NCBI GenBank assembly: GCA_049241065.1
Contig: JBMLRK010000446.1
Coordinates: forward strand, 1,431 to 51,664
Direction of reading: 5' to 3'
Length of the DNA stretch: 50,234 bases
Source of the DNA: Spirosomataceae bacterium
Lineage (GTDB): Bacteria > Bacteroidota > Bacteroidia > Cytophagales > Spirosomataceae
In this document: in pieces, positions 1 through 50,234 of the stretch
Numbering within the stretch: the first letter of the stretch is position 1
How the letters are laid out: each line of letters begins with the position of its first letter
The notes under the pieces: model-generated
The model's input: only the letters and a program-made list of their open reading frames with translations
Told to the model about the DNA's origin: nothing
The model's database searches: none
Position numbers and translations under genes: made by a program

Positions 1-476
1 TCTTCGTCCGTTAGGGCAACAATGGCGTATCGGCTGTTATTGGTAATAATCAGTTCGTCGATTAAATCCACCACGTTATGATATTTGGCAGCATCCGTCG
101 ATTTGATAATGACGGTAAACATATCTCCTACCCTTCTTTTATAATTGAACAACACGTTCCGAATCCCATCTTCCTTAAAGCTACTCACTTTTAGTTGTGG
201 ATTACACGCCAGACCTTCGTAATAATAAATCTTATTATCTTCTCCCAAAACGACATTCAACGATTTGGAACAAGGAATGGGCGACGTAACATCTCCCCCT
301 TCGTCAGGCATATTCAATTGCATCGTGACAGGTTTAGAGAGCGTTGTCGTCAGCATAAAAAAAGTAATCAATAAAAATCCTAAATCAACCATCGGAGTCA
401 TATCTATTTTGGTCGATTGCTTTTTGGATCTGGCCTTGTTGGCAGAGCCACTGTCGGAGGTGTTAATTTCAGCCAT
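1..476 (-). CDS. exbD: ExbD/TolR-family biopolymer transport protein (3' end runs off the window; not in the supplied ORF track)
   Basis: Reverse-strand ATG at 476..474 opens a frame that stays open to base 1: MAEINTSDSGSANKARSKKQSTKIDMTPMVDLGFLLITFFMLTTTLSKPVTMQLNMPDE... The IDMTPMVDLGFLLITFFM segment is the ExbD/TolR single-TM signature. The 265..516 + ORF is its antisense shadow. Confidence 0.8.
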   Translation of the reverse strand, partial: MAEINTSDSGSANKARSKKQSTKIDMTPMVDLGFLLITFFMLTTTLSKPVTMQLNMPDEGGDVTSPIPCSKSLNVVLGEDNKIYYYEGLACNPQLKVSSFKEDGIRNVLFNYKRRVGDMFTVIIKSTDAAKYHNVVDLIDELIITNNSRYAIVALTDE

Positions 477-575
477 GAGTTCATTTGTTTGTGCAACTTG
501 TTGTCGCAGAGGTTAATATACTTATTTTCAATAATGTGTAAAACGTTTTAAGGTGTACTCAGTAGTGCCAAGGGC

Positions 576-690
576 AAACGGGTTTTAACCCGTTTTGTAT
601 TATATAAGTTAAATAGAATTATTCTTTTTTGTAAATAAACGGGTTGAAACCTCTCTTGTATTATTTGTATAAACGGGTTAAAACCCGTTT
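576..690. repeat. Three copies of a GC-cored palindrome AAACGGGTT-NN-AACCCGTTT (576..595 perfect, 637..656 decayed, 671..690 perfect), each next to a TGTAT(TAT) word
   Basis: Read directly. Copies 1 and 3 are perfect 9-bp-arm palindromes. Copy 3 overlaps the stop codon (689..691) of the BlaI-like gene. Copy 2 keeps the left arm only. Confidence 0.7.
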
Positions 691-1069
691 ACCCCTTGTC
701 TTTCATTTGATTAATCATTTTCATAATTTCATCTGCTTCATTGACATCAATTTTTCCTTTTTTAGAAAAGAAAGAAAACAAACTTGAAAATGAATTTTGG
801 AAATAACCTTCCACTAGCTTTTCGGTGGCAAAAGTGCTGTATTGTTCTTTGCTAATAATCGGAAAATATTCGTGTGATTTTCCATACGCTTTATGGCTCA
901 CAAAGCCTTTTTCCTGTAAAATTCTCACAATCGTCGAAACCGTATTGTAGGCTGGTTTTGGCTCAGGTAACTCTTCGATAATATCTTTTACAAAAGCCTT
1001 TTCCAAGGTCCAAAGCACCTGCATAATCTGCTCTTCTGCTTTTGTGAGTTCTTTATCTACTGCTTGCAT
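689..1069 (-). CDS. BlaI/MecI/CopY-family winged-helix transcriptional repressor
   Basis: 126 aa. The N-terminal LTKAEEQIMQVLW...VKDIIEELPEPKPAYNTVSTIVRILQEKGFV...GKSHEYFPIISKEQY matches the penicillinase-repressor family fold pattern. No BlaR1/M56 sensor gene is adjacent. Confidence 0.85.
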   Translation of the reverse strand: MQAVDKELTKAEEQIMQVLWTLEKAFVKDIIEELPEPKPAYNTVSTIVRILQEKGFVSHKAYGKSHEYFPIISKEQYSTFATEKLVEGYFQNSFSSLFSFFSKKGKIDVNEADEIMKMINQMKDKG

Positions 1070-1167
1070 AATGTGTTATGATGTTAATTGCTGTGGGATA
1101 AATGCTGTAACAAAGGATGTCCACCTCCTTAACTATTCCCTGTTTCTTTATTACGAATCAAAGATAT

Positions 1168-1203
1168 AACTATTTTTTTAGTTATCAAACTATTTCTTTA
1201 GTT
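1168..1203. promoter_or_regulatory. Tandem dyads AACTA-N6-TAGTT (1168..1183 and 1188..1203), candidate operator of the BlaI-like repressor
   Basis: AACTATTTTTTTAGTT and AACTATTTCTTTAGTT start 20 bp apart (two helical turns). They lie 99..134 nt upstream of the repressor ATG and just downstream of the preceding gene's terminator. Confidence 0.4.
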
Positions 1204-1219
1204 TTTATTTCAGGTGCAT

Positions 1220-1249
1220 AAAAAAGCGAGACTTTAACAACCTCGCTTT
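1220..1249 (-). terminator. Rho-independent terminator of the 1271..1879 gene
   Basis: Minus strand reads AAAGCGAG-gttgttaaagt-CTCGCTTT followed by a T-run. Confidence 0.6.
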
Positions 1250-1270
1250 CCTAAAAAGAGTTTCTTGTGT

Positions 1271-1879
1271 CTATTTATACGCTAAAAAATCCGTTAGTCT
1301 TTGCATAAAAATAGCGGTTGGTATGGCATATTTTTCGCCTTTTACCCACAAATCTAAGGTTCTGCTTCCAGATGATATAGATGTTTTTTTATAGCTAATA
1401 AAGAAATCTTTTGTCACGGTAAAGTCTTCGGTATATACTACACCACTTTTCATTTTTTGCGACTTCATACGACTTTTTAATTCTTGAAAGCCATCCATAA
1501 TCGCTTTGCACTGCACAGGATTCAACTCCACATAAGCCGTATCGCTCAACACGTCGCTATCCACACTTGGAATATTGATAACTCCTGCTAGTTGTTGTTC
1601 ATACGTAGTCGGAGCCGTGAAATGAGTTTTGGGATATTTTCCAACCCCAATGACCAACGATTTTGTTTGGTCATTACTAAAGCCTGTCAACTCAAAATGT
1701 CCTTTTGAGTAATGGTTACGTTTATACAAGGGATAAGACTTTAAGCTACTATACCCTCCTACGGGATGCTCTTGCACCTTTGTTTTGATATAGTGTTCTG
1801 TCAGACTGGGACTTACGCTAGTACAGCTTATAGTAAGGCTTGCACAAAAGGCAGCGATAGTAAAATAGAATGGTTTCAT
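1271..1879 (-). CDS. Hypothetical lipoprotein
   Basis: 202-aa ORF. Signal peptide with a lipobox-like LTISC, followed by a Ser/Thr-rich start. No recognisable catalytic motif. Confidence 0.6.
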   Translation of the reverse strand: MKPFYFTIAAFCASLTISCTSVSPSLTEHYIKTKVQEHPVGGYSSLKSYPLYKRNHYSKGHFELTGFSNDQTKSLVIGVGKYPKTHFTAPTTYEQQLAGVINIPSVDSDVLSDTAYVELNPVQCKAIMDGFQELKSRMKSQKMKSGVVYTEDFTVTKDFFISYKKTSISSGSRTLDLWVKGEKYAIPTAIFMQRLTDFLAYK

Positions 1880-1899
1880 GTTACAAGGGTTTGTTTTTG

Positions 1900-2000
1900 G
1901 TAAGTGGTCGTCAGTTTAAAATTCAATGTTCAAAAGCACTAATAAGTCACTTTAAACTAACCACTTATGTTACTCTCAATACGCTAAAACGAGTACTTAT
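1900..2000. mobile_element. MITE-like intergenic repeat, copy A (~100 bp)
   Basis: Collinear similarity to 44383..44503. The 36-nt block taagtggtcgtcagtttaaaattcaatgttcaaaag matches copy B with 4 mismatches and 1 indel. Shared words: ataagYcact, aaccacttat, aacgagtactta. The ends are imperfect inverted repeats: TAAGTGGTCG versus the reverse complement of CGAGTACTTA. Confidence 0.45.
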
Positions 2001-2054
2001 CCTGTAATTAACCCTACAAGATTTTTGAAACCTTATAGGGTTAATCGCTATTCA

Positions 2055-3773
2055 TCAATAATCATAATCCAAGCCCAAAGCCGAACGTAGGTCGTTTAAG
2101 GCAGGATTTTTTTCGGCCAAAAAGTTGAATTTTTCGGCTTGTGTGTAAATCATTTTTACCTTTTCTTGTTCCAAAATACTTACTTCCAAATGCAAAGTTG
2201 AATTTTGGACTTCCTTTCTCAGATATGTTAATACTTCTGTTCGCAAGGCGGTCGTTAGCAATTCTTGCTGAATTTCATTGTCCACCGCCAAGTAAATCGT
2301 TGTACCTTTTAACGTAAACGGACGATTTAAAATTACATATTCGCTATACCGTTGACGTTCCTTTAGATGCTCTACGAGGGTATCCCATGAAGTTTTCAAG
2401 CCATCATAAGTAACCGCTTTATTCGTCAAGGGTTGCGACTCCTGCACCGTATTAGCTAAGGTTGGCGTTTCTTTTTCAACCGCCTTATTAATAATCGTCG
2501 AGGTACTACGCAAACCCGCAACCTTCGGGATTGCCCCAGTGGTAGGTACTGACGGAGTTGCCACAGGCGTAACAGGAACATTGGCTGGCTGTGGAGCAGC
2601 AACCGTTGGAGCTGTTACCTCATTAGACTTTTTTCCGCCGTCGCCCTCCATGGCGGGTAGCGATGCTAAGTTTAAGACGTTGGTAAGGTTTGCCATTTTT
2701 AGCAAACTGATTTCTACGTGTAACTTTTGGTTTTTAGCAGCTTTATAATTCAAGTCGCATTGCGAGCCTAAACTCATGGCAGAAGCCAAAAACGAATACG
2801 ATGCCACAGCAGCCTGTGCCAAATATTTCTGTTGAACCGATTCGGATACCTGCAATAATTTCACCGTTACAGGGTCTTTGCAAACCAAAAGATTACGGAA
2901 ATGTTCGAGTAAACCCACCACAAACTGATGCCCGTCGAAGCCTTTTTTCAAGATTTCGTCGAACAATAAATACGTATCCGAAATATTCGCCGCCATCAAA
3001 GCCTCCGTCATTCGGAAATAATAGTCGTAATCCAGAATGTGTAAATTCTCCAACACCTCCGCATAACGAAGCACATTGTCTTGTGAGAACGTAACATTCA
3101 AGTCGAACATCGAGAGGGCATCACGCAAACCACCATCGGCTTTTTGAGCAATCAGTTCCAGAGCTTCCACTTCGGCATTAATTCCTTCTTGCGAAGCAAT
3201 AGCTGCCAAATGGTTGGTCATATCCGAAATCTGAATCCGATTAAAGTCAAAAATCTGACAACGAGAAAGAATCGTGGGCAAGATTTTATGTTTTTCGGTA
3301 GTTGCCAAAATAAAGATGGCATAGGCAGGCGGTTCTTCGAGGGTTTTCAAAAAAGCATTGAAGGCACTCGTCGAAAGCATGTGAACCTCATCAATGATAT
3401 AAATCTTGTATTTGCCCGATTGCGGTGGATAACGCACCTGATCAATTAAGCTACGAATATCATCTACCGAGTTATTAGAAGCGGCATCCAATTCATGAAT
3501 ATTGAAGGACGCATTATTTTGAAAGCTCTTGCATGACTCACACTCGCCACAAGCCTCCGCTTGGTCGGTGAGGTTTTGGCAATTAATGGTTTTCGCTAAA
3601 ATCCTTGCACAGGTGGTTTTGCCGACCCCACGAGGGCCGCAAAACAAAAATGCCTGTGCCAAATGATTGGTACGAATAGCATTTTTGAGGGTCGTTGTAA
3701 TATGTGATTGACCGACTACGGAATCGAACAGTTGAGGACGATATTTCCGAGCCGAAACTACGAAGTTTTCCAT
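2055..3773 (-). CDS. dnaX: DNA polymerase III subunit gamma/tau
   Basis: 572 aa. Walker A GPRGVGKTT, DEVHML, Zn module CGECESC, SRC sensor motif, then a Pro/Thr/Val-rich linker and a tau-type C-terminus. Confidence 0.95.
   Translation of the reverse strand: MENFVVSARKYRPQLFDSVVGQSHITTTLKNAIRTNHLAQAFLFCGPRGVGKTTCARILAKTINCQNLTDQAEACGECESCKSFQNNASFNIHELDAASNNSVDDIRSLIDQVRYPPQSGKYKIYIIDEVHMLSTSAFNAFLKTLEEPPAYAIFILATTEKHKILPTILSRCQIFDFNRIQISDMTNHLAAIASQEGINAEVEALELIAQKADGGLRDALSMFDLNVTFSQDNVLRYAEVLENLHILDYDYYFRMTEALMAANISDTYLLFDEILKKGFDGHQFVVGLLEHFRNLLVCKDPVTVKLLQVSESVQQKYLAQAAVASYSFLASAMSLGSQCDLNYKAAKNQKLHVEISLLKMANLTNVLNLASLPAMEGDGGKKSNEVTAPTVAAPQPANVPVTPVATPSVPTTGAIPKVAGLRSTSTIINKAVEKETPTLANTVQESQPLTNKAVTYDGLKTSWDTLVEHLKERQRYSEYVILNRPFTLKGTTIYLAVDNEIQQELLTTALRTEVLTYLRKEVQNSTLHLEVSILEQEKVKMIYTQAEKFNFLAEKNPALNDLRSALGLDYDY
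2628..2634 (-). other. Candidate -1 programmed ribosomal frameshift heptamer A_AAA_AAG inside dnaX
   Basis: The zero frame reads GGA AAA AAG TCT AAT (G380 K381 K382 S383 N384). The -1 frame reads AAA AAA GTC TAA. GGAGG lies at 2649..2645, 10 nt upstream of the heptamer. Confidence 0.55.
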
Positions 3774-3815
3774 AGATGCAAGTTAGGAATTGTAGAACGA
3801 TTTGGCAAACAAGGT

Positions 3816-3846
3816 ACAAAAAAAGGTCAACCCGTGAGTTGACCTT
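3816..3846 (-). terminator. Rho-independent terminator after the 3985..4266 gene
   Basis: Minus strand: AAGGTCAAC-tcacgg-GTTGACCTT followed by about 8 T. Confidence 0.7.
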
Positions 3847-3984
3847 CAATATAATCGTAAACTTAAATCTGCCAAAAGACACCTAATAAAATCAAGTGCT
3901 GAAATTGAGTCGTATGCAAAATACCTGTCCATCCTGGGTCAGATGTCAAGTTTATCTTATCTAAATCCATTTGCATATATTGGT

Positions 3985-4266
3985 TCATGTATTAATAGCC
4001 ACCAAAAAGCTAAAAAATCCATAGAAAGCAAAACCCATGAGAGGTAGATTTTCTACTGATAACGATGGAAGAATTGGTTTATTGAGCCACTTGGATAGCA
4101 ATATGGAGCAGGCTAACAGTCCGAAAAATCCTAACATAACATAGCTGTAAATATGGCGACTATCCACTTCTTGAAAGAAAACAGAAGGTATCGTCTCTTT
4201 TAATAAGGCTGTTAAAAGGGCATAGCCAATGAGTTGTAAAATAACTTTTGAGGTGATTTTTTCCAT
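3985..4266 (-). CDS. Small hypothetical membrane protein (3 predicted TM segments)
   Basis: 93-aa ORF made almost entirely of hydrophobic helices, with its own terminator downstream. No family recognised. Confidence 0.4.
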   Translation of the reverse strand: MEKITSKVILQLIGYALLTALLKETIPSVFFQEVDSRHIYSYVMLGFFGLLACSILLSKWLNKPILPSLSVENLPLMGFAFYGFFSFLVAINT

Positions 4267-4352
4267 GAGGTGTTAAAGGTATTAATTGTTTAGCTATTTT
4301 TACGAATTTATCGCTTCACTATTGAATATGCAAATTTGAAAGGTGTTTTTTC

Positions 4353-5129
4353 CTAGAAAAATTTCTTCACCAACAAATCAAATACTTCAATCAAAATCAG
4401 GATAATTACGACCCATTCGAGGCGAGTGCTTTCTCTATTTTGTAGTAAATCAGTAAAGAGTTTTAGGTTTTCTTGAACAATTTTTAATTTGTAATCAACA
4501 TCTTGATAACGCATTTTGAGGTCAAGATTACGTTTTAAGCCTTTATCAATGCGTTCTAAATGTTCGTCTTCCCACACTTCTTCGGGAGCATCAAAAATAT
4601 ATAAATTGTCGATGATGCTGTTTTTGATATTGAGTGTTCGACCAATAAATTTCAGTAAATCTTTTTTGGAATGCTTGAACGTCCCCGTTTGTTCGAGTTC
4701 GTCCGTGAATTTTTGGGAGTCTTGAAAAATTTCTAAGGTCAGATGTTCGTAATAATCAAGCGATACCGACTGACCCACGTTAAGCATGACTAGACGGATA
4801 CTATCTTCAGTAATTTCGGGAATGGTAATCGAATTATATGCCAACACGACAGAAGCCTGCGGATCTACTTGTAGTTCAAAATTTTCTTCAAAAGTAAGGA
4901 TCACTTGGTCTTCGGAATACGTCTTGACAAATTTCAGGAATTCGCTTTTTTCTAAATCCCCAAATCCGCCAAAAACGACGACCCCATAACTTAATAAGTA
5001 CCAATATTTGTTTCCGTCTTCTTTATAAAACAGTTCCGAATTATTAAACAACAAGGGAACATTGGTATAATCTGCTCTAAATTTTTTAAGGTTTATGACC
5101 TCTGCAACTTGATAAGCTTCAATTTTCAT
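4353..5129 (-). CDS. RMD1/DUF155-family protein with a C-terminal TM helix
   Basis: 258 aa. The overall pattern (N-terminal MKIEAYQVAE..., long soluble domain, terminal LEWVVIILILIEVFDLLV helix) resembles bacterial DUF155/YagE-type proteins. This is a recognition call only. Confidence 0.6.
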   Translation of the reverse strand: MKIEAYQVAEVINLKKFRADYTNVPLLFNNSELFYKEDGNKYWYLLSYGVVVFGGFGDLEKSEFLKFVKTYSEDQVILTFEENFELQVDPQASVVLAYNSITIPEITEDSIRLVMLNVGQSVSLDYYEHLTLEIFQDSQKFTDELEQTGTFKHSKKDLLKFIGRTLNIKNSIIDNLYIFDAPEEVWEDEHLERIDKGLKRNLDLKMRYQDVDYKLKIVQENLKLFTDLLQNRESTRLEWVVIILILIEVFDLLVKKFF

Positions 5130-5261
5130 CTGATTATGTGCAGTTTATTTTATCTGGTATCAAAAGGAACACTTCGGGCAACGATTGCACTCATTGTCTT
5201 TGGATATCAAAGTTTTTGAGATGGGTCTTCATGGTATTGCTAATTATCGTTTAATACCTTG

Positions 5262-5522
5262 CTAATCGTCATAATGCAATCTACATTGTAAAATTACTAG
5301 CTCATCATCATCTACTCGATAAACCAAACGATGTTCAAGATTTATTCTTCTAGACCACCAACCCGACAAATTGTATCGCAACGGTTCTGGTTTACCACTT
5401 CCTTCAAAAGGTGTTCTTTGAATTTCTTTAATTAAACTATTTATCTTTTTGAGCATCGCTTTATCTGTTTGTTGCCAAAACAAATAGTCCTCCCAAGCAC
5501 CATCAAGAAATACTAACCTCAT
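5262..5522 (-). CDS. yoeB: YoeB/Txe-family type II toxin (ribosome-dependent mRNA interferase)
   Basis: 86 aa. WEDYLFWQQTDK...INSLIKEIQRTPFEGSGKPEPLRYNLSGWWSRRINLEHRLVYRV is closely parallel to E. coli YoeB. It overlaps the upstream antitoxin by 4 nt (ATGA). Confidence 0.9.
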   Translation of the reverse strand: MRLVFLDGAWEDYLFWQQTDKAMLKKINSLIKEIQRTPFEGSGKPEPLRYNLSGWWSRRINLEHRLVYRVDDDELVILQCRLHYDD

Positions 5523-5773
5523 TCTTCTATCAAGTTACGCTGTTGACCAAGTTGTTTTTCATAATCCTCCAAGCCCTTCAATAATCGCATGGCATTTTTA
5601 GGATTTCTTAATAAATAAAACGTTTCTTCAATACTATCAAAATCAGCTTTTGACAAAACAACAACATCCTCACCTTTAGGGCGAGTCACAATAAGTGGAG
5701 TGTGATTGGCATTTACGTTATCTAAAAATGCTTTTAAATCTTGACGAAAATTTGTATAATTAGTTGTAGTCAT
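5519..5773 (-). CDS. yefM: YefM/Phd-family antitoxin (start moved to internal Met35 of the 118-aa ORF)
   Basis: MTTTNYTNFRQDLKAFLDNVNANHTPLIVTRPKGEDVVVLSKADFDSIEETFYLLRNPKNAMRL matches the YefM fold pattern. The 34 upstream codons are hydrophobic nonsense that covers the promoter/operator. Confidence 0.88.
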   Translation of the reverse strand: MTTTNYTNFRQDLKAFLDNVNANHTPLIVTRPKGEDVVVLSKADFDSIEETFYLLRNPKNAMRLLKGLEDYEKQLGQQRNLIEE

Positions 5774-5793
5774 AATCTTGTTATCATATTGAA

Positions 5794-5815
5794 CAAATGT
5801 ACATTTTTCTGTACT
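5794..5815 (-). promoter_or_regulatory. yefM-yoeB promoter/operator: -7 box TACATTTG overlapping TGTACA, plus a second AGTACA 12 bp away
   Basis: Minus strand: AGTACAgaaaaaTGTACATTTGttcaatatgataacaagattATG. TGTACA is at 5798..5803 and its partner at 5810..5815. TAnnTTTG is at 5794..5801. Confidence 0.5.
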
Positions 5816-5924
5816 TAATTGCAAATAAATAATCAAAGCGAATCGTATTGTTAAAAAAAAACGATTGGTATTCATCAGCTAACAAATACTGGAAAGCATT
5901 CTAGTCTAATTCACAAAAACGCAA

Positions 5925-5964
5925 AGAAGCCTATAATGTCTTGAAACACCATAGGCTTCTTTTT
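5925..5964. terminator. Hairpin AGAAGCCTAT-N16-ATAGGCTTCT between proA and the TA module
   Basis: Perfect 10-bp arms. TTTT follows on the + side and TTGCGTTTTT on the - side. It sits 84 nt downstream of the proA stop. Confidence 0.5.
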
Positions 5965-6047
5965 ATCAGTACATTAGCATAGTCACCAATTATTAACCTC
6001 ATTACTAAGACCTTATACCTAACAATACAAGCTCATTCCTTCATAAA

Positions 6048-7319
6048 CTAGCCTCTAATTTGCCCGTCACCCTGCACAATCCATTTTTCGGTTACGAGTT
6101 TTTCGAGGGCGAAAGGGCCACGAGCGTGTAGTTTTTGGGTAGAAATTCCGATTTCAGCACCTAGTCCAAACTGACCGCCATCCGTAAAACGAGTGGACGC
6201 ATTTTGATACACCGCTGCGGCATCTACTTCAAACATAAACTGCTCTGCTAAAGCACTGTTTTCGGTAATAATTGCTTCTGAGTGGCGAGACGAATACGCA
6301 TTGATATGTGCCAAGGCTTCTTCTAAACCGTCCACGATTTTAATCGAGCATTTATAATCTAAAAATTCTCTTCCGAAATCAGCTTCTACCGCCTTTTGTA
6401 AGTAAGGATAATTAGCTTCTTGCAAAATTGCGTAAGCCGTTTCATCAGCAAATACTTCTACATTCCATTTGATAAAATCTTGCACTAACATGGGCAAGAA
6501 CGAAGCCGCAACCGCTTTATCCACAATCACGGTGTCTAGGGAATTACAAACCGATGGTCTAGTTACCTTTGCATTTACAACAATGGCTGCTGCCTTTTCA
6601 AGGTTTGCCGTGCTTTCTACATACGTATGACACACACCCGCCCCCGTCTCTATCGTTGGAACGAGCGAGTTTTGGCGAACAAACTGAATCAAGGATTCCG
6701 ACCCTCTTGGGATAATCAAATCAACATAACGCACTGCGGTTAGTAACTCCTTCACTAAGGCTCTGTCCGTAGGCAATAGCGTAATGCAATCTGTATTTAC
6801 GCCAAATTCACGCAATACTTGATGGATTAAGCTTACCAAATAGGTATTGGTATCGAAAGCATCTGAACCACCACGCAATACAACGGCATTTCCCGAACGC
6901 AAGCACAAAGCCGTTACGTCCACCGTTACGTTTGGTCTTGATTCAAAAATCACCCCAATAACACCCATTGGAACTGCTATTTTCTTGATTGATAAGCCAT
7001 TTGCTAACTGCTTTTCTAACAACAATTCCCCTGTGGGGTCGGGTAAATTGGCAACGTCCTTCATACTTTCGGCTAAATCTTCAATGCGATTTTGCGTTAA
7101 TAGAAGTCGGTCATACTTGGGGTCTTTTTTGTCCATACGATCCAAATCTTTTTGATTTTCGACCATAATCTGAGCTTCATTTTCCACCAATACCTCCGCC
7201 AAACGGAACAAAATTGCTTTTTTCTGCTCGTTCGTCAAGCGTCTTACCGCCGCCGAAGCAGCGTGTGTTCTCTGTAAAAGAGGCACAATTGTTGTTACTT
7301 CAATCGTTTCTAATTCCAT
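6048..7319 (-). CDS. proA: Gamma-glutamyl phosphate reductase (start moved to MELETIEV, Met12 of the ORF)
   Basis: Full-length ALDH-fold ProA pattern (ESRPNVT, RGGSDA, catalytic-Cys region TRPSVCNSLDT). The longer ORF start at 7352 would lie inside the upstream gene's terminator hairpin. Confidence 0.9.
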   Translation of the reverse strand: MELETIEVTTIVPLLQRTHAASAAVRRLTNEQKKAILFRLAEVLVENEAQIMVENQKDLDRMDKKDPKYDRLLLTQNRIEDLAESMKDVANLPDPTGELLLEKQLANGLSIKKIAVPMGVIGVIFESRPNVTVDVTALCLRSGNAVVLRGGSDAFDTNTYLVSLIHQVLREFGVNTDCITLLPTDRALVKELLTAVRYVDLIIPRGSESLIQFVRQNSLVPTIETGAGVCHTYVESTANLEKAAAIVVNAKVTRPSVCNSLDTVIVDKAVAASFLPMLVQDFIKWNVEVFADETAYAILQEANYPYLQKAVEADFGREFLDYKCSIKIVDGLEEALAHINAYSSRHSEAIITENSALAEQFMFEVDAAAVYQNASTRFTDGGQFGLGAEIGISTQKLHARGPFALEKLVTEKWIVQGDGQIRG

Positions 7320-7339
7320 TTTGTAATCAATTAGTCTAT

Positions 7340-7376
7340 AAAAAAATAGCATTTGAACGTGAATTCAAATGCTATT
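7340..7376 (-). terminator. Rho-independent terminator of the 7402..10644 gene
   Basis: Perfect 13-bp arms AATAGCATTTGAA / TTCAAATGCTATT with a 6-nt loop, followed by 7 T on the minus strand. Confidence 0.8.
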
Positions 7377-7401
7377 CATTATGCAATTTAGCGTTAATTC
7401 C

Positions 7402-10400
7402 CTAAAAATCATAACCTAATGTCCAATAGCTGACAGGTGTTTTTATCGTTTTATCTTCGATACCCCAAGCTAAATCAAACTTGAAGAAATAGCCCAAAAC
7501 GGTTGTTCTAGCACCAAATCCATAACCTATCAAGAACGGACTTCTAAAGTCGGTCACAGTTACACGATAAGCAGAACTTCCTGATGAGGTAGTTGCTGGC
7601 AATTCGTAGGTATTGAACCCATTTTTACGAGCAAAAGGGTTTGTACCTGTCCATGCAGTACCAATATCGGTAAAAGCTATCAACTGTAAATTCTTGAAGA
7701 AGTTATCATGAATTGGTCCATTGTACAAATACTTCGCAATCGGTAAACGAGCTTCTAAATTCACCAAAACATTACTTGTACCAGACATTTTATTAGCATT
7801 AAAGCCTCTCAATGGCGTTGAATAATCTAGCAAATATAAATCGCCACTCGTATTGTTGGTATTGAATGGATTGTTTACATTATTTCTAGTTTCGTAGGTA
7901 CAATTCAACCAATTATCCATTCCACCCATTACGGTTTGTTTGGCAGATTCTCCAAAAGAAGTTCCGCCCGATAATCGTCCTGCTAGGGTAAATCCTTTCC
8001 CAAAACGTTGATAATGACGCAAGTCGATATAAAACTTACCGTATCCATCTTGTTTACTTGCCATTCCTAAATAGTTCTCTAAACGAGCTCTAAAACGAGT
8101 TCCTGCGAGTTGGTTTAAACCATAACTGATGGTATTATCAAAAACAAATTCTAGTCCTGCCCCAGCATAATCAGCCACTTTATCAGGAATATTTAACTCG
8201 TACATATCCTGAAAACGATTTACGGTATAGGAAGTCGTAAATGTTAAGCGAGCATTGGTACTGAATGGATAAGAAGCCGAAAATGCCAAACGGTTAAATT
8301 TATACTTACGATTCGTGGAATCTGTTTCTTCAGCAGTAACTCGACGATCAAAGCGTACTTTGTAATCAATACGTTTTGCTAAATAGGCATATTCTGCCCA
8401 AAGGTCAAGATTTTTAAGATTGGGCGTAATAAACATTCCCGTTTTGAGGTGATGATTTTCCAATAAATCATTCATATTCAAAGCTCCACGAAGCCCTATA
8501 CCTCGTTGAGGAAGGGGATCTACCACAAAATCACTTTCTGTTCCGTTTACCACAAAAGGATTATTGTAGTCCACTGGCCCTTTTATTTTGATATTATCTT
8601 TTTTATTAAGACGACTTGCTGAAAGTTTTTCCACCTTTGTTTTCTTATCCGTTTTAGACGTATTAGGAGTCGTATTCGGAGTGGTTGATGTCGTCTTTGT
8701 ATTCGATGTTTCAAACTGATAGTTATCGGTGTCTATTTCCCCTTTTTCTAAGTTAAATACACTTGGTTTGATAGACTCTACCTCATTAGCTTTGGGCAAA
8801 GTAGCAACAACTTTGGTATCGTTTGGCGATTTCTCTACCTCTTGCGTAATACCAAACAGTCGAACGTTGCGTTGGCTATAAATGGCTTGATTTTTAATAC
8901 CTAAATCAGGTGTAGCTAAATATGCCAATACCTCTTTACCGTTTTCTAGGAAAGAATATACCAAACTGTTTGTTTTAGGAGTATAGTCAAAATCATTCAC
9001 ATCCGTTCTGAAAATACTCACCTGATTTGGGCTATTTTCTCCAGCAATCAAGCGATAAATGTTTTTAACCCCTTTCTCATCGCTCAAGAAATAAACAGTT
9101 CCTCCATCTGCCACAACAGGCTTCGAGATTGTTCCGAGCGAATCTACTAAGATTTTCACCACGTCAGATTTCTCTTTGCCATCGTGTAAACATAAATTGT
9201 ATTGACTTGCCAACTGTTTAAAAGTCGGTTTATCCACATTGAGCGAATCTCGTTTTCTGTTAGACACAAATATCAACTTTCCTGCATTTCCTACAAATTG
9301 CGGACTAAGGTCATCAAATAGGTCGTTGGTCAGTTGTTTCACTCCACCACGAGCCACATCAAAGAGATACAAATCGTTTTGCCCTTTCTTCAATCCACTT
9401 AGAGCGATACTTGTTCCGTTGTCGTTAATATCAAAATCGGTAACCTGTGTAAAACCTCCAAGTGCTTTACGAGCAGCATACTTTCCTGTTAAATCTTTTT
9501 CAGAAACATCGGTATAAAGATTCAGCATTACTTTCCCCTCCTCTTCATAAACAATGGCTAATGTTCCGCCCTTAGTCCAAGACAATAGCGGTGTATGTTT
9601 ATCAATTGACTGATGTAATGTTTTGTGACCCGTAGTGAAAACCGTTGCTTTCTCTTTTGTTTTCAGATTCATGACGGTCACGGTGGCACGCCCCAATTCG
9701 TTTTGAGAATAAGCAAGTAACGTACCTTCTGCATTGATTTTGAAGGAATTTATTTTATCCAAACTGTTCATATCTTTCTCTAGCACTGCGTACGTTAAGG
9801 CTGGAGCTTGATATTTACTGTTCAATAAAATTAGCCCGTCCGAATAATAATCACGCCATTCTTTCAGGAAACGCACATACGACAGCCCTAGCGTACTCGC
9901 TACAGAGGTTTGTTCGTTACGAATGATTCGAGTAAGGTTCAGGATATTGGAGATATTATCTTTGCCGTAGCGTTCTACAATAAAGTTCCAGATTGACTGC
10001 CCAACAAGCGTTGCTTCTTGTCCTTTAGTTAAACTAGGTCTGCGAATATACTTTTGCTGAATGGCATCGTTCATGTAGGCATCCATTTCGGTAGTCCAAC
10101 CATCTGCAATATAGGCAGCAATACCACTGGTAAACCATTCAGGAACGCTCAATAAAAGTGAGTTTTGAAAAGACTCCTTCAAGCTACCGCCGTAAAGCAT
10201 ATCGTACACATACACTTTAGCCATTTCACGTACAATATCCTTTTTGAAATCAAGAGCATTTCCTGAGTATGCCAATTCGATACGAGCCTTCGCTAGGTTT
10301 TCTTCATGTACCTGACGGTCGCTCCCCAAGCTCAAACCTACATTACTTTGGTTTAAATCTTGAACAGAGGTATAGATAAAAAGCTTGGTTTTTGTAAAAG

Positions 10401-10644
10401 GAGAATAACCAATAATATCAGTCACACGGTCAAACTCACTTTCTGCCAAATTTGCAGCAAGTGTTGCCGTTTCCTGACCACCATCGTAGAAATAGATTTC
10501 AAAATTTTGTGTAGTAAGTACTTTCCATTCAAATGAACGGTATTGAATACGGTTTTTCCCGAACGGTTCTTGCGTCGGGAAATGGTTTTGTGCTTGAATA
10601 ATTCCAGAAAGGAATATTAGAAACAAGAGTAATCCTTTTTTCAT
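7402..10644 (-). CDS. Large outer-membrane protein: N-terminal globular domain, PD40/TolB-like beta-propeller repeats, Thr/Pro/Asn linker and C-terminal Omp85 (D15)-like beta-barrel
   Basis: 1080 aa with a signal peptide. It has repeated ...G..L.F.S...G..NLY-type blades (for example NGTSIALSGLKKGQNDLYLFD and GGTVYFLSDEKGVKNIYRL). The C-terminal region alternates beta-strands and ends in ...WTLGYDF (terminal aromatic). No POTRA-like N-terminus is evident. Confidence 0.65.
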   Translation of the reverse strand: MKKGLLLFLIFLSGIIQAQNHFPTQEPFGKNRIQYRSFEWKVLTTQNFEIYFYDGGQETATLAANLAESEFDRVTDIIGYSPFTKTKLFIYTSVQDLNQSNVGLSLGSDRQVHEENLAKARIELAYSGNALDFKKDIVREMAKVYVYDMLYGGSLKESFQNSLLLSVPEWFTSGIAAYIADGWTTEMDAYMNDAIQQKYIRRPSLTKGQEATLVGQSIWNFIVERYGKDNISNILNLTRIIRNEQTSVASTLGLSYVRFLKEWRDYYSDGLILLNSKYQAPALTYAVLEKDMNSLDKINSFKINAEGTLLAYSQNELGRATVTVMNLKTKEKATVFTTGHKTLHQSIDKHTPLLSWTKGGTLAIVYEEEGKVMLNLYTDVSEKDLTGKYAARKALGGFTQVTDFDINDNGTSIALSGLKKGQNDLYLFDVARGGVKQLTNDLFDDLSPQFVGNAGKLIFVSNRKRDSLNVDKPTFKQLASQYNLCLHDGKEKSDVVKILVDSLGTISKPVVADGGTVYFLSDEKGVKNIYRLIAGENSPNQVSIFRTDVNDFDYTPKTNSLVYSFLENGKEVLAYLATPDLGIKNQAIYSQRNVRLFGITQEVEKSPNDTKVVATLPKANEVESIKPSVFNLEKGEIDTDNYQFETSNTKTTSTTPNTTPNTSKTDKKTKVEKLSASRLNKKDNIKIKGPVDYNNPFVVNGTESDFVVDPLPQRGIGLRGALNMNDLLENHHLKTGMFITPNLKNLDLWAEYAYLAKRIDYKVRFDRRVTAEETDSTNRKYKFNRLAFSASYPFSTNARLTFTTSYTVNRFQDMYELNIPDKVADYAGAGLEFVFDNTISYGLNQLAGTRFRARLENYLGMASKQDGYGKFYIDLRHYQRFGKGFTLAGRLSGGTSFGESAKQTVMGGMDNWLNCTYETRNNVNNPFNTNNTSGDLYLLDYSTPLRGFNANKMSGTSNVLVNLEARLPIAKYLYNGPIHDNFFKNLQLIAFTDIGTAWTGTNPFARKNGFNTYELPATTSSGSSAYRVTVTDFRSPFLIGYGFGARTTVLGYFFKFDLAWGIEDKTIKTPVSYWTLGYDF

Positions 10645-10819
10645 CTGATTATAATGTCAGTTGTTCTCAATGGTATTGACTAGGACGCATAGTCGGAACG
10701 CCAAAACGCATCCTTCACCTATCAACATCTTGAAATGAGCTTTTCATAAGAAAAATATGCCATCCTCCCTTTTACATGAAGGGTAGGCAACTACGAAATG
10801 ATTTACCAATTTAGCCATT

Positions 10820-11893
10820 TCACTCCGTATAAAACGAAACATACCGATTAATATTGACCTCTGGATTAAGTTCTTTTTCTGATAATAAGAAATCAGCCAT
10901 TTCTTTGGCAAAATAAGGAGCAAGAGACACGCCTTTTGAACCCATTCCATTAAAAATAGCCAACTGTGAAAACTTAGGATGAAGTCCTAAAAAAGGTCTC
11001 CTATCTTTGGTGGCTGGCCTTACACCTGCCAAATGTTCAATGACTTCACAGTCGGGTTTCATCAACTTTTTATACTTGGTTAATAACTCTGCTTTAGCAC
11101 TCTCGGTAGGAATTCCATCGAGCGAGTGCCAACTGTAGGTTGCTCCCACTCTATAATGCCGATTGCCCAATGGAATCACAAACACACCCTGATTTATGAT
11201 TTCTTCAAAATCTTGTTCCATCGTCACGGTTAATACTTCTCCTTTCACCGAAGTAAAGGGCAACCAATTAAAAAATGGATTATGTCGAGCATGGTCTCCT
11301 TCACAAAAAATGAGTTTTTTAAAACTAATTTGTAAACCCTCCTCTTCATAGACCAGTTGCTCAGGCAAAACGTTGTTTAAGTTGAGCTGAATTTCTTTTA
11401 AAATACCTTTTTCGAGAAAAAACGAACGAAATGCCTTGAGCATTTTGGGTAAATCTAACCACCCCGAATGACTTGTCGTTACGCCTCCCAACTCATATTG
11501 CACCAATTCTTGATAAGCCTCTCCGTCAAACTGAACCGTTCCAAAACCAGCAAAGCCGTCCGTAGCTCCCTCCTGTTTAAAAATGTCTTGAATCTGAACA
11601 TTTGAAAAGGGACGATAAATAGGTAAGGGATAAAAAAAGGAATCCCCTAGTACTTCTTCTAATTCTGTATAAAAGGAAGCTAAAAAAGGAAATAGTTCAT
11701 CGGCCATCCAAGTCTTTGTCAACTTTTTACCCGTCACAGGATTATAAATACCTCCTGCAACTTTAGACGAAGAAGCCATACTCGGATCATCAAGCACGAT
11801 AACCGACTGCCCTTGTTTCCAAAGTGAATAAGCCAATACAGAACCCGATAAGCCCTGCCCTACGATTACAAAATCAGAAGAATACTGTTCCAA
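10820..11893 (-). CDS. FAD-dependent oxidoreductase (DAO/glycine-oxidase-like family)
   Basis: 357 aa with an N-terminal dinucleotide fold DFVIVGQGLSGSVLAYSL...VIVLDD. Confidence 0.75.
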   Translation of the reverse strand: MEQYSSDFVIVGQGLSGSVLAYSLWKQGQSVIVLDDPSMASSSKVAGGIYNPVTGKKLTKTWMADELFPFLASFYTELEEVLGDSFFYPLPIYRPFSNVQIQDIFKQEGATDGFAGFGTVQFDGEAYQELVQYELGGVTTSHSGWLDLPKMLKAFRSFFLEKGILKEIQLNLNNVLPEQLVYEEEGLQISFKKLIFCEGDHARHNPFFNWLPFTSVKGEVLTVTMEQDFEEIINQGVFVIPLGNRHYRVGATYSWHSLDGIPTESAKAELLTKYKKLMKPDCEVIEHLAGVRPATKDRRPFLGLHPKFSQLAIFNGMGSKGVSLAPYFAKEMADFLLSEKELNPEVNINRYVSFYTE

Positions 11894-11939
11894 AAGAATA
11901 GATGTTTGAAAATGGGTAATTTTATAACTAATCTAAAAC

Positions 11940-12620
11940 CTATTTTGACAATGCTGCGTCGTGCTGATGAATGACAAATTCAACCTGCTCTTCTAAGGTC
12001 ATAAAAGACGTATCCATCAAAATAGCATCGGCTGCTTGTAACAAAGGGCCTTCTTCACGAGTGGAGTCAATAATATCACGCTTTTGGAGGTTCTCTAAAA
12101 TTTCGTCTAAATCAATGATTTCCCCTTTATCCAATAACTCCTTCTGACGACGCTCAGCACGGACAACAGGATCAGCAGTCATAAAGACCTTCACCTCTGC
12201 ATCAGGGAAAACCTTTGTTCCAATATCCCTTCCGTCCATGACAACTCCACGATGTTTTGCCATTTTTTGTTGTTGAGCGACCATTGATTTTCGAACAGCC
12301 GTAATCGCACTTACCTCACTCACTAATTGCGAGATATACATTTTACGAATTTCAGCTTCCACATTAAGCCCATTCAAAAAAACATCACTTGCTCCTCTAT
12401 CCTCATTAAACTGAAATGTTATATGAATGTTTTCCAATGCCTTAGCAACTTCAATCGGATTCGTCAAGGCAATATGATGTTCGTGAAAATATAGACTAAC
12501 TGCTCGATACATCGCTCCTGTGTCTATAAAAGCATAGCCTAATTTAGCCGCTACCCGTTTAGCAGTCGTACTTTTTCCACAACTTGAATGTCCGTCAAGA
12601 GCAATAATGATTTTTTTCAT
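11940..12620 (-). CDS. cmk: Cytidylate kinase
   Basis: 226 aa. IIALDGHSSCGKSTTAKRVA...FIDTGAMYRAV and GRDIGT motifs. Confidence 0.92.
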   Translation of the reverse strand: MKKIIIALDGHSSCGKSTTAKRVAAKLGYAFIDTGAMYRAVSLYFHEHHIALTNPIEVAKALENIHITFQFNEDRGASDVFLNGLNVEAEIRKMYISQLVSEVSAITAVRKSMVAQQQKMAKHRGVVMDGRDIGTKVFPDAEVKVFMTADPVVRAERRQKELLDKGEIIDLDEILENLQKRDIIDSTREEGPLLQAADAILMDTSFMTLEEQVEFVIHQHDAALSK

Positions 12621-12697
12621 GAGGTATACTATTTAATGTAAAGATAGCTAACTTGGTAAGAAGTTAACAGATTATACTAATTCAAAACAGTAGCAAT

Positions 12698-14365
12698 ATG
12701 CAAATAGAAGGCAATATCATTGATATATTCAACAAAAAAATATTTTTTGGTTCACTCCAAGTTGAGGGAAAAAAGATTGAAAGTATTCAAGAACTATCCC
12801 CTAATATAAACCCAAATTATCCTTACATCTGTGCGGGCTTCGTAGATGCTCACGTACACATTGAAAGCTCAATGCTCACTCCCATTCAGTTTGCTCGTTT
12901 GGCGGTAGTTCATGGTACTGTAGCGACGGTCTCTGACCCACACGAAATCGGAAATGTACTCGGAAAAGAAGGCGTAGAATACATGATTCATAATGGCCGC
13001 AAGACACCTTTTAAGTTTTGTTTTGGAGCTCCATCCTGCGTACCTGCTACAACGTTCGAAACAGCAGGAGCAACCATTACGCCCGAAGACATTCAATATC
13101 TCTTCGAAAACTACACTGAAGTAGGCTATCTGGCTGAGGTGATGAATTTCCCTGGCGTTTTAAATCAAGACCCCGATATGATGGCAAAAATAGCCTTAGC
13201 CCAACAATTTGCGAAACCAGTAGATGGTCATGCACCAGGACTACGAGGCGAAGCCGCCAAACGTTATATCGAAGCAGGTTGTCAGACAGACCATGAATGT
13301 TTTACGATTGAAGAAGCACTCGACAAGTTACAATATGGTATGAAAATTCTTATTCGAGAAGGATCTGCTGCTAAAAACTTTGAGGCGTTAATTGACTTAC
13401 TTCCCGAACACTTTGAACAATTAATGTTTTGTTCGGACGATAAACACCCAGATAGCCTAGTAGAAGGCCATATCAATCAGTTAATTCAGAGAGCATTAGC
13501 AAAATATCCAGATCTCTTGTTTGAGACCTTACAAGTTGCCTGTGTAAATCCTGTTACACACTATCAACTACCTGTTGGACTGTTACGTAAGGGAGATTAT
13601 GCCGACTTTGTCATTATTAATAATCTTACAGAATTTAGGATTATTCAAACATATTTAAATGGTCAACTAGTAAGCGATGCGGGGGAAACACTTATCGAAA
13701 ACCTGCCAAGTGAAGTGGTTAACCAATTTGAATGTCAACTAACAACAGCAAGCGATTTTGAGGTTGAAGCACTAGGAACAAAGATCAATGTGATTGAAGC
13801 AATCGACGGTCAACTTATTACCAAGTCAGGAATTTATGATGCTAAAATCGTAGAAAACTGTGTAGTGAGCGATATTGAACAAGATGTGCTAAAAATCGTG
13901 GTTTTGAACCGATATAAACCAGAAAAACCAGCCATTGCATTCATTAAAAATTTTGGATTATTTGAAGGAGCAATTGCGTCAACAGTAGCTCATGATTCGC
14001 ATAACATCATCGCTGTAGGGGTGGATGACTCTTGCATTTGCAAGGCCATTAACCTATTGATACAAGCTCAAGGAGGAGTATCAGCAGTGGATAAAAATGG
14101 GGTAGAAAAGGTGTTAGCCCTCCCAATTGGTGGACTAATGTCTGGCGAAGAAGGCTATAGCGTTGCAGAGAACTACTCAAAGATCGACCAATTTGCAAAA
14201 CAGTTAGGTAGTAAACTGACTTCTCCCTACATGACACTATCATTTATGGCATTATTAGTAATTCCCGAAATAAAATTATCGAATTTTGGACTTTTTGATG
14301 GAAAAAGTTTTGCATTTACCAATTTGTTCGCTAACTTGAATCAACAAACTAAAAACACTGTGTAA
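12698..14365 (+). CDS. ade: Adenine deaminase
   Basis: 555 aa. Amidohydrolase metal motif GFVDAHVHIESSMLTP and the Ade-type C-terminal domain. Confidence 0.88.
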   Translation: MQIEGNIIDIFNKKIFFGSLQVEGKKIESIQELSPNINPNYPYICAGFVDAHVHIESSMLTPIQFARLAVVHGTVATVSDPHEIGNVLGKEGVEYMIHNGRKTPFKFCFGAPSCVPATTFETAGATITPEDIQYLFENYTEVGYLAEVMNFPGVLNQDPDMMAKIALAQQFAKPVDGHAPGLRGEAAKRYIEAGCQTDHECFTIEEALDKLQYGMKILIREGSAAKNFEALIDLLPEHFEQLMFCSDDKHPDSLVEGHINQLIQRALAKYPDLLFETLQVACVNPVTHYQLPVGLLRKGDYADFVIINNLTEFRIIQTYLNGQLVSDAGETLIENLPSEVVNQFECQLTTASDFEVEALGTKINVIEAIDGQLITKSGIYDAKIVENCVVSDIEQDVLKIVVLNRYKPEKPAIAFIKNFGLFEGAIASTVAHDSHNIIAVGVDDSCICKAINLLIQAQGGVSAVDKNGVEKVLALPIGGLMSGEEGYSVAENYSKIDQFAKQLGSKLTSPYMTLSFMALLVIPEIKLSNFGLFDGKSFAFTNLFANLNQQTKNTV

Positions 14366-14918
14366 AGAAATCATTAAGCAAGTAGAATTACTTATCCTCT
14401 CATCAAGGTTTTTAACGATTTTTAGCATAGAATATAAACTAATGAACACGGTCAACAAGCTTAAAACTACTATCCACATTGACAGGATAAATGTTCGGTA
14501 TTTTATTACTACACAACAAAGAAAAAACTATCTAGCATTGTATGTTCACACTTCCTAAGGGAAGTCATCCTTTAATCATTCAGGGACTCTTTTTTTTGTA
14601 CTTTTCCACTATACCTTACATAGTGGTAGCATGGTGCTTTTTCTATTTTTCTCTAAATCTCCTTAAATACTAACTTGTACTGATACGGGTAATTATAACT
14701 ATTTAGGTTTCAATAATACTCAACTCCTTATCTGTTAAAACGTGTTGACATCGTATGTATTGAGAAGTGATTATGTAGTACACATATCATTTCCTAGTCA
14801 TAACCCAAATGCCCAAATGCAGTAGATAAAGTCAAATTTTCTAGTAATTAAATTTACTACGGCTTGCAACTGTTGGGCGAAAGAATTTTCCATCAAATAA
14901 TTAAAACTAAAAACAAAC

Positions 14919-17900
14919 ATGAGAAAACTATTACTGATTAGCACCGTGTTGTTTTTTGCTCTAATAGGGCAAGTGGCAGCACAAACTAGGCAAGTAACAG
15001 GAAAGGTAACCTCTTCGGAAGATGGTTCACCTGTGCCAGGCGTTAACATTTCGGTTAAAGGAACCAACAAAGGAACAATCACAAGTGGTGACGGTACTTT
15101 CTTAATTTCGACAGGAAATGGTTCTAACTTGATATTCTCTTCTGTAGGCTACGTATCACAAACCATTGCGGTAGGTTCTCAATCGGTAATCAATGTACAA
15201 TTGGTATCAAGTACTGCAACGTTATCAGAGGTAGTGGTAACTGCTTTGGGTGTGTCTAGAGAGAAGAAATCACTAGGATACGCATCGCAAGAGGTAAAAG
15301 GTGATGCCGTTAATACAGCTAAGGAAAGTAACTTCATCAACTCGTTGTCAGGTAAAGTTTCTGGGGTTGAAATCAAACGTAACAACAACATGGGTGCTTC
15401 AACAAACATCGTTGTACGTGGTTTCAAATCATTAACAGGTAACAACCAAGCCTTATTCGTTGTAGATGGTGTACCAGTAGATAACTCAAATACGACTTCT
15501 ACAAACACTTCAACAGGTCGTGGTGGTTATGATTATGGTAATGCGGCATCAGATATTAACCCTGATGACATTGCTTCAATCAACATCTTGAAAGGTGCAG
15601 CTGCAACAGCACTATACGGTTCAAGAGCTGCAAATGGTGTTGTTATGATTACAACTAAAAAAGGTGCTAAAAACCAAGGATTAGGTGTATCAGTAAGTGC
15701 TGGTTACAGTGTTGGAACAATCGATAAAAGCACATTCCCTAAATACCAAAACCAATATGGTGGTGGATACGGTTTGTATTACGAAGATCCAACTTCTCGT
15801 TTCTTATACCGTGATATCAACGGCGATGGAACAGATGATTTAGTAGTTCCAATGGGAGAAGATGCTTCTTGGGGTGCTGCTTTTGATGCGACTAAACAAG
15901 TATATGACTGGCGTTCATTCGACCCATCTTCTTCATTATTTGGAAAAACAAGTCCTTGGACTGCTGCCCAAAATACTCCTGATAAATTCTTCAATGATGC
16001 GACTACATTCAATGGTAGTATTTCATTAGATGGTGGATCAGAAAACGGCTCATTCCGTATGTCTTACACTCGTTTTGATCAAAAAGGAATTCTACCAAAT
16101 AGTAGCTTACAAAAAAATAACTTCTCATTCTCGGGATCTCACGATTTCAGCAAGAAGTTAACAGCTACTACAAGCATCAACTACGTTCGTCAAGATGCAA
16201 AAGGGCGTTATAGCAATGGTTATTCAGATAACATCATGTCAAGTTTCCGTCAATGGTATCAAACAAACGTTGACATTTTGGATTTGAAATCAGCATTTGA
16301 AAGAACAGGACAAAACATCACTTGGAACTGGACAGACCCTTCAGACTTAAAGCCTATCTATTGGGATAACCCTTACTGGCAACGTGCAAACAACTACGAA
16401 ACAGACTGGAGAAATCGTATTTTCGGTAATACCGCTTTAACATACAAAATCACAAAAGATATTGATGTAACTGGCCGTATCTCGTTAGATACATACAATG
16501 AACTTCAAGAAGAAAGAGTAGCAGTTGGTTCTATTAACAACGATGCAACAGCGATGTACTCTCGTTATGACCGTACTTTCAGAGAAATCAACTATGACTT
16601 GATTGGTAACATCAACAAAGATATTACGGAAGATTTCAATATTAAAGGATTGGTTGGTTTAAACATTCGTAATAATGAAGTAGCTAGTATCTACTCAAGT
16701 ACTCAAGGGGGTTTAGTTGTTCCGGGTATTTATTCATTATCAAACTCTGCTTCGGCTATTAGTGCACCTTCAGAAAACGCATATCAAATCTACCAAGAAG
16801 GTGTTTTTGCAAGTGCGTCTTTAGGATACAAGAATGAGCTATTCTTGGATCTTACGGCTCGTAGAGATGTTTCATCTACTTTACCAGTTGTAAATAATAC
16901 GTATTTCTATCCATCTGTGTCTGCTGCTTATATTTTCTCAAATCAATTAAGCAAAAGCTTACCAGCATTGTCATTTGGTAAATTAAGAGTAAACTATGCA
17001 GAAGTAGCAAACACAGCACCTGCTCAACGTTTATTAAATACGTATGTGAAGCCTGTTAACATTAGTGCAGGTACAAGAGATGCATTTGGAGGACAATCAT
17101 TATTTGCAATTAGTTCTATCCAAAATAACCCTGATCTTAAACCAGAACGTACTCAAAGTACTGAAATCGGTTTAGAGATGAAGTTTTTACAGAACAGAAT
17201 TGGCTTTGATGTAACAGCGTACAGAACCCTTTCTATCGACCAAATCATGGACGTTGCGATTTCTAAATCAACTGGATATGATAAGAAATATGTAAATGCT
17301 GGTACTATTGAAAACAAAGGTATTGAAGCTTCAGTATTTGCAATTCCAGTACAAACAAAAGATTTGTCGTGGAAAGTAACAGTGAACTATACGATCAACC
17401 GTAACAAAGTGGTTGAATTATACGATGGTGTAAGTAACTTACAATTAGCAGCATTCGGTGGTGGTGTAACGTTAAATGCAACAGTTGGTGAGCCTTATGG
17501 TGTATTGAAAGGAACAAACTTTGTTTACAAAGATGGACAAAAAGTAGTGGCTTCTACAGGGTATTATGCTCAAACGGACGCAACAAGCGTAATTGGTAAT
17601 GTAACACCTAATTGGAAAATGGGTGTAAACAACACCCTTACATATAAAGACTTGTCTTTAGGTTTCTTGATTGATATTCAAAATGGCGGTAGTGTATTCT
17701 CACTTGATCAATACTATGGTTTAGCAACAGGTTTATATGCTGAAACTGTTCCATTGAACGATTTAGGCAAGCCAGTAAGAAGTGCAATTGCTGATGGTGG
17801 TGGATATATCGCCCCTGGTGTATTAGCAGACGGTACTCCAAATACAAAACGTGTTAGTGGCGAAAACTATGGTTTATTTGGCTATAGAAGAAACCCAGCA

Positions 17901-18164
17901 GGTGGCTTTGTATATGATGCAAGTTATGTAAAATTAAGAGAGGTAACTATCACATATAAATTACCAACATCGTTATTTGGTGGTAAAAACTTCATCAAAG
18001 GAGCTACTTTATCAGCGGTTGGACGTAACCTTTGGATTATCAGCAAAAACTTACCGTATGCTGACCCAGAGGATGGTTTAACATCAGGTAACCTTTCAGG
18101 ATGGCAGTCAGGGGTTTACCCTTCTGTTAGAGAGATTGGTGGTAGCCTTAAATTCTCGTTCTAA
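14919..18164 (+). CDS. SusC/RagA-family TonB-dependent outer-membrane transporter (no STN signalling extension)
   Basis: 1081 aa. Signal peptide, carboxypeptidase-regulatory-like domain (GKVTSSEDGSPVPGVNISVKGT), plug (VVVTALGVSREKKSLGYA) and a barrel ending in LKFSF. Confidence 0.92.
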   Translation: MRKLLLISTVLFFALIGQVAAQTRQVTGKVTSSEDGSPVPGVNISVKGTNKGTITSGDGTFLISTGNGSNLIFSSVGYVSQTIAVGSQSVINVQLVSSTATLSEVVVTALGVSREKKSLGYASQEVKGDAVNTAKESNFINSLSGKVSGVEIKRNNNMGASTNIVVRGFKSLTGNNQALFVVDGVPVDNSNTTSTNTSTGRGGYDYGNAASDINPDDIASINILKGAAATALYGSRAANGVVMITTKKGAKNQGLGVSVSAGYSVGTIDKSTFPKYQNQYGGGYGLYYEDPTSRFLYRDINGDGTDDLVVPMGEDASWGAAFDATKQVYDWRSFDPSSSLFGKTSPWTAAQNTPDKFFNDATTFNGSISLDGGSENGSFRMSYTRFDQKGILPNSSLQKNNFSFSGSHDFSKKLTATTSINYVRQDAKGRYSNGYSDNIMSSFRQWYQTNVDILDLKSAFERTGQNITWNWTDPSDLKPIYWDNPYWQRANNYETDWRNRIFGNTALTYKITKDIDVTGRISLDTYNELQEERVAVGSINNDATAMYSRYDRTFREINYDLIGNINKDITEDFNIKGLVGLNIRNNEVASIYSSTQGGLVVPGIYSLSNSASAISAPSENAYQIYQEGVFASASLGYKNELFLDLTARRDVSSTLPVVNNTYFYPSVSAAYIFSNQLSKSLPALSFGKLRVNYAEVANTAPAQRLLNTYVKPVNISAGTRDAFGGQSLFAISSIQNNPDLKPERTQSTEIGLEMKFLQNRIGFDVTAYRTLSIDQIMDVAISKSTGYDKKYVNAGTIENKGIEASVFAIPVQTKDLSWKVTVNYTINRNKVVELYDGVSNLQLAAFGGGVTLNATVGEPYGVLKGTNFVYKDGQKVVASTGYYAQTDATSVIGNVTPNWKMGVNNTLTYKDLSLGFLIDIQNGGSVFSLDQYYGLATGLYAETVPLNDLGKPVRSAIADGGGYIAPGVLADGTPNTKRVSGENYGLFGYRRNPAGGFVYDASYVKLREVTITYKLPTSLFGGKNFIKGATLSAVGRNLWIISKNLPYADPEDGLTSGNLSGWQSGVYPSVREIGGSLKFSF

Positions 18165-18191
18165 TTAAAATTCTCTGATTATTGACTCACT

Positions 18192-18226
18192 GCTACTTAC
18201 TGAGTAAGCACTATTCAGTAAGTAGC
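18192..18226 (+). other. Perfect 12-bp hairpin in the SusC-SusD intergenic gap
   Basis: GCTACTTACTGA-gtaagcactat-TCAGTAAGTAGC. It lies 27 nt after the SusC stop and 41 nt before the SusD ATG. No T-run follows. Confidence 0.7.
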
Positions 18227-18267
18227 ATAAGAGAATTTCATCTAGCGACATTCTAAAATTTACTCAA

Positions 18268-19701
18268 ATGAAAAGAATCATATCACTTTTAACAATAGCA
18301 CTTCTGGCAACTTCGTGCGAGAGCAATCTTGAGCAGTTGAATACAGATATTAAACGCCCAAGTTCTGGGTCAGTTCCATCGGCAACGGTTTTTGCAGCAG
18401 CAGAAGCGAGCCTTTTTGAGCAAATGGTTAATACAAGCGTTAACTTAAACGTTTTCAGATTAATGGCTCAACAATGGACAGAAACCACTTATACTGACGA
18501 AAGTAACTACGATATTACTACTCGTAAAATTCCTGATGCAGTTTGGGATCGTTTATACAGAAGAGCATTAGGTAACTTAAAAGAAGCTACTACTTTGGTT
18601 ACAGCAGAATCTGCTATCGGTGATGCAGGTAAAGTTGCAAAAGCTAATAAATTATTAGTAATCGAATTGTTGAATATCTATACATTCCAAGTATTAGTGG
18701 ACACGTTCGGTGATATTCCGTATTCTCAGGCTCTTAACCCTGCTAATGTAAATCCTAAATATGACGATGCTAAAACTATTTACTTAGACTTAGCAAAACG
18801 TTTGGATGTTGTTATTGCTGGTATTAATACAAGCGGCGATTCATTTGGTTCTGGCGATTTAGTATATGCTGGCGACATGACAAAATGGAAAAAATTTGCT
18901 AATGGTTTGAAATTGAAGATTGGTTTAGCATTAGTGGATGCAGATCCTGCTACAGCAAAAACATTAATCGAAGCAGCTTCTAAAGGAGCGTTAACGTCGA
19001 ATGCTGACAATGCAAAACTTAGCTATGAAGGGTCTCTTCCTAATACAAACCCTATTTGGATTGACTTAGTACAAAGTGGTCGTAAAGATTATGTTCCTGC
19101 GAACACAATCGTTGACATCATGAATACGCTTGAAGATCCACGTCGTGCTATCTACTTCACTCAATTGGATGGTAAATATGTAGGTGGTCCTTATGCTGCA
19201 GGTGGTAACTATACAAACTTCTCGGCAATAGGCACAGCAATTACATCTCCTACGCTTGAAGGAGTAATCATGGATTATGCAGAAGTTTCATTCGGGTTAG
19301 CTGAAGCAGCAGCTCGTGGATTCAGTGTAGGCGGTACTGCTGAAAGCTTCTATAAGCAAGGAGTTACAGCATCATTTGCTTACTGGAATGCTGGAGATGC
19401 TGCGGCTTACTTAGCAAAACCAACTGTAGCTTATACTACTGCAACAGGAGATTACAAGCAAAAAATTGGTACTCAGAAATATCTTGCGTTATATAACCGT
19501 GGGTTTGAAGCATGGACTGAATGGAGACGTTTAGACTGGCCTAAATTCAACCTACCAGTTAACAAAACGTATGCTGATATTCCTGTACGTTTTACCTACC
19601 CTGTAGGAGAGCAAACGTTGAATTTAGTCAACTGGCAAGCAGCTTCTGCTGCAATCGGTTCTGACAAAGTACAAACTAAATTGTTCTGGGATAAATTCTA
19701 A
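18268..19701 (+). CDS. SusD/RagB-family nutrient-binding outer-membrane lipoprotein
   Basis: 477 aa. Lipoprotein signal (LLATSC), all-helical TPR-like composition, positioned immediately downstream of SusC. Confidence 0.85.
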   Translation: MKRIISLLTIALLATSCESNLEQLNTDIKRPSSGSVPSATVFAAAEASLFEQMVNTSVNLNVFRLMAQQWTETTYTDESNYDITTRKIPDAVWDRLYRRALGNLKEATTLVTAESAIGDAGKVAKANKLLVIELLNIYTFQVLVDTFGDIPYSQALNPANVNPKYDDAKTIYLDLAKRLDVVIAGINTSGDSFGSGDLVYAGDMTKWKKFANGLKLKIGLALVDADPATAKTLIEAASKGALTSNADNAKLSYEGSLPNTNPIWIDLVQSGRKDYVPANTIVDIMNTLEDPRRAIYFTQLDGKYVGGPYAAGGNYTNFSAIGTAITSPTLEGVIMDYAEVSFGLAEAAARGFSVGGTAESFYKQGVTASFAYWNAGDAAAYLAKPTVAYTTATGDYKQKIGTQKYLALYNRGFEAWTEWRRLDWPKFNLPVNKTYADIPVRFTYPVGEQTLNLVNWQAASAAIGSDKVQTKLFWDKF

Positions 19702-19722
19702 TTCAAGGGTTTCCTAAAGAAT

Positions 19723-19761
19723 AAAAAAGAGCTACTCGAAATTCGAGTAGCTCTTTTTTTT
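19723..19761. terminator. Bidirectional terminator between convergent susD-like and hydrolase genes
   Basis: AAAAAA-GAGCTACTCGAA-a-TTCGAGTAGCTC-TTTTTTTT. Confidence 0.85.
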
Positions 19762-20491
19762 ATATCGCTCTTAAAAACATTCTCAGAAAAGCGAGACATT
19801 CATCGGGTGCTTCCAACATTCCCAAATGCCCTACGTCATCTAATAGTAAAACCTCAGGATTAGTTAAGGTATCTAACTGCAATAGAGCGTCTGCTAAAGG
19901 AATAGCTTTATCTTTTTTCCCAATGATGTAACCCACAGGGTAAATTGCATTTTGAAGTACTACTAATCGGTTAGGACGAGTACGCATTGCCCGAATGGCA
20001 GAGATAAAACCTGATATATCTAGTCGCTGGGCTTCTTTACGTTGCTTTTCAATGACATCAGGATAAAGCTCTACAAACTCTTCAGAAAAAAGGTTTGGAA
20101 CAAAACTGCGTAAGAATAAATCTAAGCCATGACTTTCTAAGAACTCAATGTGCTTCATCCGAATTTCTTTTCGCTCCTCCGAATCAGGATAGGCAGTTGA
20201 ATGAAACATCACTAAACCCGTAACTATCTGTGGATACTTTTCAGCAAATGCCAAAGCAATATACCCTCCCATTGAATGCCCAATGAGTGTACATTGTTCA
20301 ACTCCTTTTGTTTCGACTACCAAATCATAAATATATTCTGCATAATCGTCCATCGAGTGCATTCCTGTAAAATTGGCATATTCAGGAACAATACACTGAT
20401 ATTCTTTCTGTAAAAATGGAACAAAGCCGTTCCAGATACTCGCATCTTCACCTAAACCGTGTAGTAGCACGATTACTTTTCTTGTGTTCAT
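19760..20491 (-). CDS. Alpha/beta-fold hydrolase
   Basis: 243 aa. HGLGED oxyanion region, nucleophile elbow GHSMGG and a late GH. Its ATG directly abuts the upstream stop (TAGATG). Confidence 0.85.
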   Translation of the reverse strand: MNTRKVIVLLHGLGEDASIWNGFVPFLQKEYQCIVPEYANFTGMHSMDDYAEYIYDLVVETKGVEQCTLIGHSMGGYIALAFAEKYPQIVTGLVMFHSTAYPDSEERKEIRMKHIEFLESHGLDLFLRSFVPNLFSEEFVELYPDVIEKQRKEAQRLDISGFISAIRAMRTRPNRLVVLQNAIYPVGYIIGKKDKAIPLADALLQLDTLTNPEVLLLDDVGHLGMLEAPDECLAFLRMFLRAI

Positions 20492-21064
20492 CTACAAATT
20501 AGACACCAGTCCAATAATTAAAAATATTAAGCCGACTAAGGCCGCCAGACCACCTATCTGTCCCAAGCCCAAAATAGTTAAAGCAACGCCGACAGCAAGT
20601 AATATGAGACCAATTTTAAGATTCTGATTCCAGTCTTGGTAACTTGAATAACTCGTAAAAAATGCTTTTTTCTGAGCAGATTTCAAGACTTTTTTTAAGA
20701 CAACTCGCTCCACCATATTCATTTTACGAGTGCCTGAGACCTGTTGGAAGTTCTCTTGTTTTAACAAAGTAAGTTTTGCTTGCTTTAACTTCTCATGAAC
20801 ATTGTTAGCCAAAATTATGCCATGCTCTGCCTTTGTAGAGGAAGAAGCTGTAAAAACTGGACTTGAAACCGTTATTTCTTGCTCAATACTCATTTTTTCT
20901 CGTTGCAAAGAATCAGAATGAACTTTCACAAGTGAAGCTGCCTCATTTTTCGCTATCGCTCTCTGATGTGGAACAGCTTGGAAAGAAAAATGTTTAGACG
21001 AAGAGCAAGATGCTAATAGTAGAACACCCAATAAAAAATAGGGTAATTGTTGAATAAGACGCAT
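20492..21064 (-). CDS. Hypothetical lipoprotein/membrane protein with two C-terminal Gly-rich TM helices
   Basis: 190 aa. LLLASC lipobox and a C-terminal GLILLAVGVALTILGLGQIGGLAALVGLIFLIIGLV segment. Confidence 0.5.
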   Translation of the reverse strand: MRLIQQLPYFLLGVLLLASCSSSKHFSFQAVPHQRAIAKNEAASLVKVHSDSLQREKMSIEQEITVSSPVFTASSSTKAEHGIILANNVHEKLKQAKLTLLKQENFQQVSGTRKMNMVERVVLKKVLKSAQKKAFFTSYSSYQDWNQNLKIGLILLAVGVALTILGLGQIGGLAALVGLIFLIIGLVSNL

Positions 21065-21123
21065 AAATTTTAGGTTTTAAATCATGTGATGTATAGACTG
21101 CGACAGAACCTCTTGGAACGAAA

Positions 21124-21156
21124 CCTTATAGGTTTTGAAAACCTATAAGGTTTTTT
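21124..21156. repeat. Perfect 16-bp-arm palindrome AAACCTTATAGGTTTT-g-AAAACCTATAAGGTTT
   Basis: Read directly. A T-run follows on the + side only, although both flanking genes are on the - strand. Confidence 0.6.
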
Positions 21157-21194
21157 GAAGATTGAAATTCTAATGTCACACTCTATAATAAATG

Positions 21195-21280
21195 CATAGA
21201 GGTTGTCTCTGATGGATTAAGTACCAAGGTATCAGGGTTGTGAACCTTGTACTTACTATACACCAAAAACAACCTCTATG
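21195..21280 (-). other. 86-nt extended stem-loop immediately downstream of clpX
   Basis: The outer arms are a perfect 12 bp: CATAGAGGTTGT (21195..21206) and ACAACCTCTATG (21269..21280). The inner arms are AAGTACCAAGGT (21219..21230) and ACCTTGTACTT (21244..21254), 11 bp with one bulge. The structure begins 15 nt after the clpX stop. Confidence 0.5.
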
Positions 21281-21294
21281 TACCAGTCGTATTG

Positions 21295-22548
21295 TTATGA
21301 TACTTTTTTCATTTGATGGAAGGTAGTACGCTCAAACTTCTCTCTTGCGTAATCTAGACTTACAACAAACTCCTTAATTTCAGTTTGGGAAGGAAGTTCA
21401 AACATTGCATCCGTAATAATCGCTTCACAGATAGAACGTAAGCCCCTTGCTCCGAGTTTATACTCCATTGCTTGTTCAACAATATATTCTAAGGCTTCAT
21501 CCGAGAAGGTTATATCAATACCTTCCATTTTGAATAACTTATCATATTGCTTAACTAGAGCATTTTTAGGTTCTGTCAAGATAGATAACAACGTACTCTT
21601 ATTAAGAGGATTCAAATAGGTAATCACAGGTAAACGTCCCAACAATTCAGGAATCAAGCCGAACGATTTTAAATCTTGAGCGTTTACATACTGCATGATA
21701 TGACTGTCATCGAATTCATCGAAGAACGTCGCATCTTTACTAAAGCCAATCGGTTGGGTATTTAAACGTTTGGTGATGTGACGCTTCACCCCGTCGAATG
21801 CACCTCCGCAAATAAACAAGATATTTTCGGTGTTTACCGCAATCATTTTCTGGTCTGGGTGCTTGCGACCTCCTTGTGGAGGACAATTAACCACAGCCCC
21901 TTCTAATAGCTTCAATAAAGCCTGTTGTACGCCTTCTCCCGAGACATCACGAGTGATAGAAGGATTATCTGACTTACGAGCAATTTTATCAATTTCGTCA
22001 ATAAAAACGATTCCCTTTTCAGCCTTTTCCACATCATAGTCAGCCGCCATTAGCAAACGAGTCAAGATACTTTCTACATCTTCACCCACATAACCCGCTT
22101 CAGTCAATACGGTAGCATCGGCAATACAAAACGGCACATCAAGCATTTTGGCAATATTTCTTGCCAAATAGGTTTTTCCCGTACCAGTTTCACCTACCAT
22201 AATGATATTGGATTTTTCAATCTGAACATCATCGTTGGCAATTTTAGGTTGCATCAAACGCTTATAATGGTTATAAACAGCCACGCACAAGTGCTTTTTG
22301 GCATCATCTTGACCGATTACATATTGGTCAAGGAATGCCTTCATATCCATCGGCTTAATTACGTTATAAGCAGCTTTTTTGACTTTTGCACCTTTGCCTT
22401 TGACAGGGCCGTTTAATTCCTCATTCAATAAATCATGTGCTTGTTCAATACATTCGCTACAAACATGACCATCTACACCTTGCAGAAGCATCTGCACGTC
22501 ATTTTGAACTCTACCACATAGGGTACAGTGAGCTTGTTGTTTTTTCAT
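21295..22548 (-). CDS. clpX: ATP-dependent Clp protease ATP-binding subunit ClpX
   Basis: 417 aa. N-terminal Zn ribbon (CTLCGR...CSEC), Walker A GETGTGKT, Walker B FIDEIDK and a GARGLR sensor. Confidence 0.97.
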   Translation of the reverse strand: MKKQQAHCTLCGRVQNDVQMLLQGVDGHVCSECIEQAHDLLNEELNGPVKGKGAKVKKAAYNVIKPMDMKAFLDQYVIGQDDAKKHLCVAVYNHYKRLMQPKIANDDVQIEKSNIIMVGETGTGKTYLARNIAKMLDVPFCIADATVLTEAGYVGEDVESILTRLLMAADYDVEKAEKGIVFIDEIDKIARKSDNPSITRDVSGEGVQQALLKLLEGAVVNCPPQGGRKHPDQKMIAVNTENILFICGGAFDGVKRHITKRLNTQPIGFSKDATFFDEFDDSHIMQYVNAQDLKSFGLIPELLGRLPVITYLNPLNKSTLLSILTEPKNALVKQYDKLFKMEGIDITFSDEALEYIVEQAMEYKLGARGLRSICEAIITDAMFELPSQTEIKEFVVSLDYAREKFERTTFHQMKKVS

Positions 22549-22624
22549 ATACTTGTCACAACGAAAGCGTTGCTAGACTATTTCATTAGATGCAAAGCAC
22601 CAGACAATTCGTTAATACTACTTA

Positions 22625-22632
22625 CAAAAGTA
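22625..22632 (-). promoter_or_regulatory. Candidate Bacteroidota -7 box (TACTTTTG) for clpX
   Basis: Exact TAnnTTTG match 77 nt upstream of the clpX ATG and downstream of the clpP hairpin. Such matches also occur by chance in AT-rich DNA. Confidence 0.35.
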
Positions 22633-22686
22633 CGAAGGATTTATAAATTTTGTATTTACCCTCTTAATTAAACTCCTATAAAAGAC

Positions 22687-22724
22687 GAAATGCTTATCTC
22701 TGCGGTAACAGAAATAAGCATTTC
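22687..22724 (-). terminator. Hairpin after clpP (attenuator or terminator between clpP and clpX)
   Basis: GAAATGCTTAT...ATAAGCATTTC, 11-bp perfect arms extendable to about 16. GTCTTTTAT follows on the minus strand. Confidence 0.5.
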
Positions 22725-22750
22725 TCAAAAAATCATTTAACGCTTCATTC

Positions 22751-23473
22751 TTAACGACTTAATACTTCGTCAATCAAGCCGTATTCTTTTGCTTCTTCCG
22801 CACGCATCCAGTAGTCACGATCTGAATCTCTTTCGATTTCTTCGAACGATTTACCTGAATGTTTTGCCAAGATTTCGTACAATTCTTTACGAATTTTAAC
22901 GATTTCACGAGCCGTGATTTCAATATCACGAGATTGACCTGATGCACCACCAGAAGGTTGGTGAATCATGATACGAGCGTGTTCTAAAGCCGAACGTTTT
23001 CCAGCAGCACCACCAGCCAACAATACAGCACCCATTGAAGCAGCCAATGAAGTACAGATAGTAGCTACGTCAGGACGGATATAGTTCATGGTATCGTAGA
23101 TACCCAAACCAGCATATACCGAACCACCAGGGCTGTTGATATACATCATAATATCCTTCTTCGCATCTGTTGACTCCATGAACAATAACTGAGCAACAAT
23201 AATATTAGCCATATAATCATCTACAGGAACACCCATAAAAATGATTCTATCCATAATTAAGCGAGAGAAGACATCAATCTGAGCAAAACGCATTGGACGT
23301 TCTTCAATGATATATTGAGTCATATCCTCTACAAATGGGCGGCTTGTACCACCAAAGTTTGCAGCACCATCACCCGCCATGTTCATATATTGATCCACTG
23401 CCAAGCCGTTCAACCCTCTATGATGAACAGCATATTTTCTAAATTCTTCTGAGCTTAATTCTTTTGGAAACAT
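22751..23473 (-). CDS. clpP: ATP-dependent Clp protease proteolytic subunit ClpP
   Basis: 240 aa. INSPGGSV, catalytic Ser in AASMGA, His in MIHQPSGG and Asp in DRDYWM. Confidence 0.95.
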
Positions 23474-23603
23474 AATTTGTCTATCGTTTTAATTCTATAA
23501 TCGTAAAACTGTTTATTTCATAAAAAGGTTCTATTCACCTATCACAAAAGCAAATATGCAAAATGATTGAAATAATCCTAACGAAATTGCCTTTTTTTGT
23601 ATA

Positions 23604-23643
23604 AACAAAAAAAACTCCCTCTATGTTTTAGGCATGAGGGAGT
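23604..23643 (-). terminator. Rho-independent terminator ending the FAS1/SusCD operon
   Basis: Minus strand: ACTCCCTC-atgcctaaaacata-GAGGGAGT followed by 8-9 T. It lies 43 nt after the last SusD stop. Confidence 0.8.
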
Positions 23644-23685
23644 GGTTTTTCATTGTTAATTAGTACAAGCGGTTAAAAAGTTTTC

Positions 23686-25554
23686 TTACATTTTGAAAGG
23701 CAAATACCAGTTAGCAGGATCCATCAATTTGGCACGAACAGCCTCCGCATTTGGATTATTAGCTTTTTTCAATTTGTTATATACTTTATCTGCCAAGAAA
23801 GCAGGGTCATTTCTACGAAGAGCAACACGAACTAAATCTCCCCAACGGTGTCCTTCAAAAGCTAATTCTAAAGCCCCCTCTGTCACGATAGCGTTTTCGA
23901 TAGACTCCGTATTCATCGTTGCAAAAGCATCTGTATTTTTCACGTATGCTCTCCCCCTTACTCCAAGATTATCACGCCAAATACCACGATAACGAGGAAT
24001 ATCCCCAAGTCTTCCGTCGAATTTATATACAGGATCGACATCACCCATTCCATGTACGTTTGTCACATCAGTTCCACTGGGCACAGGGAAGTTGCCTCTG
24101 ACTCCATTATTCAGCAAAGCATAAGCAAGCTGTGAACGTTGATCTCTGTTAGATGCTTCTGCTATTTTGAGGTGAATATTAGCGGCTCTGTTCAAGAACC
24201 AGCGACCATTTTTACGGTAAATACTTGAGGTCAAGTAAGAGTTTAAACCCACTGTTCCATCCAATGAAGGATTTAAGTAGTAATATAAATGCTTAGTTGC
24301 CACGTAGTCAGCACTACCATTGATTTTTTTACAAGACATTATTTTTCTTGCATCATAGGGAATATTATTAATCTGAGTTTGAGCATCCCAAAGAGCGATA
24401 GCTTCATTTGATGGTTTCAATAAATAGCTTCCGCCTAAAGTAACAGGTGAAAATAACTCTACAAATGAATTATCTGGCGAAAATCTGCTATCAAAAGGTA
24501 ACATCCACAACCATTCAGGGTCATTACCAATGAATGATGTAGCATTAGAACCAGCAGATGAGCGATCTCTCGAAAATATTGAACGCCAGTTAAAATTATT
24601 ATTGTCTTGTAAAGTAGAAGCGTCTGCCACATTGGAGTACCCTACAGTGATTAAACCCATCCCAGAAGTCATGGCAACTGCTGTCAGCTTATAACAATTA
24701 CCAGAGGCATTTAAGTTTGGCTCTAATACCTCCCACTCAGTCCCTCCATTTAGTTTTTCTACTCCCACAGCATTTCTATATTGAAATACTGCTTTACGAT
24801 ATTGATTGTCCCAAAGGTATAAATCACCTAATAAACAACGTTTGTTAATAAAAAACAAACGAGACGCATAGGTATCTAAGCCATTCAAAACCAATGGATT
24901 TTCAGCAGTATATGGGTCTAAGTAGGCACTTTGTACGGAATGAATTTCCGCAGCACCTGGAATCATTTCCATGTCTTTGATTAATGCTTTGACTAAGGCA
25001 GGTAATGACAATCTAGGTAAATCAACAACCGCTCTAGCATCTTTCACAGTTTCCAGTGCCTCTGTCACATAAGGAACATTACCGAAGTGCATTCCTAACT
25101 GTAAATAGATGTAAGAACGCAAGGTAAGAATATCGGCTCTGCGTTGCTCGTATTGCTCACTAGTCAAACGTCCTGATTCCTTCATAATTTTGAAGTTTTT
25201 CAGGGCGTCATTAGTGTTTAGAATAACTTCATAAAAAGGACGAGGATTAGCATAAGGATTACCCTCTTTAACATCATGGTTATTGATTTCTCTCAAAGCC
25301 ATATCTGCATTACCAGTTACATCCAACAAATCAGCTCTTAGCTCATTAAGAACGGTATGTTGCTTAGAAAGGGCTACAAATTTACCATAGATACCAATGA
25401 TGGCAGCATCGGCATCTTTAACATCTTTGTAAGCTTGTGAGGCAACAAGCACTTCTTGGGCTGGCTCTTCAAACAGTGAAGAACAACTAGACGCTCCTAC
25501 TAATAGTCCAGCAACTCCCAATGAAAAAAATATTTTTGTGAACGTTGATTTCAT
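23686..25554 (-). CDS. SusD/RagB-family lipoprotein (long, 622 aa)
   Basis: Lipoprotein signal (GASSC). C-terminal SusD hallmark LELAFEGHRWGDLVR. Directly downstream of a SusC gene. Confidence 0.85.
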   Translation of the reverse strand: MKSTFTKIFFSLGVAGLLVGASSCSSLFEEPAQEVLVASQAYKDVKDADAAIIGIYGKFVALSKQHTVLNELRADLLDVTGNADMALREINNHDVKEGNPYANPRPFYEVILNTNDALKNFKIMKESGRLTSEQYEQRRADILTLRSYIYLQLGMHFGNVPYVTEALETVKDARAVVDLPRLSLPALVKALIKDMEMIPGAAEIHSVQSAYLDPYTAENPLVLNGLDTYASRLFFINKRCLLGDLYLWDNQYRKAVFQYRNAVGVEKLNGGTEWEVLEPNLNASGNCYKLTAVAMTSGMGLITVGYSNVADASTLQDNNNFNWRSIFSRDRSSAGSNATSFIGNDPEWLWMLPFDSRFSPDNSFVELFSPVTLGGSYLLKPSNEAIALWDAQTQINNIPYDARKIMSCKKINGSADYVATKHLYYYLNPSLDGTVGLNSYLTSSIYRKNGRWFLNRAANIHLKIAEASNRDQRSQLAYALLNNGVRGNFPVPSGTDVTNVHGMGDVDPVYKFDGRLGDIPRYRGIWRDNLGVRGRAYVKNTDAFATMNTESIENAIVTEGALELAFEGHRWGDLVRVALRRNDPAFLADKVYNKLKKANNPNAEAVRAKLMDPANWYLPFKM

Positions 25555-25580
25555 CTCAAAATTATAATAAAACTGTGTGA

Positions 25581-25615
25581 AATAATTCAGTAGAAGTAGC
25601 TCCTACTGAATTATT
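25581..25615 (-). other. Perfect 13-bp hairpin in the SusC-SusD intergenic gap
   Basis: AATAATTCAGTAG-N9-CTACTGAATTATT. It lies 20 nt after the SusC stop and 26 nt before the SusD ATG. It shares ATTCAGTA(A)G.AGC / GCTACTT..ACTGA words with the hairpin at 18192..18226. Confidence 0.7.
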
Positions 25616-25635
25616 AGGATTTGATACTGAGTAAA

Positions 25636-28600
25636 TTACAACCCTAGTTTGATACCTAAATGGAATGACTTCTGGATTGGCTCTAGCATATTATCTACTC
25701 CTTGTCCATACAATGAATTAGTAGCACTAAATTCAGGATCATAACCCAAGTAATTCGTCAAGGTAAGTAAGTTATTAGCTGTTCCATAAATTGTTACAGA
25801 CTTTAAATACTCTTTGTTCAAGTTGAAATTGTACGACAATGTTAACGTTCTCAAGCGAGCATACGAACCATCTTCAATCCAGCGAGTAGAGAAACGTCCA
25901 TTTTGTAGTGGGTCACCAAAATTTGCTCTTGGAATATCCGTCATTTGTCCTGGAGTTCTCCATCTATTAATCAGGGCATTTGTTTGATTTTCATAAGAAG
26001 CTCCTGATTCTAATTTTCTTCTCGTATAATTATAAACTTCGTTACCATATACAAAACTTACAAGGGCATCCAATGACCAATTTTTATAGGTAATTCGGTT
26101 ATTTACACCACCATAGAAATCAGGATTCGGATTACCAATCACTTGATTGTCCTTTTCATCAATAATTTTATCCCCATTAACATCTACGAAACGTACGTCT
26201 CCTCCCTTAAAAGGCATATATGAGCCATTTGCTTGCAAGTTTGTTAAACCTTCTTGTGCAGCTTCAGCATCTGTTGCATAAACACCTTTTGCCACTGTTC
26301 CATAAAATACATTAGGAGCTTGTCCAACAGCCGTCACATAACTTCCACCCGTAAAGGCAGCATTGGGAGCGACAAAGTTGTCTGGCAACTGATCTACTTT
26401 AGTTTCTGATTTAGCGATTGTAAGTCCTAAGTCCCATTTAACCTTCTGTTTGTTAATCAATTTTAGGTTCAAAGTAGCTTCAATTCCAGAAGTACTCATC
26501 GCTCCCTCATTGGTCAATAAATAAGAAGTCAAGCCCGATGCAACAGGTGCTTTCGTGTAAACAAGCATATCCGTCGTTTTATGACTAAATACATCAACAC
26601 TTAAAGACAGACGTTGCTTTAATGTAACCAAATCAAACCCTGCATTTAGCTTCGTTACTGTTTCCCATTTCAAAGCAGGATTCGCTACAGCTCCTACAAC
26701 CAACCCTTGTATTCCGAGTAAATTCTGCCCTGTGAAGTATTTTTGATAGGCATAATTTCCAATATCATCGTTTCCAACACGTCCAGCAGAAGCTCTTAAT
26801 TTCAAGAAATCTACGCCTGAATTACGCATAAACTTTTCTGAAGAAAGTACCCAAGCCAAGGTAGCAGAAGGCATAAAAGCAAAAGTAGAACTTCCTATTT
26901 TTACTGCTTCAGAAGATTCAATTTGTTTTCCAAAACGAGAAGACCCATCTAAAGCTGCATTAAGACTAACGAAGTATTTCCCTGCGTAACCATAGTTTAC
27001 GTTCAAATAAGTGTTCAACCAATTGTAGCTTCCTACTCCGCCCTTTATCTGATTATAAAGAGGAGAAGTATTTTGAACAAAGGTAATTTCGTCGATAGCG
27101 GCATTATACGAATAAATCAAGTCTTGTTCGGCAGAAGAACTAATAAATCGTACTCCTGTTCTACCAGAAAAATCATGCTTATTGGCAAATGTCTTGTTGA
27201 AACTTAGGTAAGTTTCGTTATATAAATTAAAAACCGTTTTAGCTAAAGCACTTGCTCCACGTTCTGCTAAAATATTCTTTAATGTATCTGGCACTAATCC
27301 ATAACTAGGGATAAAGTGATTCTCTGTGATTTTATCAAAAGTAACCGCAATGTTAGTTCCCAAATCCAAAGCGGCAGAGAGTTTATATTTAAAATCTAAC
27401 ATTCCTTGAAAACGGTATGAGCGGTTAGCTCCTATCACATTCTGAGCAGCTACAACAGGGTTTCCAACATTAAACACGTCCGAATCTGTAAAACGAGGAG
27501 AGAATACTCCTTCCACATTACGTTCTTTATCCGTTAAAAACGGTGATTTCACTAATGCTAGATAAATCGGGTTTGTTTTTAAAGCCAAGCCCAAATCTCT
27601 ACTTGTCGATTCATTATAGCCAAAACTTAGATTGGCGGCCGCAGTAAGACGACGAGTAAGATTTAAATCGGCATTAAATCGAGTACTATATTTCTCTAAA
27701 GTAGAACCTTCGAGGCTATTTTTATTCGACATATAATTCATCGACAACGCATATTTTGCGATGTTATCCCCCCCCGTAATGCGGAGATACATATTGGCAA
27801 AAGGACGAGCTGCGTTAATCTTTTTTTGCCAATCCGTTTCGTTATGATTAGCATAATAATTAGGACTGCTAGGACTATCATTCATATATTCCTGTGCTTG
27901 TATCTGACTGTTAGATAATCCTTGAGAAACCATCAAGTCATTCAAATACGTTCTAAAATTACCTGCATTCATTACGGGTAACGATGCCGGTGTGGTGTTT
28001 ACTCCACCATACATAGCAAAATCAATTTTTGTACCCAATTCTTTAGCACGAGAAGTCGTAATCAAAATGACCCCATTAGCAGCTTTAGTACCGTATAATG
28101 CCGCCGCAGAAGCATCTTTCAAGACCGTAATATTGGTAATATCACGTGGGTCAATATAGCTAAAAGGATTATCAAAGAAATTATTGATTGTAGATTCCCC
28201 ATAGATGGCAGCATCATAAATAACCCCATCCATCACTATCAATGGACGGTTTGTTCCTTGAATTGAATTATAACCTCTTAAGTTCAAAAATGCACCGCTA
28301 TTGGCAGTTCCTGAACGACGAATCGCTTGTAAACCTGCAACTCTACCCTGCACGTACGTATCTGGAGTTTCTGTGATGGCAGACCAGTTATCAGGCAGCG
28401 ATAGACTTCCTGCGGCATCGGTACGATAGTAATCAGAAACGGACGTGGTAGGTAGTTTATACGTATTTTCAATACCATCAAAGTCCGAAACAGCAATACG
28501 TAACGTCTTTTGTCCTCTAATGGCTACGTCATAGGATTTATAACCATAACCTTCTACTCCTAATACGACTTGATCATTAGGTACTTTTATCTTGAAAGTA

Positions 28601-28869
28601 CCGTCCTCTTTTGTAATTACAGCACTTAGATCACGATAGAATATACGTACTCCAGAAATAGGCTTTTGGGTACTAGCACTCACGACTACCCCTTCTACTT
28701 CTAAAGAAAAACCTTTCTTTGGGTTCGATGGTACCGTTGTTTGTGTTTTTTTGACTATTTTTTTCTGTTGAGCAATAGCTACTTGCCCAAAAGCTAACCA
28801 CCCTCCCATCAACACAGGTGCAATGTACGTTTTGGGAAACACTTTTATATTTTGTATGAAATACTTCAT
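25636..28869 (-). CDS. SusC/RagA-family TonB-dependent transporter (no STN domain)
   Basis: 1077 aa. Carboxypeptidase-regulatory-like domain, plug (GAFLNLRGYNSIQGTNRPLIVMDGV) and a large beta-barrel. Confidence 0.9.
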   Translation of the reverse strand: MKYFIQNIKVFPKTYIAPVLMGGWLAFGQVAIAQQKKIVKKTQTTVPSNPKKGFSLEVEGVVVSASTQKPISGVRIFYRDLSAVITKEDGTFKIKVPNDQVVLGVEGYGYKSYDVAIRGQKTLRIAVSDFDGIENTYKLPTTSVSDYYRTDAAGSLSLPDNWSAITETPDTYVQGRVAGLQAIRRSGTANSGAFLNLRGYNSIQGTNRPLIVMDGVIYDAAIYGESTINNFFDNPFSYIDPRDITNITVLKDASAAALYGTKAANGVILITTSRAKELGTKIDFAMYGGVNTTPASLPVMNAGNFRTYLNDLMVSQGLSNSQIQAQEYMNDSPSSPNYYANHNETDWQKKINAARPFANMYLRITGGDNIAKYALSMNYMSNKNSLEGSTLEKYSTRFNADLNLTRRLTAAANLSFGYNESTSRDLGLALKTNPIYLALVKSPFLTDKERNVEGVFSPRFTDSDVFNVGNPVVAAQNVIGANRSYRFQGMLDFKYKLSAALDLGTNIAVTFDKITENHFIPSYGLVPDTLKNILAERGASALAKTVFNLYNETYLSFNKTFANKHDFSGRTGVRFISSSAEQDLIYSYNAAIDEITFVQNTSPLYNQIKGGVGSYNWLNTYLNVNYGYAGKYFVSLNAALDGSSRFGKQIESSEAVKIGSSTFAFMPSATLAWVLSSEKFMRNSGVDFLKLRASAGRVGNDDIGNYAYQKYFTGQNLLGIQGLVVGAVANPALKWETVTKLNAGFDLVTLKQRLSLSVDVFSHKTTDMLVYTKAPVASGLTSYLLTNEGAMSTSGIEATLNLKLINKQKVKWDLGLTIAKSETKVDQLPDNFVAPNAAFTGGSYVTAVGQAPNVFYGTVAKGVYATDAEAAQEGLTNLQANGSYMPFKGGDVRFVDVNGDKIIDEKDNQVIGNPNPDFYGGVNNRITYKNWSLDALVSFVYGNEVYNYTRRKLESGASYENQTNALINRWRTPGQMTDIPRANFGDPLQNGRFSTRWIEDGSYARLRTLTLSYNFNLNKEYLKSVTIYGTANNLLTLTNYLGYDPEFSATNSLYGQGVDNMLEPIQKSFHLGIKLGL

Positions 28870-28897
28870 TGATTATCGATTATAAATGAGTGAAATA

Positions 28898-30322
28898 TTA
28901 AAGCACTGGTTCTAGTCTGATATAATCTAGTACTAAAGCACCTGTCGTATTAGCTGTTAAAAACATATCTAACTTCCCAAATCTTGAAGGTGTATATTCT
29001 CCTAACAGTACTTCCGAATAGTTTTTGGCTGTTAGAGCCGTTAGAGGGAAACTAGTATTCGTCGCTGTTCCCATTACTAATCTCTGAGAGATGGCAAAAG
29101 TGGCAGTTTCGGCAGTCGCAGTATTTGAGTTATACAAATCGTTTACGGCAACCCAGTACACTTTATATTTCATCACAGGCAAGTTTGGCACGGAGTAACG
29201 TAAAAAAAATCCAGATGCACCATGACCCACTACTTTAATTTGTTTGAATAGCCTACCACTTACAGGGTCTTTCATGTCTTTTATGGCAGCAATCGTAGTC
29301 GTAAGATTGGCAGGAAGTACGCTTCTACCCATAAAGTTCAACTTATCTGTTGCACTCAAATTATTATACGAAGTAGTGGTAGGAACAACTCTAAGACCTG
29401 CCCAGTTTTCACCTTCCACCACAATCGATTTAAACTTATCAGCAAGGTTAACCGTTATTTTATCCAATACATAGACTGTTCCATTACTAACAGTGATGGT
29501 TTCTTTAATTGCAGCCTTATCAATAGTTAGTTTTACCCCCAACTTTGACGTGATAGTTGCTGGCAATTTATCTGAAGCATAATCACCCTCAATCACGAAG
29601 TCCTTCAGCGTATTCAACGATGCCTCGATAGCGGTTGTATCTCCACCTGCCTTATAGTACGGTGTTAACTTCGCCACTTCTGTTGCTAGAGCAGCATCAG
29701 TCAACACAAAATAAGTATAACGCTTCGACTCGTCAGATAAATCACCAACTAGTTTTGTAATTCTGGCAATGCTATCAGCAACAAATCCATTTTGCTTGTA
29801 ACTTCCTCGTGTATTTGTGATAAACTTAGACAAGGAAGGTTTGGCTTCAATAAAACCTCCCATTGTATTCAATACTCCATTTCCTACAAATACAGAACTA
29901 ATTACTTTAACTCCATTAATCATGTCACCACTCATACTTACGTATTTTCCATTTACCAATGGGAGCAATTGCGTAGTGGTAGATGCTGCATTTACTTCGT
30001 TTGCTTGAAAAGCAATGTGATTACCGACAAAGGTTTTCAATGCACTGGTATCATTCAAAATACTCGTACTTAACGATGCCAAAGCCGTATTGGTAGGAGC
30101 ATATACCGTAAAATTTTTGGATGATGCTAACAATTTATCATATCCTGTTTTCTCCAATAATGATTTAAAGGTAGAAAGTTCAGACTGACTAGATACTTTA
30201 GCAATCAATGTTTGGGTCGCATTGTCATTAGTACTCATTAAGCGATCATCCCAGTTTTTGCAAGAGATCATACTTAACGTCACCATACACAAGACCAATA
30301 AATAAGAATATCGTATAGTCAT
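28898..30322 (-). CDS. Fasciclin (FAS1) lipoprotein: two FAS1 repeats plus a C-terminal beta-rich domain (start moved to Met10)
   Basis: MTIRYSYLLVLCMVTLSMISC lipoprotein signal. FAS1 motifs FTVYAPTNTAL...NGVLN and YFVLTDAAL...NGTVYVLDKI. The ORF-track ATG at 30349 lies inside a hairpin arm. Confidence 0.78.
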   Translation of the reverse strand: MTIRYSYLLVLCMVTLSMISCKNWDDRLMSTNDNATQTLIAKVSSQSELSTFKSLLEKTGYDKLLASSKNFTVYAPTNTALASLSTSILNDTSALKTFVGNHIAFQANEVNAASTTTQLLPLVNGKYVSMSGDMINGVKVISSVFVGNGVLNTMGGFIEAKPSLSKFITNTRGSYKQNGFVADSIARITKLVGDLSDESKRYTYFVLTDAALATEVAKLTPYYKAGGDTTAIEASLNTLKDFVIEGDYASDKLPATITSKLGVKLTIDKAAIKETITVSNGTVYVLDKITVNLADKFKSIVVEGENWAGLRVVPTTTSYNNLSATDKLNFMGRSVLPANLTTTIAAIKDMKDPVSGRLFKQIKVVGHGASGFFLRYSVPNLPVMKYKVYWVAVNDLYNSNTATAETATFAISQRLVMGTATNTSFPLTALTAKNYSEVLLGEYTPSRFGKLDMFLTANTTGALVLDYIRLEPVL

Positions 30323-30338
30323 TTTCTTTAGAAGAATG

Positions 30339-30369
30339 GTGATGCTCATAACGTTACTATGAGCATCAC
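30339..30369 (-). other. Perfect 11-bp hairpin between the two FAS1 genes
   Basis: GTGATGCTCAT-N9-ATGAGCATCAC, between the stop at 30377 and the preferred start at 30322. Confidence 0.65.
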
Positions 30370-30376
30370 GTTATTA

Positions 30377-32098
30377 TTAATAAACTAATGAACCGTCTAT
30401 GTTGTAACGAGGCGAAATTTGGTTGTCATTAACAGGGATAAACTGAATCATGTCAATATACATACTTTGAGAACCATCGTTTACGGCTGAAAATTCAAAT
30501 CGATGTTTACCTGTAAACTTCACATCAATAAATCCAACCATTTTGCCTGGGCTATTTCGATCACCTGCAAAAGTAGCAGGAGCTACTGGAGCTTGATACA
30601 TATAGTACTTCCAGCCAAGAGCCTCTAATTCTCCAGAGTTAGTAGCCACTGGTGCTTGCGAAATCATATTATGAGTTCCTATAAATGTATCATCCAAGAA
30701 AAACGATATTCCTAGATTATTCGAGCTGGCACCACTTTTAAAATATCTATAACATACCCAAACTTTGTATTTTCCTTTAGGAATGATTGTCGTATTCATT
30801 TTGTACCAAGCATTTCGCTGTGAAAATTGAGTGAAGCCCATTGGAAGCTCCACACAGTCACGATTAGTAGATACAGAACCCTGAGCTCCATTATATCTGT
30901 ACCCTAGTGGATGACTCTGAGTTTGTCCTTCACGATGTCTGGACATTCCCTCAACAGTTTCTGTAGTAAAATAATAATCCGCCTTTCTGAAAATTTTTGT
31001 AAGTCTTCTCAACTCAGGAAAATCAGTTAAGTCCCAATCGATACGAGTAGGTTTTCGAATTTTCAACGTATAGTGTTTTTGTATTTGGTGAATTACCCCA
31101 TTCATACCAATAATATCACTAGCACTACGATTTATGCCAACCCCTACTTCTCTTTGACCATTAAATACTTCATCGTTCAGTAACAGAGAGTCTCCTACTA
31201 ATGAAGTACTAACAAGGGTTGGTTCTGTTGAAACTCTTGTTAAATGCGAAGATGCTGTAACTAAATCTCCTAAATATTTTGCGTCATCAATAAGGTGAAA
31301 CGCAATATATAAGTTCAAACTATCAGCGATTAATTTTGGGTTTCCTGTTTTAGAGTACCTTGCCTTTAACTTAGCATAAGAATCAAAACCAGCTTTTCCT
31401 AGCACATCATTTGTCTCGGCAATAAGGGTAATAAATTTAGTCCCTACAGTGTTGAGTGTATCAAAATAACCTGTTTCCTTTAGTGCTTGAGTAAAAATAG
31501 AGTACTCTGCTTTTTCTTCAAGCAATTGAGCTAAGGTCTTAGTCCCTGGCACAATTACCTTATCTATGATATGAATAATTCCATTTCCAACACGTATATC
31601 ACTTTTTACAATACTACTGAACTTGTTTATCGTAACTTTAGCCCCTTCATTAGCAGATAACGTAGCTCCTGATAATAAGTACTGTCCCGCAAGAGTTGGC
31701 TTATTAATTCTACCATCTGTAAATGTTGATAAACCCAGCGTATCTCTGATTAAATGATTTTTAACGAGATTTTGAGCTTCTACCTTTGACAAATCACTCA
31801 CAGCGTTTTTACCCACCGATGAGAGATATACTTTCATTGCCTCTTCCGTTGGTAAAAAGAGGGTATAAGTACCATAAGCATTCATAAATACTTCATATCC
31901 TGCTCTTTCGACAACTTCCGAAAATTGGCTATATGATGGTGCTGTGTTTTCTTTCATATACGAATACATATTCTTGGTAGTAGTAGTATTCGGATCGATC
32001 TCTACATTATCAGTACATCGTATAAAAGCAATCAACACTCCAAAGACAAGTAAAGCACTTGCGATATATTTAGTTAGTTTTTCCATTCTGCTATTCAT
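30377..32098 (-). CDS. Fasciclin (FAS1) lipoprotein: two FAS1 repeats plus a ~230-aa C-terminal beta-rich domain
   Basis: 573 aa. FAS1 motifs YTLFLPTEEAM...NGIIHIIDKVIVPG and ITLIAETNDVL...NGVIHQIQ. The C-terminus contains KYKVWV...MYIDMIQFIPV. The start could instead be Met5. Confidence 0.78.
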   Translation of the reverse strand: MNSRMEKLTKYIASALLVFGVLIAFIRCTDNVEIDPNTTTTKNMYSYMKENTAPSYSQFSEVVERAGYEVFMNAYGTYTLFLPTEEAMKVYLSSVGKNAVSDLSKVEAQNLVKNHLIRDTLGLSTFTDGRINKPTLAGQYLLSGATLSANEGAKVTINKFSSIVKSDIRVGNGIIHIIDKVIVPGTKTLAQLLEEKAEYSIFTQALKETGYFDTLNTVGTKFITLIAETNDVLGKAGFDSYAKLKARYSKTGNPKLIADSLNLYIAFHLIDDAKYLGDLVTASSHLTRVSTEPTLVSTSLVGDSLLLNDEVFNGQREVGVGINRSASDIIGMNGVIHQIQKHYTLKIRKPTRIDWDLTDFPELRRLTKIFRKADYYFTTETVEGMSRHREGQTQSHPLGYRYNGAQGSVSTNRDCVELPMGFTQFSQRNAWYKMNTTIIPKGKYKVWVCYRYFKSGASSNNLGISFFLDDTFIGTHNMISQAPVATNSGELEALGWKYYMYQAPVAPATFAGDRNSPGKMVGFIDVKFTGKHRFEFSAVNDGSQSMYIDMIQFIPVNDNQISPRYNIDGSLVY

Positions 32099-32105
32099 TT
32101 TATGA

Positions 32106-33587
32106 TTATTTATAAAAAGGATTTTGAACTAACAATTTATTGGTGTTCATCTCCCTGAGATAAATTGGTAAATAATGACTATTAGGATCTTTCGCTTTTG
32201 CAAGAGCGGATTGTAAACGTTCAGGAGGAACGGATTTTGATAAAGCATCAGTCAAAATAGAGAGACGCTTGTAATCATTCCTTTTAGCAAACCTTAGTAA
32301 ATCAAACCAGCGTTTTCCTTCAAAGGCAAACTCCCTTGCACGTTCTTCCAGAATATAATCTAGAAGATCTTCTGTTTTAGTTGCGTCTATAGCTGTACGA
32401 GTAATTCTCGGATCACCAGCTCTGTCTCTAATTTGTTTTACCAAGAGCATTGCTTCTGCTCCTCTATTCAAAAGTGCCATAGCTTCAGCCTGTAATAATA
32501 AGACATCTGCATAACGGTACATAATAAAATTAAATGGATCAGAAGGTGCACCTTTTGAATATTTAAGAATTACGGAAGAAGTTGAGTTATACGTTCTTTC
32601 AGAGCGTTTATCCAATGAGTCTGAGAAAACAGGATCATCTGGTAAAATATCACTAGCTACAAAATCACTAGCGATAAAACGTCTTGTATTGTCACCATTT
32701 GTACCAGCTGCATTTCCGAACATGCTATAAAGCGGTGCTGTATTAAAAGCGTAAGGTGCAGTCACGTCAAAACCATGAGCAATTTCTAAAACTCCTTCTG
32801 GGGTATTACCTGAAAAAGTAGCCGCAAAGTCTGTATTCAATTTATATAGCCCCGAATCAACTACTTTCTGAGTAGCATCTGCAGCTTTCTGCGGTTGCTC
32901 CATCCATAAATAGACATCTGCTTGTAGTGTATTCACTAACCCTTTTGTTATTCTCGAACGAGTACGTTCATTCGTTGCATACGTAACAGGAATGTCAGCT
33001 TCTGCTTCTAGTAAGTCTTTTTCAATCTGAGCAAGTACTTCTGCCCCAGACGACTTTGCCAATGGAGTAAAATCTTCATCTGCATTGGTAGCATTCAATT
33101 TCAACGGAACGTCTCTGTATAACCTCACTAGATAAAAGTACATCCATGCTCTGATTGCTTTAGCCTGTGCGACATCCGCTTTCATTGTCGCTTCTTTATA
33201 CGTATCATCTAACGCTGGTACTGTCGGAGCAAATTCAATAACCGAATTACAGGTATTAATAACCGTGTAAAAAGGAGCCCACTCTGCAAATGAATTACTA
33301 GGTAAAATATTATACTCCACCAAATAATCTTCATCTACAAAAGCCCTTGGAGTTGGAGCCATCATATCTGCTCTTAACTCTCCCAAAAGCACCACTCGTT
33401 GGGGTAAGCCTGCGTTAATAATTGAGGTGTAACAACCTGTTACTGCCGAAGCAACCTGCTCTTTATTTTTCCAAAATTCAGCTTGAATAAGGCCATCTTG
33501 TGGTTTTAAGTCCAACCATGAACTACATGAACTTGGTAATAACCACACACACGCACTTACTAAAAGTAGGTATATTTTTTTTAACAT
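32106..33587 (-). CDS. SusD/RagB-family lipoprotein
   Basis: 493 aa. Lipoprotein signal (LPSSC) and hallmark ERAREFAFEGKRWFDLLR. Confidence 0.9.
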   Translation of the reverse strand: MLKKIYLLLVSACVWLLPSSCSSWLDLKPQDGLIQAEFWKNKEQVASAVTGCYTSIINAGLPQRVVLLGELRADMMAPTPRAFVDEDYLVEYNILPSNSFAEWAPFYTVINTCNSVIEFAPTVPALDDTYKEATMKADVAQAKAIRAWMYFYLVRLYRDVPLKLNATNADEDFTPLAKSSGAEVLAQIEKDLLEAEADIPVTYATNERTRSRITKGLVNTLQADVYLWMEQPQKAADATQKVVDSGLYKLNTDFAATFSGNTPEGVLEIAHGFDVTAPYAFNTAPLYSMFGNAAGTNGDNTRRFIASDFVASDILPDDPVFSDSLDKRSERTYNSTSSVILKYSKGAPSDPFNFIMYRYADVLLLQAEAMALLNRGAEAMLLVKQIRDRAGDPRITRTAIDATKTEDLLDYILEERAREFAFEGKRWFDLLRFAKRNDYKRLSILTDALSKSVPPERLQSALAKAKDPNSHYLPIYLREMNTNKLLVQNPFYK

Positions 33588-33624
33588 TGCTTTGATAAAT
33601 TATGTGTTAAATGTTTCGAACCAG

Positions 33625-36600
33625 TTAGAATGTTACTGATAATCCTAGTGTTACGGTTTTTCCGATTGGAGTTAAGGCATTATCTTCTGCAATTCTAAAA
33701 GGATCAGAACCTCTTAACTGAACCTCTGGATTTTGTCCTGTGTAGTTAGTGAAAGTAAGAAGGTTCTCTGCTGTCACGTAAGCTCTTAACGAAGACAATT
33801 GTAATCTTCTAAGTACCGATTTCGAGAACGTATAGCTGAGTGTAACCGTTTTAAGACGAACAAAAGACGCATCTTCTACGTAACGACTAGACCCTAACCA
33901 GTTATAACCAGCACTCCAGAGTGCTCTTGGTACATCCGTCACGTCTCCTTCTTTATGCCAACGTCTCAAGACTTCCGTACTTTGGTTAGATAAATCAGTC
34001 ATATTAGAAGTCGTCATACGGATTCTGTTAACAACATCATAATTGTAACGGTAGTTAAAAAATCCACTCAAACGAAGCGATTTATAAGATACTGAACCAC
34101 CAAATCCTCCTGTAAACTCTGGATTACTATTTCCTAAATACACAATGTCTTGTTCGTTGATATTTCCATCATTATTAATATCCTCATACATAGCATCACC
34201 TGGTTGGAAAATGTAATCTACTTTAGGGTAATTAAAACGCATAAATACCCCTTGTCCGTCTGGTGTTGTAATTGGCTCTCCACTCTTTCCTCTGGCAATC
34301 GTAGCAGCTTTGTCTGCATAAACCCCTTTGTACTTATATCCGTAGAATGAACCAAAAGGGTTATTGATTTTCAACAAGGTTTTATACTCGCCATTCACCG
34401 TTCCTGTTCCTCTGAAATTAGGATACTGTTCAGAAACCTCTCGTAGGATGTTACTATTATGAGCAATGTTAAAATTGAAATCTACATTCCATACTTTTGT
34501 TTTAATTGGATTTAACGTAACATTCAATTCCCATCCAATATTATCCATTGTACCTCCATTGAGGTTTGCCGTAGAATATCCGTTCACACTAGATGTTTGT
34601 AAGCCATAGAAAATTAAATCTCTCGTACTTTTCCAGTACATATCTGCGTCAATAGATACCTTTCGTTTAGGAGACACATAATTTAGCCCAAAATTTCTAT
34701 CCGTAGATTTTTCCCATCTCAAATTCTCTAGTTGAGGGTTGCCCGGAATAACCCCTCCTTCACCTAAATAACCAAAGTTGGTCGCAAAATAAGTCCCGTA
34801 ATATAGGTAGTTATATCGTGCAGCAGGAGAATTACCACTCATCCCGTAACTAGCACGAAGCCCTAAGTATTCAACAAAAGATGAAAATCTATTCATGAAT
34901 TTTTCATCTGAAACATTCCATTTCCCTGAAATAGAAGGAAAAAATGCAAAACGATTATTAGGACCAAAACGAGATGTCCCATCCGCACGTAAGCCAACAT
35001 TAAAAATGTATTTTTCCGACAATGATAAACTCGAATACCATAATGCTCCCATCGTACGAGTTTGCGAAGGGCTACTAGTAACGCCAGATGAAACTAAACG
35101 TCCATCATTTGTAACATCAGAAAGCCCTGCCGAAGCTAAATTTGGAAGCACAGCAGTCTGACCAATATTTCTAAAATCAGAAGTATTGATTACCCACATC
35201 GAGTTAAAATCTCGTTTCCGATTGCTCCATTTAGGATTATAATTAATCGTTGTTTTTGTTACTAAACCAAAAGCATCATAATCAGCTTCGGTAGCATAGT
35301 TTGATGCATTATCTGTGAATAATGCACCTGTAGCACTTTGTGGCAAAAATGACTGCGTTTTATTATTACTAATATCAAACTGGACATCAAACGTTCCTTT
35401 CCACTCGTTAGAACGAGTAATGGCATATTGTAACTGAAAGTGAGGAATAATACGCTCGGATGTTAGCGTATTGGAAGCCTGATTTACGAGTGCCACAGGG
35501 TTAAACGTACCAGGGAAACTTCCTTGACTATTGAAGCGTGGCGTAAAATAATTACTTGTCAAAAGACCTTGCTCACTGTATTCATAAATACTCATGTTGG
35601 GCATTTTTTTATAAGCCACAGCACGTACTACATCTCTGTTGGAAGTCTCTGAAGACGCATAGTTTCTGGTATTGTATGAGTGCGTAAAAGCAATATCCGT
35701 TTTAAATCTAATTCGGTCTGATACCTTATAATCTAAGTTGATACGAGTATTCAAGCGATCAAGTCCTGTTCCAATCGTTGTTCCTTGTTGACTAAAATAA
35801 CCCATAGAAGCAAAATACTGAGCCTTAGCCCCTCCTCCGTTGATTGACACGTTATGATCTTGCGCTCCTGCAATTTGCGTTATTGCACCAATCCAATTCG
35901 TATTCTGTCCGTAATTCAAGAAATTATAAACGTCCGTTGGGTCATTGCGAAATTCTGGATAGAAATTCACAGGAATTGGTAACCCAAAACGGTTTGTGTA
36001 CATTTCGGGTATCAATGTCTGGTATTGGCTACCATTCAACATAGGTATTGGACTCGGTTCTTTCGTAACACTTCCCTTAAACGTATAAGAAACTCGAGGT
36101 TTACCTTCTAATCCACGCTTTGTTTCAATTACCACTACCCCATTGGATGCACGAGCACCCCATAAGGCTGTGGCAGCACCATCTTTCAAAACCGATATAT
36201 TCTTAATATCCGAAGGTGCTACATTCAGAAGGGCAGCAAAGCCTGTTTCGTCTGCTGAAGCAAAATCAAAGTCTGAGGGTGTTGCCGTTTCATAAGGCAT
36301 ACCATCTACCACAATCATAGGATCCGCAGTACCATTAATTGAATTTGTTCCACGAATACGAATCTGAATACCTGAACCAGGTGAACCAGAAGAAGAAGTA
36401 ATATCCATACCTGCCAAACGTCCCTGCAACATTTGGTCAATACTTGTTCCTTGCATATCTTCCACAGCCTTAGCATCAATGGTTGAAATCGCTTGCGTTA
36501 AACTACGCTCACCCACATTCATTAAGCCATTACTGGTTGCTTTACCTGTTACTACAACTTCTAATAAGTCTGAACTAGCCGATTCTAAGAAAATACTCAA

Positions 36601-36894
36601 AGCTGTTCTGGACTTCACTGCTTCCTTCTTTGTCTTGTATCCAATACTCGAAAATGATAATATATGGTTAGGATTCGACATTCTAATGATGAAGTTTCCT
36701 TCCACATCAGATACTACTCCCTTCACAATACGATTGTCTCTATCATATTCAGCAACCGTTACTCCAACGACGGCTGTACTATCCTTTGCATCTACAATCT
36801 TCCCTCTCACGGTATGAGTATTCTGAGCTTGAGTCTTGATTATCCCAAGCATCAGTAAGACCATAGGTAGTAATAGTTTAATATAAAATTTCAT
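33625..36894 (-). CDS. SusC/RagA-family TonB-dependent transporter (no STN domain)
   Basis: 1089 aa. GKIVDAKDSTAVVGVTVAE carboxypeptidase-regulatory-like domain, plug (IRIRGTNSINGTADPMIVVDGMP) and a barrel ending in LGLSVTF. Confidence 0.92.
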   Translation of the reverse strand: MKFYIKLLLPMVLLMLGIIKTQAQNTHTVRGKIVDAKDSTAVVGVTVAEYDRDNRIVKGVVSDVEGNFIIRMSNPNHILSFSSIGYKTKKEAVKSRTALSIFLESASSDLLEVVVTGKATSNGLMNVGERSLTQAISTIDAKAVEDMQGTSIDQMLQGRLAGMDITSSSGSPGSGIQIRIRGTNSINGTADPMIVVDGMPYETATPSDFDFASADETGFAALLNVAPSDIKNISVLKDGAATALWGARASNGVVVIETKRGLEGKPRVSYTFKGSVTKEPSPIPMLNGSQYQTLIPEMYTNRFGLPIPVNFYPEFRNDPTDVYNFLNYGQNTNWIGAITQIAGAQDHNVSINGGGAKAQYFASMGYFSQQGTTIGTGLDRLNTRINLDYKVSDRIRFKTDIAFTHSYNTRNYASSETSNRDVVRAVAYKKMPNMSIYEYSEQGLLTSNYFTPRFNSQGSFPGTFNPVALVNQASNTLTSERIIPHFQLQYAITRSNEWKGTFDVQFDISNNKTQSFLPQSATGALFTDNASNYATEADYDAFGLVTKTTINYNPKWSNRKRDFNSMWVINTSDFRNIGQTAVLPNLASAGLSDVTNDGRLVSSGVTSSPSQTRTMGALWYSSLSLSEKYIFNVGLRADGTSRFGPNNRFAFFPSISGKWNVSDEKFMNRFSSFVEYLGLRASYGMSGNSPAARYNYLYYGTYFATNFGYLGEGGVIPGNPQLENLRWEKSTDRNFGLNYVSPKRKVSIDADMYWKSTRDLIFYGLQTSSVNGYSTANLNGGTMDNIGWELNVTLNPIKTKVWNVDFNFNIAHNSNILREVSEQYPNFRGTGTVNGEYKTLLKINNPFGSFYGYKYKGVYADKAATIARGKSGEPITTPDGQGVFMRFNYPKVDYIFQPGDAMYEDINNDGNINEQDIVYLGNSNPEFTGGFGGSVSYKSLRLSGFFNYRYNYDVVNRIRMTTSNMTDLSNQSTEVLRRWHKEGDVTDVPRALWSAGYNWLGSSRYVEDASFVRLKTVTLSYTFSKSVLRRLQLSSLRAYVTAENLLTFTNYTGQNPEVQLRGSDPFRIAEDNALTPIGKTVTLGLSVTF

Positions 36895-36938
36895 ATATAT
36901 AGTTGTTTTATGTCATAACTGAATTTAAGGATTCATAA

Positions 36939-39251
36939 TCAATTTAATTTCAAGTAACCATTAATTGAATGGAATAGACTTCTATTAGATAGATTATTAC
37001 TATTAGCAACATTCACATTGATAATTTTGCCCGTAGCATCTTTCAAGGTCATTGAAGATGCCGAGTTAGTTTCAATGCTCAACTTTAAAGGATCTCCTAC
37101 TGCATTTTTTAGTAATGTAGAGAAACTCCCAACTTCCCCTCCGTTCCGTACAGGAACAACATTCTGAATAACCACGTGAGCTGATACAAAATTTTCTATT
37201 AAAACTCTCTCTGGATTCGTAGTTGGAATGTATTTAGGGGTTTTAGTGGTTGTCCCTGTACTTGGTAATAAGCCTGCATTCATGGCTGCAAGTATCGCAT
37301 TATTATCAGGTATCATAAATGTATAAAAACTACCATTTGGAATAGATGTTATAGTAGCAGGGGTAGTTGTACTATTATACAGGTGTGACCCCTTTAAATA
37401 TTGTAAAAACTCATAGTACGGAGATGTCTTTGCACTTCCTAATTTCTCTAAATCTTGTAAAAAACCATCTGCACTCAATGATCCAACTGGAGCATAATTT
37501 AAAATATTGCTGTTAGTATAATAAGCAACGCCATTTGAACATTCTTTCTTAGATGCAATCGTTACAGGATTAGTAGCACCTTTAATACCTGTCGTAACTA
37601 TTTTATTATTATCAAAATAAATTGGTTCTCCATTATAAGCAATTACAGTTCCTTTTCCACTAAGATTTGTTAAATCACCATTATCATAAGGGACAACACA
37701 AGTTGCAACAATACGCCTCAAAGCATCCAAAACGGAAGCACCCTCTGTTACTGCCAAAGTAGTGGGATGAGTATAAGCCCACTCATTAAATGTGGCAGTT
37801 GCTCTTCCAGAATTATAAGTAAACCCTGCTGTCCTAAAGGCTTCATCACTAATCATAAACAAGGTAAACTTTCTTTTCGACGTAAGTAAAAATGGCGTAA
37901 TGTCCATATCTAATAACCTCTTCATGATTGAATATTTGGGATCTAAATAAACCCTCGAATAAACAGATGTAAAAAGTAATGGCTCATGTACTTTATTAAC
38001 ACCATAAAACAACCCATTACTCAACATTTTTTTCTCTACGACATCAGTAGAAGAATTAAAAGTATAAGGCTCTGAAAATACATTCGTTGAAGATTGTATT
38101 TTACTTGGCCAAATAGCAGAGCCATTCATGTGTGCATTCACCAAATCAATGATAATCCCTGGCGATACTAAGTCCAGCGATTTATAATGTTCAAGAACAA
38201 CCTCATCCAAGTACTTTTGTAAAACAGCATTAGTAGGTACAAACAAGCTGAATATATCCGACTGTGAATCTGTGCTATTAGGAGCACCTACGTTTTCGCT
38301 TGTTGGGCTAAACACAAGAAATTTGCCTGCTCCAGCAAGAGCATCAAATCGTTTAACATAAACCTTATCTGATAATCTTGTCTGATTATTATACTTTAAG
38401 GTCATTTGCTGATCTTCTTTGAAAAAAACAGCAAAACGCTCAATCAAATTTCTAAATAAACTATACTCGGTCTTCCCTTTTAAATAATCATCTACCGACT
38501 CACCAGGAACAGGAACATTATCCACTATGTGAATCATTCCGTTTTCAGCAAAAATATCTGCCTCTGTCACTTTAGAGTCCATCACATTGAATCCACTATA
38601 CGTAGTATTAGGGAAAAAGTAATTATAATCACTCGCAGTAAGCCCTTTTGTATTCATGAACTCATCGGTGAAATATGAAAGATGCTTATAATTTCTATCC
38701 TCTGTATTGAACGACCATACAACTCCATCTCTGTTAGAAGCATTAGTGCCAACTGCTTTGTAACGTTTACCATCAAAACCCACTTCATCATAATATCCTT
38801 TTGAAAAAGCGGTCTTTCTTCTAAAACCCAAACCAGGGAGTCCAGACTGCTCGCCACCTGTACCTGTGAGCGTTTTCTGAAAATCTCCAAGTTTATCCTT
38901 ACTATAAGCATTATAGACTAACATTCCTTGAACAAGTTTTTGTGCTTGAACAGAATCTAGCGTACTCAGACTGATACCAGCCTTTGTAAAATACTTCGCA
39001 AAAGCATCATCACTCGGTGCAAACAACGTCCAGTACCCCCCTGTGCTTAACACAGATTTGTATCCACTTTTGTCTATCACTTGTAGGAGTGTCTTGAAAT
39101 TGCCCTTGGTATCTAGCTGCTGATAAATAGGGGCGGCCAAACTTTCTGGTCGGTTGTAAATCTCTAAATTGTCTTTCGTGCATCCTATCAAAAGGGCAGA
39201 CAAACAACCTATCATTACTAAAAAATAACGTAAAGGGTATTGATACATCAT
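36939..39251 (-). CDS. Fasciclin (FAS1) lipoprotein with about four FAS1 repeats; first gene of the operon
   Basis: 770 aa with lipobox LLIGC. The repeats are marked by WTLFAPSDDAF...NGMIHIVDNVPVPG, FSLFVPTNAVL...NGLFYGVNKV, FTLFMISDEAF...NGVAYYT and YTFMIPDNNAI...INGYL. Confidence 0.8.
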   Translation of the reverse strand: MMYQYPLRYFLVMIGCLSALLIGCTKDNLEIYNRPESLAAPIYQQLDTKGNFKTLLQVIDKSGYKSVLSTGGYWTLFAPSDDAFAKYFTKAGISLSTLDSVQAQKLVQGMLVYNAYSKDKLGDFQKTLTGTGGEQSGLPGLGFRRKTAFSKGYYDEVGFDGKRYKAVGTNASNRDGVVWSFNTEDRNYKHLSYFTDEFMNTKGLTASDYNYFFPNTTYSGFNVMDSKVTEADIFAENGMIHIVDNVPVPGESVDDYLKGKTEYSLFRNLIERFAVFFKEDQQMTLKYNNQTRLSDKVYVKRFDALAGAGKFLVFSPTSENVGAPNSTDSQSDIFSLFVPTNAVLQKYLDEVVLEHYKSLDLVSPGIIIDLVNAHMNGSAIWPSKIQSSTNVFSEPYTFNSSTDVVEKKMLSNGLFYGVNKVHEPLLFTSVYSRVYLDPKYSIMKRLLDMDITPFLLTSKRKFTLFMISDEAFRTAGFTYNSGRATATFNEWAYTHPTTLAVTEGASVLDALRRIVATCVVPYDNGDLTNLSGKGTVIAYNGEPIYFDNNKIVTTGIKGATNPVTIASKKECSNGVAYYTNSNILNYAPVGSLSADGFLQDLEKLGSAKTSPYYEFLQYLKGSHLYNSTTTPATITSIPNGSFYTFMIPDNNAILAAMNAGLLPSTGTTTKTPKYIPTTNPERVLIENFVSAHVVIQNVVPVRNGGEVGSFSTLLKNAVGDPLKLSIETNSASSMTLKDATGKIINVNVANSNNLSNRSLFHSINGYLKLN

Positions 39252-39762
39252 TTACTTATTGTTTGATTTATACTAATTATTACTAGGGGGCTTGATTGTT
39301 ATTAGAAAATGAGGGGAAAGGATGAATCTAGCGTTGAATAATTTAGACTCCATCTATAATACTATATTTTCTTCATTACAGCCAATATCAATACAAGAAT
39401 AGCTGTTTTATAAGAAGAAACCATCCTACACCTTCATAGTTATTGTATTTTTTATATATGAAGTATAGCTATTGTAATAGATGCAAGTTTTATAAGAAAA
39501 GTCTGCAAAACAGGTATTTTAGAGATTTTATATTCAAATTAAAAGAGGTTTAAACCCAAAATATAATCGTTCTACATCCAACAATGTAAGGTTTACAAAA
39601 AATAGATACACAAAGTGTCTATACTTTATTAGCAAGAAATATAGATAATTTTACCGTACAAATGAATATTTTATCCTTATTCTTTCGTATTGTATTAAAC
39701 CTATATTCACCTTAACTTAAAAAGATAAAAGCATATTTTAGAATTATTTTACTTTTTTACAT

Positions 39763-39800
39763 AAAAAAAGGGGCTTAACTTACGTCAAACCCCTTTTTTT
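39763..39800. terminator. Bidirectional terminator immediately after tig
   Basis: AAAAAAA-GGGG-cttaacttacgtcaaa-CCCC-TTTTTTT, 17 nt after the tig stop. Confidence 0.7.
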
Positions 39801-39816
39801 ATGTAATTCTCAGCGA

Positions 39817-41148
39817 TTATGCTTGGCCTTGTGCGATTGCTTTGAAGCCTTCAAAATCAATTGATTTCACTTCTTTCTTCACATTTGCTAATACCACAGT
39901 AGCTACTTTGTCTGCATATACTTGGTTGAACAATTTCATGAAGTTATCTTGGCTATTTTTCTCTGTTAAATATCCTTGAGCGATTTTCTCAATCATCTCT
40001 TCCATTTGTGGATCAGCAGAATTTCCGTACATACCAAACTGGCTACGTACCATGTCTTTTGCTTTCTCTAACACTTCTGGATAGTCAACTTTGATTTCGT
40101 TTTTGTCAGCGATTTCATTCTTGATTAAGTTCATCGAAATATCACGTCTCACTGAATCGAAATCTGCTTCGATTTGCTCTAAGGTAAATTTACCTTCGTT
40201 CACTGCTACTAACCAGTTTTTCAAGAATTCTTCTGGTAAGTCGATTTTAACGTTGTCTAAAAGTAACTTCTCTGCATCTAAACGCATTAAGTACTCAGAC
40301 TCACGAACGTAGTTTGCTTGGATAATATCTTTTACTTCCGCTCTGAATTCTGCTTCGTTTGTAGATTTGCCTTCGCCTAATACTTTATCAAAAAATGCTT
40401 GGTCGATTTCAGCAGTTCCTTGACGAGTGATGTCTTCAATTACGAAAGATACTTCTCCTTCGATTGGTGTCTCTCCTTTTCTTCCTGTTGCTAATTCTTT
40501 TGATTTCTCATCTGTGAAAACAGCATCTACATCAAATGTCAATGTAGCATCTTTAGCAGCACCAACGAAAGTTGCTTTCGCTTCTTCTTTAATTGCTTTG
40601 AAAGGAATTGCTGATTTTTCACTCCATTCTCCTTGTGTGAATGTTCCAAAAATCATATCACCTTCTTCTACAATTTCAGCATGAATTTGCTCACCGAATT
40701 GTTTCTGTAAACCAGAAACAGCTTCTTCAACTTCTTTGTCAGTTGCCTGAATTTCGTAAGAAGTTACTGCTGGTAACGCATCAAAATCGATTGAGAAATC
40801 TCCTGCGAAACCTAATTCATACGTGAATGTAAATTCTGTTTGCGTATCAAAGTCGATAGATTCGTCACGTGTTGGCATTGGATCACCAACAATTTTCAAA
40901 TTGTTATCTTTGATATATGATTGAACCGCTTTACTTAACACAGTATTAACTTCCTCAATTAATGCTGGCTTACCGTACATTTTCTTAATCATTCCTTCTG
41001 GAACCATTCCTGGACGGAAACCTTTAATATTGGCACGCTTACGATAGTCTTTTAATACTTTATCAACTTGTGGTTTATAATCAGCTTCTACAAGCGTGAT
41101 AACTAATTTACCGTTTACTGGAGTGCTTTTTTCGAGAGAAATGTTCAT
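39817..41148 (-). CDS. tig: Trigger factor
   Basis: 443 aa with the N-terminal ribosome-binding signature GFRPGMVP. The overall acidic three-domain pattern is typical of Tig. Confidence 0.95.
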   Translation of the reverse strand: MNISLEKSTPVNGKLVITLVEADYKPQVDKVLKDYRKRANIKGFRPGMVPEGMIKKMYGKPALIEEVNTVLSKAVQSYIKDNNLKIVGDPMPTRDESIDFDTQTEFTFTYELGFAGDFSIDFDALPAVTSYEIQATDKEVEEAVSGLQKQFGEQIHAEIVEEGDMIFGTFTQGEWSEKSAIPFKAIKEEAKATFVGAAKDATLTFDVDAVFTDEKSKELATGRKGETPIEGEVSFVIEDITRQGTAEIDQAFFDKVLGEGKSTNEAEFRAEVKDIIQANYVRESEYLMRLDAEKLLLDNVKIDLPEEFLKNWLVAVNEGKFTLEQIEADFDSVRRDISMNLIKNEIADKNEIKVDYPEVLEKAKDMVRSQFGMYGNSADPQMEEMIEKIAQGYLTEKNSQDNFMKLFNQVYADKVATVVLANVKKEVKSIDFEGFKAIAQGQA

Positions 41149-41251
41149 TGTTAGTTGAGCTTCGCTTAAATTTCGTTTTGAATTAATTAATTAGCTGTTA
41201 GCTAGAAATTACACGACTGTGGTTCTGTGGAAGAAAACGTGTAATTTTAAA

Positions 41252-41293
41252 ATCAAAAAAGCCCCCAAAACCTTATTGGTTGAGAGGGCTTTG
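41252..41293 (-). terminator. Terminator after tRNA-Leu
   Basis: Minus strand: AGCCC..CAACC-aataa-GGTTTTG..GGGCT followed by 6 T. Confidence 0.6.
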
Positions 41294-41301
41294 AAAAAAA
41301 G

Positions 41302-41383
41302 TACGGGCGGAGGGACTCGAACCCCCATGCCTCACGGCGCCAGATCCTAAGTCTGGTATGTCTACCAATTCCACCACGCCCGC
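41302..41383 (-). tRNA. tRNA-Leu (anticodon UAG), class II with a long variable arm; CCA not encoded
   Basis: The hand fold gives: acceptor GCGGGCG/CGCCCGU; D-arm GUG-GAAUUGGUAGA-CAU; anticodon stem CCAGA/UCUGG with loop CUUAGGA; variable arm GCC-gtga-GGC; T-arm GGGGG-UUCGAGU-CCCUC; discriminator A. Confidence 0.9.
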
Positions 41384-41400
41384 TTGACGTTTTGGAGTCA

Positions 41401-41408
41401 CAAAGGTA
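41401..41408 (-). promoter_or_regulatory. Candidate -7 box (TACCTTTG) for tRNA-Leu
   Basis: Exact TAnnTTTG match ending 18 nt upstream of the mature tRNA 5' end. Confidence 0.4.
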
Positions 41409-41608
41409 GTAGCTTTTTTTTTCAATGCAATAACTTTCAATGAAAATTTTTAAAATATTTTATAATTACCTGATAAACAATTAATTATTTTTTAAAATAA
41501 TTTCTCTAAAAGTAATTAACCTTCAATTCATTCAACTATTCGCTGGGTCTATCAGGTAAAACCCGTTAGTATTTTCAAGAATGAATCATGAAAAAGCACT
41601 ATAAACAG

Positions 41609-41616
41609 TATATTTG
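41609..41616 (+). promoter_or_regulatory. Candidate -7 box (TATATTTG) for the small-ORF/SSS/epimerase operon
   Basis: Exact TAnnTTTG match. It lies 5 nt before the ORF-track ATG (41621), so it argues for the internal Met at 41675 as the start. Confidence 0.4.
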
Positions 41617-41674
41617 AAGGATGAACGAGTATTTCGTCCTCCTTTTTATCAACAAAGTCAATTGTTTAATCGAA

Positions 41675-41803
41675 ATGAAAGAAGAAAAAGATAAGTCCCT
41701 CCCTCCCTTTGTCAAATCATGGCAACAACTCTATTGGATATTGGTTATCAACCTTATCCTCATGATTTTGTTCTTCTATGGATTTAGCCAGTATTTCGGC
41801 TAA
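41675..41803 (+). CDS. Possible 42-aa single-TM protein preceding the symporter
   Basis: MKEEKDKSLPPFVKSWQQLYWILVINLILMILFFYGFSQYFG: charged N-terminus plus one TM helix. It ends 29 nt before the SSS gene. No family recognised. Confidence 0.35.
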   Translation: MKEEKDKSLPPFVKSWQQLYWILVINLILMILFFYGFSQYFG

Positions 41804-41832
41804 TTTCTCATCGCTCAAACTAAAATACATTT

Positions 41833-43515
41833 ATGAATCAAATCGACTGGTTAGTATTAGGATTAACCCTCAGTGGTATTGTTGGCTTTGGCTTATGGAA
41901 GGGTCGTTCTTCTAAAAAAAATATTGAAGGCTTTTTGCTGGCAGACCGCCAACTTCCGTGGTATCATGTTACGCTTTCGGTAATGGCCACCCAAGCGAGT
42001 GCCATTACATTTTTATCTGCTCCAGGACAAGCTTATACCGATGGAATGCGTTTTGTGCAGTTTTATTTTGGACTTCCCTTAGCCATGATTGTCTTATCGG
42101 TGACGTTTATTCCGATGTTCAAAAAGATGCAGGTTTACACAGCGTATGAATTCTTAGAAGGACGCTTTGACCTTAAAACAAGGGTACTAACTTCCTTATT
42201 ATTCCTCATCCCGAGAGCCTTATCGACAGGGGTTACGATTGCAGCACCTTCTATTATCTTATCAACGATTTTGGGCTGGGATTTATATTGGACAAACATC
42301 ATGACGGGAACAATCGTGACACTCTACTGTATGTTTGGCGGTTCAAAAACGATTTCTTATACCCAAATGCAACAAATGTTTGTGGTACTAGTCGGAATGT
42401 TTTTGGCTGGTTATATGGTTGTCCATTTATTACCTGCTGAAATGGGTTTTGTGGATACCCTAAAAGTGGCAGGAAAAATGGGTAAACTCAATGTGATTGA
42501 CTGGAAATTTGACCTTACTAATCGTTACAATGTCTGGTCAGGTCTGATTGGTGGCTTCTTTTTACAATTGTCTTATTTTGGGACAGACCAGTCACAGGTA
42601 GGTCGTTACCTTTCGGGGGAATCGGTTGGTGAAAGTCGCCTAGGATTACTAATGAATGGTATTTTGAAAATACCTATGCAGTTTTTAATCCTTCTGGTTG
42701 GCACATTAGTTTTTGTATTTTACCAATTTCACGAAGCTCCTCTATTTTTCAACCAAACTGAATTATCGAAAGTTAGTAGTACATCCGAATATCAACAAAT
42801 TGAGGATCATAACAAACAACTTTTTGAGCAAAAACAAGCAGCAGTATATCGTTTATCTTCAGCGTTAAAAAGTGGCAATGCTCAGGAAATTGAAACGGCT
42901 AAAACGACTGTTTTAGGTATTGATAAGCAAGTGAACGGGCTACGAGACAAGGTTAAAACCTTAATCAAGAAAAACGATGAACACGCAGAAACCAACGATA
43001 CCAATTATATTTTCCTTTCGTTTGTAACCAAATATTTACCCGTAGGCATGGTCGGTTTACTAATTGCGGTCATTCTATTAGCTTCCATGGGTTCAATGGC
43101 ATCGGCTTTTAGTTCTTTAACTTCTTGTACGATTGTCGATGTTTACAAACGCCTTCTTAACCCTAATGCGTCCGATAGCCATTATTTGGCAACTTCTCGT
43201 TTGGTGACCTTAGGATGGGGAATTTTCTGTATTATTGTGGCACAATTTGCCGCTAACCTAGGCAGCTTAATTGAGGCCGTGAACATTCTAGGCTCTTGGT
43301 TTTATGGAACAATTCTAGGCGTTTTTTTAGTAGCTTTCTATTTCCGAAAAATCCATGGAGATGCCGTATTTTGGGCAGCAATTCTAGCCGAAGTGTTTGT
43401 CATTTATGCTTGGTGGATAGACCTCACGGCATTCTTATGGCTCAATCTAATTGGCTGTGTTTTGGTTATCCTTTTTGCTTATTTTTTCAATCTATTCAAG
43501 AAAACAACGTACTAA
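41833..43515 (+). CDS. Sodium:solute symporter (SSS) family transporter with a hydrophilic ~85-aa internal insert
   Basis: 560 aa with multiple TM helices and SSS-type N-terminal organisation. The insert FNQTELSKVSS...NDTNYIF (about 42751..43005) is charged and predicted helical. Confidence 0.88.
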   Translation: MNQIDWLVLGLTLSGIVGFGLWKGRSSKKNIEGFLLADRQLPWYHVTLSVMATQASAITFLSAPGQAYTDGMRFVQFYFGLPLAMIVLSVTFIPMFKKMQVYTAYEFLEGRFDLKTRVLTSLLFLIPRALSTGVTIAAPSIILSTILGWDLYWTNIMTGTIVTLYCMFGGSKTISYTQMQQMFVVLVGMFLAGYMVVHLLPAEMGFVDTLKVAGKMGKLNVIDWKFDLTNRYNVWSGLIGGFFLQLSYFGTDQSQVGRYLSGESVGESRLGLLMNGILKIPMQFLILLVGTLVFVFYQFHEAPLFFNQTELSKVSSTSEYQQIEDHNKQLFEQKQAAVYRLSSALKSGNAQEIETAKTTVLGIDKQVNGLRDKVKTLIKKNDEHAETNDTNYIFLSFVTKYLPVGMVGLLIAVILLASMGSMASAFSSLTSCTIVDVYKRLLNPNASDSHYLATSRLVTLGWGIFCIIVAQFAANLGSLIEAVNILGSWFYGTILGVFLVAFYFRKIHGDAVFWAAILAEVFVIYAWWIDLTAFLWLNLIGCVLVILFAYFFNLFKKTTY

Positions 43516-43516
43516 C

Positions 43517-44386
43517 ATGCTAACGCTTGAAAACGCTATTTTACGTGTCACCATTAACCCAAAAGGGGCAGAATTAACGAGTATTTTTCACAAAGAAAAC
43601 GGGATTGACTATTGTTGGAGTGCAGACGCTGCTTTCTGGGGAAAATCTTCGCCCGTGTTGTTTCCCATTGTGGGGGCTTTAAAAGAAAACACCTATACAT
43701 TTGATGGAAAAAGCTATTCACTTCCTCGTCATGGTTTTGCAAGAGATTATGTATTTGAAGTCGAAAAACAAGAAGTTGATAGCCTAACCTTTTTGTTGAA
43801 AAGCAATGTTGATACCTTAGCTATATTCCCTTTCGAGTTTGAGTTCCGTTTACGTTATACGTTAACAAACAATCAACTATCTGTAAGTTATCTCGTGAGC
43901 AATAAGGGAGAAAATACCCTTTACTTTTCAGTAGGTGGGCACCCTGCCTTTGCTGTTCCCCTAACAGAAGATACGACTTACAACGATTATTTTCTTGAGT
44001 TTAATCAACAAGAAACCTTTGCTCGTTGGCCATTGGCAGACGGTGGTTTGATTGGTCTAAATCCAGAAACGATATTGGATGAAACAACAAAAATGCCTCT
44101 TAGCAAAGAACTTTTCTACGAAGATGCGTTAGTTTTTAAGGGCTTAAAATCAACTAATATTGTCTTGAAATCGGATAAAACGAAGCATCAATTGAGCTTT
44201 GATTTTGAAGGTTTTCCTTTCTTAGGAATTTGGGCAGCCAAAGATGCCAACTTTGTGTGTATCGAACCGTGGTGTGGTATTGCGGATAGCGAAAATCATA
44301 ATCAGGAGTTGACTCAGAAAGAAGGTATTGAAATGCTTGAGGTAAATAAGACCTTTGAACGAACTTGGTCGGTAAGCGTGAGTTAA
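43517..44386 (+). CDS. Aldose 1-epimerase (mutarotase)-family protein (start moved to MLTLEN)
   Basis: 289 aa. SPVLFPIVGAL...LPRHGFARD...GGHPAF motifs of the LacX/YihR-like mutarotase fold. The ATG lies 1 nt after the symporter stop. The longer ORF start overlaps the SSS gene. Confidence 0.82.
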   Translation: MLTLENAILRVTINPKGAELTSIFHKENGIDYCWSADAAFWGKSSPVLFPIVGALKENTYTFDGKSYSLPRHGFARDYVFEVEKQEVDSLTFLLKSNVDTLAIFPFEFEFRLRYTLTNNQLSVSYLVSNKGENTLYFSVGGHPAFAVPLTEDTTYNDYFLEFNQQETFARWPLADGGLIGLNPETILDETTKMPLSKELFYEDALVFKGLKSTNIVLKSDKTKHQLSFDFEGFPFLGIWAAKDANFVCIEPWCGIADSENHNQELTQKEGIEMLEVNKTFERTWSVSVS

Positions 44387-44503
44387 GTAGTTGTCAGTTT
44401 AAAGTTTAATGTTCAAAGATTTCTATAAGCCACTATTATCTAATGGTTTATGCTATATCTTGAAACAAAAATAACATAAACCACTTATCAACGAGTACTT
44501 AAA
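44383..44503. mobile_element. MITE-like intergenic repeat, copy B (~120 bp)
   Basis: Collinear with 1900..2000. The ends TTAAGTAGTTG and CAACGAGTACTTAA are imperfect inverted repeats (9/11). The left end contains the epimerase stop codon TAA (44384..44386). Confidence 0.45.
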
Positions 44504-44539
44504 GCTATCATGCTCTATTTTCGCTGTTAATGGTTATAT

Positions 44540-44576
44540 CACAGAGTTATGCAAAGAACCGCAAAGTTACACAGAG
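44540..44576. repeat. Symmetric word array CACAGAG-tta-tGCAAAG-aac-cGCAAAG-tta-CACAGAG
   Basis: Read directly: CACAGAG at 44540 and 44570, GCAAAG at 44551 and 44561. Confidence 0.5.
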
Positions 44577-44643
44577 AATAAATCGTTACTGACTATTTAC
44601 TAGCCACTAATCAGCTTTATTGTAATCTATTACACAAAATTAA

Positions 44644-45177
44644 ATGCACAGAAATCAACTTTTATCGCTTCTTGAACAACACGTTCCTTTTACGGAAGAA
44701 GAAGCGATTTTTACCAAAGAAATTACACAATTTGTCAAAGAAAACCCCGCTTGTTTTGAACGGAGTTTATTGATTGGACACGTAACGGGTTCGGCTTGGA
44801 TTGTGGATAAATCTCGTACTTATACCCTGTTAACGCACCACCGAAAACTAGACAAATGGTTTCAGACGGGTGGACATTGCGACGGCGATATCGACGTACT
44901 AAACGTTGCATTAAAAGAAGCTCAGGAAGAAACAGGATTACAACATATTAGCATTATTAGTCCTGCCATTTTTGATATAGACATCCACGAAATTCCTGAA
45001 CGAAAAGGCGTTCCTGCTCACTTGCACTATGACGTTCGCTTTTTGTTTGAAGCCGATAAAGACGAGCCTATTATCGTTTCAGAAGAATCTAACGATTTAG
45101 CTTGGGTAAAACTTTCGGAAGTGAAACATCATAACGATAGTCAGTCGATGTTACGGATGGTCGATAAGCTCCATTGA
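44644..45177 (+). CDS. NUDIX hydrolase
   Basis: 177 aa with Nudix box GGHCDGDIDVLNVALKEAQEETGL. Confidence 0.85.
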   Translation: MHRNQLLSLLEQHVPFTEEEAIFTKEITQFVKENPACFERSLLIGHVTGSAWIVDKSRTYTLLTHHRKLDKWFQTGGHCDGDIDVLNVALKEAQEETGLQHISIISPAIFDIDIHEIPERKGVPAHLHYDVRFLFEADKDEPIIVSEESNDLAWVKLSEVKHHNDSQSMLRMVDKLH

Positions 45178-45738
45178 GAATTTAACAGGAAGCTCGGGTA
45201 CTTCATTGTATGCTCGAGCTTTCTTGATTTTATCCACAACCTCCATTCCAGAAACCACTTCCCCTACTACGGTATAAATGCCGTTAAACTTTTCGGCTTG
45301 CTCGGTGTCCGTTACAATGAAAAATTCCGATGATGACGTATCTAATTTAGGATTCTCTTTTATATCATATTGAGCCATCGACACAGCCCCTCTTTTGTGG
45401 GTATAGTTGGGTAATACTTCCGTTGGAATATCATAATCTAATCCATACCAACCAGCTCCTCCTTGAATTGCCGTTTCATAGACATTCCGATAAAAATAAC
45501 GTTCGCTATAGAAACCACCTTTTACCAGACGGATAAAATTGGCTCGATGCAAAGGGGTTTCATCATAAAGACGAATCGTAAAGTTCCCTTCACGAGTGGT
45601 AACTACAATCGTTTTTTCGGGGTTCTTCTTTCCAAATTCTTTCAAAGTCGTAACAGGGTCTTCACCAAAAAGACGCAAATCTTGCTTGCAAGAAACACAA
45701 AGAGTGATGAGAATGAAAAAACAAGCTATTTTATACAT
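45151..45738 (-). CDS. Cyclophilin-type peptidyl-prolyl cis-trans isomerase (lipoprotein)
   Basis: 195 aa. LCVSC lipobox, FYRNV..AIQGG, GAVSMAQ and SEFFIV cyclophilin motifs. Confidence 0.9.
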   Translation of the reverse strand: MYKIACFFILITLCVSCKQDLRLFGEDPVTTLKEFGKKNPEKTIVVTTREGNFTIRLYDETPLHRANFIRLVKGGFYSERYFYRNVYETAIQGGAGWYGLDYDIPTEVLPNYTHKRGAVSMAQYDIKENPKLDTSSSEFFIVTDTEQAEKFNGIYTVVGEVVSGMEVVDKIKKARAYNEVPELPVKFSMELIDHP

Positions 45739-45811
45739 ATATGGATTCTTTTTCTGAACTGCAAATTAGTGATTTTAGCCACAAACTTGGATACATTTGT
45801 CACAATAAAAC

Positions 45812-45844
45812 AAAAAAACTGCCAGTGAAAACTGACAGTTTTTA
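45812..45844 (-). terminator. Terminator after the MFS gene
   Basis: AACTGCCAGT-gaaa-ACTGACAGTT (9/10 bp), flanked by A7 and T-runs. Confidence 0.65.
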
Positions 45845-45871
45845 TTTTATTACTATAAATCAAATAACAAA

Positions 45872-47086
45872 TTAATGTGCTGCCTGACGCTTACGCATGA
45901 TGAAGAATAAAGCGATGAAGGCTAAAATTAGAATGAACGGGAATACCGCCATGTTATCTAAGGTTGCCTGTCCTGCTGCCAATTCTAAGTCATTACCCGT
46001 CAAACCTTTTGCTCCTGCTGCTGCTTTTTCATCGTCTAACCATTTACCAATAATTGGTTGGAAGATAGACGTAGAGAACATCCCCATACCTCCTAAAATA
46101 GATAGACCAAAAGCACCTGTACGTGGTAAGTTTTCAGCTACAAAACCAATCATCGTTGGCCAGAAATAACATACACCGATTGCAAAAATAACCGCAGATA
46201 CATAGACCATTGGCCCTGTTGCCTGAGCCATTAAAACCACCCCGATTGTAGCAAAAATAGCCGAACCTAATAATACCCCTGTTGGGTTGAAACGGTGAAC
46301 GATTGGCCCTGCAAAATAACGACCTACTGCCATTAAGCCTGTCACCAATGCCAAAATTAACATCGGACTAGCACCTGCTTTTCCTAAAACTGGTCCAATC
46401 CATTGCTCTGGTCCGAATTCAGAAATTGCTGTAAGAGCCATACATACCAACATGAAAATATATAAAGGAGATAACATTGCTTTGAAGTTTTCTCCTGTAG
46501 AAATCGCACCTTCGTCTTGACTTTCAGGGAATGCTTGTCCTAAGAAGGTAAACGCATACGCTAAAGCAGGAATCAAGATAATACCAATTTGTATTTGCCA
46601 GCCCATACCCGCAGAAGTCATAAACTCAGATAATAAACTTGCAATAACGATACCTCCAGGGAACCACATGTGGAAACGGTTCAACATTTTTGTTTTTTCG
46701 TTGCCTTCAAACATATCCGAAATCATTGGATTACAGGCTGCTTCAACAGTACCATTACCAAAACCTACAAAGAATGTTGAAATCAATAACGACCAGAAGC
46801 CACTTGAAAAGATTGTTAATACCAAGCCTAATACGTGTGTAATAAAAGCTACCCAAACAATTTTTTTAGGCCCAAGTACATTGTACAAAGGTCCACCAAT
46901 AATCATTGCGATTGGAAACCCTAAAAAGGCCATTTGGTTTACATAACCTAAGTGTTCTGAATCTAACTGAAACTCAGCTCCAAGTTGAGTAAGAACACCA
47001 GCTCTAATTCCAAAAGCCATGGATGTGGTAATCAAGGCAAAGCAACTACCGATAAAAAGTCTGTTTCTGTTAACAGTCTGTGACAT
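45872..47086 (-). CDS. MFS transporter (sugar-type, FucP/GluP-like)
   Basis: 404 aa, about 12 TM helices, neighbouring sugar oxidoreductase genes. Confidence 0.82.
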   Translation of the reverse strand: MSQTVNRNRLFIGSCFALITTSMAFGIRAGVLTQLGAEFQLDSEHLGYVNQMAFLGFPIAMIIGGPLYNVLGPKKIVWVAFITHVLGLVLTIFSSGFWSLLISTFFVGFGNGTVEAACNPMISDMFEGNEKTKMLNRFHMWFPGGIVIASLLSEFMTSAGMGWQIQIGIILIPALAYAFTFLGQAFPESQDEGAISTGENFKAMLSPLYIFMLVCMALTAISEFGPEQWIGPVLGKAGASPMLILALVTGLMAVGRYFAGPIVHRFNPTGVLLGSAIFATIGVVLMAQATGPMVYVSAVIFAIGVCYFWPTMIGFVAENLPRTGAFGLSILGGMGMFSTSIFQPIIGKWLDDEKAAAGAKGLTGNDLELAAGQATLDNMAVFPFILILAFIALFFIMRKRQAAH

Positions 47087-47504
47087 AATGCGTGTGTTTA
47101 TGATTTAGTTGAAAAGGGATTCAAATTAGTTAAATTGTTGGGGTATTTACCTAATGATATTTTTTACTCTAAGATATAAAACCCATCAGGTTATACCTTT
47201 TATGAAAGAAAAAAATAGTTCGCTGTCAAATAGTCAATAAAAATATCAATAAAAAATCTCCCAAAAGAACAAAAATATTTTGAGATTATCTGCACAGGTT
47301 TATCAGTATTTTCTGTTTAATTTGTCCAAAGACAAGGTAAATCAGGGTTAAAAACCGCTGTTTTATAATTACATTTGTTTAAAATATAACTCAAAAGTAC
47401 TAATTTATCATTTTGATACATTAGATTTGGAATAAAATTATTTTAATATTTGATATTCCTTTACAAAGACGAAAGAATTACCGTATAAATCCGAATCGTT
47501 AACA

Positions 47505-48713
47505 ATGGCAAGAAAAATTAGAATGGGCATGATTGGTGGAAGCCTAGAAGCTTTCATCGGTGCAGTTCATCGTCGTGGGGCTGCTCTCGACGGGCAAATT
47601 GAATTAGTTTGTGGAGCATTCAGTTCAAATCCAGAAAAATCAAAGGCAACTGGCGATGCACTATTCCTACCAGAAGACCGTGTTTATGGTTCTTTTGAAG
47701 AAATGATTTTGAAAGAAAAAGAACTTCCAGAAGGCGAACGAATGGATTTTGTTTCGATTGTAACGCCTAATCACGTGCATTTTCCTGCGGCAAAATTTGC
47801 TCTTGAAAATGGGTTTCACGTGGTGATGGACAAGCCAATTACCCTCAATATGGAGGAAGCTAAAGAATTAGCTGTCATTGTCGAAAAATCAGGTCTTCTA
47901 TTTGCTTTAACTCATAACTATACGGGCTATCCGATGGTGAAAGAAGCTCGTCAACTCATCAAGTCGGGAGCAATTGGCGAAATCCGTAAAGTAATTGTGG
48001 AATATCCACAAGGGTGGCTCTCTCAGTTGGTAGAAGCTACAGGACAAAAACAAGCGGCTTGGCGTACAGACCCTGCTCGTAGTGGTGCTGCGGGTGGTAT
48101 TGGTGATATTGGTACACATGCCGAAAACCTTGCCGAGTATATCACAGGCTTAAAAATCACTGAGCTTTGTGCCGACATTAGTATTTTCGTAGAAGGTCGT
48201 CAGCTAGATGACGATGCCAATATTTTACTTCGTTTTGATAACGGTGCGAAAGGCGTTTTACATAACAGTCAAATCTGTAATGGCGAAGAAAACGATTTGA
48301 ACATTCGTGTTTATGGTGAGTTTGGTGGTCTAAAATGGAAGCAGATGGATCCCAATACACTTATTTTGACCAATCAAGAAAATGGTTCTCGTATTATTCG
48401 TACAGGAGTAGGAAACTTATCTGCACAAGCACAAGCACATACCCGCCAACCAGCAGGACACCCAGAAGGTTACATCGAAACATTCGCTAATATTTACCGC
48501 AATTTTACCTACGCACTTCGTGCAAAATGGGGTGCTGAAAGTCAGGCAGGTGCTATTGGCGGACTAGGTAAAGAAACAGGAGTTGATGAGGGTTATAACC
48601 CAGAAATGTATGATTTCCCAGGCGTAGAAGAAGGACTTCGTGGGATGGGTTTCATCAATACCGTACTCAAATCTGCTCAGTCCGAAGAAAAATGGACTAA
48701 GTTTGAAATCTAG
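47505..48713 (+). CDS. Gfo/Idh/MocA-family NAD(P)-dependent oxidoreductase
   Basis: 402 aa. N-terminal Rossmann IRMGMIGGS, the MDKPIT (EKP-type) motif and a C-terminal alpha/beta dimerisation domain. Confidence 0.88.
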   Translation: MARKIRMGMIGGSLEAFIGAVHRRGAALDGQIELVCGAFSSNPEKSKATGDALFLPEDRVYGSFEEMILKEKELPEGERMDFVSIVTPNHVHFPAAKFALENGFHVVMDKPITLNMEEAKELAVIVEKSGLLFALTHNYTGYPMVKEARQLIKSGAIGEIRKVIVEYPQGWLSQLVEATGQKQAAWRTDPARSGAAGGIGDIGTHAENLAEYITGLKITELCADISIFVEGRQLDDDANILLRFDNGAKGVLHNSQICNGEENDLNIRVYGEFGGLKWKQMDPNTLILTNQENGSRIIRTGVGNLSAQAQAHTRQPAGHPEGYIETFANIYRNFTYALRAKWGAESQAGAIGGLGKETGVDEGYNPEMYDFPGVEEGLRGMGFINTVLKSAQSEEKWTKFEI

Positions 48714-48937
48714 GATTGGGAGTAATGATGCAAAATTTTGGATGTTGAATTTTGGATTAAACATCATAGCTATTAGTTTTTATAGCGAACATAAATATCG
48801 ACTAATTTTATATTCACGTTTCTTGTAAAGACTTAATCACCAGTTCATTAAATCCAAAATTTAAAATTCATAATTTAACATTACTACTTATCTGTTGCAA
48901 CCATCAAGAATTTTATCCCTTTTAAAAACATAAACTC

Positions 48938-50086
48938 ATGTCAAAAATTAAAGTAGGTGTAGTCGGAACAGGTTTTATTGGTCCCGCTCACATCGAAGCA
49001 TTAAGAAGATTACCAAACGTTGAAGTAACAGCTCTTTGCGAAGTAAACATCGAATTAGCGACTGCCAAAGCAGCTCAATTGGGTATCGAACGCCCTTGTA
49101 CATTTGAGCAACTATTGGCGATGGAAGATATTGCTTGTGTGCATATCTGTACGCCTAACTTCTTGCACTATTCGCAATCAAAAGCGGCTTTATTGGCAGG
49201 AAAACACGTGGTTTGTGAAAAACCATTGGCAAAAGATTTACACGAAGCAGAAGAATTAGTAGCTCTTGCTAAAGAAACAGGCTTAGTAAATGCCGTTCAC
49301 TTCAACTTGCGTTATTACCCATTGGTTCGTCAAATGAAAACCATGCGTGAGAAAGGTGATTTAGGAGATGTCTATTCGGTAATTGGCTCCTACTTACAAG
49401 ATTGGTTGTTTTACAATACCGATTATAACTGGCGTTTAGAACCAGATAAATCAGGAGATTCTCGTGCAATTGCTGATATTGGTTCTCACTTGATGGACAT
49501 TATCGAATATATCACAGGCTTGAAAACGACAGAAGTAATGGCGGATTTCAACACGGTTCATAAAACTCGTAAGAAACCGTTGAAGCCTGTAGAAACGTAT
49601 TCTGGTAAAATGTTACAACCAGAAGATTATGCAGACGTAGAAATCACAACGGAAGATACCGCTAACGTATTGTTGCGTTTCGACAATGGAAACAAAGGAT
49701 TAGTAACCGTTTCTCAAGTTTCAGCAGGACGTAAAAACCAATTGAAATTAGAGATTTCGGGTTCTAACCAAACCTTTGCTTTCAACTCAGAAGCTCCAAA
49801 TGAAATCTGGATTGGTAATCGTGACGGTTATAACCAGTCATTAATGCGTGACCCATCGTTGGCCTATCCAGAAGCACGTGCTTTGATGACTTTCCCTGGT
49901 GGACACAACGAAGGTTTCCCTGATACTTCAAAACAATTATTCAAAGAGGTATATGCCGCTATTGAAGCAGGTCAAATGCCAGAAAATGCTCCATTCCCGA
50001 CGTTTGCAGACGGTTACAGAGAGTTATTAATCTGCGAAAGAATCTTAGACAGCCACAGAAACCAAAGCTGGGTGAAAGTGATCTAA
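48938..50086 (+). CDS. Gfo/Idh/MocA-family NAD(P)-dependent oxidoreductase
   Basis: 382 aa with KVGVVGTGFIG and CEKPLA motifs. Confidence 0.88.
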   Translation: MSKIKVGVVGTGFIGPAHIEALRRLPNVEVTALCEVNIELATAKAAQLGIERPCTFEQLLAMEDIACVHICTPNFLHYSQSKAALLAGKHVVCEKPLAKDLHEAEELVALAKETGLVNAVHFNLRYYPLVRQMKTMREKGDLGDVYSVIGSYLQDWLFYNTDYNWRLEPDKSGDSRAIADIGSHLMDIIEYITGLKTTEVMADFNTVHKTRKKPLKPVETYSGKMLQPEDYADVEITTEDTANVLLRFDNGNKGLVTVSQVSAGRKNQLKLEISGSNQTFAFNSEAPNEIWIGNRDGYNQSLMRDPSLAYPEARALMTFPGGHNEGFPDTSKQLFKEVYAAIEAGQMPENAPFPTFADGYRELLICERILDSHRNQSWVKVI

Positions 50087-50133
50087 GGTTTTAATTGTGA
50101 GTTAGTGATTTGTGAATTGTGGTTGAGTGGGTT

Positions 50134-50178
50134 AAAAAGAATGATGAACAAGGTGTATATTTGTTCATCATTCTTTTT
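50134..50178 (+). terminator. Rho-independent terminator
   Basis: Perfect 15-bp arms AAGAATGATGAACAA / TTGTTCATCATTCTT with a 9-nt loop and a T-run. Confidence 0.85.
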
Positions 50179-50201
50179 AAAAATTGTGAATCAATTCAAA
50201 T

Positions 50202-50234
50202 ATGAAAATCAAGAGCGTTCAACTGAAAAACTTC
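50202..50234 (+). CDS. 5' end of an unidentified gene (MKIKSVQLKNF...), truncated by the window
   Basis: The ATG follows the terminator. The first 11 codons resemble N-termini of RecF/SMC/OLD-like AAA ATPases, but 11 residues cannot establish this. Confidence 0.25.
   Translation, partial: MKIKSVQLKNF

Follow-up and report, generated by a model that had tools for sequence, protein, structure and literature searches.

In the window, by which we mean the whole 50,234-nucleotide stretch of DNA that was analysed, the space between tig and clpP (23474-39816, minus strand) is occupied by seven co-directional genes. The order of this cassette is a four-FAS1 gene (FAS_A), SusC1, SusD1, a gene for two FAS1 domains plus a C-terminal domain (FAS_B), a FAS1 gene (FAS_C), SusC2 and SusD2, with intergenic gaps of 44, 37, 7, 27, 28 and 81 nt, respectively. 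The first-pass annotation had described seven closely spaced minus-strand open reading frames (gaps of 7-81 nt) with a terminator at each end of the block; the coordinates and spacing were confirmed, and both terminators are strong hairpins followed by U-runs. The features are:

39817..41148, minus strand: tig (trigger factor), upstream housekeeping flank (Pfam Trigger_N, 107.5 bits)
39758..39806, minus strand: tig intrinsic terminator, A-run, 22-bp stem and U-run (-30.3 kcal/mol, z -10.75)
36939..39251, minus strand: FAS_A, four tandem FAS1 domains, lipoprotein, 770 aa (Pfam Fasciclin; AF2 model; Foldseek)
33625..36894, minus strand: SusC1, SusC/RagA TonB-dependent transporter without STN, 1089 aa (TIGR04056; Pfam CarbopepD_reg_2, Plug)
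32106..33587, minus strand: SusD1, SusD/RagB lid lipoprotein, 493 aa (Pfam SusD_RagB, SusD-like_3; PDB SusD homologues)
30377..32098, minus strand: FAS_B, two FAS1 domains and a C-terminal beta-sandwich, lipoprotein, 573 aa (Pfam Fasciclin; AF2; Foldseek)
30339..30369, minus strand: intra-operon hairpin between FAS_B and FAS_C, 13-bp stem-loop (-18.4 kcal/mol, z -6.3)
28898..30349, minus strand: FAS_C, FAS1 lipoprotein, 483 aa as called (Pfam Fasciclin; hhalign)
25636..28869, minus strand: SusC2, second SusC/RagA transporter, 1077 aa (TIGR04056; BLASTP against SusC1)
23686..25554, minus strand: SusD2, divergent long SusD-like lipoprotein, 622 aa (Pfam SusD_RagB)
23604..23643, minus strand: cassette intrinsic terminator, hairpin and U8 (-14.5 kcal/mol, z -4.3)
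22751..23473, minus strand: clpP, downstream housekeeping flank (Pfam CLP_protease, 260.9 bits)
21295-22548: clpX, after clpP (ClpX zinc finger and AAA_2 domains)

The true start of FAS_C is probably Met10 at 30322; the orthologue in L004, a locus carrying a divergent allele of the cassette, begins downstream of the hairpin. Hairpins of different sequence are present at the equivalent position between FAS_B and FAS_C in L001-L003 and L004.

Enzymes, regulators and mobility genes had been read as absent from the block, and profile searches agree: no CAZyme, peptidase, regulator, integrase or transposase domains were found in the seven proteins (Pfam, NCBIfam). The canonical PUL combination of susC/susD with CAZymes and a regulator is not present here, neither from tig to clpP nor in the adjacent genes.

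Synteny supports the earlier proposal that the block was inserted into a conserved neighbourhood. In 27 of 33 other Bacteroidota loci tig adjoins clpP directly, and in the closest named relatives, Arcicella gelida and Aquirufa, the SSF-tig-clpP-clpX(-hydrolase) order is intact and has no block, a pattern that argues for insertion of the cassette into an ancestral tig-clpP-clpX neighbourhood. In Flectobacillus rivi neither tig nor the cassette was found within 10 kb upstream of clpP. A mobile genomic island was considered and rejected: there are no integrase or transposase genes at the cassette, no junction repeats were found, the GC content is not atypical (0.36-0.39 inside the block and 0.31-0.38 in neighbouring 1-kb segments, of which the 0.31 segment is the AT-rich intergenic region upstream of FAS_A), and the only tRNA (41302-41383) lies beyond tig.

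Domains and folds of the cassette proteins

All three FAS proteins score well above the cut-off of 22 bits for the Pfam Fasciclin model (PF02469), with 70.5 bits for FAS_A, 92.6 for FAS_B and 57.6 for FAS_C. The AlphaFold (AF2) model of FAS_A (pLDDT 87.6, pTM 0.81) contains the four FAS1 domains proposed from the sequence, and in a Foldseek search it matched TGFBIp and periostin at E 1e-21 across ~760 columns. The AF2 model of FAS_B (pLDDT 78.6) shows a pair of FAS1 domains with a beta domain at the C-terminus, and its FAS1 part matches TGFBIp (E 1e-16); the FAS1 fold of both models also matches fasciclin I (E 1e-21 and 1e-16, respectively). The architecture of two FAS1 domains and a C-terminal region, originally assigned to both the 573- and the 483-residue proteins, therefore holds for the former; in the latter, FAS_C, the first FAS1 domain aligns with the FAS_B family at 99% probability (hhalign), and the second FAS1 domain and the C-terminus give weak profile matches. 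The AstaP entries 8c18 and 22iy are among the sequence and fold matches of the FAS proteins.

The C-terminus of FAS_B (residues ~350-573) matches CBM-like folds in Foldseek (7ehg, 2w1w/2w47, 2cdo), its resemblance to CBM35, CBM6 and MiXBM lying at E ~5e-6 to 5e-4 with low whole-model TM-scores; no Pfam model was found for this domain and the CBM-like assignment is one of fold, without sequence support. In a representative library of 1.84 billion proteins the domain occurs in 92 clusters, mostly of the FAS_B architecture (~550-620 aa), and many of the shorter matches are probably fragments. An enzyme concealed in the FAS proteins, in particular a hydrolase or lyase, was considered as an alternative that would have overturned the original reading, as would a failure of the FAS1 assignment itself. 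FAS1 was supported, Pfam, NCBIfam, PDB sequence and Foldseek searches returned FAS1 and the CBM-like sandwich alone, and no catalytic fold was seen in FAS_A or FAS_B (Foldseek on the two models, Pfam).

In each FAS protein the lipobox cysteine is followed by acidic residues (C-TKDNLE, C-TDNVEID and C-KNWDD; the FAS_A lipobox is LLIGC-TKDN). Acidic residues in this position are a Bacteroidota export signal, and the FAS lipoproteins are predicted to be surface-exposed. The suggestion that they fill SusE/F-like surface binding-protein slots is plausible given these signals, the lack of a catalytic fold and the CBM-like sandwich of FAS_B.

SusC1 and SusC2 match TIGR04056 (713 and 608 bits; cut-off 368) and the SusC/RagA signature TIGR04057 (51.4 and 56.8 bits; cut-off 46.2), contain the Plug and CarbopepD_reg_2 domains (Pfam) and are 28% identical to one another (BLASTP). 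The closest solved structure to SusC1 is the SusC of 8aa4/9sje (E 1.5e-101), which we take to be the dextran utilisome of Bacteroides thetaiotaomicron. The STN domain is restricted to the anti-sigma signalling subclass of SusC/RagA transporters. No STN match was obtained for any of the three SusC proteins of the window, in line with the first-pass annotation, so SusC1 and SusC2 lie outside this trans-envelope signalling subclass. Each susD is directly 3' of a susC, and the products have the lipoboxes PSSC (SusD1) and ASSC (SusD2). SusD1 scores 114.9 bits for Pfam SusD_RagB and 58.7 for SusD-like_3, and the corresponding scores of SusD2 are 37.9 (cut-off 23.1) and 27.4 (cut-off 27).

The cassette family, its neighbours and its upstream repeat

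The cassette recurs in many soil and freshwater Bacteroidota. Each of the 42 loci covering FAS_A through SusD2 (Chitinophagales and Cytophagales) has the identical seven-gene order, and the partial loci all agree with it. The order is retained in all lineages, as are the domain architecture and many invariant residues, and the cassette proteins of the Chitinophagaceae-type loci are only 35-55% identical to those of the Spirosomaceae. This conservation bears on the possibility that the FAS1 lipoproteins are mainly adhesins for plant or algal surfaces, or scaffolds or spacers, with SusD1 and SusD2 alone setting transport specificity. FAS1 is the classical adhesion fold, FAS_A aligns over its full length with the extended TGFBIp and periostin and has no CBM-like domain, and other PUL lipoproteins, DUF1735 for example, have been suggested to act as spacers (PMC11216935). 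The three FAS genes are, however, strictly conserved in every locus, where they are interspersed among the transporter genes of a single operon, which argues for a stoichiometric role in a complex, and FAS_B carries the CBM-like module; we consider a mainly adhesive or structural role improbable.

Neighbouring genes were counted in the 53 loci outside the window lineage, with a visible flank of 2-4 kb. A pectin-type CAZyme or rhamnose gene is present in 43 of them (81%), and CAZymes flank 38. GH88/105 genes occur in 14 loci and a GDSL acetylesterase resembling PaeY in 10-11; the others include GH2, GH106, PL11, GH28, GH43, GH51, GH115, PL22 and a PelZ-like lyase and, on the rhamnose side, L-rhamnose isomerase, FGGY kinase and LutABC. 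A hybrid two-component regulator is encoded directly upstream of the cassette in two loci (L122 and L123), and two more (L138 and L165) have a LacI-like gene. Orthologous cassettes elsewhere do therefore satisfy the canonical PUL definition, and the cassette is often one among two or three SusCD sets in large PULs.

Three contexts are represented in the Spirosomaceae, namely tig/clpP, a histidine kinase and transposase (Arcicella lustrica, L005) and Tex/cNMP-binding genes (L171), and none has an adjacent CAZyme. The transposase that adjoins the A. lustrica cassette is of the Mutator family.

A tandem repeat, CAGGAT-N4-CAGGATnGTT, is found upstream of the cassette across the family. With up to 2 mismatches, the 20-mer consensus is present in 33 of 51 upstream regions and in none of 1020 shuffles. 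A search for the relaxed form YAGGAY-N4-YAGGAY gave 48 matches in the cassette loci (1.33 Mb) and a single match in control loci of equal total length. The repeat is located 150-450 nt 5' of FAS_A, and it also immediately precedes adjacent GH105, GH28, PL11 and SusC genes. In the window the corresponding features are:

39419..39438, minus strand: TATGAAGGTGTAGGATGGTT, candidate operator, a degenerate version of the family repeat with 4 mismatches, weak when taken alone
39394..39401, minus strand: TATTCTTG, a putative promoter box resembling the Bacteroidota -7 element, located 17 nt beyond the repeat and read from the sequence
39354..39479, minus strand: island of near-identity with the divergent L004 allele (alignment), inside a diverged intergenic region

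A match at 4 mismatches is attained by 3.4% of shuffles. The family consensus has the same spacing between the repeat and a TAnTTTTA box, an intermediate Arcicella form of the repeat is present in L005 and L171, and the putative operator of the window appears to be still recognisably the family repeat. The island, which is probably the promoter/operator region, is set among intergenic and coding DNA that is 57-70% identical between the window and L004. If TATTCTTG is the promoter, the 5' UTR would be ~135 nt. No further convincing operator copies were found in the window, where 35 matches with up to 3 mismatches compare with 30 expected, which is not significant; the one match with 1 mismatch, at 44923-44938, lies inside a NUDIX gene and is probably due to chance.

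Two other readings of the upstream region were rejected. An ECF-sigma promoter (CAGGAC ... CGTCTA, as in L007 and L008) does not fit, since CGTCTA is not conserved, unlike the tandem CAGGAT repeat and the -7-like box. A riboswitch-controlled SusCD importer of a vitamin or cofactor was discarded, as no Rfam riboswitch reached the gathering score in the leader (matches up to E 1 were at chance level) and the leader folds no better than shuffles.

The first-pass annotation had called the ligand possibly non-glycan. An importer of peptides or proteins, as RagAB, or of a hydrophobic FAS1 ligand comparable to that of the AstaP carotenoproteins, would need no enzymes, and there is neither enzyme nor regulator in or beside the operon within the window. 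Proteins and carotenoids are known ligands of FAS1 domains, as in the solved FAS1 proteins, and AstaP is among the matches reported above. SusCD systems for peptides, vitamins and bacteriocins are also known (PMC11467351 and PMC11817032). Against this, 81% of the related loci have pectin or rhamnose genes in their flanks and the operator-like repeat is shared with these genes, FAS_B has a CBM-like C-terminal fold, and no peptidase or lipid-metabolism gene recurs beside the cassette in the flanks of related loci. These findings do not support the suggestion, and we regard a non-glycan ligand as very unlikely. Since the same cassette lies beside pectin and rhamnose genes elsewhere and shares the repeat with them, the absence of enzymes appears to be a feature of genomic placement in the window lineage and not of the system.

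A proposed pectin capture and import core, and known systems compared

The best explanation, to which we give a probability of about 0.6, is that the locus is a single operon encoding the outer-membrane core for capture and import in a PUL of the pectin type (rhamnogalacturonan-I-like), separated here from the enzymes. In the Chitinophagales and Cytophagales the seven-gene module normally lies among pectinolytic enzymes; in a freshwater Spirosomaceae lineage it was placed between tig and clpP, away from any enzyme gene, and the enzymes would act in trans. The transcription start would lie ~135 nt 5' of FAS_A, at a promoter that the tandem-repeat operator overlaps, and the operator would be the binding site of a regulator encoded elsewhere. 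Three surface-anchored fasciclin lipoproteins would bind the polymer or oligosaccharide at the cell surface: FAS_A as a rod of four FAS1 domains, and FAS_B and FAS_C with FAS1 and, at the C-terminus, a beta domain (CBM-like in the model of FAS_B, a weak profile match in FAS_C). Two paralogous SusC/SusD pairs would then import the fragments, energised by TonB. That the FAS1 domains are themselves pectin (rhamnogalacturonan)-binding modules, with FAS_A, which is built solely of four FAS1 domains and is always first in the operon, representing a new class of surface glycan-binding protein, is a tentative and rather doubtful proposal, as is the idea that the two always-paired SusCD sets and the three FAS proteins may belong to one hetero-oligomeric utilisome; to our knowledge pectin is not a known FAS1 ligand, and a full-text literature search returned no paper connecting fasciclin proteins with SusCD systems, PULs or pectin.

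As no CAZyme is adjacent in the Spirosomaceae contexts, the substrate link is carried over from the Chitinophagaceae-type loci, and because in large PULs the cassette is often accompanied by one or two further SusCD sets, its substrate might be a co-occurring glycan instead of RG-I itself. The alleles of the cassette are relevant here. Between near-identical genomes they have more than 10 times the synonymous divergence of the flanks; the tig proteins of the window and L004 are 99% identical, and identity between the allelic proteins is 54% for FAS_C, 59% for FAS_B, 63% for SusD1 and 79% for SusC1. The dN/dS ratios of 0.07-0.19 indicate that the cassette genes are under purifying selection, and divergent alleles may have been exchanged at the tig/clpP site. 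Once separated from the pectin enzymes, the same machine could handle another glycan in the Spirosomaceae, an acidic or rhamnose-rich freshwater polysaccharide such as algal or cyanobacterial exopolymers, with alleles tuned to different substrates. The lack of adjoining CAZymes in all three contexts, the greater divergence of the surface lipoproteins than of SusC1 and the change of the operator relative to the Chitinophagaceae consensus would fit such a shift, but order, architecture and many invariant residues are kept across lineages, the operator is recognisable as the family repeat and nothing points positively to another substrate. We consider this unlikely and retain the pectin-type reading.

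The cassette is a widespread and strictly conserved transport core, with a binding-protein fold that is new to SusCD systems in the literature searched, and it offers a tractable bacterial system in which to seek a FAS1 ligand. Pectin binding by FAS1, if true, would be the first defined carbohydrate ligand for the fasciclin fold and could bear on the effects of the plant fasciclin-like arabinogalactan protein SOS5/FLA4 on pectic mucilage (PMC4965450). Soil, rhizosphere and freshwater Bacteroidota turn over pectin on an ecologically large scale, a process understood almost solely from gut Bacteroides; the candidate operator would permit sequence-based prediction of the pectin regulon. The deep divergence among alleles of a 16-kb surface-protein operon whose housekeeping flanks are almost identical suggests that phages, bacteriocins or substrate niche exert selection. 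For annotation, a SusCD system that lacks enzymes can simply reflect where it was placed and need not indicate a non-glycan substrate.

Among known systems, the RG-I PUL of B. thetaiotaomicron has the SusC/SusD pairs BT4164/BT4165 and BT4168/BT4169, with the SGBP BT4167 numbered between them (PMC8002723). The cassette likewise has two pairs with surface lipoprotein genes between them, and the cassette family shares the associations with PL, GH105, GH28, GH106, GH2 and acetylesterase genes (PMC8002723). It differs in that the window lacks adjacent enzymes and a hybrid two-component sensor, FAS1 proteins occupy the slots for binding proteins and the operon opens with an additional four-FAS1 gene. 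As with SusE/SusF and the levan and dextran SusCD utilisomes, the lipoproteins are encoded beside susCD and are expected to sit on a SusC2D2 core; unlike the Ig-like/CBM tandems of SusE/F they have the FAS1 fold and are unrelated in sequence or fold, and the known utilisomes have a single SusCD pair where the cassette family always has two. The FAS1 fold is shared with TGFBIp and periostin and with the single-FAS1 proteins MPB70 and Rhodobacter Fdp. FAS_A has the tandem four-domain layout of TGFBIp and periostin (Foldseek E 1e-21), but its sequence identity to them is only ~12%. It is also anchored by lipid, its gene belongs to a transporter operon, each domain bears additional loops of 40-60 residues, and EMI or other accessory domains are absent. 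The closest parallel to the allele pattern is ragAB of Porphyromonas gingivalis, also a SusCD-type transporter with deeply divergent alleles at one site in similar genomes (PMC11817032); ragAB is a single pair importing peptides, whereas in the window 16 kb and seven genes appear to be exchanged.

Gene content of the cassette and its position between tig and clpP

The seven co-directional minus-strand genes reported in the first-pass annotation (window 23474-39816) were found at the same coordinates in the ORF listing, with intergenic gaps of 44, 37, 7, 27, 28 and 81 nt. Pfam and NCBIfam profile searches assigned the 770-, 573- and 483-aa proteins (FAS_A, FAS_B and FAS_C) to Fasciclin, the 1089- and 1077-aa proteins (SusC1 and SusC2) to SusC/RagA (TIGR04056 and its signature) and the 493- and 622-aa proteins (SusD1 and SusD2) to SusD/RagB. 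Trigger factor borders the block at one end and ClpP, followed by ClpX, at the other, and the terminators proposed for tig and for the cassette itself both folded into strong hairpins with U-runs. The same annotation described the cassette as free of enzymes and regulators, which agrees with the Pfam and NCBIfam searches: hydrolase, lyase, peptidase, regulator and recombinase domains were detected in none of the seven proteins. Likewise, none of the three SusC proteins in the window has an STN domain, as had been stated. In Bacteroidota, a lipobox cysteine followed by acidic residues is a lipoprotein export signal that fits surface exposure; all five cassette lipoproteins carry this arrangement and are predicted to be surface-exposed.

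Three other features of the window were recorded. A third SusC/SusD pair (14919-19701, plus strand) is of the SusD-like_2 family, has no STN domain and no adjoining enzyme gene, and its place downstream of clpX and a hydrolase gene is kept in Flectobacillus rivi (L011; 80% and 72% identity). A 1080-aa ORF (7402-10644, minus strand) has an aldehyde-dehydrogenase-like gene on one side and an FAD oxidoreductase on the other; Pfam gives it no significant family, only faint Peptidase_MA_2 and DUSP matches. The ClpP ORF (22751-23473) has about 60 residues ahead of the Clp protease domain, with the Pfam match starting at residue 65; alignments begin at residue 1-10 in Cytophagales homologues and only at residue 45-67 in Firmicutes and other phyla.

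In a scan with the window ClpP, one genome per species, identity was 93% to Arcicella gelida, 90% to Flectobacillus rivi and 88% to Aquirufa, and a FAS_A homologue labelled Flectobacillus sp. is 87% identical; by sequence, the window is assigned to the freshwater Spirosomaceae (Cytophagales). The proposed insertion into tig-clpP-clpX is borne out by synteny. Of 33 Bacteroidota loci searched by tblastn with the window proteins, 27 have tig directly 5' of clpP-clpX; in three of the remaining six, less than 720 nt are available upstream. The block is missing from Arcicella gelida and from five Aquirufa-type genomes, where the wider synteny is otherwise kept (SSF transporter, tig, clpP and clpX, in Aquirufa also the alpha/beta-hydrolase gene). 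On this comparison the block is an insertion. Its mechanism leaves no visible trace, since no integrase, flanking repeats, tRNA at the edge or compositional anomaly of the block was found.

Elsewhere in the Spirosomaceae the cassette occupies other sites: in Arcicella lustrica its neighbours include a histidine kinase and a Mutator-family transposase, and in locus L171 it lies between Tex and a cNMP-binding gene. The A. lustrica transposase (L005, 18433-19305) is directly downstream of the cassette, with the kinase, of LytS type, upstream, and is the sole mobility gene adjoining any cassette copy seen. In F. rivi (L011, 1-10000) the 10 kb upstream of clpP contain no tig and no cassette. This sets it apart from every other Spirosomaceae locus examined, and the tig-clpP junction appears to be rearranged in this genome too.

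A fixed seven-gene module with three FAS1 proteins

Full-length homologues of FAS_B and FAS_A, about 40% identical, are present in Chitinophagaceae (Niabella, Filimonas, Pinibacter, Flavisolibacter, Segetibacter, Cnuella and Ferruginibacter) and in Spirosomaceae (Arcicella, Flectobacillus, Emticicia and Fibrella). Isolates that bear the cassette include Niabella soli DSM 19437, Filimonas zeae, Arcicella lustrica and Flectobacillus roseus. One gene order, FAS_A, SusC1, SusD1, FAS_B, FAS_C, SusC2, SusD2, is shared by every context retrieved: those from nine protein-identity look-ups and those of 80 metagenome loci that a FAS_B profile detected. The whole cassette is spanned in 42 loci, and each shorter locus is a consistent sub-string. 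Identity is no more than 28% between the two SusC proteins and 20-33% among the three FAS proteins, from which the pairing is judged to be ancient and retained.

The domain counts proposed earlier (four FAS1 domains in FAS_A, two plus a C-terminal region in FAS_B and FAS_C) hold for FAS_A and FAS_B in the structural models; in FAS_C one FAS1 domain is clear, while the second and the FAS_B-like C-terminus are weak matches in profile comparison. The AlphaFold model of FAS_A, built from 37 homologues, is confident (pLDDT 87.6, pTM 0.81) and has four tandem FAS1 domains; in Foldseek, TGFBIp and periostin, which also have four FAS1 domains, match it along about 760 aligned columns (E 1e-21). FAS_B (pLDDT 78.6) is modelled as two FAS1 domains and a C-terminal beta-sandwich (residues ~350-573), whose fold neighbours include the carbohydrate-binding MiXBM (7ehg), CBM35 (2w1w and 2w47) and CBM6 (2cdo), as well as Cry toxin domain III; 2w47 bears an unsaturated galacturonate ligand. 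That the FAS proteins are mainly adhesive or scaffolding, a reading to be set beside both the TGFBIp and periostin matches and these carbohydrate-binding neighbours, is improbable.

The FAS_B C-terminal domain has no Pfam model. A search of 1.84 billion representative proteins recovered it in only 92 clusters, mostly with the FAS_B architecture (~550-620 aa), many shorter matches being probably fragments. NCBIfam holds no model for FAS_A, FAS_B or FAS_C, and sequence and fold searches of the PDB matched no solved structure of a Bacteroidota FAS1 lipoprotein.

Between FAS_B and FAS_C there is a 13-bp perfect stem-loop (30339-30369, minus strand; -18.4 kcal/mol, z -6.3), which may act within the operon as an RNA stabiliser or as an attenuator. 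The ATG annotated for FAS_C falls within it, which suggests that the true start is Met10 (30322). Alleles L001-L003 and L004 have hairpins of other sequence at the same spot and distant relatives have none. A smaller hairpin (25581-25615) lies between SusC2 and SusD2.

Pectin-type neighbours and a candidate operator

ORFs in the visible 2-4 kb flanks of related loci were clustered and cluster representatives annotated. GH88/GH105 occurs at 14 loci and a pectin-acetylesterase-like GDSL esterase with a galactose-binding-like domain at 10-11; also recurrent are GH2, GH106 alpha-L-rhamnosidase, PL11 rhamnogalacturonan lyase, GH28, GH39, GH43, GH51, GH115, a PL22-GH106 fusion, a PelZ-like pectate lyase, a DUF4450/rhamnosidase-like protein and the rhamnose-catabolism genes for L-rhamnose isomerase, FGGY kinase and LutABC. 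With the window's own lineage set aside, 53 loci remain: a pectin-type CAZyme is found at 38, a rhamnose gene at 10 and one or both at 43. This weakens the first-pass suggestion of a non-glycan ligand, made for a cassette with no enzyme of its own, which is now quite unlikely. L122 and L123 have a hybrid two-component regulator directly upstream of the cassette; L138 and L165 have a LacI-like gene.

A sequence common to distant loci, CAGGATgcttCAGGATaGTT, precedes FAS_A. It is a tandem direct repeat with its copies one helical turn apart, and 16-17 nt beyond it stands TAnTTTTA, similar to the Bacteroidota -7 promoter box. Cassette loci (1.33 Mb) contain 48 occurrences of the core YAGGAY-N4-YAGGAY, ClpP control loci (1.33 Mb) a single one. 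With at most two mismatches allowed, the 20-mer consensus is present in 33 of 51 upstream regions and absent from all of their reverse complements and from 1020 shuffles. Further copies directly precede adjacent GH105, GH28, PL11 and SusC genes or, where such genes are divergently transcribed, face them. We infer that the repeat is a candidate operator of a transcription factor co-regulating the cassette and pectinases. Both hybrid-regulator loci, L122 and L123, lack it, which suggests that the core stays constant while its regulation is exchanged. In Arcicella-type loci the variant is CAGGATGGTgCATGATGGTT. The window copy is as follows.

39419-39438, minus strand: copy of the candidate operator, TATGAAGGTGTAGGATGGTT, with 4 mismatches, not significant alone

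TATTCTTG follows TATGAAGGTGTAGGATGGTT after 17 nt. The copy and this -7-like box lie in a 126-nt island (39354-39479, minus strand) nearly identical to the divergent L004 allele, whereas outside it identity to L004 is only 57-70% in the rest of the intergenic region and in coding DNA. No riboswitch or stable leader structure was found upstream of the cassette. The window's only near-perfect copy of the operator core, CAGGAAGAAACAGGAT (44923-44938, plus strand; 1 mismatch), sits inside a NUDIX hydrolase gene and is probably a chance match.

The most economical reading makes the cassette the core of a pectin-class PUL that serves binding and import. It would have moved as a unit into the tig-clpP gap, its degrading enzymes and regulator being encoded elsewhere. 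We put the probability of this at about 0.6. The substrate is deduced from relatives with 35-55% identical proteins, and no enzyme gene was seen near any Spirosomaceae cassette copy. A shift of glycan specificity in this lineage is possible, if doubtful. For the pectin-class core there is a known parallel: the cassette neighbours match the enzyme set described for rhamnogalacturonan-I breakdown in Bacteroides thetaiotaomicron, and the PUL for it, like the cassette, has two SusC/SusD pairs with an SGBP numbered between them (PMC8002723).

SusC, SusD, FAS1 and PUL logic are known kinds. In the literature searched, no description was found of FAS1 lipoproteins as accessory surface proteins of SusCD transporters, of a strictly conserved two-transporter, three-FAS1 cassette or of its candidate operator.

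Allelic divergence of the cassette at the tig-clpP site

The cassette occurs at the tig-clpP site in at least three allele types. In the metagenome contig L004, tig, clpP and clpX are 96-98% identical to the window at the nucleotide level (dS 0.10-0.20); its cassette genes reach only 63-74% identity, at an effectively saturated dS of 1.3-3 and a dN/dS of 0.07-0.19. These figures are from L004; L169, an L004-type metagenome contig, has tig and clpP at the same site. In a second type, L001-L003, the cassette is ~79-84% identical (dS 1.1-1.8) and dS for tig and clpP is 0.24. Identity changes stepwise no more than a few hundred bases from the ends of the cassette. Surface lipoproteins are the most divergent between alleles (FAS_C 54%, FAS_B 59% and SusD1 63% identity) and the barrels the least (72-79%).

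Since dS is far higher in the cassette than in its flanks and dN/dS is low, the alleles are much older than their carrier genomes and still functional. The likely cause is homologous recombination that replaces the cassette via its conserved flanks, or else alternative alleles that have been maintained over a long time. The analysis leaves the system with a substrate that can be tested, a candidate regulon and a surprising population-genetic pattern, one that resembles ragAB or O-antigen-type allelic loci.
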